Source: Candidatus Babeliales bacterium
GTDB taxonomy: Bacteria > Babelota > Babeliae > Babelales > JBFXEV01
Direction: 5' to 3'
DNA length: 64,000 nucleotides
Assembly (NCBI GenBank): GCA_050179755.1
Contig: JBFXEV010000001.1
Location: 521,994 to 585,993 of the forward strand
The translations under genes and the position numbers were made by a program. The notes under the pieces were generated by a model, which had not been told where the DNA came from, did not search any database, and saw nothing but the letters and a program-made list of their open reading frames with translations. Shown here one piece after another: positions 1-64,000 of this stretch. Each line of letters begins with the position of its first letter. The first letter of the stretch is position 1.

Positions 1-375
1 CTGCAAGGTGTGTAACTTATTGCCATTGGCAGCATCCCATAAACAAGCGGTGCGATCATTTGAAGCTGTGGCTACCATTGTTCCTTGTGGATTAATTGCA
101 ACTGAGATGATCCAATTAGCATGCTTCAAGGTGCGTAACTTATTGCCATTGGCAGCATCCCATAAACAAGCGGTTGTATCATCTGAAGCTGTGGCTACTA
201 TTGTTCCTTGCGGGTTGAATGTAATTGACCTGACCCAATCAGTATGCTGCAAGGTGTGTAACTTATTGCCATTGGCAGCATCCCATAAACAAGCGGTGTT
301 ATCATTTGAAGCTGTGGCTACCATTGTTCCTTGTGGATTAATTGCAACTGAGATGATCCAATTAGCATGCTTCAA
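1..375. repeat. 123-bp tandem repeat (3 units, A-B-A) encoding WD40 blades
   Basis: Units start at 1, 124 and 247; 1-129 and 247-375 differ at only 2 nt. Confidence 0.95.
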
Positions 376-576
376 CGTTGCCTGTTTATAGAACAAAGCA
401 GTTTGGCTAGCAATTCGTCTTGCAATTAAATCCTGAACGTCTTTGTGCTCAGGCTTAAGGATATTTGCCATATTAAAATATTCACAAAGTGATTTTGGTG
501 GTTTCTCCATACCAAATACACAGAGAGTATAGCTCATAGACAGGAGTAGCAAGTGATTAAACAGTTTGTTTTGCAT
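1..576 (-). CDS. Secreted WD40-repeat protein (3' end runs off the window; missed by ORF track)
   Basis: Hand translation from ATG at 576: MQNKLFNHLLLLSMSYTLCVFGMEKP...KHANWIISVAINPQGTMVATASNDNTACLWDAANGNKLHTL, with canonical H..S..D..WD WD40 units; frame is open to base 1. Confidence 0.9.
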   Translation of the reverse strand, partial: MQNKLFNHLLLLSMSYTLCVFGMEKPPKSLCEYFNMANILKPEHKDVQDLIARRIASQTALFYKQATLKHANWIISVAINPQGTMVATASNDNTACLWDAANGNKLHTLQHTDWVRSITFNPQGTIVATASDDTTACLWDAANGNKLRTLKHANWIISVAINPQGTMVATASNDRTACLWDAANGNKLHTLQ

Positions 577-820
577 GGGCTAGTTTTCTAGAGAAATTCC
601 ATTTGGGCATTAATTTATGGTAGACAATTAGCTGCTTGCTAATGCGACTGAATCAATTTTATCATATTCTTGAACAAGCGTGAAATTCTAATAAAAATAT
701 ACAGTATGGGCGAATGCAGTATTCTCGAATCATAACATGCACAATAAGTACGCCCCAAAAGAACAAGATTCTGCGGGGCGTTTGTTGCGTTATGCAATTT
801 TTTGTTGCACGCGTTGCGCC

Positions 821-2305
821 TTATGAGAGCACGTAATACCCTAATAACTGCACCCACATGTTAGTTTGGGCAAATGTTGTTTTGCGGTACGAATTATGGA
901 TACGCCGCTCTGGAAAGTATATTGATATACCTTGTGCTTTGCGTAAATTCTTGCCAACTTGATTTGCAATGACCACGTGCTCGATTAGTTCTTTGCCTGC
1001 AACCAGTTCTTGTTGCAACATGTCTTTTATTGCTTTTTCTCGTTCTGGGTTGGTGAGCTCAAAATGATTTAGGTTAGAAAGCAAGTTGCAATAAAGATGA
1101 TGCAAGTCAATATAACTTGGTTCATCAAAGTGTGTGCATAATAATTTGTGGCGACTAGTGCGCAATGCTTTTTTAACCGATTCATCACGCTGCTCTTTAA
1201 GGCATGTAATTAATAATGAAGCTACTGTACTTACGTTAGCTTCAAGTAAATTAAGATCTTTTAATTCTATTGCAGATTGCGTATAGTCATTTGTTATACG
1301 AGCATACGTTTCGTTATAAGCACTGACTATGTGCATTGCAAATTCTTTTTGCGTCATTGTTTTTTTAGCAAAGGGTGCAATAACTTTTGAATAATCATAA
1401 CCAGTTCCAAGTTCAACTTCTTGTGAGCCAACCATGTAATTTGCATATGGTTGCAAAATATTACCAATTTCTAGCATGGCCATGAGGCACGCATCAAAAG
1501 AAACGATTGCTAATTTTTCACCTCCAAGAAAATCTTGCGTGATTGTTTTGAGTGCAAAATTTAAATCTTGATTGGTTAAAAAATTACCGGTGCTGTCATC
1601 AAAGCAAATTCCACGCTCTGGTTCACCCTCTGATGATAGTACAAAATCAAGAAATGGTGTGGTTCGATCAAGTTCTACCATGCAATTTTGAGGATTAAAA
1701 CTAAATAGTTCTGAAGCATTAAGCATTCTGCGGCGCTCAATATCAATAATGCCTATGCCATGGTTCCACAAATCAATCATATAATTTTTTGCGGGAAAAT
1801 TTTCAATTGCCCAACGCGCGCAATCAATCAGTGTATGCGGACTACCTGAATCCATTTGCTGAGATGCAGGGTCATTGTAATTAGTAATTGTTAATTTATT
1901 TTCTTCGATATAGTAACGCAGAGTTACTTTCTTTTTGCGCTGAATAGTGGTATCTAATTGCACTACAATGTTTACATGTTCATTTGAGCCTATAGAAGCA
2001 AGTTGCATTAAATTTTTACGTGCAAAATTTGCAAGGTCGTTATCTGCTGCCATATAGATAATGATAGTCCAATCTTTTTTTTCTTTAAAACTAATATCAC
2101 CTGCTTCTTGAATTATTGATGGATTCCTTAAGACGAGGCTTGCATGATTCATAATTTGAGACTGTAGATTAAGCTCAAATACATCATCGTATACTAGTGC
2201 AGGGGTTGGTGCCCAGTCGCACTGATTGCTATGTGTTGCTCCTGAAATTAATGGCAGCAAAAATAGCATTGCGCTTCCAATGCAAACTTTACCTATAAAC
2301 TTCAT
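821..2305 (-). CDS. Clostripain-family (C11) cysteine peptidase, signal peptide
   Basis: WTIIIYMAADNDL, catalytic WNHG and FDACLMA motifs; start placed at MKFIG. Confidence 0.88.
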   Translation of the reverse strand: MKFIGKVCIGSAMLFLLPLISGATHSNQCDWAPTPALVYDDVFELNLQSQIMNHASLVLRNPSIIQEAGDISFKEKKDWTIIIYMAADNDLANFARKNLMQLASIGSNEHVNIVVQLDTTIQRKKKVTLRYYIEENKLTITNYNDPASQQMDSGSPHTLIDCARWAIENFPAKNYMIDLWNHGIGIIDIERRRMLNASELFSFNPQNCMVELDRTTPFLDFVLSSEGEPERGICFDDSTGNFLTNQDLNFALKTITQDFLGGEKLAIVSFDACLMAMLEIGNILQPYANYMVGSQEVELGTGYDYSKVIAPFAKKTMTQKEFAMHIVSAYNETYARITNDYTQSAIELKDLNLLEANVSTVASLLITCLKEQRDESVKKALRTSRHKLLCTHFDEPSYIDLHHLYCNLLSNLNHFELTNPEREKAIKDMLQQELVAGKELIEHVVIANQVGKNLRKAQGISIYFPERRIHNSYRKTTFAQTNMWVQLLGYYVLS

Positions 2306-2372
2306 CGCCTCGCTCCTTATTTTTAACAATGTCGTAAGTCATTGTTATACTACCTGATTTTTTAGGTAAGAT

Positions 2373-3527
2373 TCAAGAGTTGGCAGCAATGCGTATTCTG
2401 TGCCAAGAATAAGCTTGATATATCCAAGCAAGCGCAAATGTTAACCCGAAGCTGAGTTGAAAGTCAAGAAAAAATAATTGCATAGGATTTAAAACAAGGC
2501 ACCCACATGTAATCAATGTAATAATATGAAGTGTGCTTGGTTGTTGTTGCCAAATGTGTGCAGCATAATACAAACAAAGTGATGAAAAGGAGCGCATAAA
2601 AGAAAGACTTGTCCAGCTTAATAATAAATAGACCGTATTAAGAAGTAGCATAAAAAGATATTTATAGCGTGAGCGGAGTGGAATATACGAGAGTAATAGG
2701 TGCCATAAATATATAAACAGTACCAAGTGAAGGCCGGATCGAGCCAAAAAGTGCGAAAGACCCCAAATACCAAATTGTGTTTTCATTCCTTTTAGATATT
2801 GCTTATGAGTTTGGCAATTGCCTAAAAATAATGAAGAATAAAACGCAGCATTTGGTTCTGTCATTTTTGCGCATGCACGTTCAAATAAGTTGTGGCGCAA
2901 TGCGTTGACCCAACGGTTCCAGGAATACGTTGGTCTTTGCAATAGCGTATATTTTAAATGATGGGTAAATAATGTATTATTGATCCCTGATTTAATTAAA
3001 TAATCGTTAAAGCTTGTTGTTGGATCGTGATTGCTGAATTTACATTCTTCAAGATATACAAGGTCGTCGGGCGCTATATAGGGCATGCTGTGGCAATAGG
3101 CCGCAATAACTGCATTGTGTTCTTGCCAAGGAGCGTTGCGTTCACACTTTTTAATTTTTTGTATGTTTAAATGTATGGTGTAAGGATATTGCTTTTTATC
3201 GCTTTCTTGCACGCTTATAATTGTTGCGATGGCATCGAGGGTTTTGCCACTGAGTAATGCTGCCATGCGTGCATGCTCTGTGCGCTGCCACTGTGCAAGC
3301 CCTGCTCCAATGCCAAAAGAGGCACATAAACAAAAAATAGAGAATGTGGCTTGTTTTAATGTATCACGTGTGAAGGCGTGATACGCGCTACAAGCACCTA
3401 GCACTACCATGATCATAAGGTAATTACTGTGCAATGTTGCAAACCATATGCCAAGCATAAGGCTTATAGTAATGGTTATAAGGGGATGTATAATAATGGG
3501 GTTAAAATGGGCGTACCAGTGTTGCAT
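2373..3527 (-). CDS. comEC: ComEC/Rec2 competence membrane protein (no MBL domain)
   Basis: GLSHFLARSGLHL and FFLDFQLSF competence-domain motifs; multiple TM helices. Confidence 0.8.
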   Translation of the reverse strand: MQHWYAHFNPIIIHPLITITISLMLGIWFATLHSNYLMIMVVLGACSAYHAFTRDTLKQATFSIFCLCASFGIGAGLAQWQRTEHARMAALLSGKTLDAIATIISVQESDKKQYPYTIHLNIQKIKKCERNAPWQEHNAVIAAYCHSMPYIAPDDLVYLEECKFSNHDPTTSFNDYLIKSGINNTLFTHHLKYTLLQRPTYSWNRWVNALRHNLFERACAKMTEPNAAFYSSLFLGNCQTHKQYLKGMKTQFGIWGLSHFLARSGLHLVLFIYLWHLLLSYIPLRSRYKYLFMLLLNTVYLLLSWTSLSFMRSFSSLCLYYAAHIWQQQPSTLHIITLITCGCLVLNPMQLFFLDFQLSFGLTFALAWIYQAYSWHRIRIAANS

Positions 3528-3555
3528 CTAAAAAGCATAATCTAAAGGATAAAAT

Positions 3556-3786
3556 ATGCAAATTTTGCCAAACAGTATTTATGAGCATTATAAAGGTCAG
3601 CAATACCGCGTGATTGCGGTGGCGACGTATAGTGAAGATATTAATCAGCAGTTTGTAATCTATGAAGCGCTGTATTGTAATAAAGTCAGCCAAATATGGG
3701 CTCGCCCTCTCGCGATGTTTTTAGAGGATATTGAGATTGACGGCAAAGTAATACCGCGCTTTAGGCATATTGAACGCTTAATTTAA
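3556..3786 (+). CDS. DUF1653 family protein
   Basis: YEHYKG..Y.V..VA..SE...VIYEALY...WARP..MF...RF pattern. Confidence 0.85.
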   Translation: MQILPNSIYEHYKGQQYRVIAVATYSEDINQQFVIYEALYCNKVSQIWARPLAMFLEDIEIDGKVIPRFRHIERLI

Positions 3787-4364
3787 GCAAGCGGTTCGGT
3801 TTGGCTAGTTTGCGAGCTTGGTACGTAGTCCCAGCGTAACTTTGCTATTTTGTTGTTATAAAGCACCTGATTTAAATAGTCTTGGCTTTGCAAATCAGGA
3901 TGTTCGTCCATCATATGCTTAATAGTTTGCCACAGTTGTAGCGTTCTTTTATTTGCTCTGCATGCAATAAAGCTATGCGTAGGATGCTGGCTTTGTTCTA
4001 AAACAAGGTCAGTATGCTCAAGCGCTTTAAGAATAGCCTCTCTTTGCGGTACCGTGGTGTTTTCATTAAGTTCACAATACATAAATATGCTTCCCCAGTT
4101 TTCTTTTATGGCGGTAAGCATGGTCTCTACTTTTTGGGCAAAAGCGCTTGGTGTGTTGCTTTGCCTTTCTATGATTACATCGTAATCATGATGATGTGCG
4201 GCTTCAAAGGTATTTTGTGTTTCATGTGCAAGCTGTGTGGGAGCTAAAAGCGCGTAGAGTTTAAGTTTTACGGGTAATGCTTCTTTTTTGGAAAATTGGT
4301 GAAATATTGCCCATGAAAAAATGGTAAGCATTCCGGAAACTAAAGCGATTAATTTTATACGCAT
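3783..4364 (-). CDS. Membrane-anchored hypothetical protein, possibly a degenerate nucleotide-diphospho-sugar transferase
   Basis: N-terminal TM; SFIACRAN..TL.LW..QDYLNQVL resembles that family; no DxD seen. Confidence 0.45.
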   Translation of the reverse strand: MRIKLIALVSGMLTIFSWAIFHQFSKKEALPVKLKLYALLAPTQLAHETQNTFEAAHHHDYDVIIERQSNTPSAFAQKVETMLTAIKENWGSIFMYCELNENTTVPQREAILKALEHTDLVLEQSQHPTHSFIACRANKRTLQLWQTIKHMMDEHPDLQSQDYLNQVLYNNKIAKLRWDYVPSSQTSQTEPLA

Positions 4365-4609
4365 GGTATTCCTTTATACTTTTTCTTGTTCTCTAATAAT
4401 AGCACAGGATCAATCGAAACAAAATATTAGTAAAAGGCAGCAAAAAGGGATTGCAAGAAGAAATATTGGTAATGCGCGATTATTTGGATAATAGTTTCTC
4501 AAAGAATATTTTTGCGTCTTTTTTTGATTTGCAATTTCAAAATTTATCGAGTATAACTGATGTGAATTTTCTATTGCACAAATTTAGGCAGCATAAGGAT
4601 TAGCAATAT

Positions 4610-6370
4610 ATGCAATTTAAATCATTTATTAATAAGCTTCTGATTTGTTCCATTACATTGTTCTGTTCGTTGAATGCAGATAAGTCTTCAATTCTTTCTT
4701 ATAGAGAAATAGAAGAAAATAAGATCATTCCTGACATTTTGGTATCGTTTGAGGACTTGCGAATCGACGCTGCCCCCTATGATGGAGAGTGCACTGCTGA
4801 TCATGTTTATTATAGAGACAATGATGAACGTGGCTTTAGCATAGATCTTACTAGTCATTCTAGCGATCATAGTTCGCATAATTCTTCTGATTCTTATGAA
4901 AAACCAGATACCTTTTTTGATCGGCATGATTCATCGCAAAATGATATCACTAGGTATAATGATGCTGAGAGTAATCTTCGCGAGGTGCAAGGATACAGAT
5001 ATGAGTATCAAGGCAACGATTGTGTGCCAGATTATAACATCAAAGAAGCAAGCCTAATAAAAACAAATGAGATACAGTTGCAACAGAAAATTCAAGCACT
5101 TACACTGGCAAGATGGCCTGATGCTGTAACGATCGATGAAGAAAGCCATTTGTGGCAACAGGAATTAGGTTGTTGGAAAGGTGATAGCTTAAGAGAGGCT
5201 CAGTGTCGGAAAGAAAAACGAATAGCGGCCTATCAAAAATGTAAAAGCGACCCTGTTTTTTTTAAGCAGCATTATTATGAGCTCTCGGGTGAAGCAAAGA
5301 CTTATTTGTATAAGAATCAAATTAATGCAGCGATATTTCAAAAAGGTTTTTATAATGCAATGCAGCATCAATTACATACAGAGTTTATAGAGATAGCTGA
5401 AGAATTAACATGCTATGATATGAATGTACATTATCCGGATACATTCAAACTGGTTCATGTAGATGTTGCGCATGTTACCGCAATAGGTGTTCAGTGCAAT
5501 AAGATGGGCGATGTAATTAAAGCCGCAACTATAGCTGACTTTGCCTGGAAAATTCTTGAATGTGGCCAAGCGGTGCTTAAAGGAGGGTATGATGGATTGA
5601 AGAGCGTTGGATCATATGCATATGAAAATCCTCACGAAGTCCTTCTTTATGGGGTTGCCCCGGAAATTATGAGCGGATATTACACATTAAAATTAATCCA
5701 TTCGATTGGTTCTTTAGTAATAGATATTGCGCAAGTCGGGGCTACTGAGTCTTGTAAAGAAGCACTAAAAAACACTAATCTTCAGGGAGTTTTACATGGA
5801 ACAGCTTCTATTCTTGCCCAGATTTGTTTTAATAATGTACTTAACAAGTTCTCTGTAAAATTTGTTGGAAAGAGTAAGGAATCATTAGCCGCAGTGGTCG
5901 CGGGAGAATGTCCGACAACTTATGCCGCACTTAAAGATGTGTGTAAGGCAAGAGCTAAGCGCTCATCTGATAATATAAAGAATATCAAACACACGTTATT
6001 TAAAGATATAAAAAAAGGCAAAGTTGGTTCAGAGAGTAAAATTAAAATTCCAGTATTATTTAGTGATCTGAAGCAGGCAGAGGCTGATTATCGTGGTATA
6101 ATAAATCATTATTACAATCATATTTTTCAAAAAAGTCATAATTTATCTGTAATATGCTCTAACGAAAAGAGTCTTATTGAGAATATTATTAGCAAAGTAA
6201 CTGATTGTGTAAAAGACAGTCTTTTTTGTGAGGGTAATAATCAAATTTTAACATTAATTAATGGGCATAAGGTGACTATTAGAGTTAATATCTCAAATGG
6301 AAAGTTTAGATCTACTAATATTTTCCTAGGCTGGGCATCTCGGATTTCGGATAATCAAATTAATCTTTAG
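4610..6370 (+). CDS. Putative polymorphic toxin A (signal peptide, conserved domain, variable C-terminal tip)
   Basis: Signal peptide; shares QHxLHxE..EI, N..GD..AD and (H/N)P.E blocks with 51665..53953; tip NHIFQKSHNL...INGHKVTIRV. Confidence 0.65.
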   Translation: MQFKSFINKLLICSITLFCSLNADKSSILSYREIEENKIIPDILVSFEDLRIDAAPYDGECTADHVYYRDNDERGFSIDLTSHSSDHSSHNSSDSYEKPDTFFDRHDSSQNDITRYNDAESNLREVQGYRYEYQGNDCVPDYNIKEASLIKTNEIQLQQKIQALTLARWPDAVTIDEESHLWQQELGCWKGDSLREAQCRKEKRIAAYQKCKSDPVFFKQHYYELSGEAKTYLYKNQINAAIFQKGFYNAMQHQLHTEFIEIAEELTCYDMNVHYPDTFKLVHVDVAHVTAIGVQCNKMGDVIKAATIADFAWKILECGQAVLKGGYDGLKSVGSYAYENPHEVLLYGVAPEIMSGYYTLKLIHSIGSLVIDIAQVGATESCKEALKNTNLQGVLHGTASILAQICFNNVLNKFSVKFVGKSKESLAAVVAGECPTTYAALKDVCKARAKRSSDNIKNIKHTLFKDIKKGKVGSESKIKIPVLFSDLKQAEADYRGIINHYYNHIFQKSHNLSVICSNEKSLIENIISKVTDCVKDSLFCEGNNQILTLINGHKVTIRVNISNGKFRSTNIFLGWASRISDNQINL

Positions 6371-6415
6371 TTGGTACACACTGCTATAGTTTTATAAACA
6401 AGAAAATTAAATATT

Positions 6416-7528
6416 ATGCCATTACCATTTTATGTAATTCCGTTTTTTCGTCAAAATAATAATAATTATGTTTGCTATGTAGGTTATAAAGACAAAAAAA
6501 GCTCAATACTTACTTGTTTATTTAATATTTTAAGCGCTAATCTGAACTTTATTGATGATATAAGTAAAATGAGTGATGGTATGTTATTATTGAATAACAT
6601 ATTGATTATTCTTAAAGAGCGTACTCTTTATAAGATTTTTTTTAAAGATGATGAAGATATGCAAAACAGTGATAACGTTACAGTATTTGCAATTTCTGAA
6701 TTTCATAATTTATTATATGAGTGGCATATTTATCAAAAAGGACGTTGTGATGTAGTGGTTTTTGCATTAATAGATTCAGCTTATTTAATAAATGGTTTTT
6801 ATAGAGAGTTATATGATGAAAGCGCTTTCAATGAGAAAAAACTAATTCTTGCTAAATTTCAGTTACTGTGTGCTAAAGTTGGCTTACTGGACAACGTATT
6901 AGGTGAACAAATAGAAGCAATTCTGGTTAACCATCTTTGCAAGTATCCACAGAATGTTGACTCTTGGCTACAACTAACAATGTTGGAATTTAGCATGTCT
7001 TGGAAAGATCCTTATAGGATGGAAAACTATCTGACAAATGCACTTAGCTTTGATAAAGAAAATATATATGCATTACTTTTTTTGGCATACGCAGACTGGC
7101 TTCATAGAGGAGAAGTGAGGCTTGAGGTTCTTAATAGCTTATCAAAATTAAATGTAGATTCAGAGCATGCATCCATGATAGAGTTTGCCAACGCTTTGGG
7201 CACGATGCTTGATTATCCTGAAAAATACGAGCAACATCTGTTACGATCCATAGCTTTATGCAATAAACATGTTAATAATTACAGCTATTTAGGAAAATTT
7301 TATGGAAAGAGAAATAGAATAAGTGAGGCTCTAGTATGCTATAAACACGCTTTAAATAATATTCAGTATATTGATAATTCTGAAAATCTTTCTTGCAGTG
7401 ATGCAATTGATATACAATCATTCTTTGATTTTTACTACAAGGGAATTCGTATTTCAGAGTATCTGAAGAAAGATTTAGAAATTAAAATAGCAGAATTAGA
7501 AATTGAATCAAAAGAGCATATAACTTAA
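6416..7528 (+). CDS. Putative immunity protein with C-terminal TPR-like domain
   Basis: Directly downstream of toxin A; ISEFHNLLYEW resembles the 51291 protein; YLGKFY..EALVCYKHAL is TPR-like. Confidence 0.55.
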   Translation: MPLPFYVIPFFRQNNNNYVCYVGYKDKKSSILTCLFNILSANLNFIDDISKMSDGMLLLNNILIILKERTLYKIFFKDDEDMQNSDNVTVFAISEFHNLLYEWHIYQKGRCDVVVFALIDSAYLINGFYRELYDESAFNEKKLILAKFQLLCAKVGLLDNVLGEQIEAILVNHLCKYPQNVDSWLQLTMLEFSMSWKDPYRMENYLTNALSFDKENIYALLFLAYADWLHRGEVRLEVLNSLSKLNVDSEHASMIEFANALGTMLDYPEKYEQHLLRSIALCNKHVNNYSYLGKFYGKRNRISEALVCYKHALNNIQYIDNSENLSCSDAIDIQSFFDFYYKGIRISEYLKKDLEIKIAELEIESKEHIT

Positions 7529-7587
7529 TATCTTGTATCGTTTTTAAGAGATATTTTTTCAGCAAATGAGGTCTGTATGAAAGCCCT

Positions 7588-8160
7588 TTAAAGAGTACAT
7601 CTTGTTTTGATCTCTTTTTTAATCGTATAGGGTTGCCAACTCCAATAGCCAAAATCCACAGCACAATTACCTTCGTCAAGCTTTTCTTCATTATGAATTT
7701 GTAAATCGCAGTAACCAAAATTATTTATATAGCTACTATTGTTATTAACTTGGCATAAGGTTGCTTTTTTAAAGTCTAGTGTAATTAAACCATGAGGATT
7801 AAAGCCGTAGCGACCTCCGAATCCAAAAGAAGTATAGCTATCATTTAAGTCAGTCCATAAAATAAATATATACGACGATGTTGGCTCATTATAGACACAT
7901 AAGCCAGCATCATTGTAACCCACCATCATTTTTTTTCTGTAATAAAAAAATTCATTTATTGTGGTGTAACTTAAATATCCAAAAATAAAAGCGTCCCATG
8001 CCAAAGGGAAATCTTTACCATTACTATTTAAGATCATTTGAGTAAATTTGGCACCAAATATCCAAGAATAAACAACAATGAGATTCAGAAATAGGCACAT
8101 TGAACCAAAAAAAAGACTGAGGACTTTAGGTGAGCAAGTATATATTTTTTGAAAGTTCAT
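7588..8160 (-). CDS. Hypothetical membrane protein
   Basis: 190-aa ORF with two N-terminal hydrophobic helices. Confidence 0.6.
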   Translation of the reverse strand: MNFQKIYTCSPKVLSLFFGSMCLFLNLIVVYSWIFGAKFTQMILNSNGKDFPLAWDAFIFGYLSYTTINEFFYYRKKMMVGYNDAGLCVYNEPTSSYIFILWTDLNDSYTSFGFGGRYGFNPHGLITLDFKKATLCQVNNNSSYINNFGYCDLQIHNEEKLDEGNCAVDFGYWSWQPYTIKKEIKTRCTL

Positions 8161-8171
8161 TGTAATTACAT

Positions 8172-8699
8172 CTAGTGAAAAATTAAAGTCGGTAAAATTA
8201 AACTAATTAATATGGCATAGAGAAAAGATAGCCAAAGCGCGCTTAAAAAATTTAGAATTCTTATTACATAACTTAAAAATTTAAGGCCAAAATGTGAGTT
8301 GTCTTCCGCTGCAGTTATTACATTATTAACATCTTGATTGCTCGGAAATGCTTGAGCGCCTGCTGATATTCCTATCCACCAAAGAAAAATGTATAAAGGG
8401 GTAAGTGCAGAGTAAGGGTGTAATCGACACCAGAAAACTGAAGTTAAAGGAAATGTAAATAATATGCAAATTATGCTATTGAAAAATAATGGCGCAAGAG
8501 CCACAAGCACATTATGTTTCACATTTACTATTCGGCCATGCAATACATGCCCAGCAGTTTTTGAAAATATTTTAAAATAATTCACTTCATAAACGGGTAT
8601 GTTAAAAACATCACACATAAAGCGATGAGATATTTCATGCATAATAATTCCAGGAAATGTTAATAATGCTATAAATTCTCCAGGAATAAAGAATATCAT
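8172..8699 (-). CDS. Membrane zincin-like metalloprotease (DUF3267-like)
   Basis: PGIIMHEISH (HExxH), ALAPLF, AFPS.QD, several TMs. Confidence 0.7.
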   Translation of the reverse strand: MIFFIPGEFIALLTFPGIIMHEISHRFMCDVFNIPVYEVNYFKIFSKTAGHVLHGRIVNVKHNVLVALAPLFFNSIICILFTFPLTSVFWCRLHPYSALTPLYIFLWWIGISAGAQAFPSNQDVNNVITAAEDNSHFGLKFLSYVIRILNFLSALWLSFLYAILISLILPTLIFH

Positions 8700-8848
8700 G
8701 ATCTTACCGCATGAGTTTCAAATAATTCCATGTATTCTGAAGGCATGTAGCTTAGCAATTCTTTCCAATCATATTTATCCAATGACATACCTTGTAAATA
8801 ATTCATAGCTTGTTGATGCGCATCGGCATGGTCTTGCAAAAAGAGCAT
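8696..8848 (-). pseudogene. Short ORF or 3' gene remnant
   Basis: MLFLQDHADAHQQAMNYLQG...ETHAVRS*; its TGA overlaps the next ATG (ATGA); frame open up to the manC stop. Confidence 0.4.
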
Positions 8849-8896
8849 TTGAGCTAAACGTAATTTGATGATATTGCGATCTGGTAAAAGTGGTTC

Positions 8897-9928
8897 TTAT
8901 AAAACCTCTGTATTCCCTGCCACCCGCAATTGCTGCACAATCGCCTTAACCTCTTCCACATCACTGCGCTTTGCAATAAGCAACGCGTCTTTGGTATTAA
9001 CAATGCACAGATCATCAACGCCAATAAGTGCAATGATTTTTTTAGGATCAGTTGCATTAACTAGATTATTATGTGCATTGAGCGCATAAACATTCTTATT
9101 TTGTTCTTGTGTTTTATTTTGCAGGGATAAAAATATATCTAAGTTGCCTACGTCTTTCCATTCAAAACTTGCGGGCAGCACCACTGTTGCATTACTTTTT
9201 TCCATGACTGCATGATCAAAAGATATTTTTGGTGTTGCTTCATAGGGCGCAGTGCCTTGCATGAACGCTTGCACGTGATCAAGTACGCCAGGCGCATGTT
9301 TTTTGAATTCATCTAAAAAGGTGCTCACTTTGCCGCAAAACATGCCGGTATTCCATAAAAAATTGCCAGCATTAAGATATGTTTGCGCAACAGTAAGTGA
9401 AGGTTTTTCATGAAATTGAGTAACTTTTTTTAATGCATGTGCATCGTTTTTTGCATATTCAATATAACCATAGCCCGTTGCCGGGTGAGTTGGCTGTATG
9501 CCTAGCAATGCTATTACGTTATGTTCTTGAGCGTATGCTACTGCTTTTTTTATGTCCTGCAAAAATAATGTTTGGTCAGGAATATAATGATCTGCAGAAA
9601 GAATAATTGCTATCGCATTGGGGTTTTTTTGGGAAAGCGTTAAACATGCCCAGGCTACTGCTGCTGCAGTATTGCGTGCCGCAGGTTCGCCAAGCACAGT
9701 TTGCACATGAGTGCCAACTGCTTGCTCTATTGCATGTTGCTGTGCACTTGTTGTCACAATCATGCGCTGCTCTTTTGGAATGAGCGGGGCAATACGATCA
9801 AGCGTTAATGCAAGTAACGAGCTATCTGTCCAGGGCAATAATTGCTTGGGGAATAGCCCTCTGCTTAAAGGCCACAAGCGTTCACCGCTACCGCCGGCCA
9901 GTATTATTGCATAAAAATTACTTGTCAT
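8897..9928 (-). CDS. manC: Mannose-1-phosphate guanylyltransferase
   Basis: IILAGGSGERLWPLSR..PKQ, EPAARNTA, ADH, TGYGYIE, FHEKP, ISFDHAVME; start at MTSNF. Confidence 0.93.
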   Translation of the reverse strand: MTSNFYAIILAGGSGERLWPLSRGLFPKQLLPWTDSSLLALTLDRIAPLIPKEQRMIVTTSAQQHAIEQAVGTHVQTVLGEPAARNTAAAVAWACLTLSQKNPNAIAIILSADHYIPDQTLFLQDIKKAVAYAQEHNVIALLGIQPTHPATGYGYIEYAKNDAHALKKVTQFHEKPSLTVAQTYLNAGNFLWNTGMFCGKVSTFLDEFKKHAPGVLDHVQAFMQGTAPYEATPKISFDHAVMEKSNATVVLPASFEWKDVGNLDIFLSLQNKTQEQNKNVYALNAHNNLVNATDPKKIIALIGVDDLCIVNTKDALLIAKRSDVEEVKAIVQQLRVAGNTEVL

Positions 9929-9929
9929 T

Positions 9930-10679
9930 TTAATTATAATTTTTTTTCTTTGAGCGTATATGTAATACGCATAATATTCTATCAAACAGTAACACAAAAT
10001 ATGTTATTGCAACTTCGCGCATTACTTTGCCCGATAATTTAGAAACTCCGTGTATGCGTTGATGCGCTTCTATTGGCACTTGTGCAATGGTAGCACCACA
10101 TTGCTTAAAGCGATAGAGCGATTCCATTTGGAAGGCAAAACCTTTTGCGTGGATATTGTTATAAATGTGGGGCTTTAAAATGGCGGTATTATAGACACGA
10201 AATGCACCAGTGGCATCGCAATTTAATCCAAGACCATATTTTATCATGCCGCGCCAAAAATGAGTAAAAAATAGACGTATTGATCCCCAACCATGCATAG
10301 ACGCGCCTTGTGCATAGCGCGAACCAATTACAATATCGGCAGAATCTTTTTTGGCAATCATTGCAGGAATATATTTTGGATCGTGCGTTAGATCAGCATC
10401 CATAATAATAATAGAATCATAGTGATGCGTTTTAAGATAATCAAATGCTGCAAAATAAGCAGTCCCCAATCCTAATTTGCCAGCGCGATGTATGGCATGG
10501 ACCGTTGGATCTTGTATGGTAAGCGTGTCTATTACGTTGCCAGTGCCATCGGGAGAATTATCATCAATAAAAAGAATATCCACCGCACTATATGCTTTTT
10601 TAATACGATCGTATAAGAGCGGTACATTTTCACGCTCATTATACGTAGGTATTACCACTAAAATATTGTTTTGCATCAC
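9930..10679 (-). CDS. Polyprenol-phosphate mannose synthase (DPM1-like GT2)
   Basis: VVIPTYNE.EN, DDNSPDGT, KLGLGTAY, MDADLTHDP, GSRY. Confidence 0.9.
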   Translation of the reverse strand: MMQNNILVVIPTYNERENVPLLYDRIKKAYSAVDILFIDDNSPDGTGNVIDTLTIQDPTVHAIHRAGKLGLGTAYFAAFDYLKTHHYDSIIIMDADLTHDPKYIPAMIAKKDSADIVIGSRYAQGASMHGWGSIRLFFTHFWRGMIKYGLGLNCDATGAFRVYNTAILKPHIYNNIHAKGFAFQMESLYRFKQCGATIAQVPIEAHQRIHGVSKLSGKVMREVAITYFVLLFDRILCVLHIRSKKKNYN

Positions 10680-12853
10680 GCATTCTCCTTTAATTGCTGA
10701 AAGCCTCCGCCTTGGATAGCAAGTTGATCAATAATTAAGGTAAGTTTTGCAACACTATAGAGCCGTTCGTGGCTTATTGGGGCTTCAAATTCACCTTTTT
10801 GTACAGTTGAAAAGAAACGCTTGATCAATGCCTCATGCCCTTTATCTGGCTTAGTCGTTTTTTGATTAAACGATGGTGAAAGGCCAAATCCAGTGAGTGT
10901 TTTATAATTATCCATAACAATGGATTTGCCATCAAAGTAAAGTTCCATACGCTCTTGATCATCAGTTTTATGCCCTACTGACGTATATAATAAGGTGCAA
11001 ATTGAACTATCTGCAAAACTAATTTGTGCGCTAAAGTTGTCGGTTGGGAATATTTGTTCTCCCATATGGCGCAATGACTCTACCGATACTGCCACCGGTT
11101 CTGAATCGGCTAAATAATAAAAAAGATCGAGTATGTGGCATGCATCACCAATAATGTTACCTGCCCCCTTGCCACTTTGTTGCCAGTGATCTTTAAGCCG
11201 CGTACGCGCATTAATGCGGTATTGCACCATAATAGGTGTTGCACGCCCTTCAAGACGGGATTTGATTTGTTGCATGAACGGTGCAAACGATCTGTTGTAG
11301 CCAACGCAGAGCGGCGCTTGGGGATGTTCGGTTAAGAACGCTTTCATGCGCGCAAGTTGTTCAAAGTCGGTTACCATTGGCTTTGCAACAAAAGCAGCTT
11401 TGCCATGACTCAACGCATTGAGGGCTTGATCACAATGTTCATTATGAGGTGAAGCAATGACTACCGCATCAACTATGTCTTGCGTAAATAGTTCATGATC
11501 TGAGCTTAAAGCTCGTGCGGCACCATATTTTTTGGAAACATTAAGAGATGTTGCAATGTTGGCATCTACAACTGCATTAAGCTGTGCGTTTTTGATTGAA
11601 GAAACAATAGGAAGCAACGTTTCTTTTGCAAATGCGCCCGCACCAATCATTCCAATACGTAATTCATTCTTTACGGCAGGGATAAACGTAAGCTCTCCGC
11701 TTGCATCTTTGCTATTTGTTGAGAGTTTAGGTTTTTCCCCTGCAGGTTTTGCTTTAGGCGTATATGCAAGAAAAGCACCTAATTTTTTTTGTTTATTAAT
11801 TTGCGTATAAATAGTTTCTACATCTTTCATGTTTGCTTTATCAAGCAAAAAAGGATCAATGTCTATTGCGCCTTGTTCAAGTAAGGTAGTAAAAGCTTGC
11901 AAATTGCGCTGTTGAGTCCAATGATTACAGGCAACACGGCCTGGCTGATCAGCTTGTTCGTTATGCATGGCATCAGGATAATACGTATGTGCAATGATGA
12001 CATCAATCTCCTTGTGATACAATTTGTTTGCAGAGCAATCGGTGTTAATATCACCGATCACTACCATGCGACCGCGTTGACGCGTAAGGTCCATTGCTTG
12101 ATTTAAGAAGAAATGCTGATCAGTTGCAACAGTTATTATGGTTGCATCAACGCCGGCTGAATGTGTAATCATTTCAATGGCATCCATCAGCACTGTATCA
12201 TGAGGGTCGAAAACGTAATTAGCACCCGATGTTATGGCTATTTTACGGTTATTTTCATTGCTATCAATGCCGATAACCATAGATCCTGAGAGTTTTGCCA
12301 ATTGCACGGTAATTTGCCCTAATAGATCTAAACCAAATACGCATACAATTTCACCGATTTTAGCATGTGATCTGCGAACGGCATGGAGTGCAATGGCGCC
12401 AATAGCGCTTGAACTTGCAACTTTTAGAAATTTTTTATCGGAGACAAAAGCAGCTTGATGCTCTGGTACACAGATAATATCTGCATGGTTTGCTTTGCCT
12501 GCGCCGGCACATGCCACCAAATCTCCAGTGCGGAATTTAGTTACATTTTTTCCAATGGCAATTACTTGCCCCGCGCATGCATAGCCTAATGGCAAAATAG
12601 TATCTTGTGCATGTTTATCGTATGTTATATTTTCTTCTATAGAAGATGCTACAAATGCTGCGAGAATGCGATTTACTTTTTCGGGTAGTGAGCTTAGCGA
12701 GAAACCGCGCTCAGTGAGCGCTAAAATAGCTGATTCTATTGCGGGGCTTAAGCATGAATAGTGTACTGAAACTAAGACAGAGTTATCATCAAGTGCTGGC
12801 TGACAGACCTCTTTGAGTGCTATCATACTATCTTCTAAAAATAACTGCCTCAT
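10676..12853 (-). CDS. Bi-domain oxidoreductase (MDR dehydrogenase + Gfo/Idh/MocA)
   Basis: PLGYACAG, GDLVACAG..ANHA N-domain; IGMIGAGAFA and VGYNRSFAP C-domain. Confidence 0.88.
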   Translation of the reverse strand: MRQLFLEDSMIALKEVCQPALDDNSVLVSVHYSCLSPAIESAILALTERGFSLSSLPEKVNRILAAFVASSIEENITYDKHAQDTILPLGYACAGQVIAIGKNVTKFRTGDLVACAGAGKANHADIICVPEHQAAFVSDKKFLKVASSSAIGAIALHAVRRSHAKIGEIVCVFGLDLLGQITVQLAKLSGSMVIGIDSNENNRKIAITSGANYVFDPHDTVLMDAIEMITHSAGVDATIITVATDQHFFLNQAMDLTRQRGRMVVIGDINTDCSANKLYHKEIDVIIAHTYYPDAMHNEQADQPGRVACNHWTQQRNLQAFTTLLEQGAIDIDPFLLDKANMKDVETIYTQINKQKKLGAFLAYTPKAKPAGEKPKLSTNSKDASGELTFIPAVKNELRIGMIGAGAFAKETLLPIVSSIKNAQLNAVVDANIATSLNVSKKYGAARALSSDHELFTQDIVDAVVIASPHNEHCDQALNALSHGKAAFVAKPMVTDFEQLARMKAFLTEHPQAPLCVGYNRSFAPFMQQIKSRLEGRATPIMVQYRINARTRLKDHWQQSGKGAGNIIGDACHILDLFYYLADSEPVAVSVESLRHMGEQIFPTDNFSAQISFADSSICTLLYTSVGHKTDDQERMELYFDGKSIVMDNYKTLTGFGLSPSFNQKTTKPDKGHEALIKRFFSTVQKGEFEAPISHERLYSVAKLTLIIDQLAIQGGGFQQLKENA

Positions 12854-12990
12854 AAAAGAATTCCTAAATTAGTTATACGTTGCTTTATATTAAATATGAC
12901 GTTTTAGGTCATTAAAGTATATCATTTTTTTTGAATTGCGTCCTGATTTTGTTGAGTAAATGAGTTTGTAAAAGATACATTTAAAGACTT

Positions 12991-13458
12991 TTAAAAAGGT
13001 GAATAACCTTGTGTTTTAAGATTTTGCATGGTCAAAAAAAGCGGTTCTGGCAAATTGTGCCACGTAGCCCATACCCACTCGGCGCATTTATGTGGTTCAA
13101 GCAACTGAGGCTCGCCGCTGATATATTCTGAACGCATAAAAATGGTTATATAGTGTTTTTGTTCTGAAATAAAGAGATCGTTAGTGATTGTTGCAAATGT
13201 AACATTCTTAAGTTCAAGGCCTGTTTCTTCCAGCACTTCGCGCCGCGCGCATTGTTCAATATCTTCATAGAATTCAAGATGACCGCCAGGAAACGCCCAC
13301 GTACCCTCTCCGTGTGCATTAATGCGCTTGCCAATTAATACGGTATTATTTTTGATAACAATCACGCCCACGCCAATACGTGGCACCATTGGGTTGCCCT
13401 TGGCATCAAAGTTAATTTTATTATTGATGTTGATTGTTTCTTTTCGTGTTATTTCCAT
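12991..13458 (-). CDS. NUDIX hydrolase (MutT/NUDT15-like)
   Basis: PGGHLEFYEDIEQCARREVLEETGL Nudix box; EPHKCAEW. Confidence 0.92.
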   Translation of the reverse strand: MEITRKETININNKINFDAKGNPMVPRIGVGVIVIKNNTVLIGKRINAHGEGTWAFPGGHLEFYEDIEQCARREVLEETGLELKNVTFATITNDLFISEQKHYITIFMRSEYISGEPQLLEPHKCAEWVWATWHNLPEPLFLTMQNLKTQGYSPF

Positions 13459-13540
13459 CTTGTTTTTCTCAAGTTATTCAGTTTAATTGTTATTCTAGTG
13501 TACATTAAAATCACTTGGGTTCATAAAAAATAGGATAAAA

Positions 13541-13969
13541 ATGGCAGATGATATAGCAATTAAAAACGGTATAGTAATTCCTGCTCATGAGCTAGAAATT
13601 ACAGCAAGTAGATCGGGCGGTCCGGGTGGCCAGCATGTGAATAAAACAAGCTCACGCATTACCGTGCGCTGGAATGTAAAAAATAGTCAGGCGCTTACTG
13701 ATGAGCAAAAGGCTCGTTTATTTGAAAAGCTTGCTTCAGAGATAACCGAAGACGGCGATATTTTGGTGCACAGTAGCGAGTCTCGGAGCCAAGGTGCCAA
13801 TAAAAAAAATGCGTTTGATCGCCTTTCGCATAAAATTCATAAGGCACTTTTGGTGCCCAAAAAGCGCATGAAAACCAAAATATCAAAAACTGCAAAAGAT
13901 AAAGCTTTACAAGCCAAAAAAAGGCATAGTGAAATCAAGAAGTTGCGCAGCAAAGATTGGAAGGCTTAA
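13541..13969 (+). CDS. arfB: Alternative ribosome rescue peptidyl-tRNA hydrolase ArfB
   Basis: SRSGGPGGQHVNKT, RSQ..NK, basic C-terminal tail. Confidence 0.93.
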   Translation: MADDIAIKNGIVIPAHELEITASRSGGPGGQHVNKTSSRITVRWNVKNSQALTDEQKARLFEKLASEITEDGDILVHSSESRSQGANKKNAFDRLSHKIHKALLVPKKRMKTKISKTAKDKALQAKKRHSEIKKLRSKDWKA

Positions 13970-13972
13970 TTT

Positions 13973-14560
13973 ATGAAAATATATTTACTTATTATTGCTT
14001 TGCTTAGCGCAAGCGCTGGTTATTTTTTTTTAATTAAACCACAGGGAGGGCAAAGCATGCTAAAACTTGCAAGTAATTCCTTTGTTGATAAAGGTGAAAT
14101 TCCTCAACAGTATACGTGCCAAGGTGAGAATATTAGCCCGGAGCTTCATTGGGATTCTGATATTGAGCATGTTGGCAGTTATGTGCTTATTGTAGATGAC
14201 CCTGATGCGCAAAAAGTGGTGGGTAAAACCTTTGTGCATTGGATTGCATATGTGCCTGAACGCGTGAATGAACTTCCCGAAGGTGCTTCTGGCAAAGGGA
14301 TAGCTTTTACGGGATTTAATGTTGAATTGCATGAAGAACCAAATGATTCAGGAAAAACAGTGTATTATGGGCCATGCCCACCAGCAGGCAGTGGTGTGCA
14401 TACCTATAGATTTACTTTGTATGCAGTAAAAGAAACTGTTGATCAGTTAATTGAACAAAGTAAGTTCGAAGCACCGTTTACCGCTGAAGTCTTTGCAAAA
14501 AATATGGTAGGATCACTACTTGGTCAAGCGCGCATTACGGGCAGCTATGAAAGCAAATAA
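13973..14560 (+). CDS. YbhB/YbcL (PEBP/RKIP-like) protein
   Basis: YTCQGENISPEL, DDPDA..FVHW, YYGPCPP.G.H.YRF. Confidence 0.9.
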   Translation: MKIYLLIIALLSASAGYFFLIKPQGGQSMLKLASNSFVDKGEIPQQYTCQGENISPELHWDSDIEHVGSYVLIVDDPDAQKVVGKTFVHWIAYVPERVNELPEGASGKGIAFTGFNVELHEEPNDSGKTVYYGPCPPAGSGVHTYRFTLYAVKETVDQLIEQSKFEAPFTAEVFAKNMVGSLLGQARITGSYESK

Positions 14561-14565
14561 CTATT

Positions 14566-15201
14566 TTATAAATTGAGTTCCATGATAACCACTTTGCCAT
14601 AATTGGGTTGATCTTCTTCGTGTATTTTGTTAAAACCAACTTTTTCATAAGCTTTTATTGCAGCGATATTATCTGGATGTGGATCAATTATAAATTTCTT
14701 AACTGTATGGCGTTGCTTGATCAATGTTAAAAAGGCTTGCAACGTTTTGGTGCCATATCCTTTGCCAAGATATTCAGGATTTGCAATATAGAGATCCATG
14801 CCGTAGGTGCCCTCAGGATCTTTATTGCCAAAGGCATCTGGAATTTTATGCGCATCATAGTATTGAATAAAGCCGAGTGGTTCTTCATCAACAGAAAAGA
14901 TATATCCATGGACGTTGGAGTTATGCAGATTTTTTGTATATTTTTCTTGAAATTGTTCCCATGGTAACGCATCAAGATGCCACCATTTTTTTACATGTGG
15001 TGTGTGTACCCATCTAAAGAGCTGTGGAAAGTCAAATTCAGTAATGGGTTTAAAAGTAATATTCATTGTGCTCCGTTTTGATTCATAACTTTGTGCAGTA
15101 AGTATTATTTGTAGGTGCAATGCCACTAAAAAAATTACTATAGCGAGAGAATTAAAAGATAGAGTTAATCTTTTCACGTACTTAATCAAGTAGCTTATCA
15201 A
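14566..15201 (-). CDS. GNAT acetyltransferase, AAC(6')-Ib-like
   Basis: PHVKKWW, GFIQYY, GMDLYIA..YLGKGYG, IDP..N.AAIKAYEKVGF. Confidence 0.85.
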   Translation of the reverse strand: MISYLIKYVKRLTLSFNSLAIVIFLVALHLQIILTAQSYESKRSTMNITFKPITEFDFPQLFRWVHTPHVKKWWHLDALPWEQFQEKYTKNLHNSNVHGYIFSVDEEPLGFIQYYDAHKIPDAFGNKDPEGTYGMDLYIANPEYLGKGYGTKTLQAFLTLIKQRHTVKKFIIDPHPDNIAAIKAYEKVGFNKIHEEDQPNYGKVVIMELNL

Positions 15202-16111
15202 AGAATAAGCTTATTTTTGTGCCATAGGCAAGTTCTTGATAATAATATTTCACCGCTTTTTTGGTTAGTGATTTGAGTTGTTGCCATTCTTTATGCGTAT
15301 CAACACTTTGTGCGGTATATGCATGCTTTATTTCAAACATGCTTATTAATACATCTTCTTGTGCACTTTCTAAGCGTCTTAGGGAGCGTTTAGTAGATTT
15401 TGCGTAAGCATCAAAAGAAGTCAAGATATATTTTTTGAAGTTGCTTAAGTAGTTTTTGCATAGCGCAGAACGAGGTTGTTGTTTGCAATAAGCCATGCAC
15501 AGAGAGTGTGATTCTATTGCATCAAGATAGCGTGCAAGAAGTTCCATGTGCTGATTAAAATCTAATCGCGTAGAGAGTTCTTGGTACAATTGCTTTTTAA
15601 ATTCAGAAAGCATCATTTGGAATAGTATTTGATTTTGTACAAGGCTGAGGTCAAGCTCATCAAGAGTATTTAGTTTTTGCCTATTATACGCTCTGCCGGT
15701 TTTAGCATTAAGATCTAAAATATCTCCATTTGCATAATCATATTCTTTAATACAATTGCCTTGTGTATCATAAAAAGCAATTGTTTCTTGATAGCGAGGT
15801 GCGTGTTTACAATAAGGCATGCGATACAAACGTGCTTTGTGTGTTATTTTACACGAGACAGGCCGCGGCTTTGCAGCATAAGGGTCTAGCCGTTCGTCAA
15901 ATGCATAATGTGGGGAAATAGTTTTTAAAGGAACACCATCAGCTGAGTAGTAAGTAACGTGATTTTCGTGCGGCGTGTTATGTATAAAATATGAGGCGCC
16001 AGGTATAATGTTGGGCGATGGATAAAAATAGTTAGCTTGAGTAGTAGATGTATAGTTGAGGTGAAAAAAAAGAGAAATAAATAATAAGGAATTAATAGTA
16101 GGTTTGAACAT
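15182..16111 (-). CDS. Secreted hypothetical protein
   Basis: 309-aa ORF with signal-peptide-like N-terminus. Confidence 0.65.
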   Translation of the reverse strand: MFKPTINSLLFISLFFHLNYTSTTQANYFYPSPNIIPGASYFIHNTPHENHVTYYSADGVPLKTISPHYAFDERLDPYAAKPRPVSCKITHKARLYRMPYCKHAPRYQETIAFYDTQGNCIKEYDYANGDILDLNAKTGRAYNRQKLNTLDELDLSLVQNQILFQMMLSEFKKQLYQELSTRLDFNQHMELLARYLDAIESHSLCMAYCKQQPRSALCKNYLSNFKKYILTSFDAYAKSTKRSLRRLESAQEDVLISMFEIKHAYTAQSVDTHKEWQQLKSLTKKAVKYYYQELAYGTKISLFFDKLLD

Positions 16112-16267
16112 GTTGATATCCTTGTAAAAAAAAGCCTATTGCGGTATAGTGTAGCATAAAAATGGCAGCGTGAAAACTTTTTAAATTTTTCATTGGCTTG
16201 ATTTGGCAAGGATAGCCTTTTGATTGCTCCATGGTCAAACAATTAAAACTCTCACTAAAGGAATATC

Positions 16268-16912
16268 GTGCTATTAATATATGCAAGTCGATTTATAAAG
16301 TGTTGTGTTAGGACTATTGATGCTTTAATTGTTGGCGTTGTGGGTAAGAATAAGGCTTCTGAACCAGAATATGTTAAAAAGGATTATCCGGTTAAAAAGG
16401 TTGTGCATCAGAATCTCATTCAGTTGCTGGTGATCAATGCAAAAAAAGAATTATGGCTTATTGGCGCACAGGACCCTTTTTCAACTTCGGCTGAAGATTT
16501 ATTTTGGTTTACACCGGGGGGCAGTATTGAGGGGGAAGAAACAGTTTTGCAAGCTGCACAGAGAGTTATAGATCGTGAAATTGGATTGTCACACAATGAA
16601 GTGCGTTTTGGCCCTATTGTGTGGTTTGGAGAATTTGAGTATCAATTAATGAATACGGTAACAAAATGTTCTCAACAGTTTATAGTGATTTATACAGAAC
16701 AAAGTTGTATTACCTTGCAGCAGGCCCAAATAGCTAAAAAACTTCCTGTAGTGAAAACAAAATGGTTCACTTATGATGAAATTGTTGCAAGTGAGAGCAT
16801 AGCTCCTATAGGATTGAAAAGAAACATCAAAGATGTCTTGGAACAAAAACATCCAAGTTCTCCCATTAAAATTCCTTTAAGAACCAACGCTAAACAATAC
16901 TATTTTTTATGA
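16268..16912 (+). CDS. NUDIX-fold protein with degenerate Nudix box (start uncertain)
   Basis: FWFTPGGSIEGEETVLQAAQRVIDREIG. Confidence 0.7.
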   Translation: MLLIYASRFIKCCVRTIDALIVGVVGKNKASEPEYVKKDYPVKKVVHQNLIQLLVINAKKELWLIGAQDPFSTSAEDLFWFTPGGSIEGEETVLQAAQRVIDREIGLSHNEVRFGPIVWFGEFEYQLMNTVTKCSQQFIVIYTEQSCITLQQAQIAKKLPVVKTKWFTYDEIVASESIAPIGLKRNIKDVLEQKHPSSPIKIPLRTNAKQYYFL

Positions 16913-17986
16913 TTACTTAATTTCAGGATATTTTGCGGGTGCTTTTAAGCAATATGCTGCAAGATAGCTGCCCTCAGGGTGCTCAGCAATAGTAACATAT
17001 TTTCGTTCCATAAAACCGCCCCGCTCTGATCGTTTCTGCATTTGTGTTGTAATAATATCATGTACGTCAATGTTGTGCGCAACACACAGCGCATCAATAA
17101 CTTCGTAGACGTCAGCAAGTTCATGTATCAGCTCTGCGTGCGTAATTGCAGCTTTTACTTCCTTTGCCTCTTCAAGCAGTTTCAAGCGCAATTCATGATC
17201 AAACTCTTGATCAGTAAGATACTTGGTATGAATTACCGATCCTTGTTCTTGCGCTTGCCTGGGCATTTTATCGCGCCATAATTTATTTTGTACAAAGTAG
17301 CGGTATTTAGGTTGTGCGGGTTGTTCTGTGCATGCATTGCTTTCAAACATAGCCAAAAACTTTTTAAGTGCGCGCATGCGATATTGGTATGGTTCGCCTT
17401 TGTCTTCTTGAACTAACTCGTCTACCGTTTGAGTGGCTCCATCGGGAATAAAGATAGTGTCAAAAGGCGCTTCTTTTCTATGAAGATCAAGCCGCGCACA
17501 AGTAGTAATAGTGCCGTGAATAGTTTCTTCTATGATCGCATATTCATTATCGCCGTACATAAATACAAGCACAATGCGAATATGCATTCGTTGCCCGGTT
17601 TCGATTAATTTAAAAATGCCAGGAAGACCTAATGTTTTATACACAAACTTGGTCATGGTGCCAGGAAAATCGGGATATGCATCAAAAAATACTGCGGTAT
17701 CATCAACAAGCACTGGCTGTTTTAGTGTTTGCCATGCTGCGCGTGCTTTATCAAGTGCGATAGTTTTTTGATCCAGTGTTTGTATTTCTGGAATATCAAG
17801 ATCGCATTGCTGTAATGTTATATGTGAGGCATATTTTTTAAAAAAATCACTTGCTTCTTGGAGTTTTATGGCGTTGCCAGTTACATAATACAGTTGATTG
17901 ATATCTGAGAATGAAGGTCGTGCTGCATTTAAAATATTCATAGTATACCCCATACAAATGATAAGAATCGTGATTTGTTTATGCAT
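16913..17986 (-). CDS. Ham1/ITPase (RdgB-like) fused to all-alpha MazG-like NTP pyrophosphohydrolase
   Basis: VTGN..KLQE, PEIQ, VDDT..PG, FDTIFIPDG; then NKLWRDKMP..KLLEE..ELADVYEV..KR.ERGGF; start at MHKQITIL. Confidence 0.85.
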   Translation of the reverse strand: MHKQITILIICMGYTMNILNAARPSFSDINQLYYVTGNAIKLQEASDFFKKYASHITLQQCDLDIPEIQTLDQKTIALDKARAAWQTLKQPVLVDDTAVFFDAYPDFPGTMTKFVYKTLGLPGIFKLIETGQRMHIRIVLVFMYGDNEYAIIEETIHGTITTCARLDLHRKEAPFDTIFIPDGATQTVDELVQEDKGEPYQYRMRALKKFLAMFESNACTEQPAQPKYRYFVQNKLWRDKMPRQAQEQGSVIHTKYLTDQEFDHELRLKLLEEAKEVKAAITHAELIHELADVYEVIDALCVAHNIDVHDIITTQMQKRSERGGFMERKYVTIAEHPEGSYLAAYCLKAPAKYPEIK

Positions 17987-18066
17987 TGCTTTTATTGACT
18001 CGTGTTTGGTGATTGCATTAAAGTTAGAATAACAAAGTGATATAAAATAACCAGTCGGAGACAAAA

Positions 18067-18954
18067 ATGATAGTAAAATATTTATTGATACTAAGCAGCT
18101 TGTTGTTAAGTGTACAGCTTGATGCCATGCAAGCGCCAGAACAACCATTGCGTATAATGACGTTTAATGTGCGTAGAGCTGGCAAAGAAAGCGCCGACAA
18201 CATGCAAAAAAGTTGGACGAACCGCAAACCGCTTGTTGTTGCAGCTCTTAAAGCGTTGCAGCCTGATATATTTGGTTTGCAAGAACCAACCATTGAACAA
18301 ATTCAAGATATAGAAAATGGCCTTGGTGCGGAGTATGCATGGGTTGGTAAAGGCCGCGGTAAAGAATGGTGGGGAAAATCAGAAGATGAATATAACCCAC
18401 TCTTTTATAAAAACAAACGATTAGAACTTTTAGATTCTGGCACGTTTGTGCTTAATCCATCAGGCGCTTTAAATTGGAGATTTCTATGGAGCCCTAGAAC
18501 CGTTGGCTTGCTCACGCGCATTTCCACCTGGGGCAAATTTAAAGACAGGTTGAATGGCCAAGAATTTTATGTATACAACACACATCTTGATCATAAGTTT
18601 GCAGCAGCGCAAGTGCATGGCATGCAAGCAATTTGCACCAAGATTGGTGAATGTACTGATAAGTTACCGGTAATTTTAATGGGTGATTTTAATACTGAAT
18701 TAACGCCGGCCTTGCTCGAGGGTGAGCTCAAAGATTTTGCCAATACTAAAGCTCTTGCGCAAAATCGAGTTGGCCCAGATCAAACGCGTACGGGGTGGGA
18801 TTTTAAAGAGCTTAAGGACATTGATCATATTTTAGTGAGTAAGCAAGCTCCGGTGGTGGTCAAAGAGCATCGTGTGGTGCAAGAGGAAAGCCGTGAGCGT
18901 ATGCCCAGTGATCATAGGCCAGTGCTTGTTGATCTTCTGTTTATAAAAAAATAA
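18067..18954 (+). CDS. Endonuclease/exonuclease/phosphatase (EEP) family protein, secreted
   Basis: MTFNVR, DIFGLQE, NTHLD, MGDFN, IDHI, SDH motifs; signal peptide. Confidence 0.92.
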   Translation: MIVKYLLILSSLLLSVQLDAMQAPEQPLRIMTFNVRRAGKESADNMQKSWTNRKPLVVAALKALQPDIFGLQEPTIEQIQDIENGLGAEYAWVGKGRGKEWWGKSEDEYNPLFYKNKRLELLDSGTFVLNPSGALNWRFLWSPRTVGLLTRISTWGKFKDRLNGQEFYVYNTHLDHKFAAAQVHGMQAICTKIGECTDKLPVILMGDFNTELTPALLEGELKDFANTKALAQNRVGPDQTRTGWDFKELKDIDHILVSKQAPVVVKEHRVVQEESRERMPSDHRPVLVDLLFIKK

Positions 18955-19030
18955 TAAAAAAGAGAGTTGTATATTTTTTTGTAATTTAAGTACACTGTTT
19001 TTAAAGAATTAAATTTTAAAAGGGTGTGCC

Positions 19031-19597
19031 GTGAAAAAGTATATGCTCAGTTGTTTATTATTGGTTTGTGGAACTGCATCAGCCTACCAGTATCTTTATG
19101 CACCATGGCGCACTGATTATATTTTAAATACTGGCCACAAGCCGGTTGTAAGCTATGATAAGGAGTCATGTGTTTTTTGTGAACGCATTGCAGCTCACGC
19201 TGATGACGTGCATTTTATTTTGCATCGGGCAAAGCACCACATTGTAATTCTTAATAGATACCCATATAATACAGGGCATTTATTGATTATGCCTTATGCA
19301 CATAGCGCCAATTTAGATGATTTATCTGATGATGCACGTTTTGAATTAATAGAACTTGTTACACGCAGTGTGCAAGTACTTAAAAAACGATTAGATGCTC
19401 ATGCAGTTAATGTGGGCATTAATTTGGGAAGCGCGGCTGGGGCCGGCATCCCTGCGCATTTGCATGTTCATTTAGTACCGCGTTGGGAACGTGATACGGG
19501 TTTTTTGGATACGTGCGCTGAAACTAAATTGGTATCAGTTGATTTGGTGAAAGTTTATGAGCAACTAAAAATATGTTTTGAAGCACTAGAAGTTTGA
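19031..19597 (+). CDS. HIT family hydrolase (Ap4A/FHIT-like) with signal peptide
   Basis: LYAPWR, CVFC, NRYPYNTGHL, HLHVHLVPRW. Confidence 0.92.
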   Translation: MKKYMLSCLLLVCGTASAYQYLYAPWRTDYILNTGHKPVVSYDKESCVFCERIAAHADDVHFILHRAKHHIVILNRYPYNTGHLLIMPYAHSANLDDLSDDARFELIELVTRSVQVLKKRLDAHAVNVGINLGSAAGAGIPAHLHVHLVPRWERDTGFLDTCAETKLVSVDLVKVYEQLKICFEALEV

Positions 19598-19650
19598 GAT
19601 ATGAAATGAACACCATGCAAGCAAGCGAACCGCTACATGTTTATTAAAAT

Positions 19651-19690
19651 TACAAAGAAGTACTTAGTTTTTACTTGGTACTTCTTTGTA
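19651..19690. terminator. Bidirectional hairpin terminator
   Basis: Perfect 13-bp stem tacaaagaagtac/gtacttctttgta between convergent genes. Confidence 0.7.
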
Positions 19691-19709
19691 CAAAGAATTT
19701 TTTGTCTTT

Positions 19710-20780
19710 TTAGAATGTCATATTAAATGCAACGTACGGGCCAGTAAGTGCAAAGTTGCTTACATTATTGCGGAACGTTCTTGCAAACACACCCACAGAC
19801 GCTACCTCTGCATTAACATTTGACACTTCACTGCCCACATCTATTTGCTGTAAGGCGTTAAAGTATACGCGTGCCTCATAACCAACTTCTAAGCGAGCCG
19901 TATAAGTGCACCAGAAGCGAGCCTCATAAGCGGCACCGATTCTTTGTTCAAACACAGGTACAACAATAGTCATTTTGTCAGTTATCACTGTTTGTAAGTT
20001 AGGATAGGTTATCGGCCCAATGGGTGGCGCTGGTTGCACAGGAGATACGGAGCTAAACAAAGTATCATTTTTTCGTTTACCTATAAGAATCGCTGCTGCG
20101 AGTTTGCCAGAAAGACTTAAGCCACAAAATATATCATAGTCAAAGCAAGCGCCGAATTCAGGACCGGCACCTTTAAAACTTATGGGTGCAATTATGGAGC
20201 GCGTAGTGTTGCCATTAGTGCTTGAAAAGAAGCTGGTTGTTGTTTGTTTAAGGGAGGTAAAGTTTACACCACCAAAAAAGTGAGTTTCTAAGTTGCCAAA
20301 CTCAACAAATTGCGCAACGTTTACATGTACTGTGTTAAAATTGAATTTTGTTCGTCCTGTTGAATTTTGATAAGGTGTTGCTTCTGGTCCAATTTCAAAA
20401 AAGGGCCCTATCATGTCTGTAGGGGCAGGTGCAGTGTGAGAATTTTCTGATGTAGAATTAAAATGCTCCCAATTGATGCCTAAGCTTCTACAATCATTAA
20501 AAAGGCTTGAGCGCACGCCCAGGTCAAAGCCAAAATGATATGTAGGATGTATGTCATAAATTGTCCAACGTGGCGAAGGTGCTGGTAGCGTGGTAGCCTG
20601 TGCTGCATAATGCAAGTTGCTCGTGCTCGGCTTAAGAATCAATGCTCTAAATTGAACAGCAAACGTATAGGGAATGCTGCTTACAGAAACATTGCCACAT
20701 GGCCTACAGTCATCATAAGCACGTGCTGTGAGGGCAGGACAAACGGCGAAGGCTATTATATAATAGAGACATTTTTTCAT
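19710..20780 (-). CDS. Lpg1974-like (Legionella MOMP) outer-membrane beta-barrel
   Basis: Signal peptide, P.YHFGFDLG, F.GAGP.FG, LEVGY, C-terminal GPY..F. Confidence 0.75.
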   Translation of the reverse strand: MKKCLYYIIAFAVCPALTARAYDDCRPCGNVSVSSIPYTFAVQFRALILKPSTSNLHYAAQATTLPAPSPRWTIYDIHPTYHFGFDLGVRSSLFNDCRSLGINWEHFNSTSENSHTAPAPTDMIGPFFEIGPEATPYQNSTGRTKFNFNTVHVNVAQFVEFGNLETHFFGGVNFTSLKQTTTSFFSSTNGNTTRSIIAPISFKGAGPEFGACFDYDIFCGLSLSGKLAAAILIGKRKNDTLFSSVSPVQPAPPIGPITYPNLQTVITDKMTIVVPVFEQRIGAAYEARFWCTYTARLEVGYEARVYFNALQQIDVGSEVSNVNAEVASVGVFARTFRNNVSNFALTGPYVAFNMTF

Positions 20781-20933
20781 GTGTACTTCCTTTTTTAAGA
20801 TAGAATTTACTTGGTGGTAAGAAGTTTAGCATATTTTTTTAGTAAAAAAAGCTAGCGAGGATTGTTATATTGAGAAAATGCGTAAAATCAGCTATTATCA
20901 ATCTATTGCTCTCTTGTTATCCAAAGGACTTTT

Positions 20934-23537
20934 ATGAAAACGCTTGAGATCCGCCAGAAATTTTTTGATTTTTTTAAAAAGCATCACCATACAGAAGTGC
21001 CAAGCTCTTCACTTATTCCTGCTCAGGACCCTACACTTTTATTTGCCAATGCAGGGATGAATCAGTTTAAAGACGTATTTTTAGGTAAAGAAAAACGCAG
21101 TTATACGCGCGCGGTTTCAATACAAAAATGTATGCGCGCGGGTGGTAAACATAATGACCTTGATAACGTTGGGTTTACCAAGCGCCATCTTACATTCTTT
21201 GAAATGATGGGCAATTTCTCTTTTGGTGATTATTTTAAAAAAGACGCTATTCAGTTTGCGTGGGACTTTTTGACCAAAGAAATGGGTTTTGATCCTAATA
21301 AAATGTATGCCACTGTGTTTACTAATGATGATGAGTCGTTTGATTTATGGGCAAAGGTTCTGCCCAAAGAGCGCATCTCTCGCTTGGGCGAAGCTGATAA
21401 TTTTTGGGCAATGGGTGATACAGGCCCGTGTGGCCCTTGCACAGAAATTTTTGTTGACCGTGGCCCAAAGATTGGTTGTGGTAAAAAAGAATGTGCACCA
21501 GGATGCTCATGCGATAGATTCCTTGAAGTGTGGAATAACGTTTTTATGCAATATGACCGCCAGCTTGATGGTTCTTTGGTGCCGCTCACACAAACAGGCG
21601 TAGATACTGGTATGGGCTTTGAGCGCTTGTGTGTGATCTTAGAAAATAAAGATTCAGTATTTGAAACTGAAGTGTTCATGCCAACCATACGCCGTACTGA
21701 AGAATTGGTGGGGAAAAAATATGCAGAGCAAACAGATCTTCTTAAAGCGGCGTTTCATGTGCTTGCCGATCATATTCGTGCTTCCTGCTTTTTAATAGCC
21801 GATGGTTGTGCGCCATCAAATGATGGCCGTGGCTATGTACTGCGTAAGGTAATTCGCAGAGCAGCTCTTTTTGCGCAAAAGTTAACAGATAAAAATATTT
21901 TCCCTGAACTTGCAGATGTTATTGTTTTGCAAATGGGGCCAGTGTATCAAGAATTGGTGTCTTCTCGCGATTTGATTAAGTCAGTTTTAAAAAGTGAAAT
22001 TGAGCGGTTTGCAGCCAACTTAGTGCGCGGGCAAGCGATTCTTGAAAAGTATTTTGTAGAACAAAAAGCAAATAAGCAAATTATTGGTGAACAAGTATTT
22101 AAGCTTTATGATACGTATGGTTTCCCGCTTGAACTTGTCAAAATCATTGCACATGAGCGCGGGTTTTCAGTAGATGAATCTGGCTTTGCAAAGTTTATGG
22201 AGCAGCAGCAGCAAGAGTCTGGCAAGAAAACAAAAGATATCTTAGATCATGTGGCTTTAGATGAAAAAATTACCACTACATTTACTGGTTACGATGAGCT
22301 TGAAACATCGTCAGAAGTAGTGGCATTGATATTGGATGACAAAGTGGTAAACAGCGCTCAAAAAGGGCAAGACGTTTGGGTGTTTGCCAAAAAGTCTCCC
22401 TATTTTATTGTGGGTGGTGGGCAAGTGCCAGATGAAGGCTATTTATTGATTGATCACACCATAAAAGCACCGATCAAACAAGTGCGCTATATTGATGGCC
22501 GCATTGCAACGCTTATAGAAGCACCTAGTGAAATTAAGGTTGGTCAAAAAATCACGAGCGTGGTAGATCCGGTATGGCGTACTAACGCTATGAAAAATCA
22601 TACAGGTACTCACTTGTTGCAATCTGCGCTTATTGAAGTACTTGGAAAAACTGTCAAACAATCGGGCTCATTAGTGCACCCTGATTATTTACGTTTTGAT
22701 TTTACGTATCATCGTGCGATCACGCAAGATGAAATTAAGCGCATTGAAGAGGTGGTTAATGAAAAGATTAGAGAAAATATTCCAGTAATTATTGAATATA
22801 CTACGTTGAGTAATGCGCTCAAGAAAGGCGCGTTGGCTTTCTTTGGTGATAAATATAATCCTGAAGATGTACGCTTGGTAAACGTTGCAGACTATTCAAA
22901 TGAGCTTTGTGGCGGCACGCACGTGAATCGCACGGGCGATATTGGCATGTTTAAGATTACCGAGGAAACGGCGCTTTCTGCCGGGCATCGCCGTATTTTT
23001 GCAGTAACGGGGCCACGCGCTCTAGAGTTGTTTCAAAATACGTATGCAAGTATTAAAGAGCTTAGCCAAGAATTTAAAGTACAATTACCCGAAGTTATTG
23101 GTGCTGTTGAAAAACAACATGAACAGCTTAAGCATATGCAAGCACAGATTAAGCAACTTAAAAAACAATTGTGGCATTACCAAGTGCCAGCATGGCAAGC
23201 TGCCACTGAAGTGGTAAACAAGGTGCCTTATTTATATATTCATGTTGCAGATGTTGCATCTGATGAGCTACGAGATATTATAAGTTCATTACAACAAAAA
23301 ACTCCTGGCTTTTATGTTGCAGTAAGCGGCGTTGATAACAGCAGCAACTTTATTGCATCAGTAGCTCCCGCATTTGTTAATCGCATTGATATGAAATCAT
23401 TTGGCGCGTGGCTAAATGATACTGCTAAGTTACGTGGTGGCGGCAAGGCTGACATGTTGCAAGGAGGTGGGCCGAAAGTGGGCAAAGAGCTTGGTGGGCA
23501 GATTAAAGAATGGCTTGTAAAGAATGTTAAAAACTAG
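20934..23537 (+). CDS. alaS: Alanine--tRNA ligase
   Basis: DPTLLFANAGMNQFK, HLTFFEMMGNFSFGDYFK, editing HTGTHLL and ELCGGTH. Confidence 0.99.
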   Translation: MKTLEIRQKFFDFFKKHHHTEVPSSSLIPAQDPTLLFANAGMNQFKDVFLGKEKRSYTRAVSIQKCMRAGGKHNDLDNVGFTKRHLTFFEMMGNFSFGDYFKKDAIQFAWDFLTKEMGFDPNKMYATVFTNDDESFDLWAKVLPKERISRLGEADNFWAMGDTGPCGPCTEIFVDRGPKIGCGKKECAPGCSCDRFLEVWNNVFMQYDRQLDGSLVPLTQTGVDTGMGFERLCVILENKDSVFETEVFMPTIRRTEELVGKKYAEQTDLLKAAFHVLADHIRASCFLIADGCAPSNDGRGYVLRKVIRRAALFAQKLTDKNIFPELADVIVLQMGPVYQELVSSRDLIKSVLKSEIERFAANLVRGQAILEKYFVEQKANKQIIGEQVFKLYDTYGFPLELVKIIAHERGFSVDESGFAKFMEQQQQESGKKTKDILDHVALDEKITTTFTGYDELETSSEVVALILDDKVVNSAQKGQDVWVFAKKSPYFIVGGGQVPDEGYLLIDHTIKAPIKQVRYIDGRIATLIEAPSEIKVGQKITSVVDPVWRTNAMKNHTGTHLLQSALIEVLGKTVKQSGSLVHPDYLRFDFTYHRAITQDEIKRIEEVVNEKIRENIPVIIEYTTLSNALKKGALAFFGDKYNPEDVRLVNVADYSNELCGGTHVNRTGDIGMFKITEETALSAGHRRIFAVTGPRALELFQNTYASIKELSQEFKVQLPEVIGAVEKQHEQLKHMQAQIKQLKKQLWHYQVPAWQAATEVVNKVPYLYIHVADVASDELRDIISSLQQKTPGFYVAVSGVDNSSNFIASVAPAFVNRIDMKSFGAWLNDTAKLRGGGKADMLQGGGPKVGKELGGQIKEWLVKNVKN

Positions 23538-24342
23538 TTTTTCTCTAGCCGCTCAAGACCCTTTGATGCATTTTCCCTGCGGGAAATTACTCAGGGAGAG
23601 CGGGATTTATTGGTTATTTTTAATAAGTTTTGTTTTTGCTTTTAACTTGCTTGCCGCTCACCCTGAGTGTTCTTTGAGCGTTCAGGCGAAAGAGAAAGCA
23701 GCGAAGGGTCAAGCGGAACAAATATCTGCTGCAGCACAAGTTATGAATAAAGAAATAGAAATCAAAATACAAGTTGATGATGCGCAATTTACCTTGCTCA
23801 AGGCATGGTTGTCTGAGCATGCGGAATTTAAAGGGGCGCTGCATCACACAGAATGGTATCTTGATAATCCGCAAGACACTTTCTTCTTCACCTCGCAAGA
23901 AGGCTATAAAGATGCGCTCAAGTATTTACGTGTGCGGCACACTGAGCGGGGAGATTCGGTAGCATATAAATTGTGGCATAGAGATCCAGAAACGGGTAAA
24001 ACCACGCATTGTGATGAATATGAAACTAACGTTGAGAATGGGCAAGTAATGCTTGCGCTTTTTGCACAATTAGGTTTCTCTGAGCAAACCAAGATTGCAA
24101 AGCGTAGAGAAGCGTATGAAACTCCAGAGTTTGAAATTGCCATTGATCACATTGAAGGCCTTGGTTATTTTGTGGAAATTGAAGTGTTGCATCCTAAAGA
24201 GAATGTAAAAGAGTCACTTGCGGATATTTATGATTTCTTGAAAAGGATTGGCATCACGCGGTTTTGCAAAATAGAACGGGGGTATGTGAGTATGTTTTGG
24301 AATCCAGAATATGATTTTGGTGATTTGGTAGAGTTGAAATAA
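23524..24342 (+). CDS. CYTH family (class IV adenylate cyclase-like) protein
   Basis: EIEIK (ExExK), LRVR, K.RE.Y, D.IEGLGYFVEIE; N-terminal hydrophobic extension. Confidence 0.85.
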   Translation: MLKTSFSLAAQDPLMHFPCGKLLRESGIYWLFLISFVFAFNLLAAHPECSLSVQAKEKAAKGQAEQISAAAQVMNKEIEIKIQVDDAQFTLLKAWLSEHAEFKGALHHTEWYLDNPQDTFFFTSQEGYKDALKYLRVRHTERGDSVAYKLWHRDPETGKTTHCDEYETNVENGQVMLALFAQLGFSEQTKIAKRREAYETPEFEIAIDHIEGLGYFVEIEVLHPKENVKESLADIYDFLKRIGITRFCKIERGYVSMFWNPEYDFGDLVELK

Positions 24343-24627
24343 GTAATCTTACATCGACTTGGTTTAGAAGTTCGGACTTTTTATTTTTTCTTTGCTAACG
24401 CTGCGGACCTGCCGGTCGGGCCAAACTATTTTTCTTGTCAAAAACAGTTTGACCAAAAGACAACCAAGAACTACGTTCTTAGTAATCTCCTTGGTCGTTC
24501 GAATGTTGCCACCGCGCTGCCCCTTCGGGTCGCTTAGTGGCCATGCGAACTTAAAAAGACTTTTTACTACTCCATTTTGCGTCGATTATGTCACAAATTT
24601 TACAATACCAATTATGCTTCGAGTTTA

Positions 24628-24955
24628 AATGCCGAGTGGTGTACGGCGTTGTTCAGCGCTTTTCAGGGGCCTGTCCGCCGGAACTTTAGTGCAGGAGGAT
24701 GCGTTGAAAGAAGGTGACGCTGAGTAGTAGAAGCCACTTACCACAACCCCTTTTCTAGTAGTAATAATATCACTCTTGTTCTTTAAACTTTTTTTAACTA
24801 TGTAAAATAGGCATACTATTAACCTCTGCTCTAGAGGGGTATTTTGAAATACTATGTTACAGAAGAATTACAGGGTAATTACTACTTGCCCTTCTCTGTA
24901 AAAGTGCATGTTTTTTGAAATAGCAAGAGCTTTTATCTCTGTCCCACTCGGCATT
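24628..24955. mobile_element. Candidate MITE/IS remnant bounded by 12-bp terminal inverted repeats
   Basis: aatgccgagtgg (24628-24639) and ccactcggcatt (24944-24955); no intact ORF inside. Confidence 0.45.
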
Positions 24956-25028
24956 AATTGACAAATAGATGATTATGGTGTACTATAGTTATAGAGAAAT
25001 TGTTAATTTAACTTATTAAGGAGGTTTC

Positions 25029-25628
25029 ATGAAAACCAATATATCAATATTTATAGTTTTCTCTGCTCTAATTTTTACTCATTCCTCAATCGGTATGATT
25101 CTGCTGGAAAAAAAAGTCAAAATACGTAATTCTGATTTTGGAATGGGCAAACCATATGAAGAAAAAAAACGAAAGTTTAAACGTGAGTTTGTAGAAGCAG
25201 TTAATGATGGAAACCTACTCAAGGTTCTACATGCAAAATGCAAACTCGCAGCATGTTATGATAAAGATGATTATCAACGTGCACAAGTAGACAACAGAAG
25301 AAAGATTTTACTTAATAAAGCTGCTGCTTTCTCGAGTGTTGCCGCTGCAGCTACGCTTGCGGGTTTTGCTGTAGTGAAGCCCAGAATATGGCCAATTCTT
25401 CAATCAAGTATAACAATAGCGAGTTGTGCGGGTGCTGCGTATTATGCGAATAAAGTACATAAAATAACGCCAAAGAATGCTTTTGATCCCGAGAAAAAAT
25501 GGTTGGACAACGAATTAAAATTATTAAAAACAGCTCCCGTTCAAGCTTTTTTTGCACAACGTGAGACGGAACGTAACAAAGAGCTTATTCAATTACTTAA
25601 AGAAAAACAAACAACAAAGCATGCTTAA
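25029..25628 (+). CDS. Hypothetical protein (signal peptide plus hydrophobic hairpin)
   Basis: RBS aaggagg; 199-aa ORF. Confidence 0.7.
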   Translation: MKTNISIFIVFSALIFTHSSIGMILLEKKVKIRNSDFGMGKPYEEKKRKFKREFVEAVNDGNLLKVLHAKCKLAACYDKDDYQRAQVDNRRKILLNKAAAFSSVAAAATLAGFAVVKPRIWPILQSSITIASCAGAAYYANKVHKITPKNAFDPEKKWLDNELKLLKTAPVQAFFAQRETERNKELIQLLKEKQTTKHA

Positions 25629-25668
25629 GAACAATATGGCTATCAAATAAATATGAAATTCAAATAAG

Positions 25669-25710
25669 AAAACCCGTTCAAGATCATTATGTATCATTTG
25701 AGCGGGTTTT
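25669..25710. terminator. Bidirectional terminator
   Basis: aaaacccgttcaa...ttgagcgggtttt between convergent genes. Confidence 0.65.
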
Positions 25711-25712
25711 TA

Positions 25713-27509
25713 TTACTCTTCTATTTCAACTTCTTCTTCTTTATTAATCTCAGGTAACGATCCATCAACTTGTGCATTCCACAGTGTTTGATAAAGTCCC
25801 GGCTCTTCAATGAGCTCTTCATGAGAACCATCTTGTATAATCTGCCCTTTATCAAACACCAAAATACGGTCCATAGAAAGCAATGTAGAAAGACGATGTG
25901 CAACAACAAGTGTTGTTTTATTTTTCATGATGTCTTTAAGGCTTTCTTGTATTAACCGTTCAGTCATAGTATCAAGTGCGCTTGTGGCTTCATCAAGAAT
26001 GAGTATTGGCGCATTTTTGAGCGCCGCACGGGCAATAGACACGCGTTGGCGTTGCCCGCCAGAGAGCTTAGTGCCACGTTCACCAACCACCGTTTTATAA
26101 CCATGTGGCAGCAAATCAATAAATTCTTGTGCGTGTGCTTTTTGTGCAGCATCATATATTTGTTCTTGCGTTGCGTTAATATTGCCGTAAAGTATATTTG
26201 CGTAAATTGAGCGTGCAAAGAGAGACGTTTCTTGCGGGATAGTAGCAATCGAGCGACGCAATGATTGCTGCGTGACTTCTTTAATATTTTGTCCATCAAT
26301 TAAAATGCGGCCTGATGTGGTATCGTACATACGCAAAATAAGATTAATAAACGTTGTCTTACCGCTACCAGAATAACCAACAAGCCCCACCTTTTGACCA
26401 GGCAAAATTTCTACTGACTTATCGCGAAATAAAGGTTCGGCGCCTTTGTATTTAAAGCGCACTTGATCAAACTCTATGCGCCCTTCTTTGACCACCAACT
26501 CTTTGGCATTTGGCGCATTTTGAATTGAAATAGGCTGCGAGAACGTTGCAAGCGCCTCACCTACTCGGCCCGTATATTTTGCAAATTGAGAAAGATCTTT
26601 AGTGAGTAACCATAATGAATCAACTATTGCCGTGTTAAATGATAGCACTAGAGCAAAATCTCCCACGGAAACTGTGCCTGCTTGCCAGCCTTTGAGTAAA
26701 AAATAGAGTGAAACCGTTTGCATGAGCACAAATGAATAATCATATACGGTGAAAATAATAAAATAGATCCAGGAGAGTTTGCGCTCAGCATGAGTTGATT
26801 CAGAAAGTTCTTGATCAAGTGCATCACTTTCATAATGTTCTCTTGCAAATAAACGTACTGCAAGCATATTGGCAATCACATCTACAATACGTCCGGTTAC
26901 TCTGTTTGAAAGCGTAGACCAATCGCGGGAATATGCCTGTAGTTTATTGAGAAATAATAATGAAATAAGTATGAAAACGGTTGACCATATAAACATAGTA
27001 AGTGCAAAAGTGATGTTAACGCTCCACAGTGCAAAGACTGCAATAATGAGTGTAACGCTGTTCCATAAAAACCGATCCACAATTAGTTGAATAATGTCTG
27101 GTACATCGTAGCCAATGTTTTTTATTTGATTGGTTAAACCTCCTGCTGTTTGATCTTGAAAGAAAGTGTGACTTTGGCCAAGCAGGTAATCAAAGATATG
27201 TATGGATATTTTTTGGCGCATATCAGGAATCATCTTAATATCTATGTAATAATTATAGAGGCGATGCATAGTTGCCATGATAAGCATTTGAGCAATATAA
27301 AGAATCACCGGAATCGCCAAAAAAACAAATGGGTTTTGCCCCACGTTTGTTGCAAGGCGGTTAATAATAATTTTAAGAATATACGGCCGCACTGCCACAT
27401 CTATGGCGCGCATGAGTGTTGCGCAAATCATAATGGCGAGCGGGAACTTAAATTGACGGGCAATGTTATAAATAAACTGGAAAATATATTTGGTGCTAAC
27501 TGCTTGCAT
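25713..27509 (-). CDS. ABC transporter, fused permease/ATPase (MsbA/MdlB-like exporter)
   Basis: TMD, GYSGSGKT, LSGGQRQR, ILDEATSALD, AHRLST. Confidence 0.95.
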   Translation of the reverse strand: MQAVSTKYIFQFIYNIARQFKFPLAIMICATLMRAIDVAVRPYILKIIINRLATNVGQNPFVFLAIPVILYIAQMLIMATMHRLYNYYIDIKMIPDMRQKISIHIFDYLLGQSHTFFQDQTAGGLTNQIKNIGYDVPDIIQLIVDRFLWNSVTLIIAVFALWSVNITFALTMFIWSTVFILISLLFLNKLQAYSRDWSTLSNRVTGRIVDVIANMLAVRLFAREHYESDALDQELSESTHAERKLSWIYFIIFTVYDYSFVLMQTVSLYFLLKGWQAGTVSVGDFALVLSFNTAIVDSLWLLTKDLSQFAKYTGRVGEALATFSQPISIQNAPNAKELVVKEGRIEFDQVRFKYKGAEPLFRDKSVEILPGQKVGLVGYSGSGKTTFINLILRMYDTTSGRILIDGQNIKEVTQQSLRRSIATIPQETSLFARSIYANILYGNINATQEQIYDAAQKAHAQEFIDLLPHGYKTVVGERGTKLSGGQRQRVSIARAALKNAPILILDEATSALDTMTERLIQESLKDIMKNKTTLVVAHRLSTLLSMDRILVFDKGQIIQDGSHEELIEEPGLYQTLWNAQVDGSLPEINKEEEVEIEE

Positions 27510-27576
27510 GTGCTACCTTTTATGTAATTTCTTTCTTGGAATTACTGTAGCATAAATGACTTTATTGATTCAAGGG

Positions 27577-28932
27577 TTATAGTTTTAAGCCTTGACCAAG
27601 AATAAATCCAAGCCCTGAAAGCATTAATGAAAATAGTTCTCGTGGCATTGGAATATGAAAACTATATGCAAGTAAAAGACCAAGCGCTCCACCAAACATC
27701 GCAAATATTGCTGCATTTTTGGTAAGATTTTTAACAAAAAAACTTGCAACAAATGGCACAAATAAGCAGCATACTGAGATTTCATAACTTGCAATTAAAA
27801 TATCAACAATGTCGCTTGGTACAAAATAAGAAGCAAGAACCGCAAGCGATCCTGCAATGCATGTTACGTAGCGAGAAATTGAAAGTTGTTGCTTGTTAGT
27901 GATAGGCAAATCAAAATCTTGCATTAAATGTGAACTTATTGCGCACAATAACGAATCAGCAGTAGAAGTAATTGCAGCAATAATGCCACAGACTGCCAGT
28001 GCAAACAAAAAATCATTGGTTAGCTCGCTCATGACTACCATTAACGGGCTTGCGCCATACGGAACGCTTAGTCCTAATAATTTGGCTTGCATGCCAAAAT
28101 AGATGGGTACTAATGAAAATAAGAGCATAAACCCACTTGCAAGAAGTGCGCTTAGAGTGGCAACACGTCTATTTTTTGCCGCAAAAAAGCGTTGACCTAA
28201 ATCTTGCTCAATAAGAGAGAATAGCGCGGGCATTATTAAAATAGGCAGCAGGTCGCGTATGGTAAATACTGTGCTTGCAAATTGCTCTTGGCTTGTAAAT
28301 ATACTTTTGATGCTTCCAAATACGCCAAGTGGATGAGTAAATAAGGTTAAGAACCAAATGCCGCCGAAAGAAAGTATAATTAAAAGTACTTGTGCAATAT
28401 CGGTCATTACTACTGCTTTGAGCCCACCAATCATGGTATATAATATCACAAATGACCAAAAGCTAAGAAATATTAGTTGATTATCAATGCCTACTCCCAA
28501 AAGAAGTGATTTGCTTGCAACGATTTGACCAATTAAAAGCCCTGCCATAGTAGCAATAGAGAGAAGTGAAGCAATATATTTAAGCCGAGGCGCATGATAG
28601 CGCGTTGCAAAGAGTTCTGCTGTTGTTGCAATGTTTGCATCGCGCAAAAGGCCTGCAAACCCAAAGCCTAAAATTAAAAAGCCAATGCTCATGCTTAGCG
28701 TATACATGATACCAAAGATGCCCATGGTATATGCTTTGCTTGCAGTGCCCAAGAGCATGCCACCACCCACTTGCGTAGCAATAAGCGTAAAGGTAACTGA
28801 GGCAATGCCTAAGTCTCTACTTGCAAGAAAGTAATCTGAGGTGGTGGTTACCTTGCGTGAGGCGTAGAGGCCAACGCATAAATAGATAAGTGATAATATG
28901 CCAAAGAGCGCGAGGAACAGAATTTCGTTCAT
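27577..28932 (-). CDS. Sodium:solute symporter family protein
   Basis: DYFLASR, YTMIGGLKAVVMTD, QRFFAAK, AAITSTADS; many TMs. Confidence 0.92.
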   Translation of the reverse strand: MNEILFLALFGILSLIYLCVGLYASRKVTTTSDYFLASRDLGIASVTFTLIATQVGGGMLLGTASKAYTMGIFGIMYTLSMSIGFLILGFGFAGLLRDANIATTAELFATRYHAPRLKYIASLLSIATMAGLLIGQIVASKSLLLGVGIDNQLIFLSFWSFVILYTMIGGLKAVVMTDIAQVLLIILSFGGIWFLTLFTHPLGVFGSIKSIFTSQEQFASTVFTIRDLLPILIMPALFSLIEQDLGQRFFAAKNRRVATLSALLASGFMLLFSLVPIYFGMQAKLLGLSVPYGASPLMVVMSELTNDFLFALAVCGIIAAITSTADSLLCAISSHLMQDFDLPITNKQQLSISRYVTCIAGSLAVLASYFVPSDIVDILIASYEISVCCLFVPFVASFFVKNLTKNAAIFAMFGGALGLLLAYSFHIPMPRELFSLMLSGLGFILGQGLKL

Positions 28933-29447
28933 GAGCGTAATTGCTCTTCAATAAGAGCAAGTGCTTTGCCAATCATAGCATCAATAGCATCTTGTTTTTC
29001 AGTAAATGGCTTGAGTACATAATCAGGCACTTGCTCGCGCTCAGCTGGTCGCCCTATGCCCACGCGAATTCTGCCAAAATCTTCTCCTCCATGCGTAATA
29101 ATTGAGCGTAAACCATTATGCCCCTTTGCACTACCACCCAGGCGATAGTTTACGCTGCCAAAAGGTTTTTCAAGTTCGTCATGTACCACTAAAATATCAG
29201 GTTGTTTAATACCTTTTTTATGTAAATAAGGCATTACTTTGCCTGAGTCATTCATAAAGGTCGTTGGTTTTATAAGAATGATAGGCATATTATTAATTTG
29301 AACGATACATTCATCAAAAAGATCTTTTGATGACCAACGGCCATTATATTGATTGGCCAATGCATCAACTACTTGAAAACCAATGTTATGGCGTGTTGCA
29401 TAAAATTTAGGGCCGGGGTTACCCAGCCCTATGATTGCTTTGATCAT
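28929..29447 (-). CDS. pth: Peptidyl-tRNA hydrolase
   Basis: IGLGNPG..TRHNIGF, KPTTFMN.SG, HDEL, GHNGLRS, RIRVGIGRP. Confidence 0.97.
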   Translation of the reverse strand: MIKAIIGLGNPGPKFYATRHNIGFQVVDALANQYNGRWSSKDLFDECIVQINNMPIILIKPTTFMNDSGKVMPYLHKKGIKQPDILVVHDELEKPFGSVNYRLGGSAKGHNGLRSIITHGGEDFGRIRVGIGRPAEREQVPDYVLKPFTEKQDAIDAMIGKALALIEEQLRS

Positions 29448-29455
29448 TGAATAAA

Positions 29456-30067
29456 TTATGATTTTGCAGGTGTTGCTGGCTTTGCAGCAGGTTTTACCGC
29501 TGGTTTATAATTGCTATTAAGCTCGTCAACTATCATTTGTGTGATATCGATGCGGTCTGCAACAAATATGGTGCTACCAGCAAGCACAACGTCAATGCCA
29601 AGATTCTTGGCGATTTTTTGCGTGGTAGTTTCAATTTTCTTGAGCATATCCATTTGTGCCATTTGAGCGCGTTGCTGAGGAATTTCTTGCGCCGCTTGTT
29701 GTTCAATCATAATTTCATTTTTAAGTGACAATAGCTTCTTTTGTCTTTTTTCGCGAGCTTCACCACTTAATACGTTTGCGCCAGCACCACTTAATTCTGA
29801 TTCAATTTTTTGTTTTTCAGATTCCATAGCCTGAATGTTTGCTATACGCTTTTCCATGTCAGCTTTAATTGATTGTTGAAGATCAGCGCCTTCTTTTGAT
29901 TTATCAAATACAGCATAGATATCTACCACTGCAATTTTTACATTAGTAAAGTCTTTTTTAGAAGTCGCAGCACTTGTTGCGGGTTTAGGTGTATCTACAG
30001 CCATTGCCGGGCACGTGGCAACAGTAACAAGTGATAATGCCGTTATTGAATAGAGAAGTTTTTTCAT
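29456..30067 (-). CDS. skp: OmpH/Skp periplasmic chaperone
   Basis: Signal peptide, KIAVVD, coiled coil, DITQ.IV..LN. Confidence 0.8.
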   Translation of the reverse strand: MKKLLYSITALSLVTVATCPAMAVDTPKPATSAATSKKDFTNVKIAVVDIYAVFDKSKEGADLQQSIKADMEKRIANIQAMESEKQKIESELSGAGANVLSGEAREKRQKKLLSLKNEIMIEQQAAQEIPQQRAQMAQMDMLKKIETTTQKIAKNLGIDVVLAGSTIFVADRIDITQMIVDELNSNYKPAVKPAAKPATPAKS

Positions 30068-30151
30068 AAAAGTCCTTTGAGAATATTATTGTATAGATTT
30101 ATTGTAACTCAAAGGGTTATTTCGTCAATTTTTGGTTCACTCATTGTGCTA

Positions 30152-30565
30152 TTAGTTAGATCGCTTTAGAAATGACCTACCTTTATCTACAGCATTCAGG
30201 GGAGGTTTTGGTTGACAAACTTTAGTTCGGCTGCTTACTTTTTGCTCCTTTTCATATTCCGTAATTTTGCCTTTTAAAAAGTTAACAACGGCAAGTTGAG
30301 GCATTACGGAAGAAAGAGTAAGTGCTTCATTGCCTGGTTGCAGTTGATAAGAATCGGTGCAATATTGGCCAGTTTTTGTTTTCTTTACACAGGTTTGAAA
30401 AACCGTTGCTTGCAAGTGCCGTTTTTGCGCGAGAGCAATAATGTTTTTTTCAGATTCATACACTTGAATCGTTCCATATTCCGGATGCTCAATGTGCATC
30501 ATGCCGAAAGCGGTGGGCAAACTTATAATGTGCGTGTATAGTATTATTAATAATTGTTTTTTCAT
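30152..30565 (-). CDS. Secreted hypothetical protein
   Basis: Signal peptide ending TAFG|M. Confidence 0.65.
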   Translation of the reverse strand: MKKQLLIILYTHIISLPTAFGMMHIEHPEYGTIQVYESEKNIIALAQKRHLQATVFQTCVKKTKTGQYCTDSYQLQPGNEALTLSSVMPQLAVVNFLKGKITEYEKEQKVSSRTKVCQPKPPLNAVDKGRSFLKRSN

Positions 30566-30589
30566 GAGGGTCCTAGTTATGTTCCTTTC

Positions 30590-32629
30590 TTACTCTAAAG
30601 TAATGTTACAGGCGCGTGCAACATACTCTTGCATATATTCATCCAAGCTATCAAAAATAAATTTGAGTGGTTTGCTTGAAGGATCGGTAAGGTTTAATGG
30701 TTTTTTCTCATGATAGCGCATAAGCGCATATAAAATCAAGCATATTTGCTGTGACGTGATATTGTTCCAATTGCAATTAGGTGGCGCAACTTCATAGGCT
30801 GCTTGGTTTGCGTATTCGATAATACTGCCGTTGGCTAGTGCTTGCCATTGATTAGTAAATTTACGAACCATAGATTCGGTAACCATATCTATTAAAAATG
30901 CACCGTCATCATCATCGTGCACGCGTAGGTATTTTGAATCGGGTGTGCTTTGCGCAGCACGCCCATTATCTACGTGGAGTACAACAGCGTGTGTTCTTTT
31001 ATCCCGTATTTCTAGCGAATGGTGCATGTTAGAAGGGTGGTTTTCGGGAACTGGCTTTAGATATGATAAAGCGTAGTATGGCCCCCTTTTTTGCCATTTA
31101 CCAAAAAAAACATATTTTAAGTTACTTACTTGTTCAACAACAGTTTGTGTTGCAAGATCAAATACAATGATGCGTGCGCATGTAACTTGTTTTCCATCTA
31201 TTTCTTCAAGGCTTAGTGCTGGTATAATGCAATAGGGGTATTCAGGGTCTTCAGAGAAAAAAGCGCTTTCAGGGCACTCACATTCTCTGTTGCCACGCAC
31301 TAATTCAAATTCACGTATTTTTGTTCGTTTTCTTAAATCGTATAAACACCCGATATTAGGATCTTTATAGGTATAGCAGTATCTGCCATCGGGAGAAATG
31401 CTTGGCCGTGGAGAATGCGATATTTGCCCAAGACACATGGTTGAGTTATCGGCAGGATAATATACGTTATACGTTGCAGTGCGATCTTCAACATTGGTAG
31501 GGATCACGCAGCATGAACTATCAGCTGCCCATGGTAAATCTCTCCAACGCGGATCGCTTGATGCTAGGGCAAAATTGTTGATAGGTTGCCCCCCTGCTTC
31601 AAGATCGTAAAGCCGGAGTTCATCCTTACAAGGCAATAAAAAGTATTTTTCATTAGGTGAGATTGCTGTTTTGCTGTCCCATCCTTTGGCTTCAGGAAAA
31701 GGAACCAGAATTTTTTGTGAGTGTGTGTCATACAAACCAATATGCGGACTTGTAGTTGCTTTGGGTTTTAATACGCCAAAACGTAAGCTTGGTGAAAAAT
31801 AATCAACAGGTAGTTCCACATCAGTGACATCATGAGGTGCGCGAACTACTTGCTTTGTAACAAGGTTAAATGCTTGCGTTGTTACTTTGCAAAAATTATG
31901 TGAATAGCCAGTTTTATATGCTGCAAGAGGCAGCATGCAAAATTGACTGTCAGCAGAAAATACTACAGGCTCCCAAGGCATAAGAAGAGAAGTGGTATGA
32001 ACAACTTCTTGAGTTGCAATGTCAATGATAACACCGTGGTTATTCCCTCTTTTTCCTGCAAGATAACGGCCATCTGTTGAGCACTGGGCACCACTGATGT
32101 TGCTTGCAATTTCTCTGGAGAGCTTGTCGTTTTGCAAAAATATATTTTTAAGGTGAGATGCTACGCGTGTTGCTGCAAGCATAACTTGTGCATAGTGTCT
32201 GTCTTGCGCAAGGCCCCATTCTGCACGAAATAACGATGGCTCTTCAACAAGTGTTGCATGCCAATCACTGAGTGCTTGGGGGTTACATAATGATTCTTGT
32301 AACAGAAACCCACGTGGATCCTCCTTGCGCTTTGAATTAAGTAATGCAGTAACTTTAAGTGCATGTTGGCGGCGTGTTCTGCCGCTTGCAAGATCAAGCG
32401 CTTCAATGGTAGAGTCTGATGCTGCTCGCTGCTCCATGCATTTACGCGCTTGCTCAACGCCTTGCCTGGTAAAAAGAACATCTTTTTGAAGTTGCGTAAT
32501 GGTGGGATGCTGGTGAGCATTATGTTGCGCAGTGCGAGGATTGGCCCACGAGAGCGTGAGGTGCTTTTTAACATCCATGCAAAAAAGAACGTTCGTAAAG
32601 AAAATGAATATGAAGTATAAGATGAGCAC
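30590..32629 (-). CDS. Secreted beta-propeller (WD40/YVTN-like) protein
   Basis: Recurrent S.DGRY / FSADS / ISPNEKY / ISPDGRY / TPDSKY blade motifs with LYDL strands. Confidence 0.7.
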   Translation of the reverse strand: MLILYFIFIFFTNVLFCMDVKKHLTLSWANPRTAQHNAHQHPTITQLQKDVLFTRQGVEQARKCMEQRAASDSTIEALDLASGRTRRQHALKVTALLNSKRKEDPRGFLLQESLCNPQALSDWHATLVEEPSLFRAEWGLAQDRHYAQVMLAATRVASHLKNIFLQNDKLSREIASNISGAQCSTDGRYLAGKRGNNHGVIIDIATQEVVHTTSLLMPWEPVVFSADSQFCMLPLAAYKTGYSHNFCKVTTQAFNLVTKQVVRAPHDVTDVELPVDYFSPSLRFGVLKPKATTSPHIGLYDTHSQKILVPFPEAKGWDSKTAISPNEKYFLLPCKDELRLYDLEAGGQPINNFALASSDPRWRDLPWAADSSCCVIPTNVEDRTATYNVYYPADNSTMCLGQISHSPRPSISPDGRYCYTYKDPNIGCLYDLRKRTKIREFELVRGNRECECPESAFFSEDPEYPYCIIPALSLEEIDGKQVTCARIIVFDLATQTVVEQVSNLKYVFFGKWQKRGPYYALSYLKPVPENHPSNMHHSLEIRDKRTHAVVLHVDNGRAAQSTPDSKYLRVHDDDDGAFLIDMVTESMVRKFTNQWQALANGSIIEYANQAAYEVAPPNCNWNNITSQQICLILYALMRYHEKKPLNLTDPSSKPLKFIFDSLDEYMQEYVARACNITLE

Positions 32630-32748
32630 GTAAGGGCCTTTTTTATGAACGCATCATGAACTAATGTTAGTTTAGCAAAGAATGCGATAAGGAGCGAGTG
32701 ATCCTTATGGTACATGAATAGTAATGTGTTCTCCGAGTAAAATGTTAT

Positions 32749-33576
32749 TTATTGATGCTCTTTGATAAAAGTGAGTATATCATTATTGATTGTTTCTGCA
32801 TGTGTGGTGAGCATGCCGTGCGGATATCCTTTATATATTTTAAGCGTAGCCTCCTTTAATATTTTTGCCGAAAGTAAGCCTGCGGCCTTTATGGGAACAA
32901 TTTGATCATCATCGCCATGCAGTACCAGTGTTGGCACGTTAATTTTTTTAAGATCTTCCGTAAAATCGGTTTCAGAAAATGCTTTAATGCAATCGTAGTG
33001 TGCTTTTGCACCGCCAAGCATTCCTTGCAGCCACCAGTGGTCACGAATACCTTCTGATATTTTTGCACCAGGTCGATTATAGCCATAAAAAGGAAGAGTA
33101 AGATCTTTATAAAATTGAGCGCGGTTTTTTGCAAGTTCTGCGCGTAATTCATCAAACACAGAGAGTGGCGATCCTAGGGGATTTTTTTCTGTTTTGAGCA
33201 TGAGAGGCGGCACGGCGCTTATAAGCACTTCAAGCGCTACGCGATTTTTGCCATGCTGTGCAACATAACGAGCAACTTCACCACCGCCGGGTGAATGGCC
33301 AATGTGAATCGTATTTTTGAGATTAAGTTTTTCAGTGAGTTGCGCCAAGTCATATGCATACGTGTCCATATCGTTGCCTTGCCATGTTTGCGTTGATCTG
33401 CCGTGGCCACGTCTATCATGTGCAATAACGCGATAACCTCTTTCTAAAAAGAATAGCATTTGTGCATCCCAATCGTCAGCGCTTAGGGGCCATCCGTGGC
33501 TAAACACTATGGGTTGGCCTGATCCCCAATCTTTGTAATATATCGTGGTGCCGTCTTGCGTTGCTATTGTTGGCAT
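32749..33576 (-). CDS. Non-heme chloroperoxidase-type alpha/beta hydrolase
   Basis: [46 protein letters not shown]. Confidence 0.93.
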
Positions 33577-33651
33577 AACTCGTTCCTTTTTGTATATGTT
33601 TTTTATTTTAGTATAGCAAAGAATAGTCGCTGCAGCGAAAGCACATTCTAA

Positions 33652-36246
33652 TTATATAGTTTTGTGCCGGACTAAGTATTTTCTTATTTCTTCAATTAAA
33701 AAAACAGGGCTTGCAAGCATTAGCACGAGCAGCCATTGTTCAATAGTTAAAGAGACGGTGTTGAATACTTTTTGGAGTATAGGAATATAGAGAATGGCAA
33801 GTTGCAAGATAAGCACAAGTACGGTTGCTGCAATAAGCCAAAGATTAGAGAATGGAGACATTTCAAGCAATGAGTGATGTTCTGATCTGCAATTCCATGC
33901 ATTAAACCATTGGCATGTTGCAAGCGTGGTCATTGCGAGTGTCCGAGCAAGCGTTAAATTAATGGGTGCGTAATAAGCAAATATGCCAATAGAGACGATA
34001 CCCATAGGAATAGACATTAAAGCAATTTTGAACCATGATGTAGCATCAAGCAAAGAATCTGAAACCGTATGGCGCGATTGTAAGATATCATGCTCTTGAG
34101 GTTCTTGAGAAAGTGCTGCATCAAGAAATCCATCAGTGACTAAGTTAATCCAAAGAATTTGTGCTGCAAGAATAGGCAATGGTAAGTTGACTATGAAAGA
34201 AAATAGTATGAGCCAAACTTCTGCTAAATTGGTGGTAAAAAAGTATAAAATCACGCGACGTAGCGCCAAAAAAATGGTGCGCCCTTCCTTTATTGCTTCT
34301 ATAATGCTTGCAAAAGAATCATCAAGCAAAATAAGGTCGGCAGCTTCTTTGGCAACTTCAGTACCAATGCCACCCATGGCAATGCCCAAATCGGCTGCAA
34401 CAAGTGCTGGTGCATCATTTACGCCATCACCGGTCATGGCAACGCGATTGCCTTGTTGTTGAAATGCTTGTGCAATGTGCAATTTTTGTTCGGGTGTGAC
34501 GCGTGAAAACACGGTAGTGGTAGCAAGTACGTTTTCCAGATTTTCACCGTTTTTTAATTCAGATCCATCAACAGCCGTATCGCCTTCTTGGAATATGCCA
34601 ACTGAGCGTGCTACATAGAGTGCAGTATCTTGGTGATCACCGGTTGCCATAACAATACGGAGCCCTGCTGCACGTGCGTTTTCAATCATATCTTTAACGT
34701 CAGAACGAATGGTGTCTTGAATCCCAAATAAACCTAAAATAGTAAGATCATGAAGTAGGCTCGGAAGATCTTTGGGTTGTACGGTTGTTTCATTAAATTC
34801 GGTAGTATCAATTTTCCGTTGCGCTGCGGCAACGGTGCGTAATCCTTTTTCAAGCATAATATCAAGAGCAGATTGTGCATTCTTAGTGTTGTTGTTTGCT
34901 AAGGCAAAAATAACTTCGGGTGCGCCAGTTACAAATAAATAATACGTATCATTATGTTTGTACAGCCCTGCTTGATAACGCAGTTCAGTGCTAAAAGGCA
35001 TATGCACTATGGTTTGATATTCATTTTGTGCAGTTACTAAGCCTGTTTTTTTGGCAAGTACGTCAATCGCAGCTTCGGTGGGATCTCCTTTTATGTGGAA
35101 CGTATCCGTTTCGGGTTGGTATTCAATTTCTGCTTGATTTAAAAGACCGCCGGCTATGATCAATCGCTCGAGTGTTGGATCTGATTCTGCTAGAGTTATT
35201 TTTTTATTATCGAATAATAGATTACCCTCTGTTTTATATCCTTGGCCGGTTACGTTATAAAATTTATCATGTGCGTAAAGTGATGTTACTATCATTTCAT
35301 TACGCGTAAGTGTTCCGGTTTTATCTATCATCAATATGTTAGTGCGACCTAAACCCTCAATTGCCTGCATACGCTTAGTTATTACATTTTTCTTGGCCAT
35401 GCGGTAAGCGCCGCTTACAAGTGTGAGAGTAAAGACGACGGGCAACCCTTCAGGGATCACGCAAATAAAGAGCGCAGTAATAATAACAAGAAGTTCACGT
35501 AACGGCTTACCCATAAGCAGGCCAACTATAAAAAGGCATACGCACATTATAAAAATGGCAATGAGAATGCGCTGTGCAAGTTGATCAATAGATTGTTTTA
35601 GTGGCGTATCGGTTTGTATTGTTTCTACAATAATATTTAGTTTGCCAAGTTTAGTATTTGGGCCTGTAGCAATGATTATTGCTTTGCCATGCCCTGTTAA
35701 TATGTAGGTGCCACTTGATAGATTATCATTTTCTTCTTTTGCTACCGGTGTAGATTCACCTGTTATAACCGCTTCATCAATAAGTATATTGTCTGCCTCA
35801 ATGAGTGTTGCGTCGGCAGGAACTTTTTCGCCCGCGTGAATAATTATAATATCGCCAGGCACCAATTCTTCTGATGGCACAATATCGGTAACGCTATCGC
35901 GCACTGTTGCAGTTTCTTGCGTAAAATATGTTTGCAAGCTTAAAAGTATTGATCGTGTGCGCCCTTCTTGAATAGTTCCGAGTAGTGCGTTAAAAAGGAG
36001 CACGCCGGTGATAATAAAAGCATCCATGCGGTGCCCCAATGCAAAAATAAGGGCTGCTGCAAGCACCAAAATGTATATGAGTGGATTTATAAATTGCCGT
36101 AAAAACACAAAAATAATAGATTCAGGAGCTTTGCGTGGTAATGCATTTGGCCCAAATTGTTTTTGTAGTTTTTGAACTTGCTCTTTTGTTAAACCAGTTT
36201 TTGGGTTGGTTTGTATGTTATTCATTATCGTGCGTTGTACCCTCAC
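33652..36246 (-). CDS. Cation-transporting P-type ATPase (P2A, Ca2+-type)
   Basis: TGES, IPEGLP, DKTGTLT, GDPTE, MTGDGVNDAPAL, QILWINLVTDG. Confidence 0.95.
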   Translation of the reverse strand: MRVQRTIMNNIQTNPKTGLTKEQVQKLQKQFGPNALPRKAPESIIFVFLRQFINPLIYILVLAAALIFALGHRMDAFIITGVLLFNALLGTIQEGRTRSILLSLQTYFTQETATVRDSVTDIVPSEELVPGDIIIIHAGEKVPADATLIEADNILIDEAVITGESTPVAKEENDNLSSGTYILTGHGKAIIIATGPNTKLGKLNIIVETIQTDTPLKQSIDQLAQRILIAIFIMCVCLFIVGLLMGKPLRELLVIITALFICVIPEGLPVVFTLTLVSGAYRMAKKNVITKRMQAIEGLGRTNILMIDKTGTLTRNEMIVTSLYAHDKFYNVTGQGYKTEGNLLFDNKKITLAESDPTLERLIIAGGLLNQAEIEYQPETDTFHIKGDPTEAAIDVLAKKTGLVTAQNEYQTIVHMPFSTELRYQAGLYKHNDTYYLFVTGAPEVIFALANNNTKNAQSALDIMLEKGLRTVAAAQRKIDTTEFNETTVQPKDLPSLLHDLTILGLFGIQDTIRSDVKDMIENARAAGLRIVMATGDHQDTALYVARSVGIFQEGDTAVDGSELKNGENLENVLATTTVFSRVTPEQKLHIAQAFQQQGNRVAMTGDGVNDAPALVAADLGIAMGGIGTEVAKEAADLILLDDSFASIIEAIKEGRTIFLALRRVILYFFTTNLAEVWLILFSFIVNLPLPILAAQILWINLVTDGFLDAALSQEPQEHDILQSRHTVSDSLLDATSWFKIALMSIPMGIVSIGIFAYYAPINLTLARTLAMTTLATCQWFNAWNCRSEHHSLLEMSPFSNLWLIAATVLVLILQLAILYIPILQKVFNTVSLTIEQWLLVLMLASPVFLIEEIRKYLVRHKTI

Positions 36247-36754
36247 CTATATGTTCAAGTTCGTCATTAAGCTCTTCAATATCGCTGCCAATAGCTTCAA
36301 GCAATTGGTCTCGTTCATCAAGCGCATCTTCTTCATCAGAAACCATGTTTTTTTCTTTATCGGTAAAATCTGGATTGTTAGAAATAAAAGTGGTTAAGCC
36401 TGGAACTTTGTGTTTACGTTGTGATTTTGAGTATCCTAAGCTAGTAAGAAGAGTTGTTTGCTCAGGAGTGATTAATTCTTTTTTTATACATAAAAATGGG
36501 GTAAATGCAGAAACTTTCTCTAAAAATCCTTTCCAGAGTGATTCGGGCCGCGCATCGCGTTCTCTTATTGCCGTATCACGCTCAGTCGTGAGTGTTTGTA
36601 TGCGGGTGTGCTGGTAATAATTGCCACAGGCAGATACGGCAAGTGCCGTGCTAACCAATGCTAACGAGCCACAAACCAAAGTCCATTCATCCATTGTTTT
36701 TGTTGTTGGTTGTGCAAGCATTATTGTTGCGCAAAGCAAGGAAAGTTTTTTCAT
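36218..36754 (-). CDS. Hypothetical protein, paralog of 36826..37491
   Basis: Signal/TM; FLEKVSAFTPFLCI..LIT..LGY block shared with neighbour. Confidence 0.7.
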   Translation of the reverse strand: MKKLSLLCATIMLAQPTTKTMDEWTLVCGSLALVSTALAVSACGNYYQHTRIQTLTTERDTAIRERDARPESLWKGFLEKVSAFTPFLCIKKELITPEQTTLLTSLGYSKSQRKHKVPGLTTFISNNPDFTDKEKNMVSDEEDALDERDQLLEAIGSDIEELNDELEHIGEGTTHDNE

Positions 36755-36825
36755 GATAACTCCTCCATTTCAATTATACTTCTTACTTTGAGTATAGGTA
36801 ATTACACTCTTTTTGTGCAACAATA

Positions 36826-37491
36826 TTATTGTTTTTCTTCTAATGCTAGTGAAATTTCATCTGAAATGCTGTTTATTTCTAGCGAAAGAGCATCTCTTTC
36901 TTTTGTGCGTTGCAAAGCATCTGAAAGTATGGTTTTTCTGCGTTCAGGCATTACTTGTGATGTATAGACCTTGCATCCGTCTATGGAATCTAAAGTTGGA
37001 TTAAAGCCCATATTGGTAAATACGTTGCGGTGTTGAAGAGTTATAACAGTTTCATCTACACAAAAGAATGGCACATATGTTTGTAGTCCCGTTAAGAATT
37101 GGAAAAATTTATCGCCTCTTGCCTTTTGCGCGGTGACTGCTCGTTGAGCTACGGTAAGTTCGCTTTCGAGCGAACGAATTTTTTCGTCTTTTTCTTGTAA
37201 TTTTTGCGTTTTTAACGTGTCTAAAGCAACTTGGCGTAAACTTTTGCTAAGTAATGTTTTGATTGCTTTCTTTTTTTCAGCAACAGTTGTCTCTAATGCT
37301 ATTTTTTCCTGCTTGAGCTTTTCTACATTTCTTTTTTGTAATTGGGTTTCAAGAATGGAAAAAACCAATACGGTGCCACCAATAAGCAGTGCTGGAAAGG
37401 CAAGTGCACGTATATCATCATTTTGGGCTTGTAGTTTGAAAGGATGCGCTATTAACAATACTATAAGGGAAAGTATGATCAATTTTTTCAT
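36826..37491 (-). CDS. Hypothetical coiled-coil protein, paralog of 36218..36754
   Basis: Start MKKLII; FLTGLQTYVPFFCV..VIT..MGF block. Confidence 0.7.
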   Translation of the reverse strand: MKKLIILSLIVLLIAHPFKLQAQNDDIRALAFPALLIGGTVLVFSILETQLQKRNVEKLKQEKIALETTVAEKKKAIKTLLSKSLRQVALDTLKTQKLQEKDEKIRSLESELTVAQRAVTAQKARGDKFFQFLTGLQTYVPFFCVDETVITLQHRNVFTNMGFNPTLDSIDGCKVYTSQVMPERRKTILSDALQRTKERDALSLEINSISDEISLALEEKQ

Positions 37492-37708
37492 GGTACCCTC
37501 TTTTGATACATAATTGATTAGAAATCTGCTTTGAGTATACGGTAGGTTTTTTTTAATTTGCAAGAGATGCATCATCTTTGCATGGTCAGATGGCAATATC
37601 TGAGCTTAGAATGCCAATAAGACATACGGCTATTGTGGCCGATGTTTTGGCTGTTGTATACTTAGTATACTAAGGGAAAGTAGTATCACATATCATAAAG
37701 AGGTTTAT

Positions 37709-38143
37709 ATGAAGCACATAACCTATTTTTTTCTGTATTTCATGTGTGGCGTAAGCGCCATGCGTGCAGAAATTAGCGCACATCCTATTGAACGCGGCCC
37801 ATTTGAAGTAGAATTTATTAATAAAACAGAAGATAAAATAAATATTTTTGTACGTACTGCAAGTTTTGATCAAGAAGCTGCACGTGAGTATGTACATTTT
37901 AAGGATGGCAAATGGGTGTATAGTGCTCAACCAGGGCCGCTTGAAACGCTCATTGCTCCGGGGTTTTCTTCACACACGGTGCCTGCAGGAGCAAGCTTTA
38001 AAAATAAGTTTGCGCATATGCCTACACTCATTACGGTGAAAAGTGCCGGAGAAGAAGCTGCCAAATCGGTGCCAGGAACTTTTGCGCTCAAAGCGGTGAT
38101 CATCACGGAAGACCCTACCGGTTTAGTGCTCAATTTTAAGTAG
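37709..38143 (+). CDS. Secreted hypothetical protein
   Basis: RBS gagg; signal peptide ending GVSA|M. Confidence 0.7.
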   Translation: MKHITYFFLYFMCGVSAMRAEISAHPIERGPFEVEFINKTEDKINIFVRTASFDQEAAREYVHFKDGKWVYSAQPGPLETLIAPGFSSHTVPAGASFKNKFAHMPTLITVKSAGEEAAKSVPGTFALKAVIITEDPTGLVLNFK

Positions 38144-39428
38144 AAACTACTACTGGTGTAATTTCCCAATCTTTAAACCTTGGTGCTGTTTTTAAATGCG
38201 TATAAGCATCATAAGGGAACTGTTTACCAGCAACAGGCGCTGAAAGTACCGTGTAGGCAGTGTTATCCCAAAGGCGCACAAGCCCTTTATTAATAACAAG
38301 CTGCTGGAGCATGTGGCCATAATGCTGATGCCCGCGAATTATTGCATGGAGCGTGTGATAGGCGCCACTCTGCGCTTTAAACCAATAATGCGTTAGTTCT
38401 TTGCCGTGCACCCAACCTCTACCTTTATTATAAGCGACAATCGGTGAGGCATAATTTGCTATATCTTCAATAAGATCGGCCCACATCAATCCAATTGTTT
38501 TGGGGCTCGTGGGGGCTCGTGGCACAAAGTTATCGATTTCATGCTCAGGTATATATCTGAGTACTTCATTTTTTAATGCAATAGGCAGCTGGCGCACATG
38601 ATCTGCGCGGTTAAGTGACGTGATTGCATTGTATTGTACTGCATCTGATGACGCCATAAGTGCGCTTGCATTAAAACCAAGCTCAGGCCCGCCATGGCAG
38701 CATTGAATGTAGTCTATGTGGCCATTTGTTTTTACACCAAGAAAAAGCGCCATGGGCATACTATCATACCATTGCACGATAGTTGAAAAATCTGCGTCTT
38801 TGTAATTTGCTCTATCAAAAAGTTCGTCTGCAAAGCCATACTGTTCATTTAAGCGCATGTCTTCATGATTGCCACGAATTAAGAAAACGTTGCGTGGATT
38901 TGCCATGCGAAGGCGCATTAACGTATAAATAACTTCTATGCCGTATTCGCCACGATCAACATAATCGCCCAAGAATATTAAATAAGCATGGGGGTTTTGA
39001 ATATAAAAATTATCATCAAGAACGTTCTGTTTTTTTAAATAATCGAGCGTGCGCAATAATGAATGAAAATTGCCATGCAAATCACCAAAAAAGTAGACGT
39101 TGCTCTCTTGCGGTATTATCACTCTTTGCACAAAGGGCGTAAAGCCAGGAGCTCCCGCTGTTAAAAATGGGCTGCTGCCAGTACTCCACAAAGAAGGCGT
39201 GCGCAGGTGTAGCGTGTTTACCGTGGTGCATTGAGCGGTCGTTTTAATGAGCGCATCACGGGAAAGAAAGCTCTTGGGGGGTGTCTGGGTGTGCTCGGGA
39301 TAAGCAAGTGCCTGCTCATGCAATTTACTTAAGGTGATATCAAAATGAACCGGATCGTTTGCATAGCTGAAAAAGTATGAAATGCAGAGAAAACCTAAAA
39401 AGATTGGCTTTTGAAGAACTTTATTCAT
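38136..39428 (-). CDS. PPP-family Ser/Thr protein phosphatase, signal peptide
   Basis: GDLHG, GDYVDRG, RGNHE, HGG, LMWAD, IRGHQ, TVLSAP; RBS aggagg before MNKVLQ. Confidence 0.9.
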   Translation of the reverse strand: MNKVLQKPIFLGFLCISYFFSYANDPVHFDITLSKLHEQALAYPEHTQTPPKSFLSRDALIKTTAQCTTVNTLHLRTPSLWSTGSSPFLTAGAPGFTPFVQRVIIPQESNVYFFGDLHGNFHSLLRTLDYLKKQNVLDDNFYIQNPHAYLIFLGDYVDRGEYGIEVIYTLMRLRMANPRNVFLIRGNHEDMRLNEQYGFADELFDRANYKDADFSTIVQWYDSMPMALFLGVKTNGHIDYIQCCHGGPELGFNASALMASSDAVQYNAITSLNRADHVRQLPIALKNEVLRYIPEHEIDNFVPRAPTSPKTIGLMWADLIEDIANYASPIVAYNKGRGWVHGKELTHYWFKAQSGAYHTLHAIIRGHQHYGHMLQQLVINKGLVRLWDNTAYTVLSAPVAGKQFPYDAYTHLKTAPRFKDWEITPVVVST

Positions 39429-39575
39429 GGGACCTCCTGAAGTTAAAGCTATCTCTAGGTAGTATATCATATTTGGGAGTTTCAAGCAAAAATTAGAATG
39501 ATATACTGAGTATTCAGGTAAGAGGCGGTAAAAGAACAATATGGAAGCAAAAAAAATATAAAAGAAAGGGTTCAT

Positions 39576-40256
39576 ATGCAATATTGTAAGTATTTAGTAT
39601 TGGGTATGTTGGGTGGTTCACTGTTTAATGTTATGCAGCCAATGGATCAGGCGCAACAACCAACTACACGAAATGATATTTTTAGAATTATTCGGGAAGC
39701 TGAATCTTTAGCGCAATCCAAACCTGGGAGCGCTTTAAGCTGGTTTCAACAAGCCTATTATGGTGCAGAATCGCGCTCATGGGATTATGGTCTTAAAGAC
39801 GGTAAGCTTGCATTGGTATTGCTTAAAGGGGCTGATTCTGAGCAAAAAGATGTTTGTGACATTCAATTGTTAAAATTATTGTTAGATAAGGTAGATTTAA
39901 TTCGCAGGGATACTGACGGCCCAATAGAAGAACATGCAACGTTGCTTTGTGCAAAGGTAGCGCATCGGCTTATGCTTGCCTATTGCGGCAGTTTGGCGCT
40001 TTCGCAAGACCTTGATATGGTATGGAAAGCAGAATCGCTTGCAAAGGCTACAAGAGAATTGTCGGATGCGGAAAAATTGGAAAAGGCACATGAGAAGGCG
40101 TTCGCAGGTGATGAACGTACGCGTGAAATGGGTGAGAGTCAAGTGCGTGAGCTTGAAGAACTAAAACAAGCAGAAATAAAATTTATGTTAGAACAGAGAG
40201 AAATTAGATTGAATCGGTTAAAAGAAAAAGAGGCTGCGCAGGAAGCGGATGAATAA
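39576..40256 (+). CDS. Secreted helical hypothetical protein
   Basis: Signal peptide; charged coiled-coil C-terminus. Confidence 0.7.
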   Translation: MQYCKYLVLGMLGGSLFNVMQPMDQAQQPTTRNDIFRIIREAESLAQSKPGSALSWFQQAYYGAESRSWDYGLKDGKLALVLLKGADSEQKDVCDIQLLKLLLDKVDLIRRDTDGPIEEHATLLCAKVAHRLMLAYCGSLALSQDLDMVWKAESLAKATRELSDAEKLEKAHEKAFAGDERTREMGESQVRELEELKQAEIKFMLEQREIRLNRLKEKEAAQEADE

Positions 40257-40286
40257 AAGAAGACTGGCCGTGCCAGGAAGCTGTTT

Positions 40287-40529
40287 TTATAATAATCTTT
40301 TTTTGGCAAATTCACGACCGGATCCTGACTTGATGAATTTTTCAAAAGCTATTGCTTTCTCTTTATCTTCAAATGCTAGGTAGGTAATTATTTTCCAGGG
40401 ACGATATTTTGATGTATGGGAAGACCCGCCTTCATTGTGTTTAGCTAGTCTTAGCTTTAGATTAATTGTTTGACCAAAATAATATTGTTCTGGATATTTT
40501 ATTGATTGAATTAAATAAATGAAGTGCAT
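40287..40529 (-). CDS. Small GIY-YIG nuclease family protein
   Basis: FIYLIQS..YYFGQT.NL..RL..HN.G..HT.KYRPW..A..FEK.IKSGSGR. Confidence 0.9.
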   Translation of the reverse strand: MHFIYLIQSIKYPEQYYFGQTINLKLRLAKHNEGGSSHTSKYRPWKIITYLAFEDKEKAIAFEKFIKSGSGREFAKKRLL

Positions 40530-40716
40530 TTGAATATAATATTTATAGTTTTTTTCTTATCGTATTATCGGCCCGCCTATGTTTATCCAGGCTCACTACG
40601 TTCGCTTGGCAAACGCCGGCGCGCAACCTGCGCTTTTAGCGTGAAGTTACAAAAATTACTTTTTAAGTGTATTCCCTTAAAGAGGCTGGTCTGCCAACCG
40701 GAGCTTTAGCGCAGGT

Positions 40717-41085
40717 TGGTGGAGGCGATGGGAATCGAACCCATGTCCGCATAACAGCAAACATAAAGCGCTACATGCTTAGTTTTCTTTAATACTTATA
40801 GAACACCCTGAAAACTTGGGTATTGTTATATAAGCCAGTTGTGTGATACAAATTTGCTATACAACTAAAAATCCTTGCAAAAAGGTTCTATCTGATTAAT
40901 ACGAATGTGGCCAACTGATAGACACGTTAGACACATAAGAACTTAAGCTACTGCTAGAGCAGAGCTGAAGTTAGTGAGATTAATATCTGCACTTATTGTT
41001 TTGATCACAGGTTTATCGAGTCTGTTGATCAAGGCTCGGCATGCTCTCTATGCGTCCTATAACACGTCGAAGCCAGGACGCCCCC
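40717..41085 (-). ncRNA. ssrA: tmRNA
   Basis: 5' GGGGGCGTCCTGGCTTCGAC; 3' GGACATGGGTTCGATTCCCATCGCCTCCACCA; G3-U acceptor pair; tag ORF 40990-40943 ADINLTNFSSALAVA*. Confidence 0.95.
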
Positions 41086-41303
41086 AATAATTTCAAAGAA
41101 TTTAATAGATTAGTATTACTAATTGTAATGATATCTACAGGTTTGTCAATTGGCTTAATATTGTTGGTTAGCTGTTTTTTAGGGTAGCATTGCATTATTG
41201 TTTAGTTCCTTTGACGCGGCCTATGTTTTTTTGTTACGATAGCAGTGCCTTTGTAAAAAAATAATAATGTAAAGATCTTAATCTATATGGGCTGAGTTAG
41301 ACA

Positions 41304-42323
41304 TTGAAGTTGCAAAATAATACGTCATTTAAACAAGCGTCTCTTGGTATACTTTTATTTTTTATGTGCACAATCATGCGCTCAATGGATCATGCATATA
41401 TTAGCGCTTGTGTAGCACAAGATAGCAACAGTGATCTTGCGTATGAGCAACTACTATCGGCTATTTATAATGATCGCATAGAAGTTGCAAGATCTGTGTT
41501 TGCACAAAGTGTTGCCATTGATTTTGAATCTCCACAGTATAGGGATTTGTGGCATAGTGTGCTGGAGTTAAAACACTGTGAATTTATAAGTTTGTTTTTA
41601 AAACACGGGGCATTACCTAATGTGTTATTTCCTGTAGAGAATAATGGATTGCCTTATGCGCCATTATCTGTAGCATTTTCATTTTGTGATGTTGCCAGTG
41701 CTCAATTGCTTATTGATCATGGTGCGGATTATAAATTTGCTGTTGCGCCAGGTAAAACTGTATTATGTGGTTGTATTAATTGGCTTATTACGGAAGCTGA
41801 TGCTGGCTTTGATGTTGCGGCATACTTGGAAATATTGAGGCTCATGTTGCATAGCGCACCTTTTAGGCAAGTGCATAAAGAAGTTTCTAATCTTTCGCGT
41901 CAAAGAATAAAAACAGCTTTGCTTACTTTTAATCGTTTTCGTGTGCCAACAGTAGTTGTTCCTAAGATTTTGGCTTATGTGCCTGAAGATATTTGTAGTC
42001 CGGGCCAGCTTAGATATGTTTTGTATGATGCTGGTATGAAAGATTTACTTGCTCAGTGCCCACTTGCTTGGTTTAAAATGGTTTATCAAAAGTTGCCTGA
42101 TAAGAAAAAAAGGAGGTTCATAAATAAAGTGGTGCCAGGGGTTGCGCAATATCGGTTAAATAGTATGCAAGCAGTATTATCTGCGCAAGCTTTTAAAGAA
42201 CTTGATATAAGCAGCTTAGATCCTAAGCTTATAGCTTTGCTTGATTCAGGCAATGTGGAACAGCATCGTGCTGCGATTATGCAGAACATTATGAAAGCAT
42301 TTGTTGACTTGTCTGGTGATTAG
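41304..42323 (+). CDS. Ankyrin-repeat protein
   Basis: FLKHGALPN, APLSVA..AQLLIDHGAD, GKTVL; signal-like N-terminus. Confidence 0.75.
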   Translation: MKLQNNTSFKQASLGILLFFMCTIMRSMDHAYISACVAQDSNSDLAYEQLLSAIYNDRIEVARSVFAQSVAIDFESPQYRDLWHSVLELKHCEFISLFLKHGALPNVLFPVENNGLPYAPLSVAFSFCDVASAQLLIDHGADYKFAVAPGKTVLCGCINWLITEADAGFDVAAYLEILRLMLHSAPFRQVHKEVSNLSRQRIKTALLTFNRFRVPTVVVPKILAYVPEDICSPGQLRYVLYDAGMKDLLAQCPLAWFKMVYQKLPDKKKRRFINKVVPGVAQYRLNSMQAVLSAQAFKELDISSLDPKLIALLDSGNVEQHRAAIMQNIMKAFVDLSGD

Positions 42324-42356
42324 TTCGTGAATAAATAATAAAATTAGTGTTGTGAT

Positions 42357-42812
42357 CTAACGCATTAGTGTCTGAAATAATGGTACGATAGTTTTTATTT
42401 GGTTATCAGTAAGCCTTGCAAAAAATTGTATATCAGCTTGCTCCACAGCAGGCATTGCTTGTGCAAGTGTAGTGGATCCTAGTTCCGTAAGCACGGGGTT
42501 TTTGCTTCTTTCATCAATTGAATGTTTTCGCTTGATAAACTTTTTGGCTTCAAGACCGCGTAATATTTGTGATGTACTATTTGGGTCTAAAGCTGCCATT
42601 CTGCCAACGTCAATTTGGCTTACCTTGTTGCCTTCTTTGGTTAACCATGCAAGTGTTGCAAGCACTACAAACTGGGGATGAGTTAAATCTAGTGGTTTTA
42701 GTACTTTTTCGATTGAGCTGCGCCATTGCGTGCTCACGCGCCATAACAGATATCCTGGGCTTTCTTCTGGTGATTTATAGAGACTTATATGTTTAAAATT
42801 AATTTCATTCAT
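42357..42812 (-). CDS. MarR family transcriptional regulator
   Basis: SPGYLLWRV, LDLTHPQFVVL, SQILRGLE.K, D.R..LT..G. Confidence 0.92.
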   Translation of the reverse strand: MNEINFKHISLYKSPEESPGYLLWRVSTQWRSSIEKVLKPLDLTHPQFVVLATLAWLTKEGNKVSQIDVGRMAALDPNSTSQILRGLEAKKFIKRKHSIDERSKNPVLTELGSTTLAQAMPAVEQADIQFFARLTDNQIKTIVPLFQTLMR

Positions 42813-43239
42813 CTAAAATAATTCCCATATTGTGTGCTATTAACTTGAAATCTTGATCTGCTATTTCAAAACATCCTCTTTTGAAGGGAAACCCCCAACT
42901 CTTTTTATTCTTGATAAAATCAAGATCATTAATGAGTGGTTCAATTGAAACATCTTGCGCAGATTTAAAGGTAACATCTCTACGCCAAGGAGTAAAATCG
43001 GCACTCATGCAAAATTCATACGGATCTTTTTTGTTTATCATGCCAAGGGCGGTAAACTTTCTGCAAGGCGTTTTTTCCCCAAAGATCTCAACAGGTGAAT
43101 AATATATAATCCAATCTCCTGGCGCCATGCGTTTTAATGGCGCTCCTTTACCATGGCACACTTGCGCGTATCCACCTTTTACACCCATTTTAACATGCTC
43201 GCGACTTGCAACGGCGATCCAATATTTTTTAGCCATCAC
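42805..43239 (-). CDS. EVE domain-containing protein
   Basis: YWIAVASREHV..G..GGYAQVCHGK..PLKRM..GD..YYSP, PWRR.V. Confidence 0.9.
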   Translation of the reverse strand: MMAKKYWIAVASREHVKMGVKGGYAQVCHGKGAPLKRMAPGDWIIYYSPVEIFGEKTPCRKFTALGMINKKDPYEFCMSADFTPWRRDVTFKSAQDVSIEPLINDLDFIKNKKSWGFPFKRGCFEIADQDFKLIAHNMGIILDE

Positions 43240-43604
43240 TCACCCATTAGTTTATAGATCCTAATTCTATGACCATCAGGGTCAAGGGCAACAAAGGTTC
43301 GCCCAAAATCCATATCAGTTGGTTTTTGAATCATGGTTATTCCTTGGGCGCCCAACACATCAAAGGCAGCATCAACGTTTTCTACTGCAAAACAGATTTC
43401 CGCGGCGCCAGGCTCATTGGAAACTATTGGCTCGGCTGTGTACCGCGACCAAAGGCCAAGCATCACCCCATTGGTGAGAGCAAACATGGCAAATGTTGGC
43501 GATTGTTCAATGGGTTTAGTGTTAAAAAGTTTACTGTAAAAAGCCGCGCTTATAGCGGGATTTTCTACAAATAATAGTATAAATCCTAATTTTGGTTTAA
43601 TCAT
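43236..43604 (-). CDS. VOC (glyoxalase/bleomycin-resistance) family protein
   Basis: LFVENP..SAAFY, SPTFAMF, LGLWS, PTDMDFGRTFVALDPDGHRIR. Confidence 0.9.
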   Translation of the reverse strand: MIKPKLGFILLFVENPAISAAFYSKLFNTKPIEQSPTFAMFALTNGVMLGLWSRYTAEPIVSNEPGAAEICFAVENVDAAFDVLGAQGITMIQKPTDMDFGRTFVALDPDGHRIRIYKLMGE

Positions 43605-43647
43605 AAGAATCTTTCTTTCTTGCTGGGAGGTGATCTATCTAATCATA

Positions 43648-43677
43648 AGTATAATACGTATACGTATTATTTGTCAA
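43648..43677 (-). promoter_or_regulatory. Sigma70 promoter overlapped by a perfect 20-bp palindromic operator (probable MarR site)
   Basis: TTGACA-18 bp-TATACT on minus strand; ATAATACGTATACGTATTAT at 43651-43670. Confidence 0.75.
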
Positions 43678-43807
43678 TATGGTGTTCCAGGGCTAGTAAT
43701 GTTCCAGAGTACGTATCGTTCTTTGGTTATTTAAATGGACAATTTTTAAAATTATTGCTATTATAAATAATAGTTATTTTTCTTAACGTCTTAATGGTGG
43801 TTTATTT

Positions 43808-45340
43808 ATGAAATATTCATATTTATTTGGTAGTATTGGTATATTTTTTGTTATTTACAGTGCCTTTGGCATGTTTGAGCCTAAAGAGCTTTCAGCAGAT
43901 TGGCGCACGCTTGCCATACAAGATTTAGAAAAAATCCATCAGCAAATTACAGATATCCATCCCGGTGTTTTGGACCAAGATCAACTGTGCCCTCATTTTA
44001 ATGTATGGTATACGCAAGGATATGATCAAGCGCTTAAGCGAGCAGAGCAAGTGAGTGACGTGCATGGCTATGAATATGCTTTGCGTTATTATCTTAATGG
44101 TTATCAAGACAGACACGTTGCGTTATTTATGAAAAAGGAAGCATGTAAAGCTATTGCTGATCGTGCAATTACGTATCGATGGCCAGGTTTTGTTATCTCG
44201 TGGCGTAATGGCAAGTTTATTGTTTCTGCACATACTCAGCAACAAGATCAATTTGATCAGTTACCACCGCTGGGTGCTCAATTAATTACAGGTAATGGTA
44301 TTTCCCCTCAAGAATTAATGCATCAAAATATATTTCCATTCTATGGTAATGCTCAGTTTGAAGCAGATTGGATACGTTATACGCCTTCTTTGCTAATAGA
44401 TCAGCATAATCCATGGGCAGCCTCTATTTCTGAATGTGAATTTTTGATTGATGATAAGCCAGTTACATTTCCTTTAATATGGCAATCAGTTACTGATGAA
44501 ACATTCTCGTTACTTAAAAAAGCACAAGAATGCATGGAATATGAGCAACATGCGCAGTTAACATATTTTGATGAAGATTGTGTGTGGGTGCGTATACCTT
44601 CTTTTTATTTGAATACAGAAGAAGTGGTTGCAGCTATGAACAAATTGCTGTGTGATCTGGAAACGATCCGTACTGCACGCATTATAGTGCTTGATATTCG
44701 TGGAAATGGTGGTGGGGCAGATGCGTGGGGAGATAAAATAATTCTTCATTTATTTGGAACTACTGTTTACGACACTGTTAAACAAAAGCAACATGGCCAA
44801 AAGTTTGATGAACATCGAGTTTCTAAGTGCTTTATCGAAAGCACGCAAAAACATTTTGAAAATTCATGTGCGCCAGAAAATATGAAGGCTCAATGGCAAG
44901 AAATGCTTACTAATTTAAAGCAAGCATATAATGACAAAAAACAGTTTAGTCGTTTGATATATGATGAAGTGGATATGGAAGATCGTTCACGGGCCGAGGT
45001 GCAATGTACAACAAACCCTGTGAATGGAACTGTCTACTTGTTAACTGATGGTGCTGTTTGTAGTGCGTCATTAAGCTTTGCAGATCTTTGCCTTGGTGTA
45101 CCAGAAATTATTCATATAGGTCGCCCAACTGGCGGTGACACTGTTTTTATGGATTGTCTTTTTGCTCCTACTGAAAATAACAATTTTGAAGTATTGCTTC
45201 CATCACTTATTAGGCGGAAACGTATTTGTAGAGAAAACAATCAATGTTATGTGCCAAAACATACATTTACTGGTGATATGCGCGACACACAAGCATTGCA
45301 ACAATGGGTAAAAGACCTTACAAACAAAGTTGTTTCATAG
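43808..45340 (+). CDS. S41-family peptidase, secreted
   Basis: D.HPG, DRH, WPGF, VLDIRGNGGG, LTDG..CSAS..F. Confidence 0.8.
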   Translation: MKYSYLFGSIGIFFVIYSAFGMFEPKELSADWRTLAIQDLEKIHQQITDIHPGVLDQDQLCPHFNVWYTQGYDQALKRAEQVSDVHGYEYALRYYLNGYQDRHVALFMKKEACKAIADRAITYRWPGFVISWRNGKFIVSAHTQQQDQFDQLPPLGAQLITGNGISPQELMHQNIFPFYGNAQFEADWIRYTPSLLIDQHNPWAASISECEFLIDDKPVTFPLIWQSVTDETFSLLKKAQECMEYEQHAQLTYFDEDCVWVRIPSFYLNTEEVVAAMNKLLCDLETIRTARIIVLDIRGNGGGADAWGDKIILHLFGTTVYDTVKQKQHGQKFDEHRVSKCFIESTQKHFENSCAPENMKAQWQEMLTNLKQAYNDKKQFSRLIYDEVDMEDRSRAEVQCTTNPVNGTVYLLTDGAVCSASLSFADLCLGVPEIIHIGRPTGGDTVFMDCLFAPTENNNFEVLLPSLIRRKRICRENNQCYVPKHTFTGDMRDTQALQQWVKDLTNKVVS

Positions 45341-45450
45341 ACGTTTTTTTATGTTACAGTTTCCTACGTGCTTTAATGCATATGTTTCAATTATAAAACA
45401 ATGATATACTACCTTTAGAGTAATCCTATGACTTTTAAAGGAGTAAGTTC

Positions 45451-46131
45451 ATGAACCAAACTATTCAAAAAACAATTCTGTTCTGTTTAACATTGGGAGC
45501 AAATGCTTTACATGCATTTGAAGATAATAATGTAACGCGCACGTGCCCGTGTGCAATGGTCCCCGACATTACACCAGATACTAATGTAAAAAAAGTAGTT
45601 AAAGCATTCAAAGAATCAAGCCCTCGCGGTCAACGCGCACAACTTGAAGGATTTATTAATCAATATGTAGTAGAACCGTATGATGTTACTGAAGCGGTGT
45701 TACTCGCATGTGCGCGCGTGTATAGTGAGCGCATGAATAATCAAAACGTATATCACATAGCGCAAGAGTTGGTTCATGCTAAAGCAAAAAAACAAGTACA
45801 AAAAAAAGCATTACTTGCAATTGGTAAAGTGCTGAAAGGCCCAAAGGCATGCAGCGTGCGCAGTATTAATTCAGACGCTGTAGAAACTTTTAAACTTGCA
45901 ATCCCTATGCAGCAGCGCGTGTGGCTGCTGCAGTATGCTGAGCGTTATGCAAGTGATCCATCAGAGGAGTTGGAAGTAATTCTTACCGAATGTGCATCGA
46001 TATATTGTGATCGCGTGCAAAGCCAAGTGGTTAATAAGTTAGTGCAAGAGCTGATTAGTGTATTAGATAAAGATGCCATTGTAATGAAGTTGCGGCGCGT
46101 GCTTGGTTTGGGCAGAACAATACGGGAATAG
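45451..46131 (+). CDS. Secreted protein with two copies of a ~60-aa helical repeat
   Basis: Internal duplication; homologous to 46318..46842. Confidence 0.75.
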   Translation: MNQTIQKTILFCLTLGANALHAFEDNNVTRTCPCAMVPDITPDTNVKKVVKAFKESSPRGQRAQLEGFINQYVVEPYDVTEAVLLACARVYSERMNNQNVYHIAQELVHAKAKKQVQKKALLAIGKVLKGPKACSVRSINSDAVETFKLAIPMQQRVWLLQYAERYASDPSEELEVILTECASIYCDRVQSQVVNKLVQELISVLDKDAIVMKLRRVLGLGRTIRE

Positions 46132-46317
46132 TTATCGTTTTGTCATTTTAAAAATTTTCTAAAATAATATAATAAGCTATTTTGAGGCTAGATCAATTGT
46201 TTCAGTATGAATGTAACACTTGTAACTTATATATTGTTAAATGACCGGTTGTCGGATTAAAACAAAAGATGGTATACTACCCTTAATAGTAACAATTATT
46301 ACTTAAAGGAGTAATAT

Positions 46318-46842
46318 ATGAAAGTATCTTTAAAATTACTAACACTTGTGGGAGTGTTGTTATGTGTGGCGTATGCCGAAGCTGGCAGCCAAATGTGGGG
46401 CAGCAAGCAACGCCAAAAACCGGGTGTTCAAGACCGCAGTGATTGCTTATCAGTAACTGATAGATGCCGACCGTGCAACAGACCAAAACAAAAACCGAAA
46501 CCTAAAACCCAACCAGCACCGGCAACAAAAAGTGCAGCGTGTGAGCCGGCAGACCGTTGCCCCTGTAATAAACCAAAACCAAAACCAAGACCACGCTCAG
46601 AACAAGCAATGGCAGCGTTTAGAAGCGCAAGCCCTGCACAGCAACGTCAACAAATGATGGATCAAGTAAATGCGTGGATGAGCAATCCGTGTGAAGAAAA
46701 TGCTGACATGCTTATGGCGTGTGCACAGATGTGGTGTGATCGCGTTAAAAATCAAACAGTAAACAAATTAGTACAAGAAATGATGTCTTCTACTAATAGA
46801 AGTGCTGTTAAGATGAAGTTAATGCGTGTTCTTGAGGTTTAA
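46318..46842 (+). CDS. Secreted Cys/Pro/Lys-rich protein with one copy of the same domain
   Basis: DRC.PCN.PK.KPKP twice; C-terminal domain shared with 45451..46131. Confidence 0.75.
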   Translation: MKVSLKLLTLVGVLLCVAYAEAGSQMWGSKQRQKPGVQDRSDCLSVTDRCRPCNRPKQKPKPKTQPAPATKSAACEPADRCPCNKPKPKPRPRSEQAMAAFRSASPAQQRQQMMDQVNAWMSNPCEENADMLMACAQMWCDRVKNQTVNKLVQEMMSSTNRSAVKMKLMRVLEV

Positions 46843-46914
46843 TTTTACACACCCCTCGCCCTGAGTGATTTGCGAAGCAAATCGTATCGAAGGGTCTCGG
46901 CTGTTAGAGAATTC

Positions 46915-46937
46915 ATAGGGCGACGTAGTCGCCCTAT
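46915..46937. terminator. Hairpin between convergent genes
   Basis: atagggcgac-gta-gtcgccctat, perfect 10-bp stem just after the smpB stop. Confidence 0.6.
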
Positions 46938-46938
46938 C

Positions 46939-47385
46939 TTATCTTCCCCTTAATGCTCGTTCCGTTTCTCGTTTGATATCTTTTTCTTTTAATGAATGCT
47001 TTTTATCCGTAGCATTTTTGTGTTTGCATAACCCAATCTCCGCTTTTATAATACCTTTTTTATTGGCATATAATTTTAAGGGGATTAATGTTACACCCTT
47101 GCGAGACATGTCACCAATAATGCGTGCAATTTCTCTGCGGTGCAATAGGAGCTTGCGGCTTCGCGTGGGCTCTGCGCCTTTCATATACGCTTGCGCATAA
47201 GGACTTATATTGACATTAAGTAAGTAAAGCTCGCCATCCTTAAAGGTGGCATACGAGCCGCCAAGTGAGGCTTGGCCAAGTTTGATTGATTTGACCTCGT
47301 CACCAACAAGCACTATGCCTGCTTCAATAGTATCAAGTACTTGGTAATCGTGAAATGCTTTTTTGTTTTGAGCAAATATTTTCAT
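46939..47385 (-). CDS. smpB: SsrA-binding protein
   Basis: NKKAFHDY..EAGIVL.G.EVKS, RSRKLLLH..EI, G.TLIPL. Confidence 0.98.
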   Translation of the reverse strand: MKIFAQNKKAFHDYQVLDTIEAGIVLVGDEVKSIKLGQASLGGSYATFKDGELYLLNVNISPYAQAYMKGAEPTRSRKLLLHRREIARIIGDMSRKGVTLIPLKLYANKKGIIKAEIGLCKHKNATDKKHSLKEKDIKRETERALRGR

Positions 47386-47396
47386 AGAGTAATCTT

Positions 47397-47861
47397 TTAA
47401 GTTTGAGTGCGGAAGCTGTAGCAGGCGCGTAGTATAATAGGATATAATAAGACACTCACCAGAATGCCAAGTAGGTTACCGCCGATTAAAAAAGAAATCA
47501 TGCACGGTTTTGCAAAACCGGTAAATGCAGCAAATTTGTTTGAAACATAATCAAGCCACCAGGGAGTTATGTTAGCGGTTGGCAATTGAAATATGCTATG
47601 AACCAGCCAATGCCCAAAAAAATAGTCTGCCGAATATATGGGTATTGCTGTCCAGGGATTATTAATGCCATACGCCGCTGCAAACATGATGCCAAAATGG
47701 AGCCCAAAAAGCCAGGAAAATACAAACACCATAATTCCATGAAGGCCAAAAAAAGGTGAAAACGCAATATAATTGCCTAAGCAAAACGCGGCAGCAATAT
47801 GCTTTGGAGAAAGATCTTGGTTAAAAAGAGAGGCAAAAAAGTTTTTAATGCGCGTAAGCAT
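47397..47861 (-). CDS. DUF2062 membrane protein
   Basis: SP..IAAAFCLG.YIAFSP..G.H, NNPWT..PIY. Confidence 0.8.
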   Translation of the reverse strand: MLTRIKNFFASLFNQDLSPKHIAAAFCLGNYIAFSPFFGLHGIMVFVFSWLFGLHFGIMFAAAYGINNPWTAIPIYSADYFFGHWLVHSIFQLPTANITPWWLDYVSNKFAAFTGFAKPCMISFLIGGNLLGILVSVLLYPIILRACYSFRTQT

Positions 47862-48077
47862 GAGGCTCTAGGGTTAGGGGGTAGCTGAAGACGCTTTGCA
47901 ACTATGGCCTTCGTAATGTATCCTATAGTAGTAGTATATCTTTATTGTCACAAAAAAGAAGCGCATATGAGGTTTAAAAGCCTGACTGAGCGCTCAGTTC
48001 TTTGTAGTAACCTCTCAATTAAACAGGTTTAAACTGCAAAGTAGTATGAAACTTATCGTACAAGAAAGGAACTCTTT

Positions 48078-48758
48078 ATGAAATTAGCATTTTGTATGTT
48101 AGTTACTCTTTTAGTTGGTCAAGAGGTAATGGCTGCTCGCTTTTTGGGGACTGTTGTGTACCCTCAAAAAATTAAACAAACAGCTGAAATTAAGATTTTG
48201 TATAAAGGTGATGAATATGCAGTGGAGGCTGATACGGTCCCGGGCCTTGGGCATTATCAATTAATGGAGCGTCTTGACTCAAAGGAATTTTATGTTTTAA
48301 TTTCAGAGTCTCTTAAGTTGCCAAATGGTACTGGGTTTGAATGCTTTGAAACTTCAAGCCAATTCCCGTATAAATTGTTTAAAATAGCGCAATCATCTAT
48401 CATGCAACCAGATGAAAAAGGCACCATGCAACGCGTTAATGGCTGGGATATTAAAGAGCTTGACAATAAAGAGTCTCGTGAAATTCCAATTAACACCATA
48501 GTGTTTTTGCTGCCAGCAGCGTTTGTGACAGGCCTTGAATCTCAGACTTGGAGGAAAGATGACCAAGTAGCTTGGTTGCCACGCGTGGTTCTTGATGCCT
48601 CTTTAACAGAAGAGCGGCTCAAGGAAGGTGTGATTAAAATGCTGTGCACATTAATGGATTTTAAGCCGTTTCATGCACGCTTTCAACAACATGTGGCGCA
48701 AGTTGCCAGTAACTGCGTGGTTTCTATGCCACTCACACGATCGGGCGCAATAGGTTAA
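48078..48758 (+). CDS. Secreted hypothetical protein
   Basis: Signal peptide; stop lies 1 nt before the tsaD start. Confidence 0.75.
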   Translation: MKLAFCMLVTLLVGQEVMAARFLGTVVYPQKIKQTAEIKILYKGDEYAVEADTVPGLGHYQLMERLDSKEFYVLISESLKLPNGTGFECFETSSQFPYKLFKIAQSSIMQPDEKGTMQRVNGWDIKELDNKESREIPINTIVFLLPAAFVTGLESQTWRKDDQVAWLPRVVLDASLTEERLKEGVIKMLCTLMDFKPFHARFQQHVAQVASNCVVSMPLTRSGAIG

Positions 48759-48759
48759 T

Positions 48760-49776
48760 ATGGCACTCATTCTTGGTATTGAAACCTCTTGTGATGAAGC
48801 TGCATGCGCTGTATATGATTCAGAAAAGGGGATGCTTTCAAGCGTGCTGCACTCCCAAATTGAAGCGCAGCAACTCTATGGCGGCGTGGTGCCCGAGCTT
48901 GCCTCTCGTATGCATCTTGATAAAATTGATGGCATAGTAAAACTTGCTCTTGATACCGCCCAAGTAACACTAGATGATATTGATGCGATTGCCGTTACCA
49001 ATAAACCGGGCCTTCCCGGCTCACTCTTGGTGGGTCTTTGTTTTGCCAAAGGTATGGTGTGGGCGAAAGAAAAAAAATTGATTGGTGTTAATCACTTGGA
49101 AGGCCATGCATTTTCTGCGCTTATTGAAAATAAGGTGCCGTTCCCTCATCTTTGTTTAACAGCGTCTGGCGGCCATACGTCACTCTATGAAATCACTGAT
49201 TTTGGTGCGTATACGGTGCTTGGTCAAACTATGGATGATGCTGCTGGCGAGGCGTTTGATAAAATTGCAAAGCTTCTCAATATCCCTTACCCCGGTGGCC
49301 CGATCATAGAAAAATTAGCACGCGAAGTAGATTTTGAAGATTTCTTTAAATACCCCCGCGGTAAAAAAGGAATTCTTGATTTTAGTTTTTCTGGCCTCAA
49401 AACGGCAGTGCTGTATGATATGGTAAAACGTGGTTGGTATGATATGGAAAAAAAGCAGCTTGTTGCAGCTGATTTAGATACCGTACGCAAACAAGTCTCT
49501 AGCTCGCTCCTTGTCTGCATTAAAGATATTTTCTTACATAGACTTGCCTATGCTCTTGAGGTTAAACCACATATAAAAGCAGTTACCTTTGTGGGTGGTG
49601 TTGCGTGCAACAAATATATCCGTGAGCATATGCTCGCCTTTTGCAAAGAGCGTGGCTTAGAGTTCTTTGTGCCATCACCAAAATATTGCACTGATAATGG
49701 TGGCATGATTGCATTTGTGGGTAATTATAAATATCAACGTAATCAATTTGACGATCTCACGCTTGATATATGGTAA
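48760..49776 (+). CDS. tsaD: tRNA threonylcarbamoyltransferase TsaD
   Basis: LGIETSCDE, GGVVPELASR.H, NHLEGH, SGGHT, DDAAGEAFDK, FSFSGLKT, CTDNG.MIA. Confidence 0.98.
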   Translation: MALILGIETSCDEAACAVYDSEKGMLSSVLHSQIEAQQLYGGVVPELASRMHLDKIDGIVKLALDTAQVTLDDIDAIAVTNKPGLPGSLLVGLCFAKGMVWAKEKKLIGVNHLEGHAFSALIENKVPFPHLCLTASGGHTSLYEITDFGAYTVLGQTMDDAAGEAFDKIAKLLNIPYPGGPIIEKLAREVDFEDFFKYPRGKKGILDFSFSGLKTAVLYDMVKRGWYDMEKKQLVAADLDTVRKQVSSSLLVCIKDIFLHRLAYALEVKPHIKAVTFVGGVACNKYIREHMLAFCKERGLEFFVPSPKYCTDNGGMIAFVGNYKYQRNQFDDLTLDIW

Positions 49777-49793
49777 AACATCAAATCAACGCT

Positions 49794-51209
49794 TTACCAA
49801 CGCAATTTAAACTTACAAAATCCTACAAAACTCATACGCAGCAAATACATGGCCGCATGGAACCTCCTAATTTGGGTGACGCCATACGTGCGTGCTTTAT
49901 AATGCACAGGTAAATCAATTATTTTTAAATTTTGCTTTGCAGCGCCAAAGAGTAAATCAAAATCACCAAACGGGTCAAATTCACCAAAGAATGCGCGATT
50001 TGCAACGATTTTTTCATAATCAGACTTTAAAAGCACTTTAGTCCCACATAGTGTATCTTTGAGCCGTTGGCCAAGCACCCAAGAAAATCCAACACCAAAC
50101 ATAAAATTGGCAATCAAATTCAAAAAGCGCATTGCTTCATCTTCCATGCCATAAATCAAGCGGGAGCCGTTAATGCATTCTCCTTGTGCGGAGATTAACG
50201 CGTTAAAAAAGCGTGGCATTTCTTCGGGCGGCGTGGTCAAATCACCATCAAGAATAATAAGCACGTCGCCTTTTGCATGAGCAAACCCTTTGCGCATGCC
50301 GTCGCCCTTGCCTTTGCCATCTTGCACTAAGCATTTAATATCTTTTTCCGGGTAAGCAGCCTGCACGCGTTTGATTTCATCAAGCGTGCCGTCTTTAGAG
50401 TGCCCTTCTACAAAAATAAACTCAGTATGTTTGCCCATTAACGGTGTGCGGGTGATAGCAGCTTCTACATTGCCGCGTTCATTTTTTACGGGAACTACCA
50501 CGCTTACGGTTACTTCATTAGCTTTCAGTTGTGTATAGATAGGGCGTGCAATGATCCATTGATTTAAACATAAGCGATCAATAAGTGGTATAGTTTGAAA
50601 GATGGCATTCACAACCCACGAAAATCCAGGGATATAAAGCGGAAATACCATTTGCCGGCCATGAGTTACCACATCAAAACCTGCAAGAGCTAAAAAATTG
50701 CGCATATCATACATAGATACCCAATTTTTTAATTGTGTTGGTCTTCGCAAACCAAGTTTTTGTAAGAGCCATAACGTGGGGTTCCACAGAGCGGAGTAAA
50801 AATCTATAACAATGCGCGTGCGGTTATGGCAATATGGCTTGAGTGATTCAAAAAGGTCTTGAATGTCATATACTTCCATGGTGGTTGATGAAAGTATGAT
50901 GTAATCAAATTGTTCAGAAATGTGTAGATCTTTAAGCGTGCCTACATGGAATTGATACTGTGGATATTTATGGCGTGCAAGTTCAATATTGTGCGTATCA
51001 TCATCTATGCCCACGCCTAATGCGGGTTGCACCGCTGCAAGTTTGCTTGCTGTTTTGCAACCAACTTGTAATACCTTTACGTTTTGGGGGATAGTGAATT
51101 GATAAAAATGGTCTATAAAGGAGTGATAGTACCAATTTTTCTTGAGCCAATATTCATATGATTTTGATTCAAGTTCTTTTATTTCTTCTGCACTTTTTGC
51201 ATATGCCAT
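49794..51209 (-). CDS. Methyltransferase-like / GT2 glycosyltransferase fusion
   Basis: N-terminal VLQVGC..GVGID..FDYIILS; C-terminal VVVP.KNE.GN, LDGDLTTPPEE, DTLCGTK, DPFGDFDLLFGA. Confidence 0.88.
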   Translation of the reverse strand: MAYAKSAEEIKELESKSYEYWLKKNWYYHSFIDHFYQFTIPQNVKVLQVGCKTASKLAAVQPALGVGIDDDTHNIELARHKYPQYQFHVGTLKDLHISEQFDYIILSSTTMEVYDIQDLFESLKPYCHNRTRIVIDFYSALWNPTLWLLQKLGLRRPTQLKNWVSMYDMRNFLALAGFDVVTHGRQMVFPLYIPGFSWVVNAIFQTIPLIDRLCLNQWIIARPIYTQLKANEVTVSVVVPVKNERGNVEAAITRTPLMGKHTEFIFVEGHSKDGTLDEIKRVQAAYPEKDIKCLVQDGKGKGDGMRKGFAHAKGDVLIILDGDLTTPPEEMPRFFNALISAQGECINGSRLIYGMEDEAMRFLNLIANFMFGVGFSWVLGQRLKDTLCGTKVLLKSDYEKIVANRAFFGEFDPFGDFDLLFGAAKQNLKIIDLPVHYKARTYGVTQIRRFHAAMYLLRMSFVGFCKFKLRW

Positions 51210-51290
51210 CGTTATCTCCTTTAAAAATTTTACTTCATGCTTACCATACCATAAATTGAAATGACGGCAAATGTGAATAGCACTTTTTAA

Positions 51291-51665
51291 TTATTCTCCT
51301 GCGATAGTCATGGTGCCATCATCTGATTGAATTATGGTTATTTTTTTAGTTTTGCTTTCTACAAGTTTTTGCCATTCTTGAAGCAATTTAATAAATTGAT
51401 CGATTGAAATTTTGAAAAATGCGCCACCATCGGGTTCATCGGCAAATAAAGATCCAATTAAAATAAAATTATTTTTTTTCTCAAGCCATGCGCTATTAGT
51501 TCCGGTTATGAATTCATGAGGATTTAAGGCCCATTTTGTAAATGTAGGAATTGAATGTAATCGAATATCATTTAAGAAATAACCAAGATATCCAATTTTC
51601 CCTACATATTCATCAATTGTATAAGTTTTGAAGTTATCTGGGAGTGTTATTAATAATTTTTGCAT
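51291..51665 (-). CDS. Putative immunity protein of the EndoU toxin
   Basis: 124 aa; ATG overlaps toxin stop (TAATG). Confidence 0.7.
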   Translation of the reverse strand: MQKLLITLPDNFKTYTIDEYVGKIGYLGYFLNDIRLHSIPTFTKWALNPHEFITGTNSAWLEKKNNFILIGSLFADEPDGGAFFKISIDQFIKLLQEWQKLVESKTKKITIIQSDDGTMTIAGE

Positions 51666-53953
51666 TAATTCTCGATTACAGGATATGCGGTTACTATATT
51701 ACATTTGTTATCAATATACATTTCTATTTCCATTCCAGAATTAGTTTTGCTTTTAATATGATATTTTCCATCTAATTCAGGTCCTTTTTTTATTCCGGTA
51801 GCTTTAAAATTTTCATAAGCTTCAATAATGCTTTCTAAAACTTGAGTTCGTGTCCAATGCTTAGGGAAAAAAGTTTTCGCTGTTTTTGTGCCATTCCATA
51901 TTACATCAGCCATATATTCGCCAAATTCACCAATCTTTAAGTTTTCAAGCGTAATTACGCCCTTTTCTTCTAGAATGCCCAAGAAATCATGATGGAAACC
52001 TTTTATCTGATTCGTGCTTTTTGGGTCAATAGTAAATATATGCTCAATTTTAATTTTTAAATACCGATTAGAATTTTCTCGCCAGTCTTCACATTTTTTT
52101 TCAGCAACAAATAAACGAAGCATTTCCATTTCTGCTTGATTTGTATTTGTAACATTAGTTACAGCGGTAATTGCTTGCTGCGCAGCGCCAGTCAATAAGT
52201 TGGGTGTTTCACGTGATATTGCATTTTTAACAAATTCAATTGCTTCAACACGTTCTTTTAGCAGATTTTTGGTAATACTTTTTTGAACATCATTAAAGTT
52301 TTTTGTAATAGATGTGATTCTGGGTGGCATGGCATTTGTAGAAACCAAATGACCACCTGCTGATGCAGGAACTTCTAAACTAGGAATAGCTTTAACGTTA
52401 ATAACTTCTTTCCACGTGCCTGCTTCATCCATAACCCATTCACAATAATGCTCTGATCTTGATACGTTTCTTTGCACAAAATTTTCAACAGTCTTGCAAG
52501 TTCTGGCAATGCGATTACATGTTTTGGAGATTGCTTTATTGCTAAATAACTCTAATTTGGTAGACAGAGCATTGATGCTAGGTTTTGCAATATGCTTGAT
52601 AGCAGCTGATTTTGCTTTGCCTACTTGCTTTAAGAATTTACCGGTAAAATAAAGCTCGAATGCAAATGCAACTATTTTTTGTGTTTTTTCTTCTGTAGGT
52701 AACTTTGCAAATTCTTCTGAAGCTTGGTTGTAATAGGCTTTTAATGTTTGTACATCATTGATAAAATCAGGATTTTGTAATTCATATGGGGCAAAAGTAT
52801 CTTCTCGATCTTTATTGTAAACGGGAAAATAGCCTATTTCATTGCAAGCGCCATCAAAACCAACATGCTGAGCAAGATCATTTAGTTCCACCATGCCATG
52901 CAATAAAAATTTGCCAACTTCATTACCCAAAATAATAAGATTTTCGCCCGTTTCAATAGGATGCCTGATCATATGGCAAGTATTTTTTACAATATTAGCG
53001 CCACCTTCAACAGCTCCAACAACAACTGCCCCTACTTGTTTGATAATCATTGCAAGTCTTGGATATTCAGCTTCGTTGAGCCATCTACAGTAATCCGCAA
53101 TTTTAAAGCCGCGAACTATGTCGCCTTGTGTATTTAGTTGGCGAGCAAGGTCAGCGCCTTCTACTACTAGATCGGTAAATAGCGGATTTTCCTGGTGTTC
53201 AGAAAATATTTTATTAATTTCATAATTGGTAGTTAGAATTTCTAATATTTCTTGGTGCAAGCGATGTTGGATTATATTACCATGGCATTTTGCAAAACTT
53301 TTAGCATGTAAGGCATTTTCTTGCATGTAAGACCCAAGTGCTGTTGGTATGCTATAGGTCTTTTCATATACAATGGGGTCATTTTCTGCATGATTAAAAA
53401 CTTCTAAACGTTCAGTATAGCGTTGTTGTACGGTGTCAAAAGGATATTGCTCAAGTTCAAGAATAGATTGTGCAATTTCATCTTTATACTTATTAAAAGA
53501 AGGCTGCCGCTCAACAGTTTCTTCATCTTCTAACCAATTAACTGTAGTTTCAATGCCATCACCAATTTTATCTAATATTTTGCCTGGGGTTTTAACGATT
53601 TTTTTGCCCAGAGCAGCTACTCGTTTTCCTGAACTCTTTATTCCTTGCCAAATACCTTTGCCAATATTTTTCCATGCGTCTTTAAAGTCTTCAAAGCCAG
53701 TCGGTTCATTAGATGATCGAGTATGAGTTGGAAAATCCCACGTATAATCATGGATAACGCGCACGTTAACATGATCTTGTATCATTTCAGGTAACGATTG
53801 TAATTTATATTTTGAGTCAGATTTGAAATCTAAATAATGTTTATTAGTTTGTGAATCATAATAATAGTCAGAATCACAAAAACTAGCCGCGTACCAAAAG
53901 AAAACTGAATAGCAAAGTAAGACTGATATAAAGAAATGATGTTTTTTGTACAT
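51665..53953 (-). CDS. Putative polymorphic toxin B with C-terminal bacterial EndoU nuclease domain
   Basis: EHIF..KGFHH..KTFFP..WT...V...I.EAY..TAYP EndoU signature; signal peptide MYKKHHFF..AASFC. Confidence 0.85.
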   Translation of the reverse strand: MYKKHHFFISVLLCYSVFFWYAASFCDSDYYYDSQTNKHYLDFKSDSKYKLQSLPEMIQDHVNVRVIHDYTWDFPTHTRSSNEPTGFEDFKDAWKNIGKGIWQGIKSSGKRVAALGKKIVKTPGKILDKIGDGIETTVNWLEDEETVERQPSFNKYKDEIAQSILELEQYPFDTVQQRYTERLEVFNHAENDPIVYEKTYSIPTALGSYMQENALHAKSFAKCHGNIIQHRLHQEILEILTTNYEINKIFSEHQENPLFTDLVVEGADLARQLNTQGDIVRGFKIADYCRWLNEAEYPRLAMIIKQVGAVVVGAVEGGANIVKNTCHMIRHPIETGENLIILGNEVGKFLLHGMVELNDLAQHVGFDGACNEIGYFPVYNKDREDTFAPYELQNPDFINDVQTLKAYYNQASEEFAKLPTEEKTQKIVAFAFELYFTGKFLKQVGKAKSAAIKHIAKPSINALSTKLELFSNKAISKTCNRIARTCKTVENFVQRNVSRSEHYCEWVMDEAGTWKEVINVKAIPSLEVPASAGGHLVSTNAMPPRITSITKNFNDVQKSITKNLLKERVEAIEFVKNAISRETPNLLTGAAQQAITAVTNVTNTNQAEMEMLRLFVAEKKCEDWRENSNRYLKIKIEHIFTIDPKSTNQIKGFHHDFLGILEEKGVITLENLKIGEFGEYMADVIWNGTKTAKTFFPKHWTRTQVLESIIEAYENFKATGIKKGPELDGKYHIKSKTNSGMEIEMYIDNKCNIVTAYPVIEN

Positions 53954-54114
53954 AGCCATCCTAGATGCGAACTTTCTAATGCATAGCGTTGCTTCATGCT
54001 TACCATACCATAAATTATGATCCAAGCAACTCAAGACCCTTGTCTTTGCCTTGCAAAAAAATATACAGTAATAAAAAAGAGAGTGCCTATACTAAATCTG
54101 GGGAAATGGAGATT

Positions 54115-55026
54115 ATGCAAGCTCGTATGTTTTTTGTGGTTTTAGTATGTATTGCTAATCTACAAGCTAACGTTTTTAATAATTCTTCATCAAGTTATCC
54201 TTATATTTCTGGTCATACGTTCCGCGCATGTTGCAACCATGTTATACCTAATATGAGTAGTTCTTTTAGGCCAGAAGCGGTAAAAGATGGGGATACGGTT
54301 TTTTTATGCGGTGATTTTTTAAAACAATTTTTTTTGCAATATCATCCACGCATTAGGGCACGTTATATATTAATAACGCACGATACTATTCACAATGCGC
54401 CGGGAATACGATTTAAAAAGTTTCTAAGCAGCCAGACGTTGGCGTTTTGGTTTGGCAAAAATACCAATATGCCGGATCATCCAAAAATGATAAGTATTCC
54501 TATTGGGCTTGCCAATAATCATTGGAAGCATGGCAAAACGGCATTATTTGATCAAGTTATTAAAGAAATAAACAAGGGCAAGATAGAAAAAAATACATTG
54601 CTTTATATGAATTTTGAACGATCAACCTATAAATCTGAGCGTGATATAGTATATGATTATTTTAAAGATAAACCATTTTGCACTATTGCCCAACGCAAAC
54701 CAACCATTGATTACCTGCGTGATCTTGCTTCATCCAAGTTTGTGCTGAGTCCACGAGGATCGGGCGTTGATTGCCATAGAACATGGGAGGCATTGTTAAT
54801 GGGTAGCTATCCTATAGTAATATCTTCATTCCTTGACGTGTTGTTTGAGGATTTACCCGTTGTTATTATACAAGATTGGCAACAGATCACGCCTGATTTT
54901 TTGAAACAAAAATATCAGGAATTTGCACAAAAACAATTTAATATGGAAAAATGCTACATGCCTTATTGGTTAGATTTAATTGCGCAAGCACAAGAAGATG
55001 TGCGCGCATCTTGCTTGGCTATTTAA
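54115..55026 (+). CDS. Exostosin/GT47-like glycosyltransferase
   Basis: SKFVLSPRG.GVDCHRTWEALLMGSYPIV; signal peptide; start at MQARMFF. Confidence 0.65.
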   Translation: MQARMFFVVLVCIANLQANVFNNSSSSYPYISGHTFRACCNHVIPNMSSSFRPEAVKDGDTVFLCGDFLKQFFLQYHPRIRARYILITHDTIHNAPGIRFKKFLSSQTLAFWFGKNTNMPDHPKMISIPIGLANNHWKHGKTALFDQVIKEINKGKIEKNTLLYMNFERSTYKSERDIVYDYFKDKPFCTIAQRKPTIDYLRDLASSKFVLSPRGSGVDCHRTWEALLMGSYPIVISSFLDVLFEDLPVVIIQDWQQITPDFLKQKYQEFAQKQFNMEKCYMPYWLDLIAQAQEDVRASCLAI

Positions 55027-55987
55027 TAAACGCATCTGGTCGCATCCAACTGCACGCCCAATAATGAATTGCAAAAGACTCGGGCTTAATATATTTTTCA
55101 GATTCCTGAATAGTTAGATTACGATGCGTATTGGGCAGTGGATAAAAAAAGCTGCACGGTAGCACAATAATGGGGCCATCATACGTTCTCGCAACATCCA
55201 TAAAACTTTTAGTGAAAAACCCTGGTCCTGTTTGAGAGATCACAAGGCCAAACGCTTTTTTAAGATACTCAGGATCATCTTTTGAAAGTTGTTTTAGCGT
55301 ATCGGTACTTGCAGCTAATTTCTCGATGCATTGCTTTAATATTGGGTGCTTTGGGCGTGCGCCAATAAGCCCGTTTGCAATTTCAATATTGCCGCAATTA
55401 TTTAAGCCTGAGTAAAAATCATAGCAATGGTGCAAAATATCAAATTTTTGTAAGCATCTAAAATCGCAATCGGCATAAAGCCCGCCAATTTCATATAAAA
55501 TATGATAACGGAAAATATCTGCTTTTTGGCCATAATTTACCGCTGCATCAAATAGTTCTTGGTTATGGATTTTCATATGTTTAACATCATCATCGCGCCA
55601 TAATTTGTATTCCCAATCAGGGTGAAATTTTTGCCATGTTTTTTGAAAGGCAGGTAAATAAGCTGGCGGGTTGCCACCAAGCCAGATTTGATGAATTATT
55701 TTAGGGATTAATGGTTTTGCTGATACGCGCACATTTGGCAGTTGGTTTTTATCATAGAGTTTATGAAAAAAAGAGTACCATTCTTTATCGTCTGGCGATT
55801 GCACGTTAAACACTAACTTACGTGGCCCCATGGATTCTAGAAAATCAACATGTAATGGAAAGCCAGGTGACGGCCAATAGGGACTTTCATTGATGGGTGT
55901 TTGTTTAAAAAAGTCTTGTTTTATGGCAATGGCTGAAAGAAGTGCTGCAGATAAGCAAAGTGCTATAACCAGTATTTTTTTTTGCAT
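55019..55987 (-). CDS. GT32 (OCH1-like, DxD) glycosyltransferase
   Basis: IPKIIHQIWLG, W..FHPDWEY.LW, ADIFRY.ILY..GGLYADCD, TGPG. Confidence 0.9.
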   Translation of the reverse strand: MQKKILVIALCLSAALLSAIAIKQDFFKQTPINESPYWPSPGFPLHVDFLESMGPRKLVFNVQSPDDKEWYSFFHKLYDKNQLPNVRVSAKPLIPKIIHQIWLGGNPPAYLPAFQKTWQKFHPDWEYKLWRDDDVKHMKIHNQELFDAAVNYGQKADIFRYHILYEIGGLYADCDFRCLQKFDILHHCYDFYSGLNNCGNIEIANGLIGARPKHPILKQCIEKLAASTDTLKQLSKDDPEYLKKAFGLVISQTGPGFFTKSFMDVARTYDGPIIVLPCSFFYPLPNTHRNLTIQESEKYIKPESFAIHYWACSWMRPDAFIK

Positions 55988-56004
55988 TTATATATCTTTC
56001 ATCT

Positions 56005-57000
56005 TTAAAAGTGCAACATTGAACTATCAATTGACGTGCACAAAGGTATCGTTTGAGATGCTTTTTTGTAGTGCTCAGCAACGTACCAATCAATTGTTTT
56101 TTTAAGTCCATCTTCCAAGCGAGTGGCTGCATGCCAACCCAAGTTGTTTATTTTTTCTACGTTCAAGACTTTGCGGGGTGTGCCATCTGGTTTTGATGTA
56201 TCAAATATAAGCTCACCCTGATAACCCGTTAATTTTTTAATTAAAAGAGCAAGGTTTTTAATACTCATATCTTTGCCGGTGCCAATATTAATATGCAAAT
56301 TTTCATCGTAATTATGCATTAAAAAAATAAGAGCATTTGCAAGATCCTCTACATACAAAAATTCTCGCAGTGCGTTGCCGGTGCCCCAAACAGTGACTGT
56401 TTTATGTTGTTCATGTTGCGCTTTGCATATTTTTGCAATGAGTGCAGGAATAACATGTGACGTTTCAAGATCAAAGTTATCACGGGGGCCATATAAGTTT
56501 GTGGGCATGCAAGAAATAAAATGAGTGCCGTATTGTTTATTATATGACTCGCATAAGGCAATGCCGGTAATTTTGGCAAGTGCGTAGGGCTTATTAGTGT
56601 GTTCAAGTGGGCCTGATAATAAATAGCTTTCATTAATTGGTTGTGCGCACTCGCGTGGGTAAATGCATGAAGAGCCGAGGAATAATAATTTAGTAACACC
56701 GTACACATACGCGGCGTGTAGCACATTTGCTTCTATCATCACGTTATCATAAAGAAACTGTGCAGGATACGTATTGTTTGCATAAATACCACCTACTTTT
56801 GCAGCAGCCAAAAATACATACTGAGGTAATTCTTGAGAAAAAAAATCAGTAACCGCTTGCTGATTGCGCAAATCTAATTCTTTTGATGTACGCGTGATAA
56901 TATTTGTATATCCTTGCGCTTGTAATGCATTATGTAATGCAGAACCTACAAGCCCATGGTGACCTGCAACGTATATTTTTGCCTGTTTGTGCATACTCAT
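56005..57000 (-). CDS. fcl: GDP-L-fucose synthase
   Basis: GHHGLVGSA, AAAKVGGI.AN, GSSCIYP, YALAK, MPTNLYGP.DNF, PDGTPRK. Confidence 0.96.
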   Translation of the reverse strand: MSMHKQAKIYVAGHHGLVGSALHNALQAQGYTNIITRTSKELDLRNQQAVTDFFSQELPQYVFLAAAKVGGIYANNTYPAQFLYDNVMIEANVLHAAYVYGVTKLLFLGSSCIYPRECAQPINESYLLSGPLEHTNKPYALAKITGIALCESYNKQYGTHFISCMPTNLYGPRDNFDLETSHVIPALIAKICKAQHEQHKTVTVWGTGNALREFLYVEDLANALIFLMHNYDENLHINIGTGKDMSIKNLALLIKKLTGYQGELIFDTSKPDGTPRKVLNVEKINNLGWHAATRLEDGLKKTIDWYVAEHYKKASQTIPLCTSIDSSMLHF

Positions 57001-58100
57001 TACATTCGAGAAAGTGTTGTTGTTTTTTTAAATTGCCGTTCTTCAATAGGGATATTTTTTTCTTGAAAAATTAAATTATTATCATGTGCTACCATTAACT
57101 GAACAAGCCCTTCAAGATCCATTTTAGGTTCCCAACCAAGTTGTAAGCGCGCTTTAGTGGCGTCACCACATAAAAGATCAACTTCAGTGGGCCTAAAATA
57201 CACGGGGTCTATGGCCACTAGTTGTTTATTGGTGAGCGTATCGTAGCCAACTTCATAAACACCTGTGCCCTTCCAGCCAATAGAAATGCCAATTTGTTTA
57301 AATGCCAGCTCCACAAACGTACGCACCGAATATGTTTTACCAGTGGCAATCACAAAGTCATCAGGGTGTGCTTGTTGCAGCATAAGCCACATAGCTTCTA
57401 CATAATCTTTTGCATAACCCCAGTCACGCTGTGCATCAAGGTTGCCAAGATAAAGCATGTCTTGAAGACCTGCGCCAATACGCACTACGGCGCGCGTAAT
57501 TTTTCTGGTCACAAACGTTTCACCACGGCGTGGTGATTCATGATTAAATAAAATCCCATTACACGCATATATGCCATATGCTTCCCGATAATTAATGGTA
57601 ATCCAATAAGCATATAACTTTGCAGCAGCATACGGTGAGCGTGGATAGAATGGTGTGGTTTCTGATTGCGGCGTATGCGCTATTTTGCCGTAGAGCTCGC
57701 TGGTAGCTGCATTATAAAATCTTATTTTATCAGTCAAGCCAAGTAATCTAATGGCTTCTAGAATGCGCAACGTACCAATTGCATCTGCATTGGCTGTATA
57801 TTCTGGCGTATCAAAAGAAACACGCACGTGCGATTGCGCTGCCAGGTGATAAATTTCATCTGGTTGTATTTCTTGTATAATACGAATAATGTTGGTGGAA
57901 TCGGTTACGTCACCATAATGTAACTTAAATTGAGCATGTTCATCTTCGTGTAAATCAGCATAGAGATGATCAATGCGCTCAGTATTAAATGATGATGCTC
58001 TGCGTTTTATACCGTGAACTTGATAACCTTTTGCAAGCAGAAATTCTGAAAGATAAGAACCATCTTGCCCGGTGATTCCTGTAATGAGTGCTTTTTTCAT
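57000..58100 (-). CDS. gmd: GDP-mannose 4,6-dehydratase
   Basis: [54 protein letters not shown]. Confidence 0.98.
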
Positions 58101-58243
58101 GTTGCCCTTACATTCTACATTTTTTATTTTTCAAGTATTACAGTGCACCAGAATCTTATGTGTGTCAATCTGAAGTTGTACAAGATATACAAGATAACAT
58201 ATATTGTTTTTGAGTTTATTAAATTGATTATAAGGAGTATCCC

Positions 58244-59725
58244 ATGAACATAGTGCATGCAAGCAAAGAGTTTACATCGTCATATAATTTAAAAAAATTA
58301 TCGGTGCTATTTTTACTAGCATTTACATTACGCGCGCTTGTATTTTATACGTACACGCAGCATGAAATGCGTTATCAACAGCCAGATACTATGGATTATC
58401 ATAATTCTACTATATGCATGTATATTGGCAATGGTATGACGCGCCCGGATAATGGTCAACCAATTTTTTGGCGAACTCCTGGATACTCAGCCTATCTATT
58501 ACCTTTTTATGCATGGTTTAAACCACGCTCAGGTACCTTTCAGGGTAATGAAAATGGCATAAAAGCGGCATTGTGGGCACAAGTTTTTTTAAGTTCTTTT
58601 ACACCAGTTTTGCTTTTTTTTCTTGCATTAGTTCTTACTGGCGTACTTGGGTTAAGTTGGCTTGTAGGTTTTATTTTTGCGGTTCATCCTGGCTTTGTGC
58701 TTGCAAGCGGCTTTTTGCTTACTGAGGCACTATCAGTACTCTTTTTCTTTATTTTTCTTATATTTTTTTATCGCGGTTACCGCATGTGGGGTGAGGGTGT
58801 AGATACACAAACATATCTTGATTTAGTAATTGCAGCACTTTCATTAGGCATCTATACGTGGATGCGGCCTATGGGCCAATTTGTGGGTTTGATAGCATTA
58901 TTAATTCTGGTGCTTTCAAGTAGCTCACTTTTATATAAGAGTAAAAAATGTGCAGTTTTTATTCTTATATTATTAAGCATACTTGCGCCATGGATAGTGC
59001 GTAACTATCGTTGGACTGGGCATGCATTTTTTTGGCCTGGTTCTGGAACCTATTTGGCTTGTTTTAATGTGCCAAAATTAAAAAGACATTTAACGGGCAA
59101 ATCGCTTAAAGAATGCTGGCAAGAAACTATGCATGAAATGTCTATTGAGATACGGAAAGCACAGAGGCAGCTGAGTCTTGAAAAGCCGGGTTATTTTGTT
59201 TCGCAAGAATTAGTGTCAGGCAAACACATGTGGCCATGGATATTTGCGCATCCGTGGCTTGCGTTTAGAGATTGGATGCAAGAAGTGTGCAAAACTACGT
59301 TTGATTTGTATAGCTACCAATTAGTGTCACTGTATGCAGGCACATTTAAAGCAGATCCGATGGAAGAATTTTTAACAGAAAAAATGGCAGCATGTTTATA
59401 TGCGCATCCATTGCCGTGGTATACGCGGGCCATAGTATGGATAGAATTTTTCTGGTCTATTTTCTTGTGGATTGGGTTATGGTTAGGTTTCTTTTTCTTT
59501 TTAGTGCAATCTATTTGGCGCAAACTTGCGGTCACTGACTATTTAAAGAAAATGTTTTTTTTGTGGATTAAAACTGGGCTTTTAATTGGCGCTGTGCTTT
59601 GTATGACGGGTGGCTTTGGTTATGCGCGCTTGCGCATGCCGGTGGAACCACTCATGGTGATACTATCGCTCACGTGGTGGTATTACTTATTTTTTATCGT
59701 GCGAAAAAATATTAGCAAGAAATAA
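58244..59725 (+). CDS. ArnT/PMT-like (GT-C) membrane glycosyltransferase
   Basis: D..Y, RTPGY, LLTEAL, MRP, PWIVRNY, YARLRMPVEP; many TMs. Confidence 0.75.
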   Translation: MNIVHASKEFTSSYNLKKLSVLFLLAFTLRALVFYTYTQHEMRYQQPDTMDYHNSTICMYIGNGMTRPDNGQPIFWRTPGYSAYLLPFYAWFKPRSGTFQGNENGIKAALWAQVFLSSFTPVLLFFLALVLTGVLGLSWLVGFIFAVHPGFVLASGFLLTEALSVLFFFIFLIFFYRGYRMWGEGVDTQTYLDLVIAALSLGIYTWMRPMGQFVGLIALLILVLSSSSLLYKSKKCAVFILILLSILAPWIVRNYRWTGHAFFWPGSGTYLACFNVPKLKRHLTGKSLKECWQETMHEMSIEIRKAQRQLSLEKPGYFVSQELVSGKHMWPWIFAHPWLAFRDWMQEVCKTTFDLYSYQLVSLYAGTFKADPMEEFLTEKMAACLYAHPLPWYTRAIVWIEFFWSIFLWIGLWLGFFFFLVQSIWRKLAVTDYLKKMFFLWIKTGLLIGAVLCMTGGFGYARLRMPVEPLMVILSLTWWYYLFFIVRKNISKK

Positions 59726-60706
59726 TCGTACGGCATTGCAATAATCGTGCTGTGTTGCAAGCGTGCTGTGACGGCCATGAGTTGCTGCATATTCAGTTAC
59801 TAAATTACCTTGCGCTCGCAATAATTTAACTGCAACCTGTGCATCGCCCGGTGCAACTGTTTTATCTGCCATGCTATAGCCAATAAAAACCGGCACCTGT
59901 TGAGGGAAGTGTGGCAGTGCATCAATGGTTTGTAGGCCATGTGTGTTATAAAGGGGAAATACGTTTATTAGTGTATGCAACATGCTGGTGGCGTAAGGAA
60001 CGTAAGAGAGATATGATTTTGCAATATGTTCTAGCAAAGAATCCACGCTCATATAAGGCGATTCAAGTATTACAGCTTTGAGCTTGGTGATATCAAGTTC
60101 TTTGTACGTTGCAAGCGTATTGATAATGGCCGATGCGCCGCGCGAGATACCTATAAGTACGATGTTTGCTTGTGGGTGCTTATGCTGCACTTCTTGATAC
60201 GCATTATATAAAAGAGCGTTATCATGATCTTGGCCAAAATTAAGTGTGCCAATTCTATCATGAAAAGAAAAGGTATAGCACGTGCTATTGATTGCGCCGC
60301 ATGTGATATATCGTTGCGGTTGCGTATTAGCAACGCTTGCACGTGGATCAATACCATGTGCAAATAAAAACACCGTAGATGGGTTTGCTTGCGATTCATT
60401 AAGAGCTATCAACTTGGGATAGACATCATGTGTTGCATCATCACTCATCATGTAATGAGTTATTGATATGCCGAGAGCAAGCGCTGCAGCACAGGCAATA
60501 ATTTTTTTATGTTCAGAAATAAAAGAACTCGCGGTTTTCATGCGTACCTGGGAAGATGTGCTATATGCCACTTCAGTTATGTGGCTTGCTTGCGCATTAA
60601 ACAGAGATAGTGCGCATAGCAGTATAGCCCTACAAGATATAGTATGAGTGAGCCCGCAACCGTTAAGCAAGAATTGAGAGTATGTTTTCAAAAAATTCAC
60701 TTTCAT
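59687..60706 (-). CDS. Alpha/beta hydrolase
   Basis: AHG, GISRGAS nucleophile elbow, LESPY, D..V, C-terminal H. Confidence 0.8.
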   Translation of the reverse strand: MKVNFLKTYSQFLLNGCGLTHTISCRAILLCALSLFNAQASHITEVAYSTSSQVRMKTASSFISEHKKIIACAAALALGISITHYMMSDDATHDVYPKLIALNESQANPSTVFLFAHGIDPRASVANTQPQRYITCGAINSTCYTFSFHDRIGTLNFGQDHDNALLYNAYQEVQHKHPQANIVLIGISRGASAIINTLATYKELDITKLKAVILESPYMSVDSLLEHIAKSYLSYVPYATSMLHTLINVFPLYNTHGLQTIDALPHFPQQVPVFIGYSMADKTVAPGDAQVAVKLLRAQGNLVTEYAATHGRHSTLATQHDYCNAVRLFLANIFSHDKK

Positions 60707-60808
60707 AAAGGAATAGCTGGAATAAAAGTCATTTAATCGACATCTAGAATATTGTGTGAACTTAAATAATAATCCGCAAGCTATATTAAGCATTAAATCA
60801 TCATTTTG

Positions 60809-61585
60809 TTACTCAACATCAAGGCAATCAATATACTGCATATAATAAGCAACCATTTTTACCACATCTTTGATGTGTTTATTCTTTAGATATTCATCTG
60901 GATCAGGAAGTTCGGAAGCATTTAATCGATTGTCTGCTAAAACTTGCCTTGTTGCAGACAATGCAACTTGTCTGCGAAAAACTGTTCGTTGCGTTTCCGG
61001 TGTTAACTTAAGAGTAACCTTATTGCTGCAAAGAGTATTAAGCATTGCAAGGTCAAGAACCACGTGTTGTTTTTCAGAATTTGTAAATGTAACATGCACC
61101 AGGGCCCGTTTATCTTCAAAAGTTGATTGAGCTTGATTAAATAGCGCATGTACTTGCACTTTTAAAATTGCTTGTTGATTGCCTGTCAACTGTTGCTTGC
61201 CTAAATTATTCTCGAAGGTAACTCTTTGAGTATTTGCACTGAAATGTATGCGTGTTGGTATCATGGTGATACGGTTGTTATTCATGCGTGCTGCTACTGC
61301 GGCTGCATGCGCTGTTAAAACTTGATTGAATGTATCCATGATTGATTTTTCGTAGCGCTGATCAAGTTGAGCAGCAATTACACTGCCTGGCATGTTTACG
61401 TCAATACAATATTCTATGCTTTTTTGAGGTAAGAGCCTTCTGACAAGAGTGACAGTACCCATCATTGAAAAAGTATTGGGATCACTCTCTTGTCTGGCCG
61501 AAGGCGGATTCATGGCTATTGTTGCAGGGGATATTAATAAAACAAGAGATAAGAATACTTGAGCTAGAGCATTTTTGAAAAACAT
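60809..61585 (-). CDS. Secreted hypothetical protein, probable paralog of 61616..62368
   Basis: Signal peptide; C-terminal RL..LPDP..Y..DVV.M..YY. Confidence 0.7.
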   Translation of the reverse strand: MFFKNALAQVFLSLVLLISPATIAMNPPSARQESDPNTFSMMGTVTLVRRLLPQKSIEYCIDVNMPGSVIAAQLDQRYEKSIMDTFNQVLTAHAAAVAARMNNNRITMIPTRIHFSANTQRVTFENNLGKQQLTGNQQAILKVQVHALFNQAQSTFEDKRALVHVTFTNSEKQHVVLDLAMLNTLCSNKVTLKLTPETQRTVFRRQVALSATRQVLADNRLNASELPDPDEYLKNKHIKDVVKMVAYYMQYIDCLDVE

Positions 61586-61615
61586 GGAGGTTCCTAAAAT
61601 TGTGTGAAAAAAAAC

Positions 61616-62368
61616 TTAATCAATATCCCCAATATCTTGGGTTGTTAAATAATATTTAAACAATGTAACTAAATCTTGCGTATATACTTTTCTATAATCA
61701 GCTTCAGGGTCAATGCGTTCGGCCAATCTGCCTGTTGCAAGTTGGTCATGGGCCTTCTGAGCTGCATTAACATATGATTGCTGAATGAGCTGGCTTCTTG
61801 TGCTATCATTGACTTGTAATTGATTTTGATCGGGAAAGATACAACGTAATCTGTCTACAGAAATCACATATGGCTTTCTACAACCTGTTGTTGGAAACAC
61901 GTATAATGAAAATGGGTTGGTTGTTAAAGTATTTTGTTTAGGGTCATGTGAACATGCCACGCGTGTTTCAAAAAAAGCTTGCACAGTATCACTGATTTGA
62001 TGCGTGCCATATTCTTCTCTTAATATAAACTTACCGGTATCAGGCTCATAATAAAAAGCTGACGGTATAATTTTCATTAGTTCAAAGTTTTGCGGAGTCA
62101 GATTATTTAGGTATGTAACAAGTACTTTTTGTAATTTACCTTTAAGCTCTGGGGCTCGCGATAGAAAATGCGCCTTTTTGGCAGCATCGGTGATTGCTTC
62201 TTGTGGTGCATCGATTTGTACTTGTACTTTTATCATCTTTCCAAGTGGCAAATTTGGCAAGCTGATTGCCACAGTGTCGGACACAAAATTTTTTGGTGCA
62301 TCCATCGCATATGCTGTAAATGAAAATGAAAAAATAAAAATGTAACGGTGCGTTATTTTAAAAATCAT
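61616..62368 (-). CDS. Secreted hypothetical protein, probable paralog of 60809..61585
   Basis: Start MIFKIT; C-terminal RL..IDP..Y..DLV.L..YY. Confidence 0.7.
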   Translation of the reverse strand: MIFKITHRYIFIFSFSFTAYAMDAPKNFVSDTVAISLPNLPLGKMIKVQVQIDAPQEAITDAAKKAHFLSRAPELKGKLQKVLVTYLNNLTPQNFELMKIIPSAFYYEPDTGKFILREEYGTHQISDTVQAFFETRVACSHDPKQNTLTTNPFSLYVFPTTGCRKPYVISVDRLRCIFPDQNQLQVNDSTRSQLIQQSYVNAAQKAHDQLATGRLAERIDPEADYRKVYTQDLVTLFKYYLTTQDIGDID

Positions 62369-62582
62369 ATTATTTTCTTGAATCGTCTTTAGACCACAAA
62401 TTGGCATGCGTTTGGCTATTTAAGCAGATTGTTTTCTTAATTTTTGTCGTGCTTGTGCTTCATTTTTTAGGTATCTTGCTTTCATGTTCATAGGTTAACA
62501 TATGCCATTGCTATAGGCTTGTGTGATAAAAAAGTACAAATGCCGAGTACGATTATTTTAATATTCATAAGAATGCTATAGG

Positions 62583-62967
62583 TTATTTCTCTAATAAGTC
62601 TTTAATTTGTTGAAATTCTTTTTGCTTTTCTTGCAACGTGCTTTCTACTTCAGCTGCTAAAACAGATAAACCATCTTGCTTTTCTCATAAATCAGCTTCA
62701 ACTATTGCTCCAGAAATTTTTACTTCATCGCGCTTGGTGCGTAGCACTGCATCAAAACCTTCTCTTGTTTTGTTTATTGCATCGCGTTTTCTTCGTACTT
62801 CGCGAACGAGTGTAAAATTTATTATAATTTGCATATGAGCTTGATACTCAAGTTCCTCATCAAGGCTAGATTCGCAGTTTGCATTTGGGTTATTGTCCAT
62901 AGCGCTTATTGGGTAAGCTGTAGCGACTAGGAGGCCAAAAAGACATAACAAAAATTAATTTTTGCAT
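62583..62967 (-). pseudogene. Disrupted secreted coiled-coil protein gene
   Basis: RBS plus ATG at 62967 is out of frame with the TTG ORF at 62951; in-frame TGA at 62685-62687 is followed by 33 more sense codons to TAA at 62583. Confidence 0.65.
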
Positions 62968-63084
62968 TGAAGATCCTTTAGATGAAAATTTTTTGAATAT
63001 TTTCAATATGCCATACATTAATTATTTTTACAATGAAAACATTGTATTAAAGGGATTTAAAAAGGGGTCAATTATTTTCTTGGT

Positions 63085-63567
63085 TTATTTTTCGGGATTT
63101 GTAGCTTTTCTACGCGCGTGCTCTCTGTCAAGGGCCTCTTCAATAAGAGTTAATAGCTCTTCCCTATATTTTTTTTCTTCTGATGGTCCACAATATGGAG
63201 GACAATCTTTAAAAGTTTCCATTTCTTCATCAACACAAATTTGTGCCAAGTTCATGAGTTCTGCTTTTCTGTTTTGCCATCTTTCTTCAATAGTTGCTTT
63301 ATCGCAAATTTGTGCTAAGTCCATGAGTTGTGCATTTTTGCTTTGCCATTTTTCATCAATAGCTGATTCTGCAGTTGCGCTCATAGTTGCATGCGAGGTT
63401 GCGCCAGATGCTCTATCTGATTTTGCAGTACGATTCATGATTCGCAGAGAACGCCTTAGCGTTTTAGCTTTTTTTATTGCTCTAGTAGGGTTTGCATCCA
63501 TAGCATTCACTAGGCTGGTTAAGCTGATTAAAGAACTTAAAATGAATAAGCAAATTATATTTTGCAT
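63085..63567 (-). CDS. Secreted hypothetical protein with a 23-aa tandem repeat
   Basis: Start MQNIICL; AIDEKWQSKNAQLMDLAQIC / TIEERWQNRKAELMNLAQIC, 69-bp period. Confidence 0.75.
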   Translation of the reverse strand: MQNIICLFILSSLISLTSLVNAMDANPTRAIKKAKTLRRSLRIMNRTAKSDRASGATSHATMSATAESAIDEKWQSKNAQLMDLAQICDKATIEERWQNRKAELMNLAQICVDEEMETFKDCPPYCGPSEEKKYREELLTLIEEALDREHARRKATNPEK

Positions 63568-63730
63568 AGTATACCCGCTACATGAGAAAAATATTAATAT
63601 TTTCAATATGCCAAAGATTGTTCATTTTTGCAATGAAAGCCCTATGGTATGGTAAGAGGCTTAAAAAAAAAGCACACCCTATAAAATCATGCAAAGAAGT
63701 CTTAAGGATGTGCTTTATGTGATTAACAAC

Positions 63731-64000
63731 TTAATAATCGCCGCCGCTTCTGCTGCCGCCATCACGGCCGCCACCATCGCGATCACGATCGCTTCTATCG
63801 CTTCGTTCACTGCGGCTGCTATCACCAGTATTAGGTCCACCGCCAACAGTGCCAGATGTTGCTGCAGCGCCAACTTTCTTTTGTATTGAATCTAAGAATT
63901 CTTGGTTGTTTTTAGTTTTCTTCATTTTATCAATTAAGAATTCCATGCCTTCAATAATATTCATAGTGCTCAAGAATTTACGTAGCACCCATGCTTTTTT
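63731..64000 (-). CDS. rho: Transcription termination factor Rho, 3' end only
   Basis: WVLRKFL..M..IEGMEFLIDKMKKTK.N.EFL matches the Rho C-terminal helices. Confidence 0.85.
   Translation of the reverse strand, partial: KKAWVLRKFLSTMNIIEGMEFLIDKMKKTKNNQEFLDSIQKKVGAAATSGTVGGGPNTGDSSRSERSDRSDRDRDGGGRDGGSRSGGDY

Follow-up and report, generated by a model that had tools for sequence, protein, structure and literature searches.

The window (the whole stretch of 64,000 nucleotides analysed here, from a contig of a Candidatus Babeliales bacterium) contains 14 genes whose products carry a hydrophobic leader followed directly by Met. The original prediction had named about 14 such proteins, and our reading of the DNA and its translations bore this out, as the junction is present in 14 of the 14 cited genes. 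The positions first quoted for them are ORF starts and not Met codons; both are given below. A WD40-repeat protein (1..576, reverse strand; Pfam WD40, E = 1e-27), whose ORF runs off the window, has the leader MQNKLFNHLLLLSMSYTLCVFG followed by Met-Glu (Met codon 510-508). An endonuclease/exonuclease/phosphatase (EEP) family protein (18067..18954, forward strand) has a 20-aa leader ending in LDA and then Met-Gln (Met codon 18127), while the leader of a Peptidase_S41 family protein (43808..45340, forward strand) ends in AFG and precedes Met-Phe-Glu (Met codon 43871).

Orphans of 199 aa (25029..25628), 144 aa (37709..38143), 226 aa (39576..40256) and 339 aa (41304..42323, TTG start) on the forward strand have leaders ending in SIG, VSA, MQP and MRS. 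These are followed by Met-Ile, Met-Arg, Met-Asp and Met-Asp, with Met codons at 25095, 37760, 39642 and 41385, respectively. The first, for which no Pfam family was found, has an atypical hydrophobic residue at +2. The third has an atypical Pro at -1, and no homologue of it was found among 5.8 billion proteins. On the reverse strand, leaders ending in AFG, LFC and TKT precede Met-Met-His, Met-Asp and Met-Asp in orphans of 137 aa (30152..30565, Met codon 30502), 679 aa (30590..32629, GTG start, Met codon 32578) and 178 aa (36218..36754, Met codon 36694). Relatives of the 679-aa orphan bear beta-propeller Pfam tags. The 178-aa orphan has a second hydrophobic stretch after Met-Asp, and its -1 and -3 residues are unusual for a signal peptidase I site. 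Further along the same strand, an orphan of 258 aa (60809..61585, Met codon 61513) has TIA before Met-Asn, and orphans of 250 aa from ATG 62368 (61616..62368, Met codon 62305) and 160 aa from ATG 63567 (63085..63567, Met codon 63501) have AYA and VNA before Met-Asp. Between the last two lies a small reverse-strand gene (62685..62967) with ISA before Met-Asp (Met codon 62900), which an in-frame TGA ends at 62685. The DNA shows that its ATG 62967 and leader are out of frame with the remainder at a T-run near 62940, and that the in-frame ORF begins at TTG 62951.

Two envelope residents of the window had been set against these genes as lacking the Met. This stands for a Legionella_OMP-type porin (19710..20780, reverse strand; Pfam E = 8e-45), whose junction has no Met. 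It is ambiguous for a Skp/OmpH chaperone (29456..30067, reverse strand; Pfam OmpH, E = 1e-19), where the junction can be read as AMA|V or as CPA|MA. Around 16 further window proteins have signal-peptide-like N-termini without the Met, which places it in 14 of about 30, where about 0.6 would be expected by chance.

Not all of the window leaders are of good quality. Only six of the 14 passed a strict signal-peptide heuristic; the leaders at 32629 and 63567 lack a basic n-region, and in those at 18067, 36754 and 41304 the c-region includes a charged residue. Poor -1/-3 residues or a missing n-region in several cases would fit the notion that the pattern arose by chance or through choosing cleavage sites by eye. 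We consider this extremely improbable given the genome-wide results. With a cleavage predictor blind to the +1 residue, Met occupied +1 at 108 of the 485 signal-peptide-like N-termini in the 1.5-Mb genome (binomial p = 8e-60 against a 3% rate). Its frequency was 22.3% at +1, compared to 0-6.2% at positions -6 to -1 and +2 to +6 and 2.1% overall. A predictor-free measure agrees, as 106 of 440 N-termini have Met immediately ahead of their first charged residue, with 14 and 23 having it at the two positions before that. The same measure gave 1 of 188 in nine other Babeliales samples pooled.

The predicted sites rest on our own heuristic, and the relaxed Met-anchored class includes false members, such as a C11 peptidase with its Met within the hydrophobic segment, a point that also favours an artefact. 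As a negative-control family, however, the C11 peptidase homologues showed no clear leader|Met case in 68 N-termini. Counts of the DNA pattern GCNNNNGCNATGGAN against shuffled-order controls (25 versus 9-10 in this genome) had too little power. The +1 Met feature is real and genome-wide, and it occurs on proteins that are indeed largely unrelated, since 150 mature parts fell into 103 BLAST clusters, 92 of them singletons. The enrichment at +2 that had been proposed alongside it was also recovered at the heuristic sites: Asp, Glu, Asn or Gln follows in 99 of the 150 Met-class proteins versus 69 of the 205 in the non-Met class, while hydrophobic residues are found in 11 of 150 versus 44 of 205.

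The leaders appear to be ordinary Sec signal peptides, with signal peptidase I as the most probable processing enzyme. Those of the Met class average 21.3 aa, with a maximum 10-aa hydropathy of 2.59 and a charge of +1.55 over the first eight residues, and are indistinguishable from non-Met leaders in length (21.3 versus 21.6 aa), hydropathy and charge. The -1 residue is A, G, S, C or T in 150 of 178 Met-anchored junctions (A88, G26, S17, C11, T8), and the -3 residue is mostly A, L, V, I, S or T. Sec-type substrates of signal peptidase I have a basic n-region, an h-region of about 8-15 hydrophobic residues and about 18-30 residues in all; the leaders share this composition as well as the small neutral -1/-3 residues, and for the enzyme the genome has two Peptidase_S26 genes (G000:C1:1044143-1045009 and 1506717-1507577). 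In roughly 16% of the Met-anchored junctions, the residue at -1 is one disfavoured by this enzyme. Other signal classes were rare or absent among the 150 Met-class proteins. Only two junctions match a lipobox, the +1 residue being Met by definition, only six leaders have RR within the first 12 residues as in Tat signals, and none resembles a type IV prepilin leader (G|F/M-T-L-I-E), the Met here following the hydrophobic segment. Within about 40 residues after the leader, a PEXEL-like RxLxE/Q/D occurs in 6 of 150 Met-class versus 5 of 205 non-Met proteins, and RxLR in 1 of 150 versus 1 of 205. A second signal peptidase was considered as the cause and rejected, as genomes of the family designated f2 show the tag yet have one LepB match each.

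Since an in-frame ATG lies at each of these junctions by definition, the genes could have dual starts: initiation upstream would yield the exported protein, and initiation at the Met a cytoplasmic one with the same sequence as the processed product. Moreover, 46% of leader starts have no core Shine-Dalgarno (SD) motif, and initiation without it thus occurs in this genome. Still, the +1 Met codons have none of the features of translation starts in this genome (SD motif, weak folding, TTG/GTG use and a position 2 rich in Lys, Asn and Ser). Of 150 leader starts, 81 (54%) are preceded by the core motif, compared to only 8 of 150 +1 Met codons (5%), which is the background level at internal Met codons (108 of 2286). 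The mRNA around leader starts has a local folding energy of -2.4 kcal/mol, while values of -6.6 around the +1 Met and -6.4 around non-Met cleavage codons show the Met to be folded like other internal sites. No excess of TTG or GTG was found at +1, although 19 of the 150 leader starts use them. Asp or Glu takes the +2 position in 46% of the Met class, whereas position 2 at the true starts of genes without signal peptides is Glu in 4% and Asp in 1%. Dual-start isoforms, one of the alternatives offered in the original prediction, are therefore very unlikely.

A second alternative holds that the Met is an evolutionary footprint without a role, left where signal peptides were grafted upstream of a former start codon. 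In line with this, a few unrelated genes share upstream-plus-leader DNA in six cross-cluster pairs (e.g. 201215 and 480707, 81% over 100 nt), carriers are often young orphans (92 of 149 without a Pfam family), and the Met is sometimes taken as the start in public gene calls, as in the public record of the 679-aa orphan. The EEP family suggests a different history. The leader|Met junction is found in 22 of the 35 best homologues with varying flanking residues, and the window protein falls within a clade of 15 rows (SH-aLRT 99), 13 of which are Met-type. In distant relatives the signal peptide is placed directly before the domain; because these were already exported, the Met and its linker are an addition. 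The clearest grafts, exported cytoplasmic-type enzymes (GAPDH, GlnA, SurE, adenosine deaminase, dNK and HIT), also lack a +1 Met, the Asp/Glu context at +2 is unlike that of starts in this genome, and the Met lies exactly at +1 and not at scattered offsets. A footprint of grafting is thus unlikely. Two DNA-level causes were tried and rejected as well. A mobile promoter-plus-leader cassette does not work as a general cause, with only 19 similar pairs, six of them between unrelated proteins. Nor is a recombination site at the junction suggested by the codons used there, which differ little from the genome average except for GCC at -1 Ala (25% versus 13%).

The Met is also kept across a clade while its neighbours change, which further argues against a footprint. 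All five homologues of the 679-aa orphan retain |M[DE] at 46-48% identity, and in same-genus orthologues of family f2 it is kept in 3 of 3 at 47-79% identity with changed flanking residues. Identity in distant paralogue pairs is 27% at +1, compared to 5-11% at +2 to +11. These comparisons suggest that purifying selection keeps the Met in certain Babeliales lineages, which forms part of the reading favoured below. Conservation is not universal, as both orthologues of the Peptidase_S41 protein that were read (G091 and G002) lack the Met.

The tag varies by lineage within Babeliales: three of the sampled families show it strongly, while most others have it rarely or not at all. Ankyrin proteins of these latter families still have signal peptides, with Ala or Ser coming next. 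This indicates that exporting such cargo does not in general need the Met.

In this genome, the tag is associated with a particular kind of cargo. Of 149 Met-class proteins, 41 have ankyrin, WD40 or TPR repeats, versus 15 of 200 non-Met signal-peptide proteins (Fisher p = 6e-7), while classic envelope families account for about 1 of 149 versus about 19 of 200 (p = 2e-4). The Met is thus not equally frequent in housekeeping envelope proteins, as judged from heuristic sites, and its description as an effector hallmark is supported at the level of association. Considering that a conserved Met occurs on over 100 exported proteins of this parasite of protists, for the most part orphans and repeat proteins that mimic those of the host, we suggest that it probably labels effector-like cargo bound for the host (ankyrin, WD40 and TPR proteins, eukaryote-like enzymes and orphans) and not envelope residents.

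The explanation that we favour, with a probability of roughly 40%, is that the Met-acidic mature N-terminus is under selection and serves as an effector tag, to be read once Sec has exported the protein. The leaders would be translated from their own SD-preceded starts, and signal peptidase I would probably cleave them behind the small -3/-1 pair. The mature proteins of a large exported subset would then begin with Met and have Asp, Glu, Gln or Asn in second place, and this short tag would separate proteins leaving the periplasm for the host from those that stay. Against such a tag stand its absence or rarity in most sampled families, the S41 orthologues without it, about nine signal-peptide ankyrin, WD40 and TPR proteins of the same genome that also lack it, and the junctions with a disfavoured -1 residue. 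The motif is also only two to three residues long (1.0 bit at +2, 0.4 at +3). More tentatively, the exposed Met with its acidic or amide residue may serve in a Dependentiae subclade as a host-targeting signal that directs more than 100 Sec-exported effectors from the periplasm to the protist host. It would then be a possible bacterial counterpart of the Plasmodium PEXEL N-terminus, with hypothetical reading machinery.

The bias towards Asp, Glu, Asn and Gln at +2 is compatible with both of the functions put forward in the original prediction, a sorting signal and a NatB or N-end-rule reading. Met followed by one of these residues is the substrate class of eukaryotic NatB, and Met is stabilising unless a hydrophobic residue comes next, in which case a Met-hydrophobic degron is formed. 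Delivered proteins could accordingly imitate a NatB-class N-terminus, avoid N-degron recognition and be stable or acetylated in the host cytosol. The excess of Asp, Glu, Asn and Gln and the shortage of hydrophobic residues at +2 fit this host-side explanation, as does the prevalence of ankyrin- and WD40-type carriers, which are expected to act on host proteins. We find it somewhat doubtful nonetheless. Host stability leaves the Met unexplained, since Ala, Ser, Gly and Thr stabilise proteins as well and are better suited to signal peptidase, and cargo of this type has Ala or Ser at +1 in related lineages. NatB also acts co-translationally, and its rules, like those of N-degrons, concern nascent host proteins, whereas the candidates here are delivered bacterial ones.

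A tag read after Sec export has partial parallels elsewhere, the nearest being the PEXEL N-terminus of Plasmodium and the sorting residues of bacterial lipoproteins. Plasmodium PEXEL/HT and oomycete RxLR are short motifs just downstream of the signal sequence in hundreds of host-targeted proteins, and PEXEL cleavage leaves a defined N-terminus with Glu, Gln or Asp at position 2. The likeness lies in the short post-signal motif, the defined N-terminus and the acidic or amide residue at position 2. These systems belong to eukaryotic pathogens, however, and involve a second protease and RxLxE/Q/D, while the tag begins at the signal-peptidase site itself. In bacterial lipoproteins, as in the +2 Asp Lol-avoidance rule and the lipoprotein export signal of Bacteroidota, residues right after the cleavage site, often acidic, likewise decide the final compartment. 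That sorting acts on a lipidated +1 Cys and signal peptidase II, unlike the Met class with its scarcity of lipoboxes. In-frame alternative starts, which yield exported and cytoplasmic isoforms, resemble the present case in having an in-frame ATG exactly at the mature start, but the +1 Met shows none of the tested initiation-site features.

The closest case by phylum and cargo is Chromulinavorax destructans, which also has signal-peptide ankyrin and orphan proteins. A putative signal peptide is described there in 44% of CDS and 78% of ankyrin proteins, and Sec was proposed as the export route (PMC6561590). The part of that account on which we draw is silent on the +1 residue, and the Met tag described here is restricted to certain lineages of the order. 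A full-text literature search found no earlier description of the +1 Met, which is apparently new.

Gene callers sometimes start genes at the tag Met, whereby the signal peptide is lost from annotation. If the tag holds, it would provide a list of candidate effectors readable from sequence in uncultured parasites, here about 100-150 proteins or 7-10% of ORFs. The contrast between tagged and untagged lineages would offer an entry point to the sorting machinery, and the defined N-terminus could be used to probe how the host's rules for N-terminal acetylation and degradation apply to bacterial proteins after delivery. The tag thereby bears on how Dependentiae and other Sec-dependent intracellular bacteria sort host-directed proteins from envelope residents.

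The window lies on a single contig of 1,525,295 bases (39% GC), on which a crude call yielded the 1441 ORFs used in the genome-wide test. Signal peptides were predicted by a heuristic that weighs the charge of the n-region, a hydrophobic core of 8 residues, the -3/-1 rule and +2..+7 hydropathy; the +1 residue never entered its choice of cleavage site. Met, which makes up 2.1% of all residues, occupied +1 at 108 of 485 predicted sites in a permissive set, membrane anchors included (binomial p = 8e-60 against a 3% rate) and at 86 of 354 in a stricter set. Its frequency was 22.3% at +1 and 0-6.2% at every position of -6..-1 and +2..+6. A predictor-free measure agreed: among 440 charge-delimited N-termini, Met was the last residue ahead of the first charge beyond the hydrophobic stretch in 106, and numbered 14 and 23 at the two earlier positions. 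The peak is thus position-specific by both measures, and a chance-level +1 Met is not borne out.

Many sites that the heuristic called non-Met have, by eye, a Met 2-5 residues downstream with a good site ahead of it, so the +1 Met total exceeds 108. A Met-anchored search, which includes some false members, found 178 cases, 150 of them with A, G, S, C or T at -1. We estimate that this genome encodes 100-150 tagged proteins. The junction typically reads S/T at -4, A/L/V at -3, often Y/F/H at -2 and A/G/S at -1, then Met, D/E/Q/N at +2 (1.0 bit) and P/S/Q at +3 (0.4 bit), with background composition only further on; Met sits precisely at the predicted P1' position. Signal peptides have been reported on 44% of CDS and 78% of ankyrin proteins in Chromulinavorax (PMC6561590); the part of that report considered here makes no mention of the +1 residue, and full-text searching of the literature found no description of a +1 Met tag.

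Within the window, the original prediction had named 14 genes with signal-peptide-like leaders followed directly by Met. All 14 positions are ORF starts, and in every translation a hydrophobic leader runs straight into Met; for 62400-64000 the DNA was read as well. The leaders themselves fared less well, several being less clean than first described. Basic residues are missing from those at 32629 and 63567, those at 18067, 36754 and 41304 carry a charged residue near the junction, and Pro occupies -1 in that at 39576. The ATG at 62967 and its gene body lie in different frames, shifted at a T-run near 62940, and the in-frame ORF starts at TTG 62951. A strict heuristic passed only 6 of the 14 and found about 16 signal-peptide-like window proteins without Met. 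Pfam families were assigned to the proteins starting at 576 (WD40; window 1-576, - strand), 18067 (Exo_endo_phos) and 43808 (Peptidase_S41), and to none of the remaining 11. The envelope contrasts, Skp and a Legionella_OMP porin, were also recognized by Pfam.

The WD40 gene at 1-576 (-) holds near-identical repeat units (…NPQGT[MI]VATASND.TACLWDAANGNKL…), a sequence pattern that suggests recent internal duplication. At 62480-62990 (-), small tagged genes lie in decaying tandem copies, one with a T-run leader frameshift near 62940; past an in-frame TGA at 62685 come about 34 further coiled-coil-like codons, and a leader-only remnant at 62568-62488 (-) reads MNIKIIVLGICTFLSHKPIA, then MAYVNL at the junction, then a stop. 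Two adjacent tagged genes have a common upstream element (63570-63660 and 62970-63060, -), TTTTCATTG.AAAAAT...TGGCATATTGAAAATATT, probably a promoter duplicated with the genes. Elsewhere in the window, each of two large exported proteins terminates in a toxin-type domain, Ntox35 in one (4610-6370, +) and bacterial EndoU in the other (51665-54034, -); a small ORF directly after the EndoU gene (51291-51665) may encode its immunity partner.

We next compared the 150 Met-anchored proteins (Met class) with 205 signal-peptide-like proteins (non-Met class), the gene calls and both classes being heuristic, with false members and misses in each. One alternative was that +1 Met is the start codon of a second isoform. 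Four initiation features spoke against such dual starts and make this explanation very unlikely. A core Shine-Dalgarno motif (GGAG, GAGG or AGGA at -18..-4) preceded 81/150 leader starts in the Met class, 100/205 in the non-Met class and 213/584 starts of long genes without signal peptides; ahead of +1 Met it occurred in 8/150, equal to the internal-Met background (108/2286). Leader starts lie in mRNA predicted to fold only weakly over -20..+23 (-2.4 and -3.1 kcal/mol); the value was -6.6 kcal/mol at +1 Met versus -6.4 at non-Met cleavage codons (p = 0.17), and -5.45 at ordinary internal Met codons. TTG or GTG served at 19/150 leader starts and showed no enrichment at +1 (5 of 25 Leu, 2 of 15 Val codons). 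Finally, D or E directly follows +1 Met in 46% of cases, and position 2 of genes without signal peptides (n = 956) is K in 15%, N in 9%, E in 4% and D in 1%. Tagged leaders, which match those of the non-Met class, are canonical Sec-type leaders with start signals of their own. In the public record, the 32629 gene (window 30590-32629, -) begins with the tag Met and encodes 662 aa, not the 679 aa counted from its GTG leader start, so automated gene calls can drop the signal peptides of tagged genes.

The tag is associated with host-directed cargo. Pfam scans covered 149 of the 150 Met-class proteins (E <= 1e-4) and 200 of the 205 non-Met proteins (with cutoffs of E <= 1e-7 for the first 100 and E <= 1e-10 for the second 100). 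The Met class comprised 92 proteins without a family, 29 ankyrin (among them a PLA2_B-plus-ankyrin protein), 10 WD40, 2 TPR and 16 others; these last include Exostosin_GT47, Gly_transf_sug, PLD, PAP2 and S41, besides evident false signal peptides (DsbD, FtsX, DivIC, DNA polymerase III delta' and Pyr_redox_2). The non-Met class held 121 proteins without a family, 13 ankyrin, 1 WD40 and 1 TPR. Repeat proteins thus numbered 41/149 versus 15/200 (Fisher p = 6e-7), about 6 of the 15 being in fact, by eye, leader-Met proteins misfiled because their leaders contain K, R or E. As originally predicted, +1 Met was commoner outside classic envelope families, which accounted for about 1/149 versus about 19/200 (p = 2e-4). 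The non-Met envelope set included BamD, OmpA, secretin, porin, FKBP, two thioredoxins, a binding protein, DegP-like, SurA-like and AmiC-like proteins, M48, M16, SOD and BatD. Family-less proteins did not differ (92/149 versus 121/200, p = 0.83). The tagged proteins had also been called unrelated, and their 150 mature parts indeed fell into 103 BLAST clusters (largest 37 members, 92 singletons), so a few expanded families cannot account for the tag.

A second alternative was that Met is a relic of signal peptides grafted ahead of ancestral starts. The non-Met class also holds many exported cytoplasmic-type enzymes (GAPDH, GlnA, adenosine deaminase, SurE, dNK, HIT, CYTH and histidine phosphatase), and these clearest grafts in the genome lack +1 Met. 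In the window they include HIT (19031-19597), CYTH (23524-24342), Ham1 plus MazG-like (16913-18148) and GNAT (14566-15201); outside it, GAPDH (G000:C1:988472-989593, G000 being the genome holding the window), glutamine synthetase (419850-421307), adenosine deaminase (G000:C1:1071795-1072766) and SurE (1073165-1074136). The endonuclease/exonuclease/phosphatase (EEP) family of the 18067 protein offered the best test. Nearly all of its 120 listed homologues have leaders, and in distant ones, including the few with names, which come from Bacteroidota-type and Elusimicrobia organisms, the leader runs straight into the first conserved strand (...AQS/LKVMTYNIRL, slash at the junction). By eye, leader-Met-[D/E/Q/H] plus a variable 5-15-residue linker precedes the strand in 22 of the 35 best matches and in 6 of the remaining 85 listed. 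Since distant relatives join the leader directly to the strand, the family was exported before it gained Met, and Met plus linker is a later addition. On a quick IQ-TREE phylogeny of mature domains (113 rows), the window protein falls within a clade of 15 rows (SH-aLRT 99): 13 Met-type, one recorded leaderless and one non-Met. Met/non-Met labels, automated and in a few cases wrong, required 14-16 changes versus 25.7 when shuffled (0/500 shuffles as low). A relic of grafting is therefore disfavoured. A general mobile promoter-plus-leader cassette was not seen either: such DNA was common to only six gene pairs whose members are unrelated. Junction codon use is near average. Outside the window, unrelated effector-like genes starting at G000:C1:201215, 480707 and 825967 have about 100 nt of upstream-plus-leader DNA alike (74-81% identity), a likeness suggesting that leaders are occasionally exchanged between genes.

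The +1 Met is under selection. Four homologues share 46-48% identity with the 679-aa orphan at 32629; Met followed by D or E persists in all five proteins while the leader and +3..+8 differ, and two records, including that of the window protein, start at Met. Between two genomes of one genus in family f2, Met is retained in three orthologue pairs (46-49% identity in two of them, 79% in the third) as -1, -3 and +2 onward change; one f2 paralogue has Ala-Asn across the junction in place of Met. Among 288 distant G000 paralogue pairs, site-anchored identity was 50% at -1, 26% at -3, 27% at +1 and 5-11% at +2..+11. Two results point against conservation: Met was absent from both S41 orthologues examined, and it had no clear case among 68 N-termini of the C11 peptidase family. 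Of five EEP orthologue N-termini examined, all from f3, one (G072) has Met.

The 100 other genomes available for the phylum fall in one order and 14 families, with G000 the sole member of its own; the distribution comes from small samples of 20-100 kb per sampled genome. The tag was strong in G001 (f2; 8/24 predictor-free, about 11/24 by eye), moderate in G005 (f3; 3/31, about 8 by eye) and present in about 10/13 ankyrin ORFs of G079 (f9). Pooled samples of f5, f6, f7 and f10-f15 gave 1/188. Ankyrin leaders of G041 (f11) are followed by Ala (Met in 2/11), ankyrin ORFs of G047, G069, G045, G019 and G007 had no Met, and in one G040 (f6) family +1 varies among F, M and A. This patchiness indicates that the tag is confined to particular lineages, with gains or losses inside families. 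Genomes without it double as same-phylum controls for the heuristics.

Signal peptidase I would cut just before Met. G000 has two paralogues of this enzyme outside the window (G000:C1:1044143-1045009, +, and 1506717-1507577, -; 62% identical), most sampled relatives having one; both carry the active-site box SM-E-T/K-TM, the usual box being SM-x-PTL. A second signal peptidase is unnecessary for the tag, because the f2 genomes have one match each. The exposed Met-acidic N-terminus would then be read by something; no reader protein was found. The same N-terminus might instead mimic host proteins and serve a function in the host. The +2 spectrum fits this and a sorting role equally well, and we consider it less likely than sorting; related lineages that manage without Met are left unexplained by mimicry and sorting alike. 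The tag can be compared with PEXEL, RxLR, lipoprotein sorting and NatB, and sorting information right behind the cleavage site is known in bacteria. We tentatively favour, at a probability of roughly 0.4, a post-Sec sorting tag, which would separate two groups of proteins that have a common export route and leader type.

Follow-up and report, generated by a model that had tools for sequence, protein, structure and literature searches.

Candidate Sec-exported polymorphic RNase toxins with a shared tip-proximal helical module in Candidatus Babeliales

RESULTS

Two toxin-like genes at separate loci

The stretch of DNA analyzed here, 64,000 nt in length and referred to below as the window, carries two genes, A and B, each followed by a co-oriented gene, as the preliminary description had noticed. 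The features of both loci are as follows.

4610..6370, + strand: toxin gene A (P0001), 586 aa, open reading frame and translation confirmed
4610..4678, + strand: A residues 1-23, Sec-type signal peptide by heuristic (KD10 maximum 2.67)
5105..5644, + strand: A residues 166-345, shared helical module (BLASTP 197-311, hhalign 189-336, HMM envelope 133-387)
6113..6367, + strand: A residues 502-586, predicted Ntox35 (BECR-fold RNase) tip, Pfam PF15534
6416..7528, + strand: P0003, 370 aa, TPR-like, candidate Ntox35 immunity protein, 45 nt past the A stop codon
51291..51665, - strand: P0004, 124 aa, candidate EndoU immunity protein, its start overlapping the B stop codon as TAATG
51665..53953, - strand: toxin gene B (P0002), 762 aa, open reading frame and translation confirmed
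51677..52048, - strand: B residues 636-759, predicted EndoU RNase tip, Pfam PF14436
52919..53503, - strand: B residues 151-345, shared helical module (BLASTP, hhalign, and HMM envelope)
53882..53953, - strand: B residues 1-24, Sec-type signal peptide by heuristic (KD10 maximum 2.29)

In protein A, the signal peptide is followed by an acidic variable region, the shared module, a linker, and the Ntox35 tip; in protein B, it is followed by an N region, the shared module, a long linker, and the EndoU tip. Translation of B from the ATG at 53953 yields the 762-aa form found in the public protein collection, while an upstream TTG at 54034 would yield 789 aa. The span 4610..53953, earlier presented as one feature, joins two separate loci approximately 45 kb apart, with housekeeping genes of ordinary kind in between. 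An ortholog of A, P0011, is 62% identical across its full length; B has five relatives at 47-57% identity and an ortholog in a related locus, L001. The window is also rich in nucleotide-scavenging hydrolases.

Signal peptides of A, B, and their relatives were called by a hydrophobicity heuristic (Kyte-Doolittle, 10-residue window). In keeping with the Sec-type signal peptides originally proposed, a strong hydrophobic core lies within residues 1-40 of both proteins, with maxima of 2.67 and 2.29, respectively. Among 145 relatives starting with methionine, 108 have such an N-terminal core, compared to 3 in a control window (residues 101-140). In several relatives, a cysteine is found close to where the signal peptide ends.

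The shared region is a domain family with a confident helical model

By BLASTP, residues 197-311 of A align with residues 175-288 of B with 31/117 identical positions (26%) and an E value of 2e-9. When all 230 six-frame open reading frames of at least 60 aa in the 64,000-nt window were searched by phmmer with A or B as the query, the other protein was the sole match (E values of 1.6e-9 and 2.7e-9), and hhalign of A against a profile of five B relatives covered 142 columns with a probability of 85% and an E value of 6.5e-6. Given this significance in three methods, and with all the motifs initially quoted present, sequence comparison confirms that the similarity goes well past what chance would produce and that the window holds exactly two copies of the module. 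An exhaustive HMMER search, as the preliminary description had proposed, retrieved relatives in 324 clusters at E<=1e-3 and 48 at E<=1e-10. At the sequence level, therefore, the shared region initially put forward is a real domain family. An identity of only 26% might be read as chance or shared composition with no family behind it; this reading is refuted by the reciprocal pairwise match, unique in the window, together with the 324 clusters, the conserved motifs and positions, and the confident fold model described below, and its probability is negligible.

Ten positions are conserved in at least 90% of 102 sequences (B numbering): R182, Y200, G225, Q229, H233, E235, N274, D287, G313, and P332. 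The module, approximately 180 aa long, bears the motif GNxxQHxLHxE ... IADFCxW ... HPxxT; QHQLHTE occupies residues 253-259 of A, QHRLHQE occupies residues 229-235 of B, and the cysteine of IADFCxW is absent from A. Some proteins contain two copies of the module. AlphaFold2 modeling of B 140-470 predicted a helical fold with two short strands, the ten-residue-block mean pLDDT being 88-98 across model residues 11-150. The domain had been supposed to lie outside the known delivery families, and indeed the module has no sequence match in Pfam, NCBIfam, or the PDB (MafB, LXG, PT-TG, and PT-VENN included); in the PDB, its confident helical model found a best Foldseek match of only E 0.7. Genomic context and an organism name were obtained for three loci (L001-L003), all in one Candidatus Babeliales genome, and Candidatus Babeliales (Dependentiae/TM6) is to date the sole group from which named members of the family are known.

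The module is central and close to the tip

The shared region had been described as an N-domain. It is instead central in both proteins (about residues 166-345 in A and 151-345 in B) and keeps a fairly fixed distance to the C terminus, 300-450 aa in 69 of 102 relatives, with a distance to the N terminus ranging from 29 to 968 aa across these 102 proteins. The linker beyond it is helical and, in many relatives, has at its end a "TPEG" junction, which a simple regular expression matched in 49/102 full-length relatives and which is degenerate in both A and B. Position and conservation point to a central, tip-proximal unit rather than an N-domain, one that might serve in trafficking.

Two other functions for the module were weighed. 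It might itself be an enzyme, either an autoprocessing peptidase that cuts at the junction to free the tip or a second activity that is toxic or degrades the envelope. Seven of the ten near-invariant positions are polar (R182, Y200, Q229, H233, E235, N274, and D287) and would fit an enzyme too, the spacing between the module and a conserved junction motif is fixed, and releasing peptidases such as HINT, ZU5, and PrsW are described as common inside polymorphic toxins (PMC3482391, PMC9424270). However, neither sequence nor fold comparison matched the module to a peptidase or other enzyme family, A lacks the motif cysteine, and two module copies in one protein would be odd for a single-turnover self-cleaver; we hold an enzyme to be unlikely, if worth serious consideration. 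Alternatively, the module might be a surface anchor or clustering domain holding the toxin outside the producer for contact-dependent use, as has been proposed for MAFB-N, Microscilla-N, and APD1/2, whose architecture is the same in principle (PMC3482391); the cysteine close to the signal peptide end in several relatives would suit this role. However, the position of the module is set relative to the tip end rather than the N terminus, and no conserved partner gene of the mafA type lies beside A, B, or L001-L003, which makes an anchor distinctly improbable.

A and B carry unrelated RNase tips that vary across the family

Consistent with the claim that the C termini are unrelated, Pfam assigned them to different toxin families. 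Residues 502-570 of A matched Ntox35 (PF15534) with 29.7 bits (cutoff, 23.6), and residues 636-759 of B matched EndoU_bacteria (PF14436) with 55.2 bits (cutoff, 25.3). The "H, KH" signature given for Ntox35 in PMC3482391 is present in A, where both H504 and H510 are kept without exception in 10 Ntox35-tipped relatives; among 28 EndoU-tipped relatives, H638 is kept in 27 and H654 in all 28, and P697 and W700 are also conserved. PMC13460014 tabulates Ntox35 as a BECR RNase whose cleavage of tRNA has been validated by experiment. With the catalytic residues kept, both tips are predicted to be RNases. As a signature of cassettes, GC content dips at both tips and the adjoining candidate immunity genes (0.24-0.29 at the A tip and 0.29-0.33 at the B tip).

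Homologs had been expected to differ in their C termini, and they do: a Pfam toxin family was found at the tip in 39 of 145 relatives scanned, distributed over six families (EndoU, 23; Ntox35, 8; Ntox17, 4; Ntox21, 2; Ribonuclease, 1; Cytotoxic, 1), and BLAST comparison of the C-terminal 130 aa of 121 relatives gave 28 tip clusters, so that at least this many occur in the family. Apart from tips, no Pfam family was found in any of the 145. Tip types are scattered over a tree of the module: mapping them requires 67 changes (minimum, 27; shuffled mean, 83.7), a count as low being reached in 0 of 200 shuffles. The tree is only weakly resolved, with no support for 59 of its 117 inner branches. The clade that contains A (7 rows, 97% support) holds four tip types.

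Related loci record tip exchange

L002 is syntenic with the A locus (C11 peptidase, ComEC, and ManC being 75%, 62%, and 68% identical, respectively). Its toxin has a module 37% identical to that of A and a linker 61% identical to P0018, beyond which lies an unrelated tip; the gene is followed by immunity-like paralogs of 126 and 123 aa and by an orphan tip that shares 52% identity with the resident one. A 3' remnant of Ntox35, 82% identical to P0018 and 51% to A, stands 49 nt before the P0003 ortholog. By sequence comparison, the tip is thus shown to have been replaced at a locus syntenic with A. L003 has the order toxin, immunity gene, orphan tip (46%), and immunity gene (43%), and in L001 four tandem P0004 paralogs, 36-52% identical, lie downstream of the B ortholog. 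The window itself contains no orphan tips or extra immunity genes. The toxin genes of L001 and L002 have a mid-gene frame change, the cause of which may be decay or an error of assembly.

The downstream genes behave as candidate immunity genes

P0003, TPR-like by Atlas and weakly so by Pfam, and P0004 are each co-oriented with the toxin gene upstream. A complex model of P0003 with A 470-586 scored 0.78, compared to 0.09 for the best of three controls; of the solved complexes, 116 of 157 attained this mark, as against 2 of 215 mismatched pairs. The runs, made with the proteins' own alignments, agreed in at least 72% of contacts, with a partner pLDDT of at least 80. As the modeled interface on A comprises residues 499-504, 506-509, and 511, it takes in the invariant H504; H510, likewise invariant, is flanked by the interface and not itself listed. 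The model supports binding of P0003 over the conserved histidine of the Ntox35 tip. The AlphaFold2 model of P0004 is confident (pLDDT, 92.7) and has no PDB neighbor; against the L003 immunity candidates, hhalign gave P0004 a weak match (probability, 32%; E value, 4.8e-4). Altogether, the TAATG overlap, the paralog arrays, the Ntox35 remnant, and the complex model bear out the proposal that the downstream genes are of the immunity type, and genomic and modeled evidence supports the view that P0003 and P0004 behave as immunity genes.

DISCUSSION

A family of putative polymorphic RNase toxins

We propose, with a probability of roughly 0.72, that A and B are paralogs in a large family of Sec-exported polymorphic RNase toxins with a cognate immunity gene downstream, a polymorphic toxin system being taken in the sense of Zhang et al. 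2012. Of the hallmarks of such systems, a constant part combined with C-terminal toxin domains that are diverse and unrelated is found in the family; a tip-specific immunity gene directly downstream is indicated by genomic and modeled evidence; and orphan cassettes with tip displacement occur in L002 and L003, outside the window.

Each protein would have a five-part build, consisting of a signal peptide, a variable N region, the ~180-aa helical module, a helical linker, and an exchangeable RNase tip of ~130 aa. They would be exported by Sec and then probably by a type II system, which is core to TM6 genomes (PMC4776705), and the module and linker may act in target binding or in membrane translocation of the tip. 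The immunity partner, P0003 for Ntox35 and P0004 for EndoU, would bind the tip and shield the producer and its kin. New tip and immunity cassettes are envisaged to enter by recombination in or close to the junction and to displace old tips, leaving orphan tips and immunity genes behind.

The tips might, on the other hand, be host-directed effectors that enter the protist and degrade host RNA for scavenging or shutoff, the neighboring genes protecting the producer before export. Babeliales, like other Dependentiae, live as obligate intracellular parasites in protists and secrete many hydrolases, and C. destructans encodes an endoU termed a cytoplasmic endonuclease (both according to PMC6561590); Zhang et al. 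proposed polymorphic-toxin-like effectors of endosymbionts, such as APD1/2 in Amoebophilus, to be host directed (PMC3482391), and the abundant nucleotide-scavenging hydrolases of the window would suit this reading. Yet spare immunity arrays (four genes in L001) and orphan cassettes (L002 and L003) are expected for inter-bacterial resistance and superfluous for host effectors, and fast tip turnover between close relatives fits kin conflict instead. On these grounds, the main targets are suggested to be competing bacteria, i.e., co-infecting relatives, rather than the host, and we rate host-directed use as rather unlikely.

Relation to known toxin systems

An architecture in which a signal peptide and a lineage-specific constant domain precede swapped tips is known for MAFB-N, Microscilla-N, and APD1/2 (PMC3482391) and, as reported in PMC9424270, for BetaH. 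The novelty here lies in the module and the lineage, the swapped-tip principle being already described; a module of Babeliales, parasites of protists, with swappable RNA-cutting tips would be a new branch of a known bacterial weapon.

MafB of Neisseria (MAFB-N/DUF1020, PF06255) likewise has a Sec signal peptide, a lineage-restricted constant domain, variable C-terminal toxins, and immunity genes and orphan cassettes after the toxins, and PMC3482391 lists each of EndoU, Ntox35, Ntox17, and Ntox21 alongside "T2SS (MafBN)". A MafB cluster was also a weak Atlas lead (0.87). However, PF06255 was found in neither A nor B (E<=1), nor in 145 relatives (E<=1e-4) or 16 relatives (E<=1), no mafA-like lipoprotein gene lies upstream, and the lineage is different.

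The Gram-positive S8-PTS/ABP toxins share a signal peptide, a newly defined constant domain (BetaH), swapped tips, and a downstream immunity gene; their tips include Ntox35, Ntox21, and ColE3-type domains, and BetaH is proposed there to be a receptor-binding or entry module (PMC9424270, PMC13460014, bioRxiv 10.1101/2025.07.24.666436). BetaH is described in PMC9424270 as acidic, ~120 aa long, and formed by a seven-stranded sheet that surrounds a single helix, none of its residues being universally conserved, whereas the module here is ~180 aa long and helical in the AlphaFold2 model, with ten near-invariant positions. No S8 peptidase gene is present at the A or B locus.

In CdiA-CT and Rhs-CT, a conserved junction motif (VENN or DPxGL) similarly precedes an exchangeable ~130-aa tip, and tip-immunity cassettes, orphan modules, and EndoU tips occur; unlike these, the family here is predicted to be exported by its signal peptide only. 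No Pfam family of CdiA (T5SS), Rhs/PAAR (T6SS), or LXG (T7SS) toxins was found in A, B, or 145 relatives, and no relative scanned had a TPS domain, FHA repeats, RHS repeats, PAAR, or PT-VENN. PT-TG, PT-VENN, and PT-HINT were likewise absent from A, B, and 16 relatives (E<=1) and from 145 relatives (E<=1e-4).

APD1/APD2 of Amoebophilus asiaticus, an amoeba-associated intracellular bacterium, are also lineage-specific domains that follow a signal peptide and precede highly variable C termini (PMC3482391). The APD proteins, in contrast, come after a lipobox, are believed to be used in parallel on the host, and carry mostly eukaryote-directed domains with no immunity genes; by that description, the RNase tips, immunity genes, and orphan cassettes set the present family apart.

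TPR-like immunity proteins such as the candidate P0003 are unusual, and in L002 its ortholog is kept although no intact Ntox35 tip remains there, a situation that would also fit a tip-independent role.

Two toxin genes share a central module and end in different tips

The two toxin genes of the window are separated by ~45 kb of ordinary bacterial chromosome, and the housekeeping genes between and around them encode AlaRS, Pth, SmpB, tmRNA, TsaD, GDP-mannose and GDP-fucose enzymes, glycosyltransferases and many nucleotide hydrolases.

Toxin genes of the window
4610..6370, + strand: gene A, intact open reading frame (ORF) encoding P0001, 586 aa
51665..53953, - strand: gene B, intact ORF encoding P0002, 762 aa

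BLASTP aligned A 197-311 with B 175-288 at 26% identity (E 2e-9), each protein matched solely the other in a search of all 230 six-frame ORFs of the window, and a profile of B relatives was aligned with A over 142 columns by hhalign (probability 85%, E 6.5e-6). The preliminary description had proposed that these loci encode a common secreted N-terminal domain with swapped toxin tips; the common region is upheld by these alignments, while its N-terminal placement is not, as the region is central (hereafter the module, A ~166-345 and B ~151-345). The tips do differ, with Pfam assigning A 502-570 to Ntox35 (29.7 bits, cut-off 23.6) and B 636-759 to EndoU_bacteria (55.2 bits, cut-off 25.3). These were the only Pfam matches in A and B, and NCBIfam gave no match for A, B or P0004, the protein encoded directly 3' of B. 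The signal peptides described on both proteins are likewise matched by a heuristic scan, which found a hydrophobic core resembling a signal peptide at each N-terminus.

The constant parts have a GC content of ~0.37-0.39, compared to 0.24-0.29 for the A tip and the start of P0003, the gene directly 3' of A, and 0.29-0.33 for the B tip and P0004. This low GC of the tips and neighbor genes fits imported cassettes. Promoter and terminator scans of both loci yielded scores not above those of shuffled sequences.

The module defines a large family with no Pfam counterpart

A word-indexed search with the B module recovered only 5 close B relatives and missed A, so an exhaustive profile search was required. 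With a three-sequence profile, exhaustive HMMER searching of clusters at 50% identity matched 324 clusters at E<=1e-3, 48 at E<=1e-10 and 6 at E<=1e-30; individual matches are described for the best 150 of the 324. Among the matches listed, the matched core was constant at ~160-200 aa (profile positions ~50-270), while the module lay anywhere from the N-terminus to past residue 1000, in proteins of 172-1464 aa. Two module copies were seen in P0013, P0014, P0015, P0022, P0023 and P0043, the first copy usually being partial. In a 102-sequence alignment, ten residues were at least 90% conserved (R182, Y200, G225, Q229, H233, E235, N274, D287, G313 and P332 of B), and the family consensus reads GNxLQHxLHxE ... 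N..G ... IADFCxW ... HPxxT. The QHxLHxE motif was exact in 42 of 153 proteins and present in relaxed form in 110 of 153.

No Pfam family covered the module in A and B at E<=1, in 145 of the 147 new matches at E<=1e-4 (all except P0155 and P0156, which were left out of the scan) or in 16 relatives at E<=1, in agreement with the earlier proposal that it matches no known delivery domain. No PDB sequence matched the module profile (best E 1.1, ACE2), A or B (E 0.55), and plasmid and phage sequences searched with the module by tblastn also gave no match. AlphaFold2 modeling of B 140-470 with the 102-row alignment gave a mean pLDDT of 78 for the module model, with ten-residue blocks across model residues 11-150 averaging 88-98. 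The prediction is a helical fold that includes two short strands and continues into long helices. For all the confidence of this core, Foldseek returned no neighbor at E<=0.001 in either PDB (best 0.7, designed helical repeats and V-ATPase helices) or BFVD (best 0.18, tape-measure proteins).

Tips vary across the family and are tied to the module

A Pfam toxin domain was found at the C-terminus of 39 of the 145 relatives scanned. The variation of C-terminal domains extends to the homologs, with six Pfam toxin families represented.

Tips assigned by Pfam among 145 relatives
EndoU_bacteria: 23 (one under the gathering score)
Ntox35: 8
Ntox17: 4
Ntox21: 2
Ribonuclease (PF00545): 1
Cytotoxic (PF09000): 1

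No other Pfam domain was present in the 145 relatives, which are thus without RHS, TPS, PAAR, LXG or MafB domains. BLAST clustering of the last 130 aa of 121 proteins having at least 150 aa past the module produced 28 tip clusters, ~22 of which have no Pfam name. The second largest cluster, T2, comprises 20 proteins (e.g., P0021, P0029, P0049 and P0075) with no Pfam family above cut-off; weak DUF4258 matches (E 2.9e-4 to 0.08) were obtained for P0029, P0049 (at permissive E), P0075 and P0083, and none for P0021 in a scan at permissive E. T2 and the ~21 further unnamed clusters are candidate new toxin domains.

For the mapping of tip type, a quick maximum-likelihood tree was built from 120 module rows; 59 of its 117 inner branches were unsupported. 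The mapping required 67 changes, with a minimum of 27 and a shuffled mean of 83.7, and no shuffle among 200 reached so low a count. On well-supported branches alone, EndoU needs at least 5 changes and the unnamed cluster at least 10. The clade holding A (7 rows, 97% support) contains four tip types.

Among 102 full-length proteins, the distance from QHxLHxE to the C-terminus was 300-450 aa in 69, whereas that from the N-terminus to QHxLHxE ranged from 29 to 968 aa; module position is tied to the tip and not to the N-terminus. Many relatives, including P0014-P0083, carry a second motif, roughly (L/V)x(T/S)[PA]EG, of which A and B have degenerate versions only. Located 200-225 aa past QHxLHxE in 30 of 49 cases and 125-150 aa from the C-terminus in 20 of 49, it is likely a junction or recombination motif preceding the variable tip, analogous to the VENN motif between the constant and variable parts of CdiA. 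An N-terminal hydrophobic core was present in 108 of 145 relatives starting with M, compared to 3 in an internal control window.

A related genome shows tip replacement, orphan tips and spare immunity genes

Related loci were sought with a narrow pattern from a 12-sequence alignment, which under-samples taxonomic range. Of 175 matching stretches, 3 were confirmed, and a single record, OY970310.1 ("MAG: Candidatus Babeliales bacterium," 1.87 Mb), contains them all. Taxonomic assignment covers these three family members.

In locus L002, the flanking genes are 62-75% identical to those of the window, which therefore most likely derives from a related bacterium of the Babeliales (Dependentiae/TM6). 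Gene order is shared with locus A, running from C11 peptidase and ComEC through a 196-aa gene to the toxin, with ManC further along. The L002 toxin has a module 37% identical to that of A and a linker 61% identical to that of the Ntox35-tipped relative P0018, followed by an unrelated tip. The toxin is followed by a gene of 126 aa, then by an orphan tip sharing 52% identity with the resident one, then by a 123-aa paralog of the first gene. Beyond these is a 39-aa Ntox35 tip remnant that shares 82% identity with the end of P0018 and 51% with that of A; it terminates in a stop and lies 49 nt before the P0003 ortholog. A remnant together with a new tip is the pattern expected of cassette displacement, with a new tip-immunity pair placed over the old one.

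In locus L003, positions 3406..7572 encode a toxin of 1388 aa that contains the module twice and has a weak EndoU-like tip; 3' of it, immunity-like paralogs of 269 and 272 aa (43% identical) flank an orphan tip (46%). Locus L001 contains a B ortholog (EndoU) followed by four tandem P0004 paralogs, 36-52% identical to P0004. Tandem ankyrin-repeat genes were also seen upstream of the L001 toxin. The reading frame shifts mid-gene in the L001 B ortholog (~5990) and in the L002 toxin of the A locus (~6630), which could be assembly error or pseudogenization; P0009 is an intact form found elsewhere (98% identical over residues 167-743).

Altogether, a constant module is joined to exchangeable RNase tips, a tip has been replaced at a syntenic site, and orphan tips occur with spare immunity genes. 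These toxins form a genuine and well-supported polymorphic family whose constant module is new, from a phylum about which little is known.

Neighbor proteins as candidate immunity factors

P0004 (124 aa) starts inside the stop codon of B (TAATG), and its assignment as an immunity gene is supported by the paralog array of L001. Its AlphaFold2 model (pLDDT 92.7) had no Foldseek match in PDB at E<=0.001 (best 0.029), which leaves it unlinked to SUKH and the other immunity folds that have been solved. Compared by hhalign, the P0004 family and the L003 immunity candidates gave a probability of 32%. Two candidate immunity families are without known relatives.

P0003 is a TPR-like protein of 370 aa with an ortholog, P0158, at 71% identity; the contig given for P0158 equals in length the one that carries P0011, the A ortholog. 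Conceivably, it is merely a conserved neighbor of A, as its ortholog in L002 does not adjoin the toxin; this is less likely given the Ntox35 remnant that precedes that ortholog and a model of P0003 in complex with A 470-586, which scored 0.78 against 0.09 for the best of 3 controls. Among solved complexes, 116 of 157 attained this mark, as did 2 of 215 mismatched pairs; these counts are only roughly valid here, since our own alignments were used. Runs agreed in at least 72% of contacts, with a partner pLDDT of at least 80. The predicted interface comprises tip residues 499-504, 506-509 and 511, taking in the invariant H504 and flanking the invariant H510, which is not itself listed. The model supports binding of P0003 to the Ntox35 tip of A, and occlusion of the active site would be expected to give such an interface. 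A TPR-like partner of Ntox35 would be an unusual type of immunity protein.

Relation to known systems

The Dependentiae (TM6), a phylum of protist parasites, are widespread and almost uncultured, and what is known of their biology comes mostly from genomes. Our literature search found no work joining Dependentiae and polymorphic toxins; for Babeliales and EndoU it returned only the C. destructans paper, in which endoU is termed a cytoplasmic nuclease, and its preprint. Babela is unmentioned among the top literature matches listed, and the word "toxin" is absent from the main text of PMC4776705. For MAFB-N, Microscilla-N and APD1/2, the principle of a constant domain with swapped tips dates from 2012 (PMC3482391); for BetaH/S8-PTS, it was described in 2022 (PMC9424270; also bioRxiv 10.1101/2025.07.24.666436). 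The present family fell outside MafB, BetaH/S8-PTS, CdiA, Rhs, LXG and the Pfam pre-toxin domains. An Atlas search with the B module gave unrelated small clusters as its best rows, and its structure rows had TM<=0.27; MafB scored only 0.87 in this search and was ruled out by the Pfam tests of A, B and relatives.

Proposed mechanism and targets

The toxins would be exported by Sec and then probably cross the outer membrane via a type II system, which PMC4776705 places in the TM6 core gene set. The tip would cleave RNA: the EndoU histidines are retained in the B tip, and Table 1 of PMC13460014 lists Ntox35 as a validated tRNA-cleaving BECR RNase. The neighbor protein would block the tip.

Gly/Ala-rich, moderately hydrophobic helices follow the module (B 297-322, A 353-380), and together with the fixed spacing to the tip they suggest a module for delivery. 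The invariant polar residues of the module would be compatible with an enzyme as well; candidate roles are binding, translocation, anchoring or processing. An unlikely extension is that module and Gly/Ala-rich helical linker form a self-contained membrane-translocation device, functionally like the diphtheria toxin T domain or a colicin translocation domain, that carries a Sec-exported RNase over the target membrane without an injection machine. Babeliales would then have a plug-in platform for delivery, in use throughout the phylum within host cells, directed at co-infecting bacteria and possibly also acting across the vacuole membrane of the host; as the module fold has no solved counterpart, it would be a new translocation fold.

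As to targets, spare immunity genes make sense only if bacteria meet each other's toxins, so competition among co-infecting relatives is favored as the main use, with attack on the host a live rival. If competition is the use, the ~1.5-Mb genomes of these obligate intracellular parasites still make room for bacterial warfare, which would imply frequent co-infection and competition in protist hosts. The new constant module, with its confident unmatched predicted fold, would be a candidate new route for nucleases into cells, and the unnamed tip clusters a pool of candidate new toxin domains.

Other features of the window

Additional features
1..576, - strand: WD40 beta-propeller protein with eukaryote-like repeats, open at the window edge
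821..2329, - strand: clostripain-type Peptidase_C11
7588..8160, - strand: 190-aa ORF with a hydrophobic N-terminal segment
12991..24342: run of nucleotide-handling hydrolases (two NUDIX, Ham1-like fused to PRA-PH, HIT, CYTH and an endonuclease/exonuclease/phosphatase-family protein)
19710..20780: Legionella-type major outer membrane protein
40717..41085, - strand: tmRNA, ordinary, tag ADINLTNFSSALAVA, the sole Rfam match in the window
46939..47385, - strand: SmpB, ordinary
55019..55987, - strand: 322-aa protein adjoining locus B, with a signal-peptide-like N-terminus

The C11 peptidase gene lies ~2.3 kb upstream of A and has a syntenic counterpart in L002 (1562..3037, 75% identical); S8-PTS toxins are processed by a locus-encoded peptidase. 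The 190-aa ORF, in a low-GC stretch past P0003, had only a weak Pfam match (integron cassette protein Hfx_Cass5, E 0.0097) and no counterpart in the syntenic L002, and may be cargo that arrived with the cassette. The hydrolase run fits a host-dependent, nucleotide-scavenging lifestyle. In the 322-aa protein, a DXD sugar-binding glycosyltransferase region (PF04488, E 3.4e-13) was accompanied by a short match to PF12919, the TcdA/TcdB catalytic glycosyltransferase profile, confined to its first 40 positions (E 8.1e-9); the protein is possibly a secreted glycosyltransferase effector.
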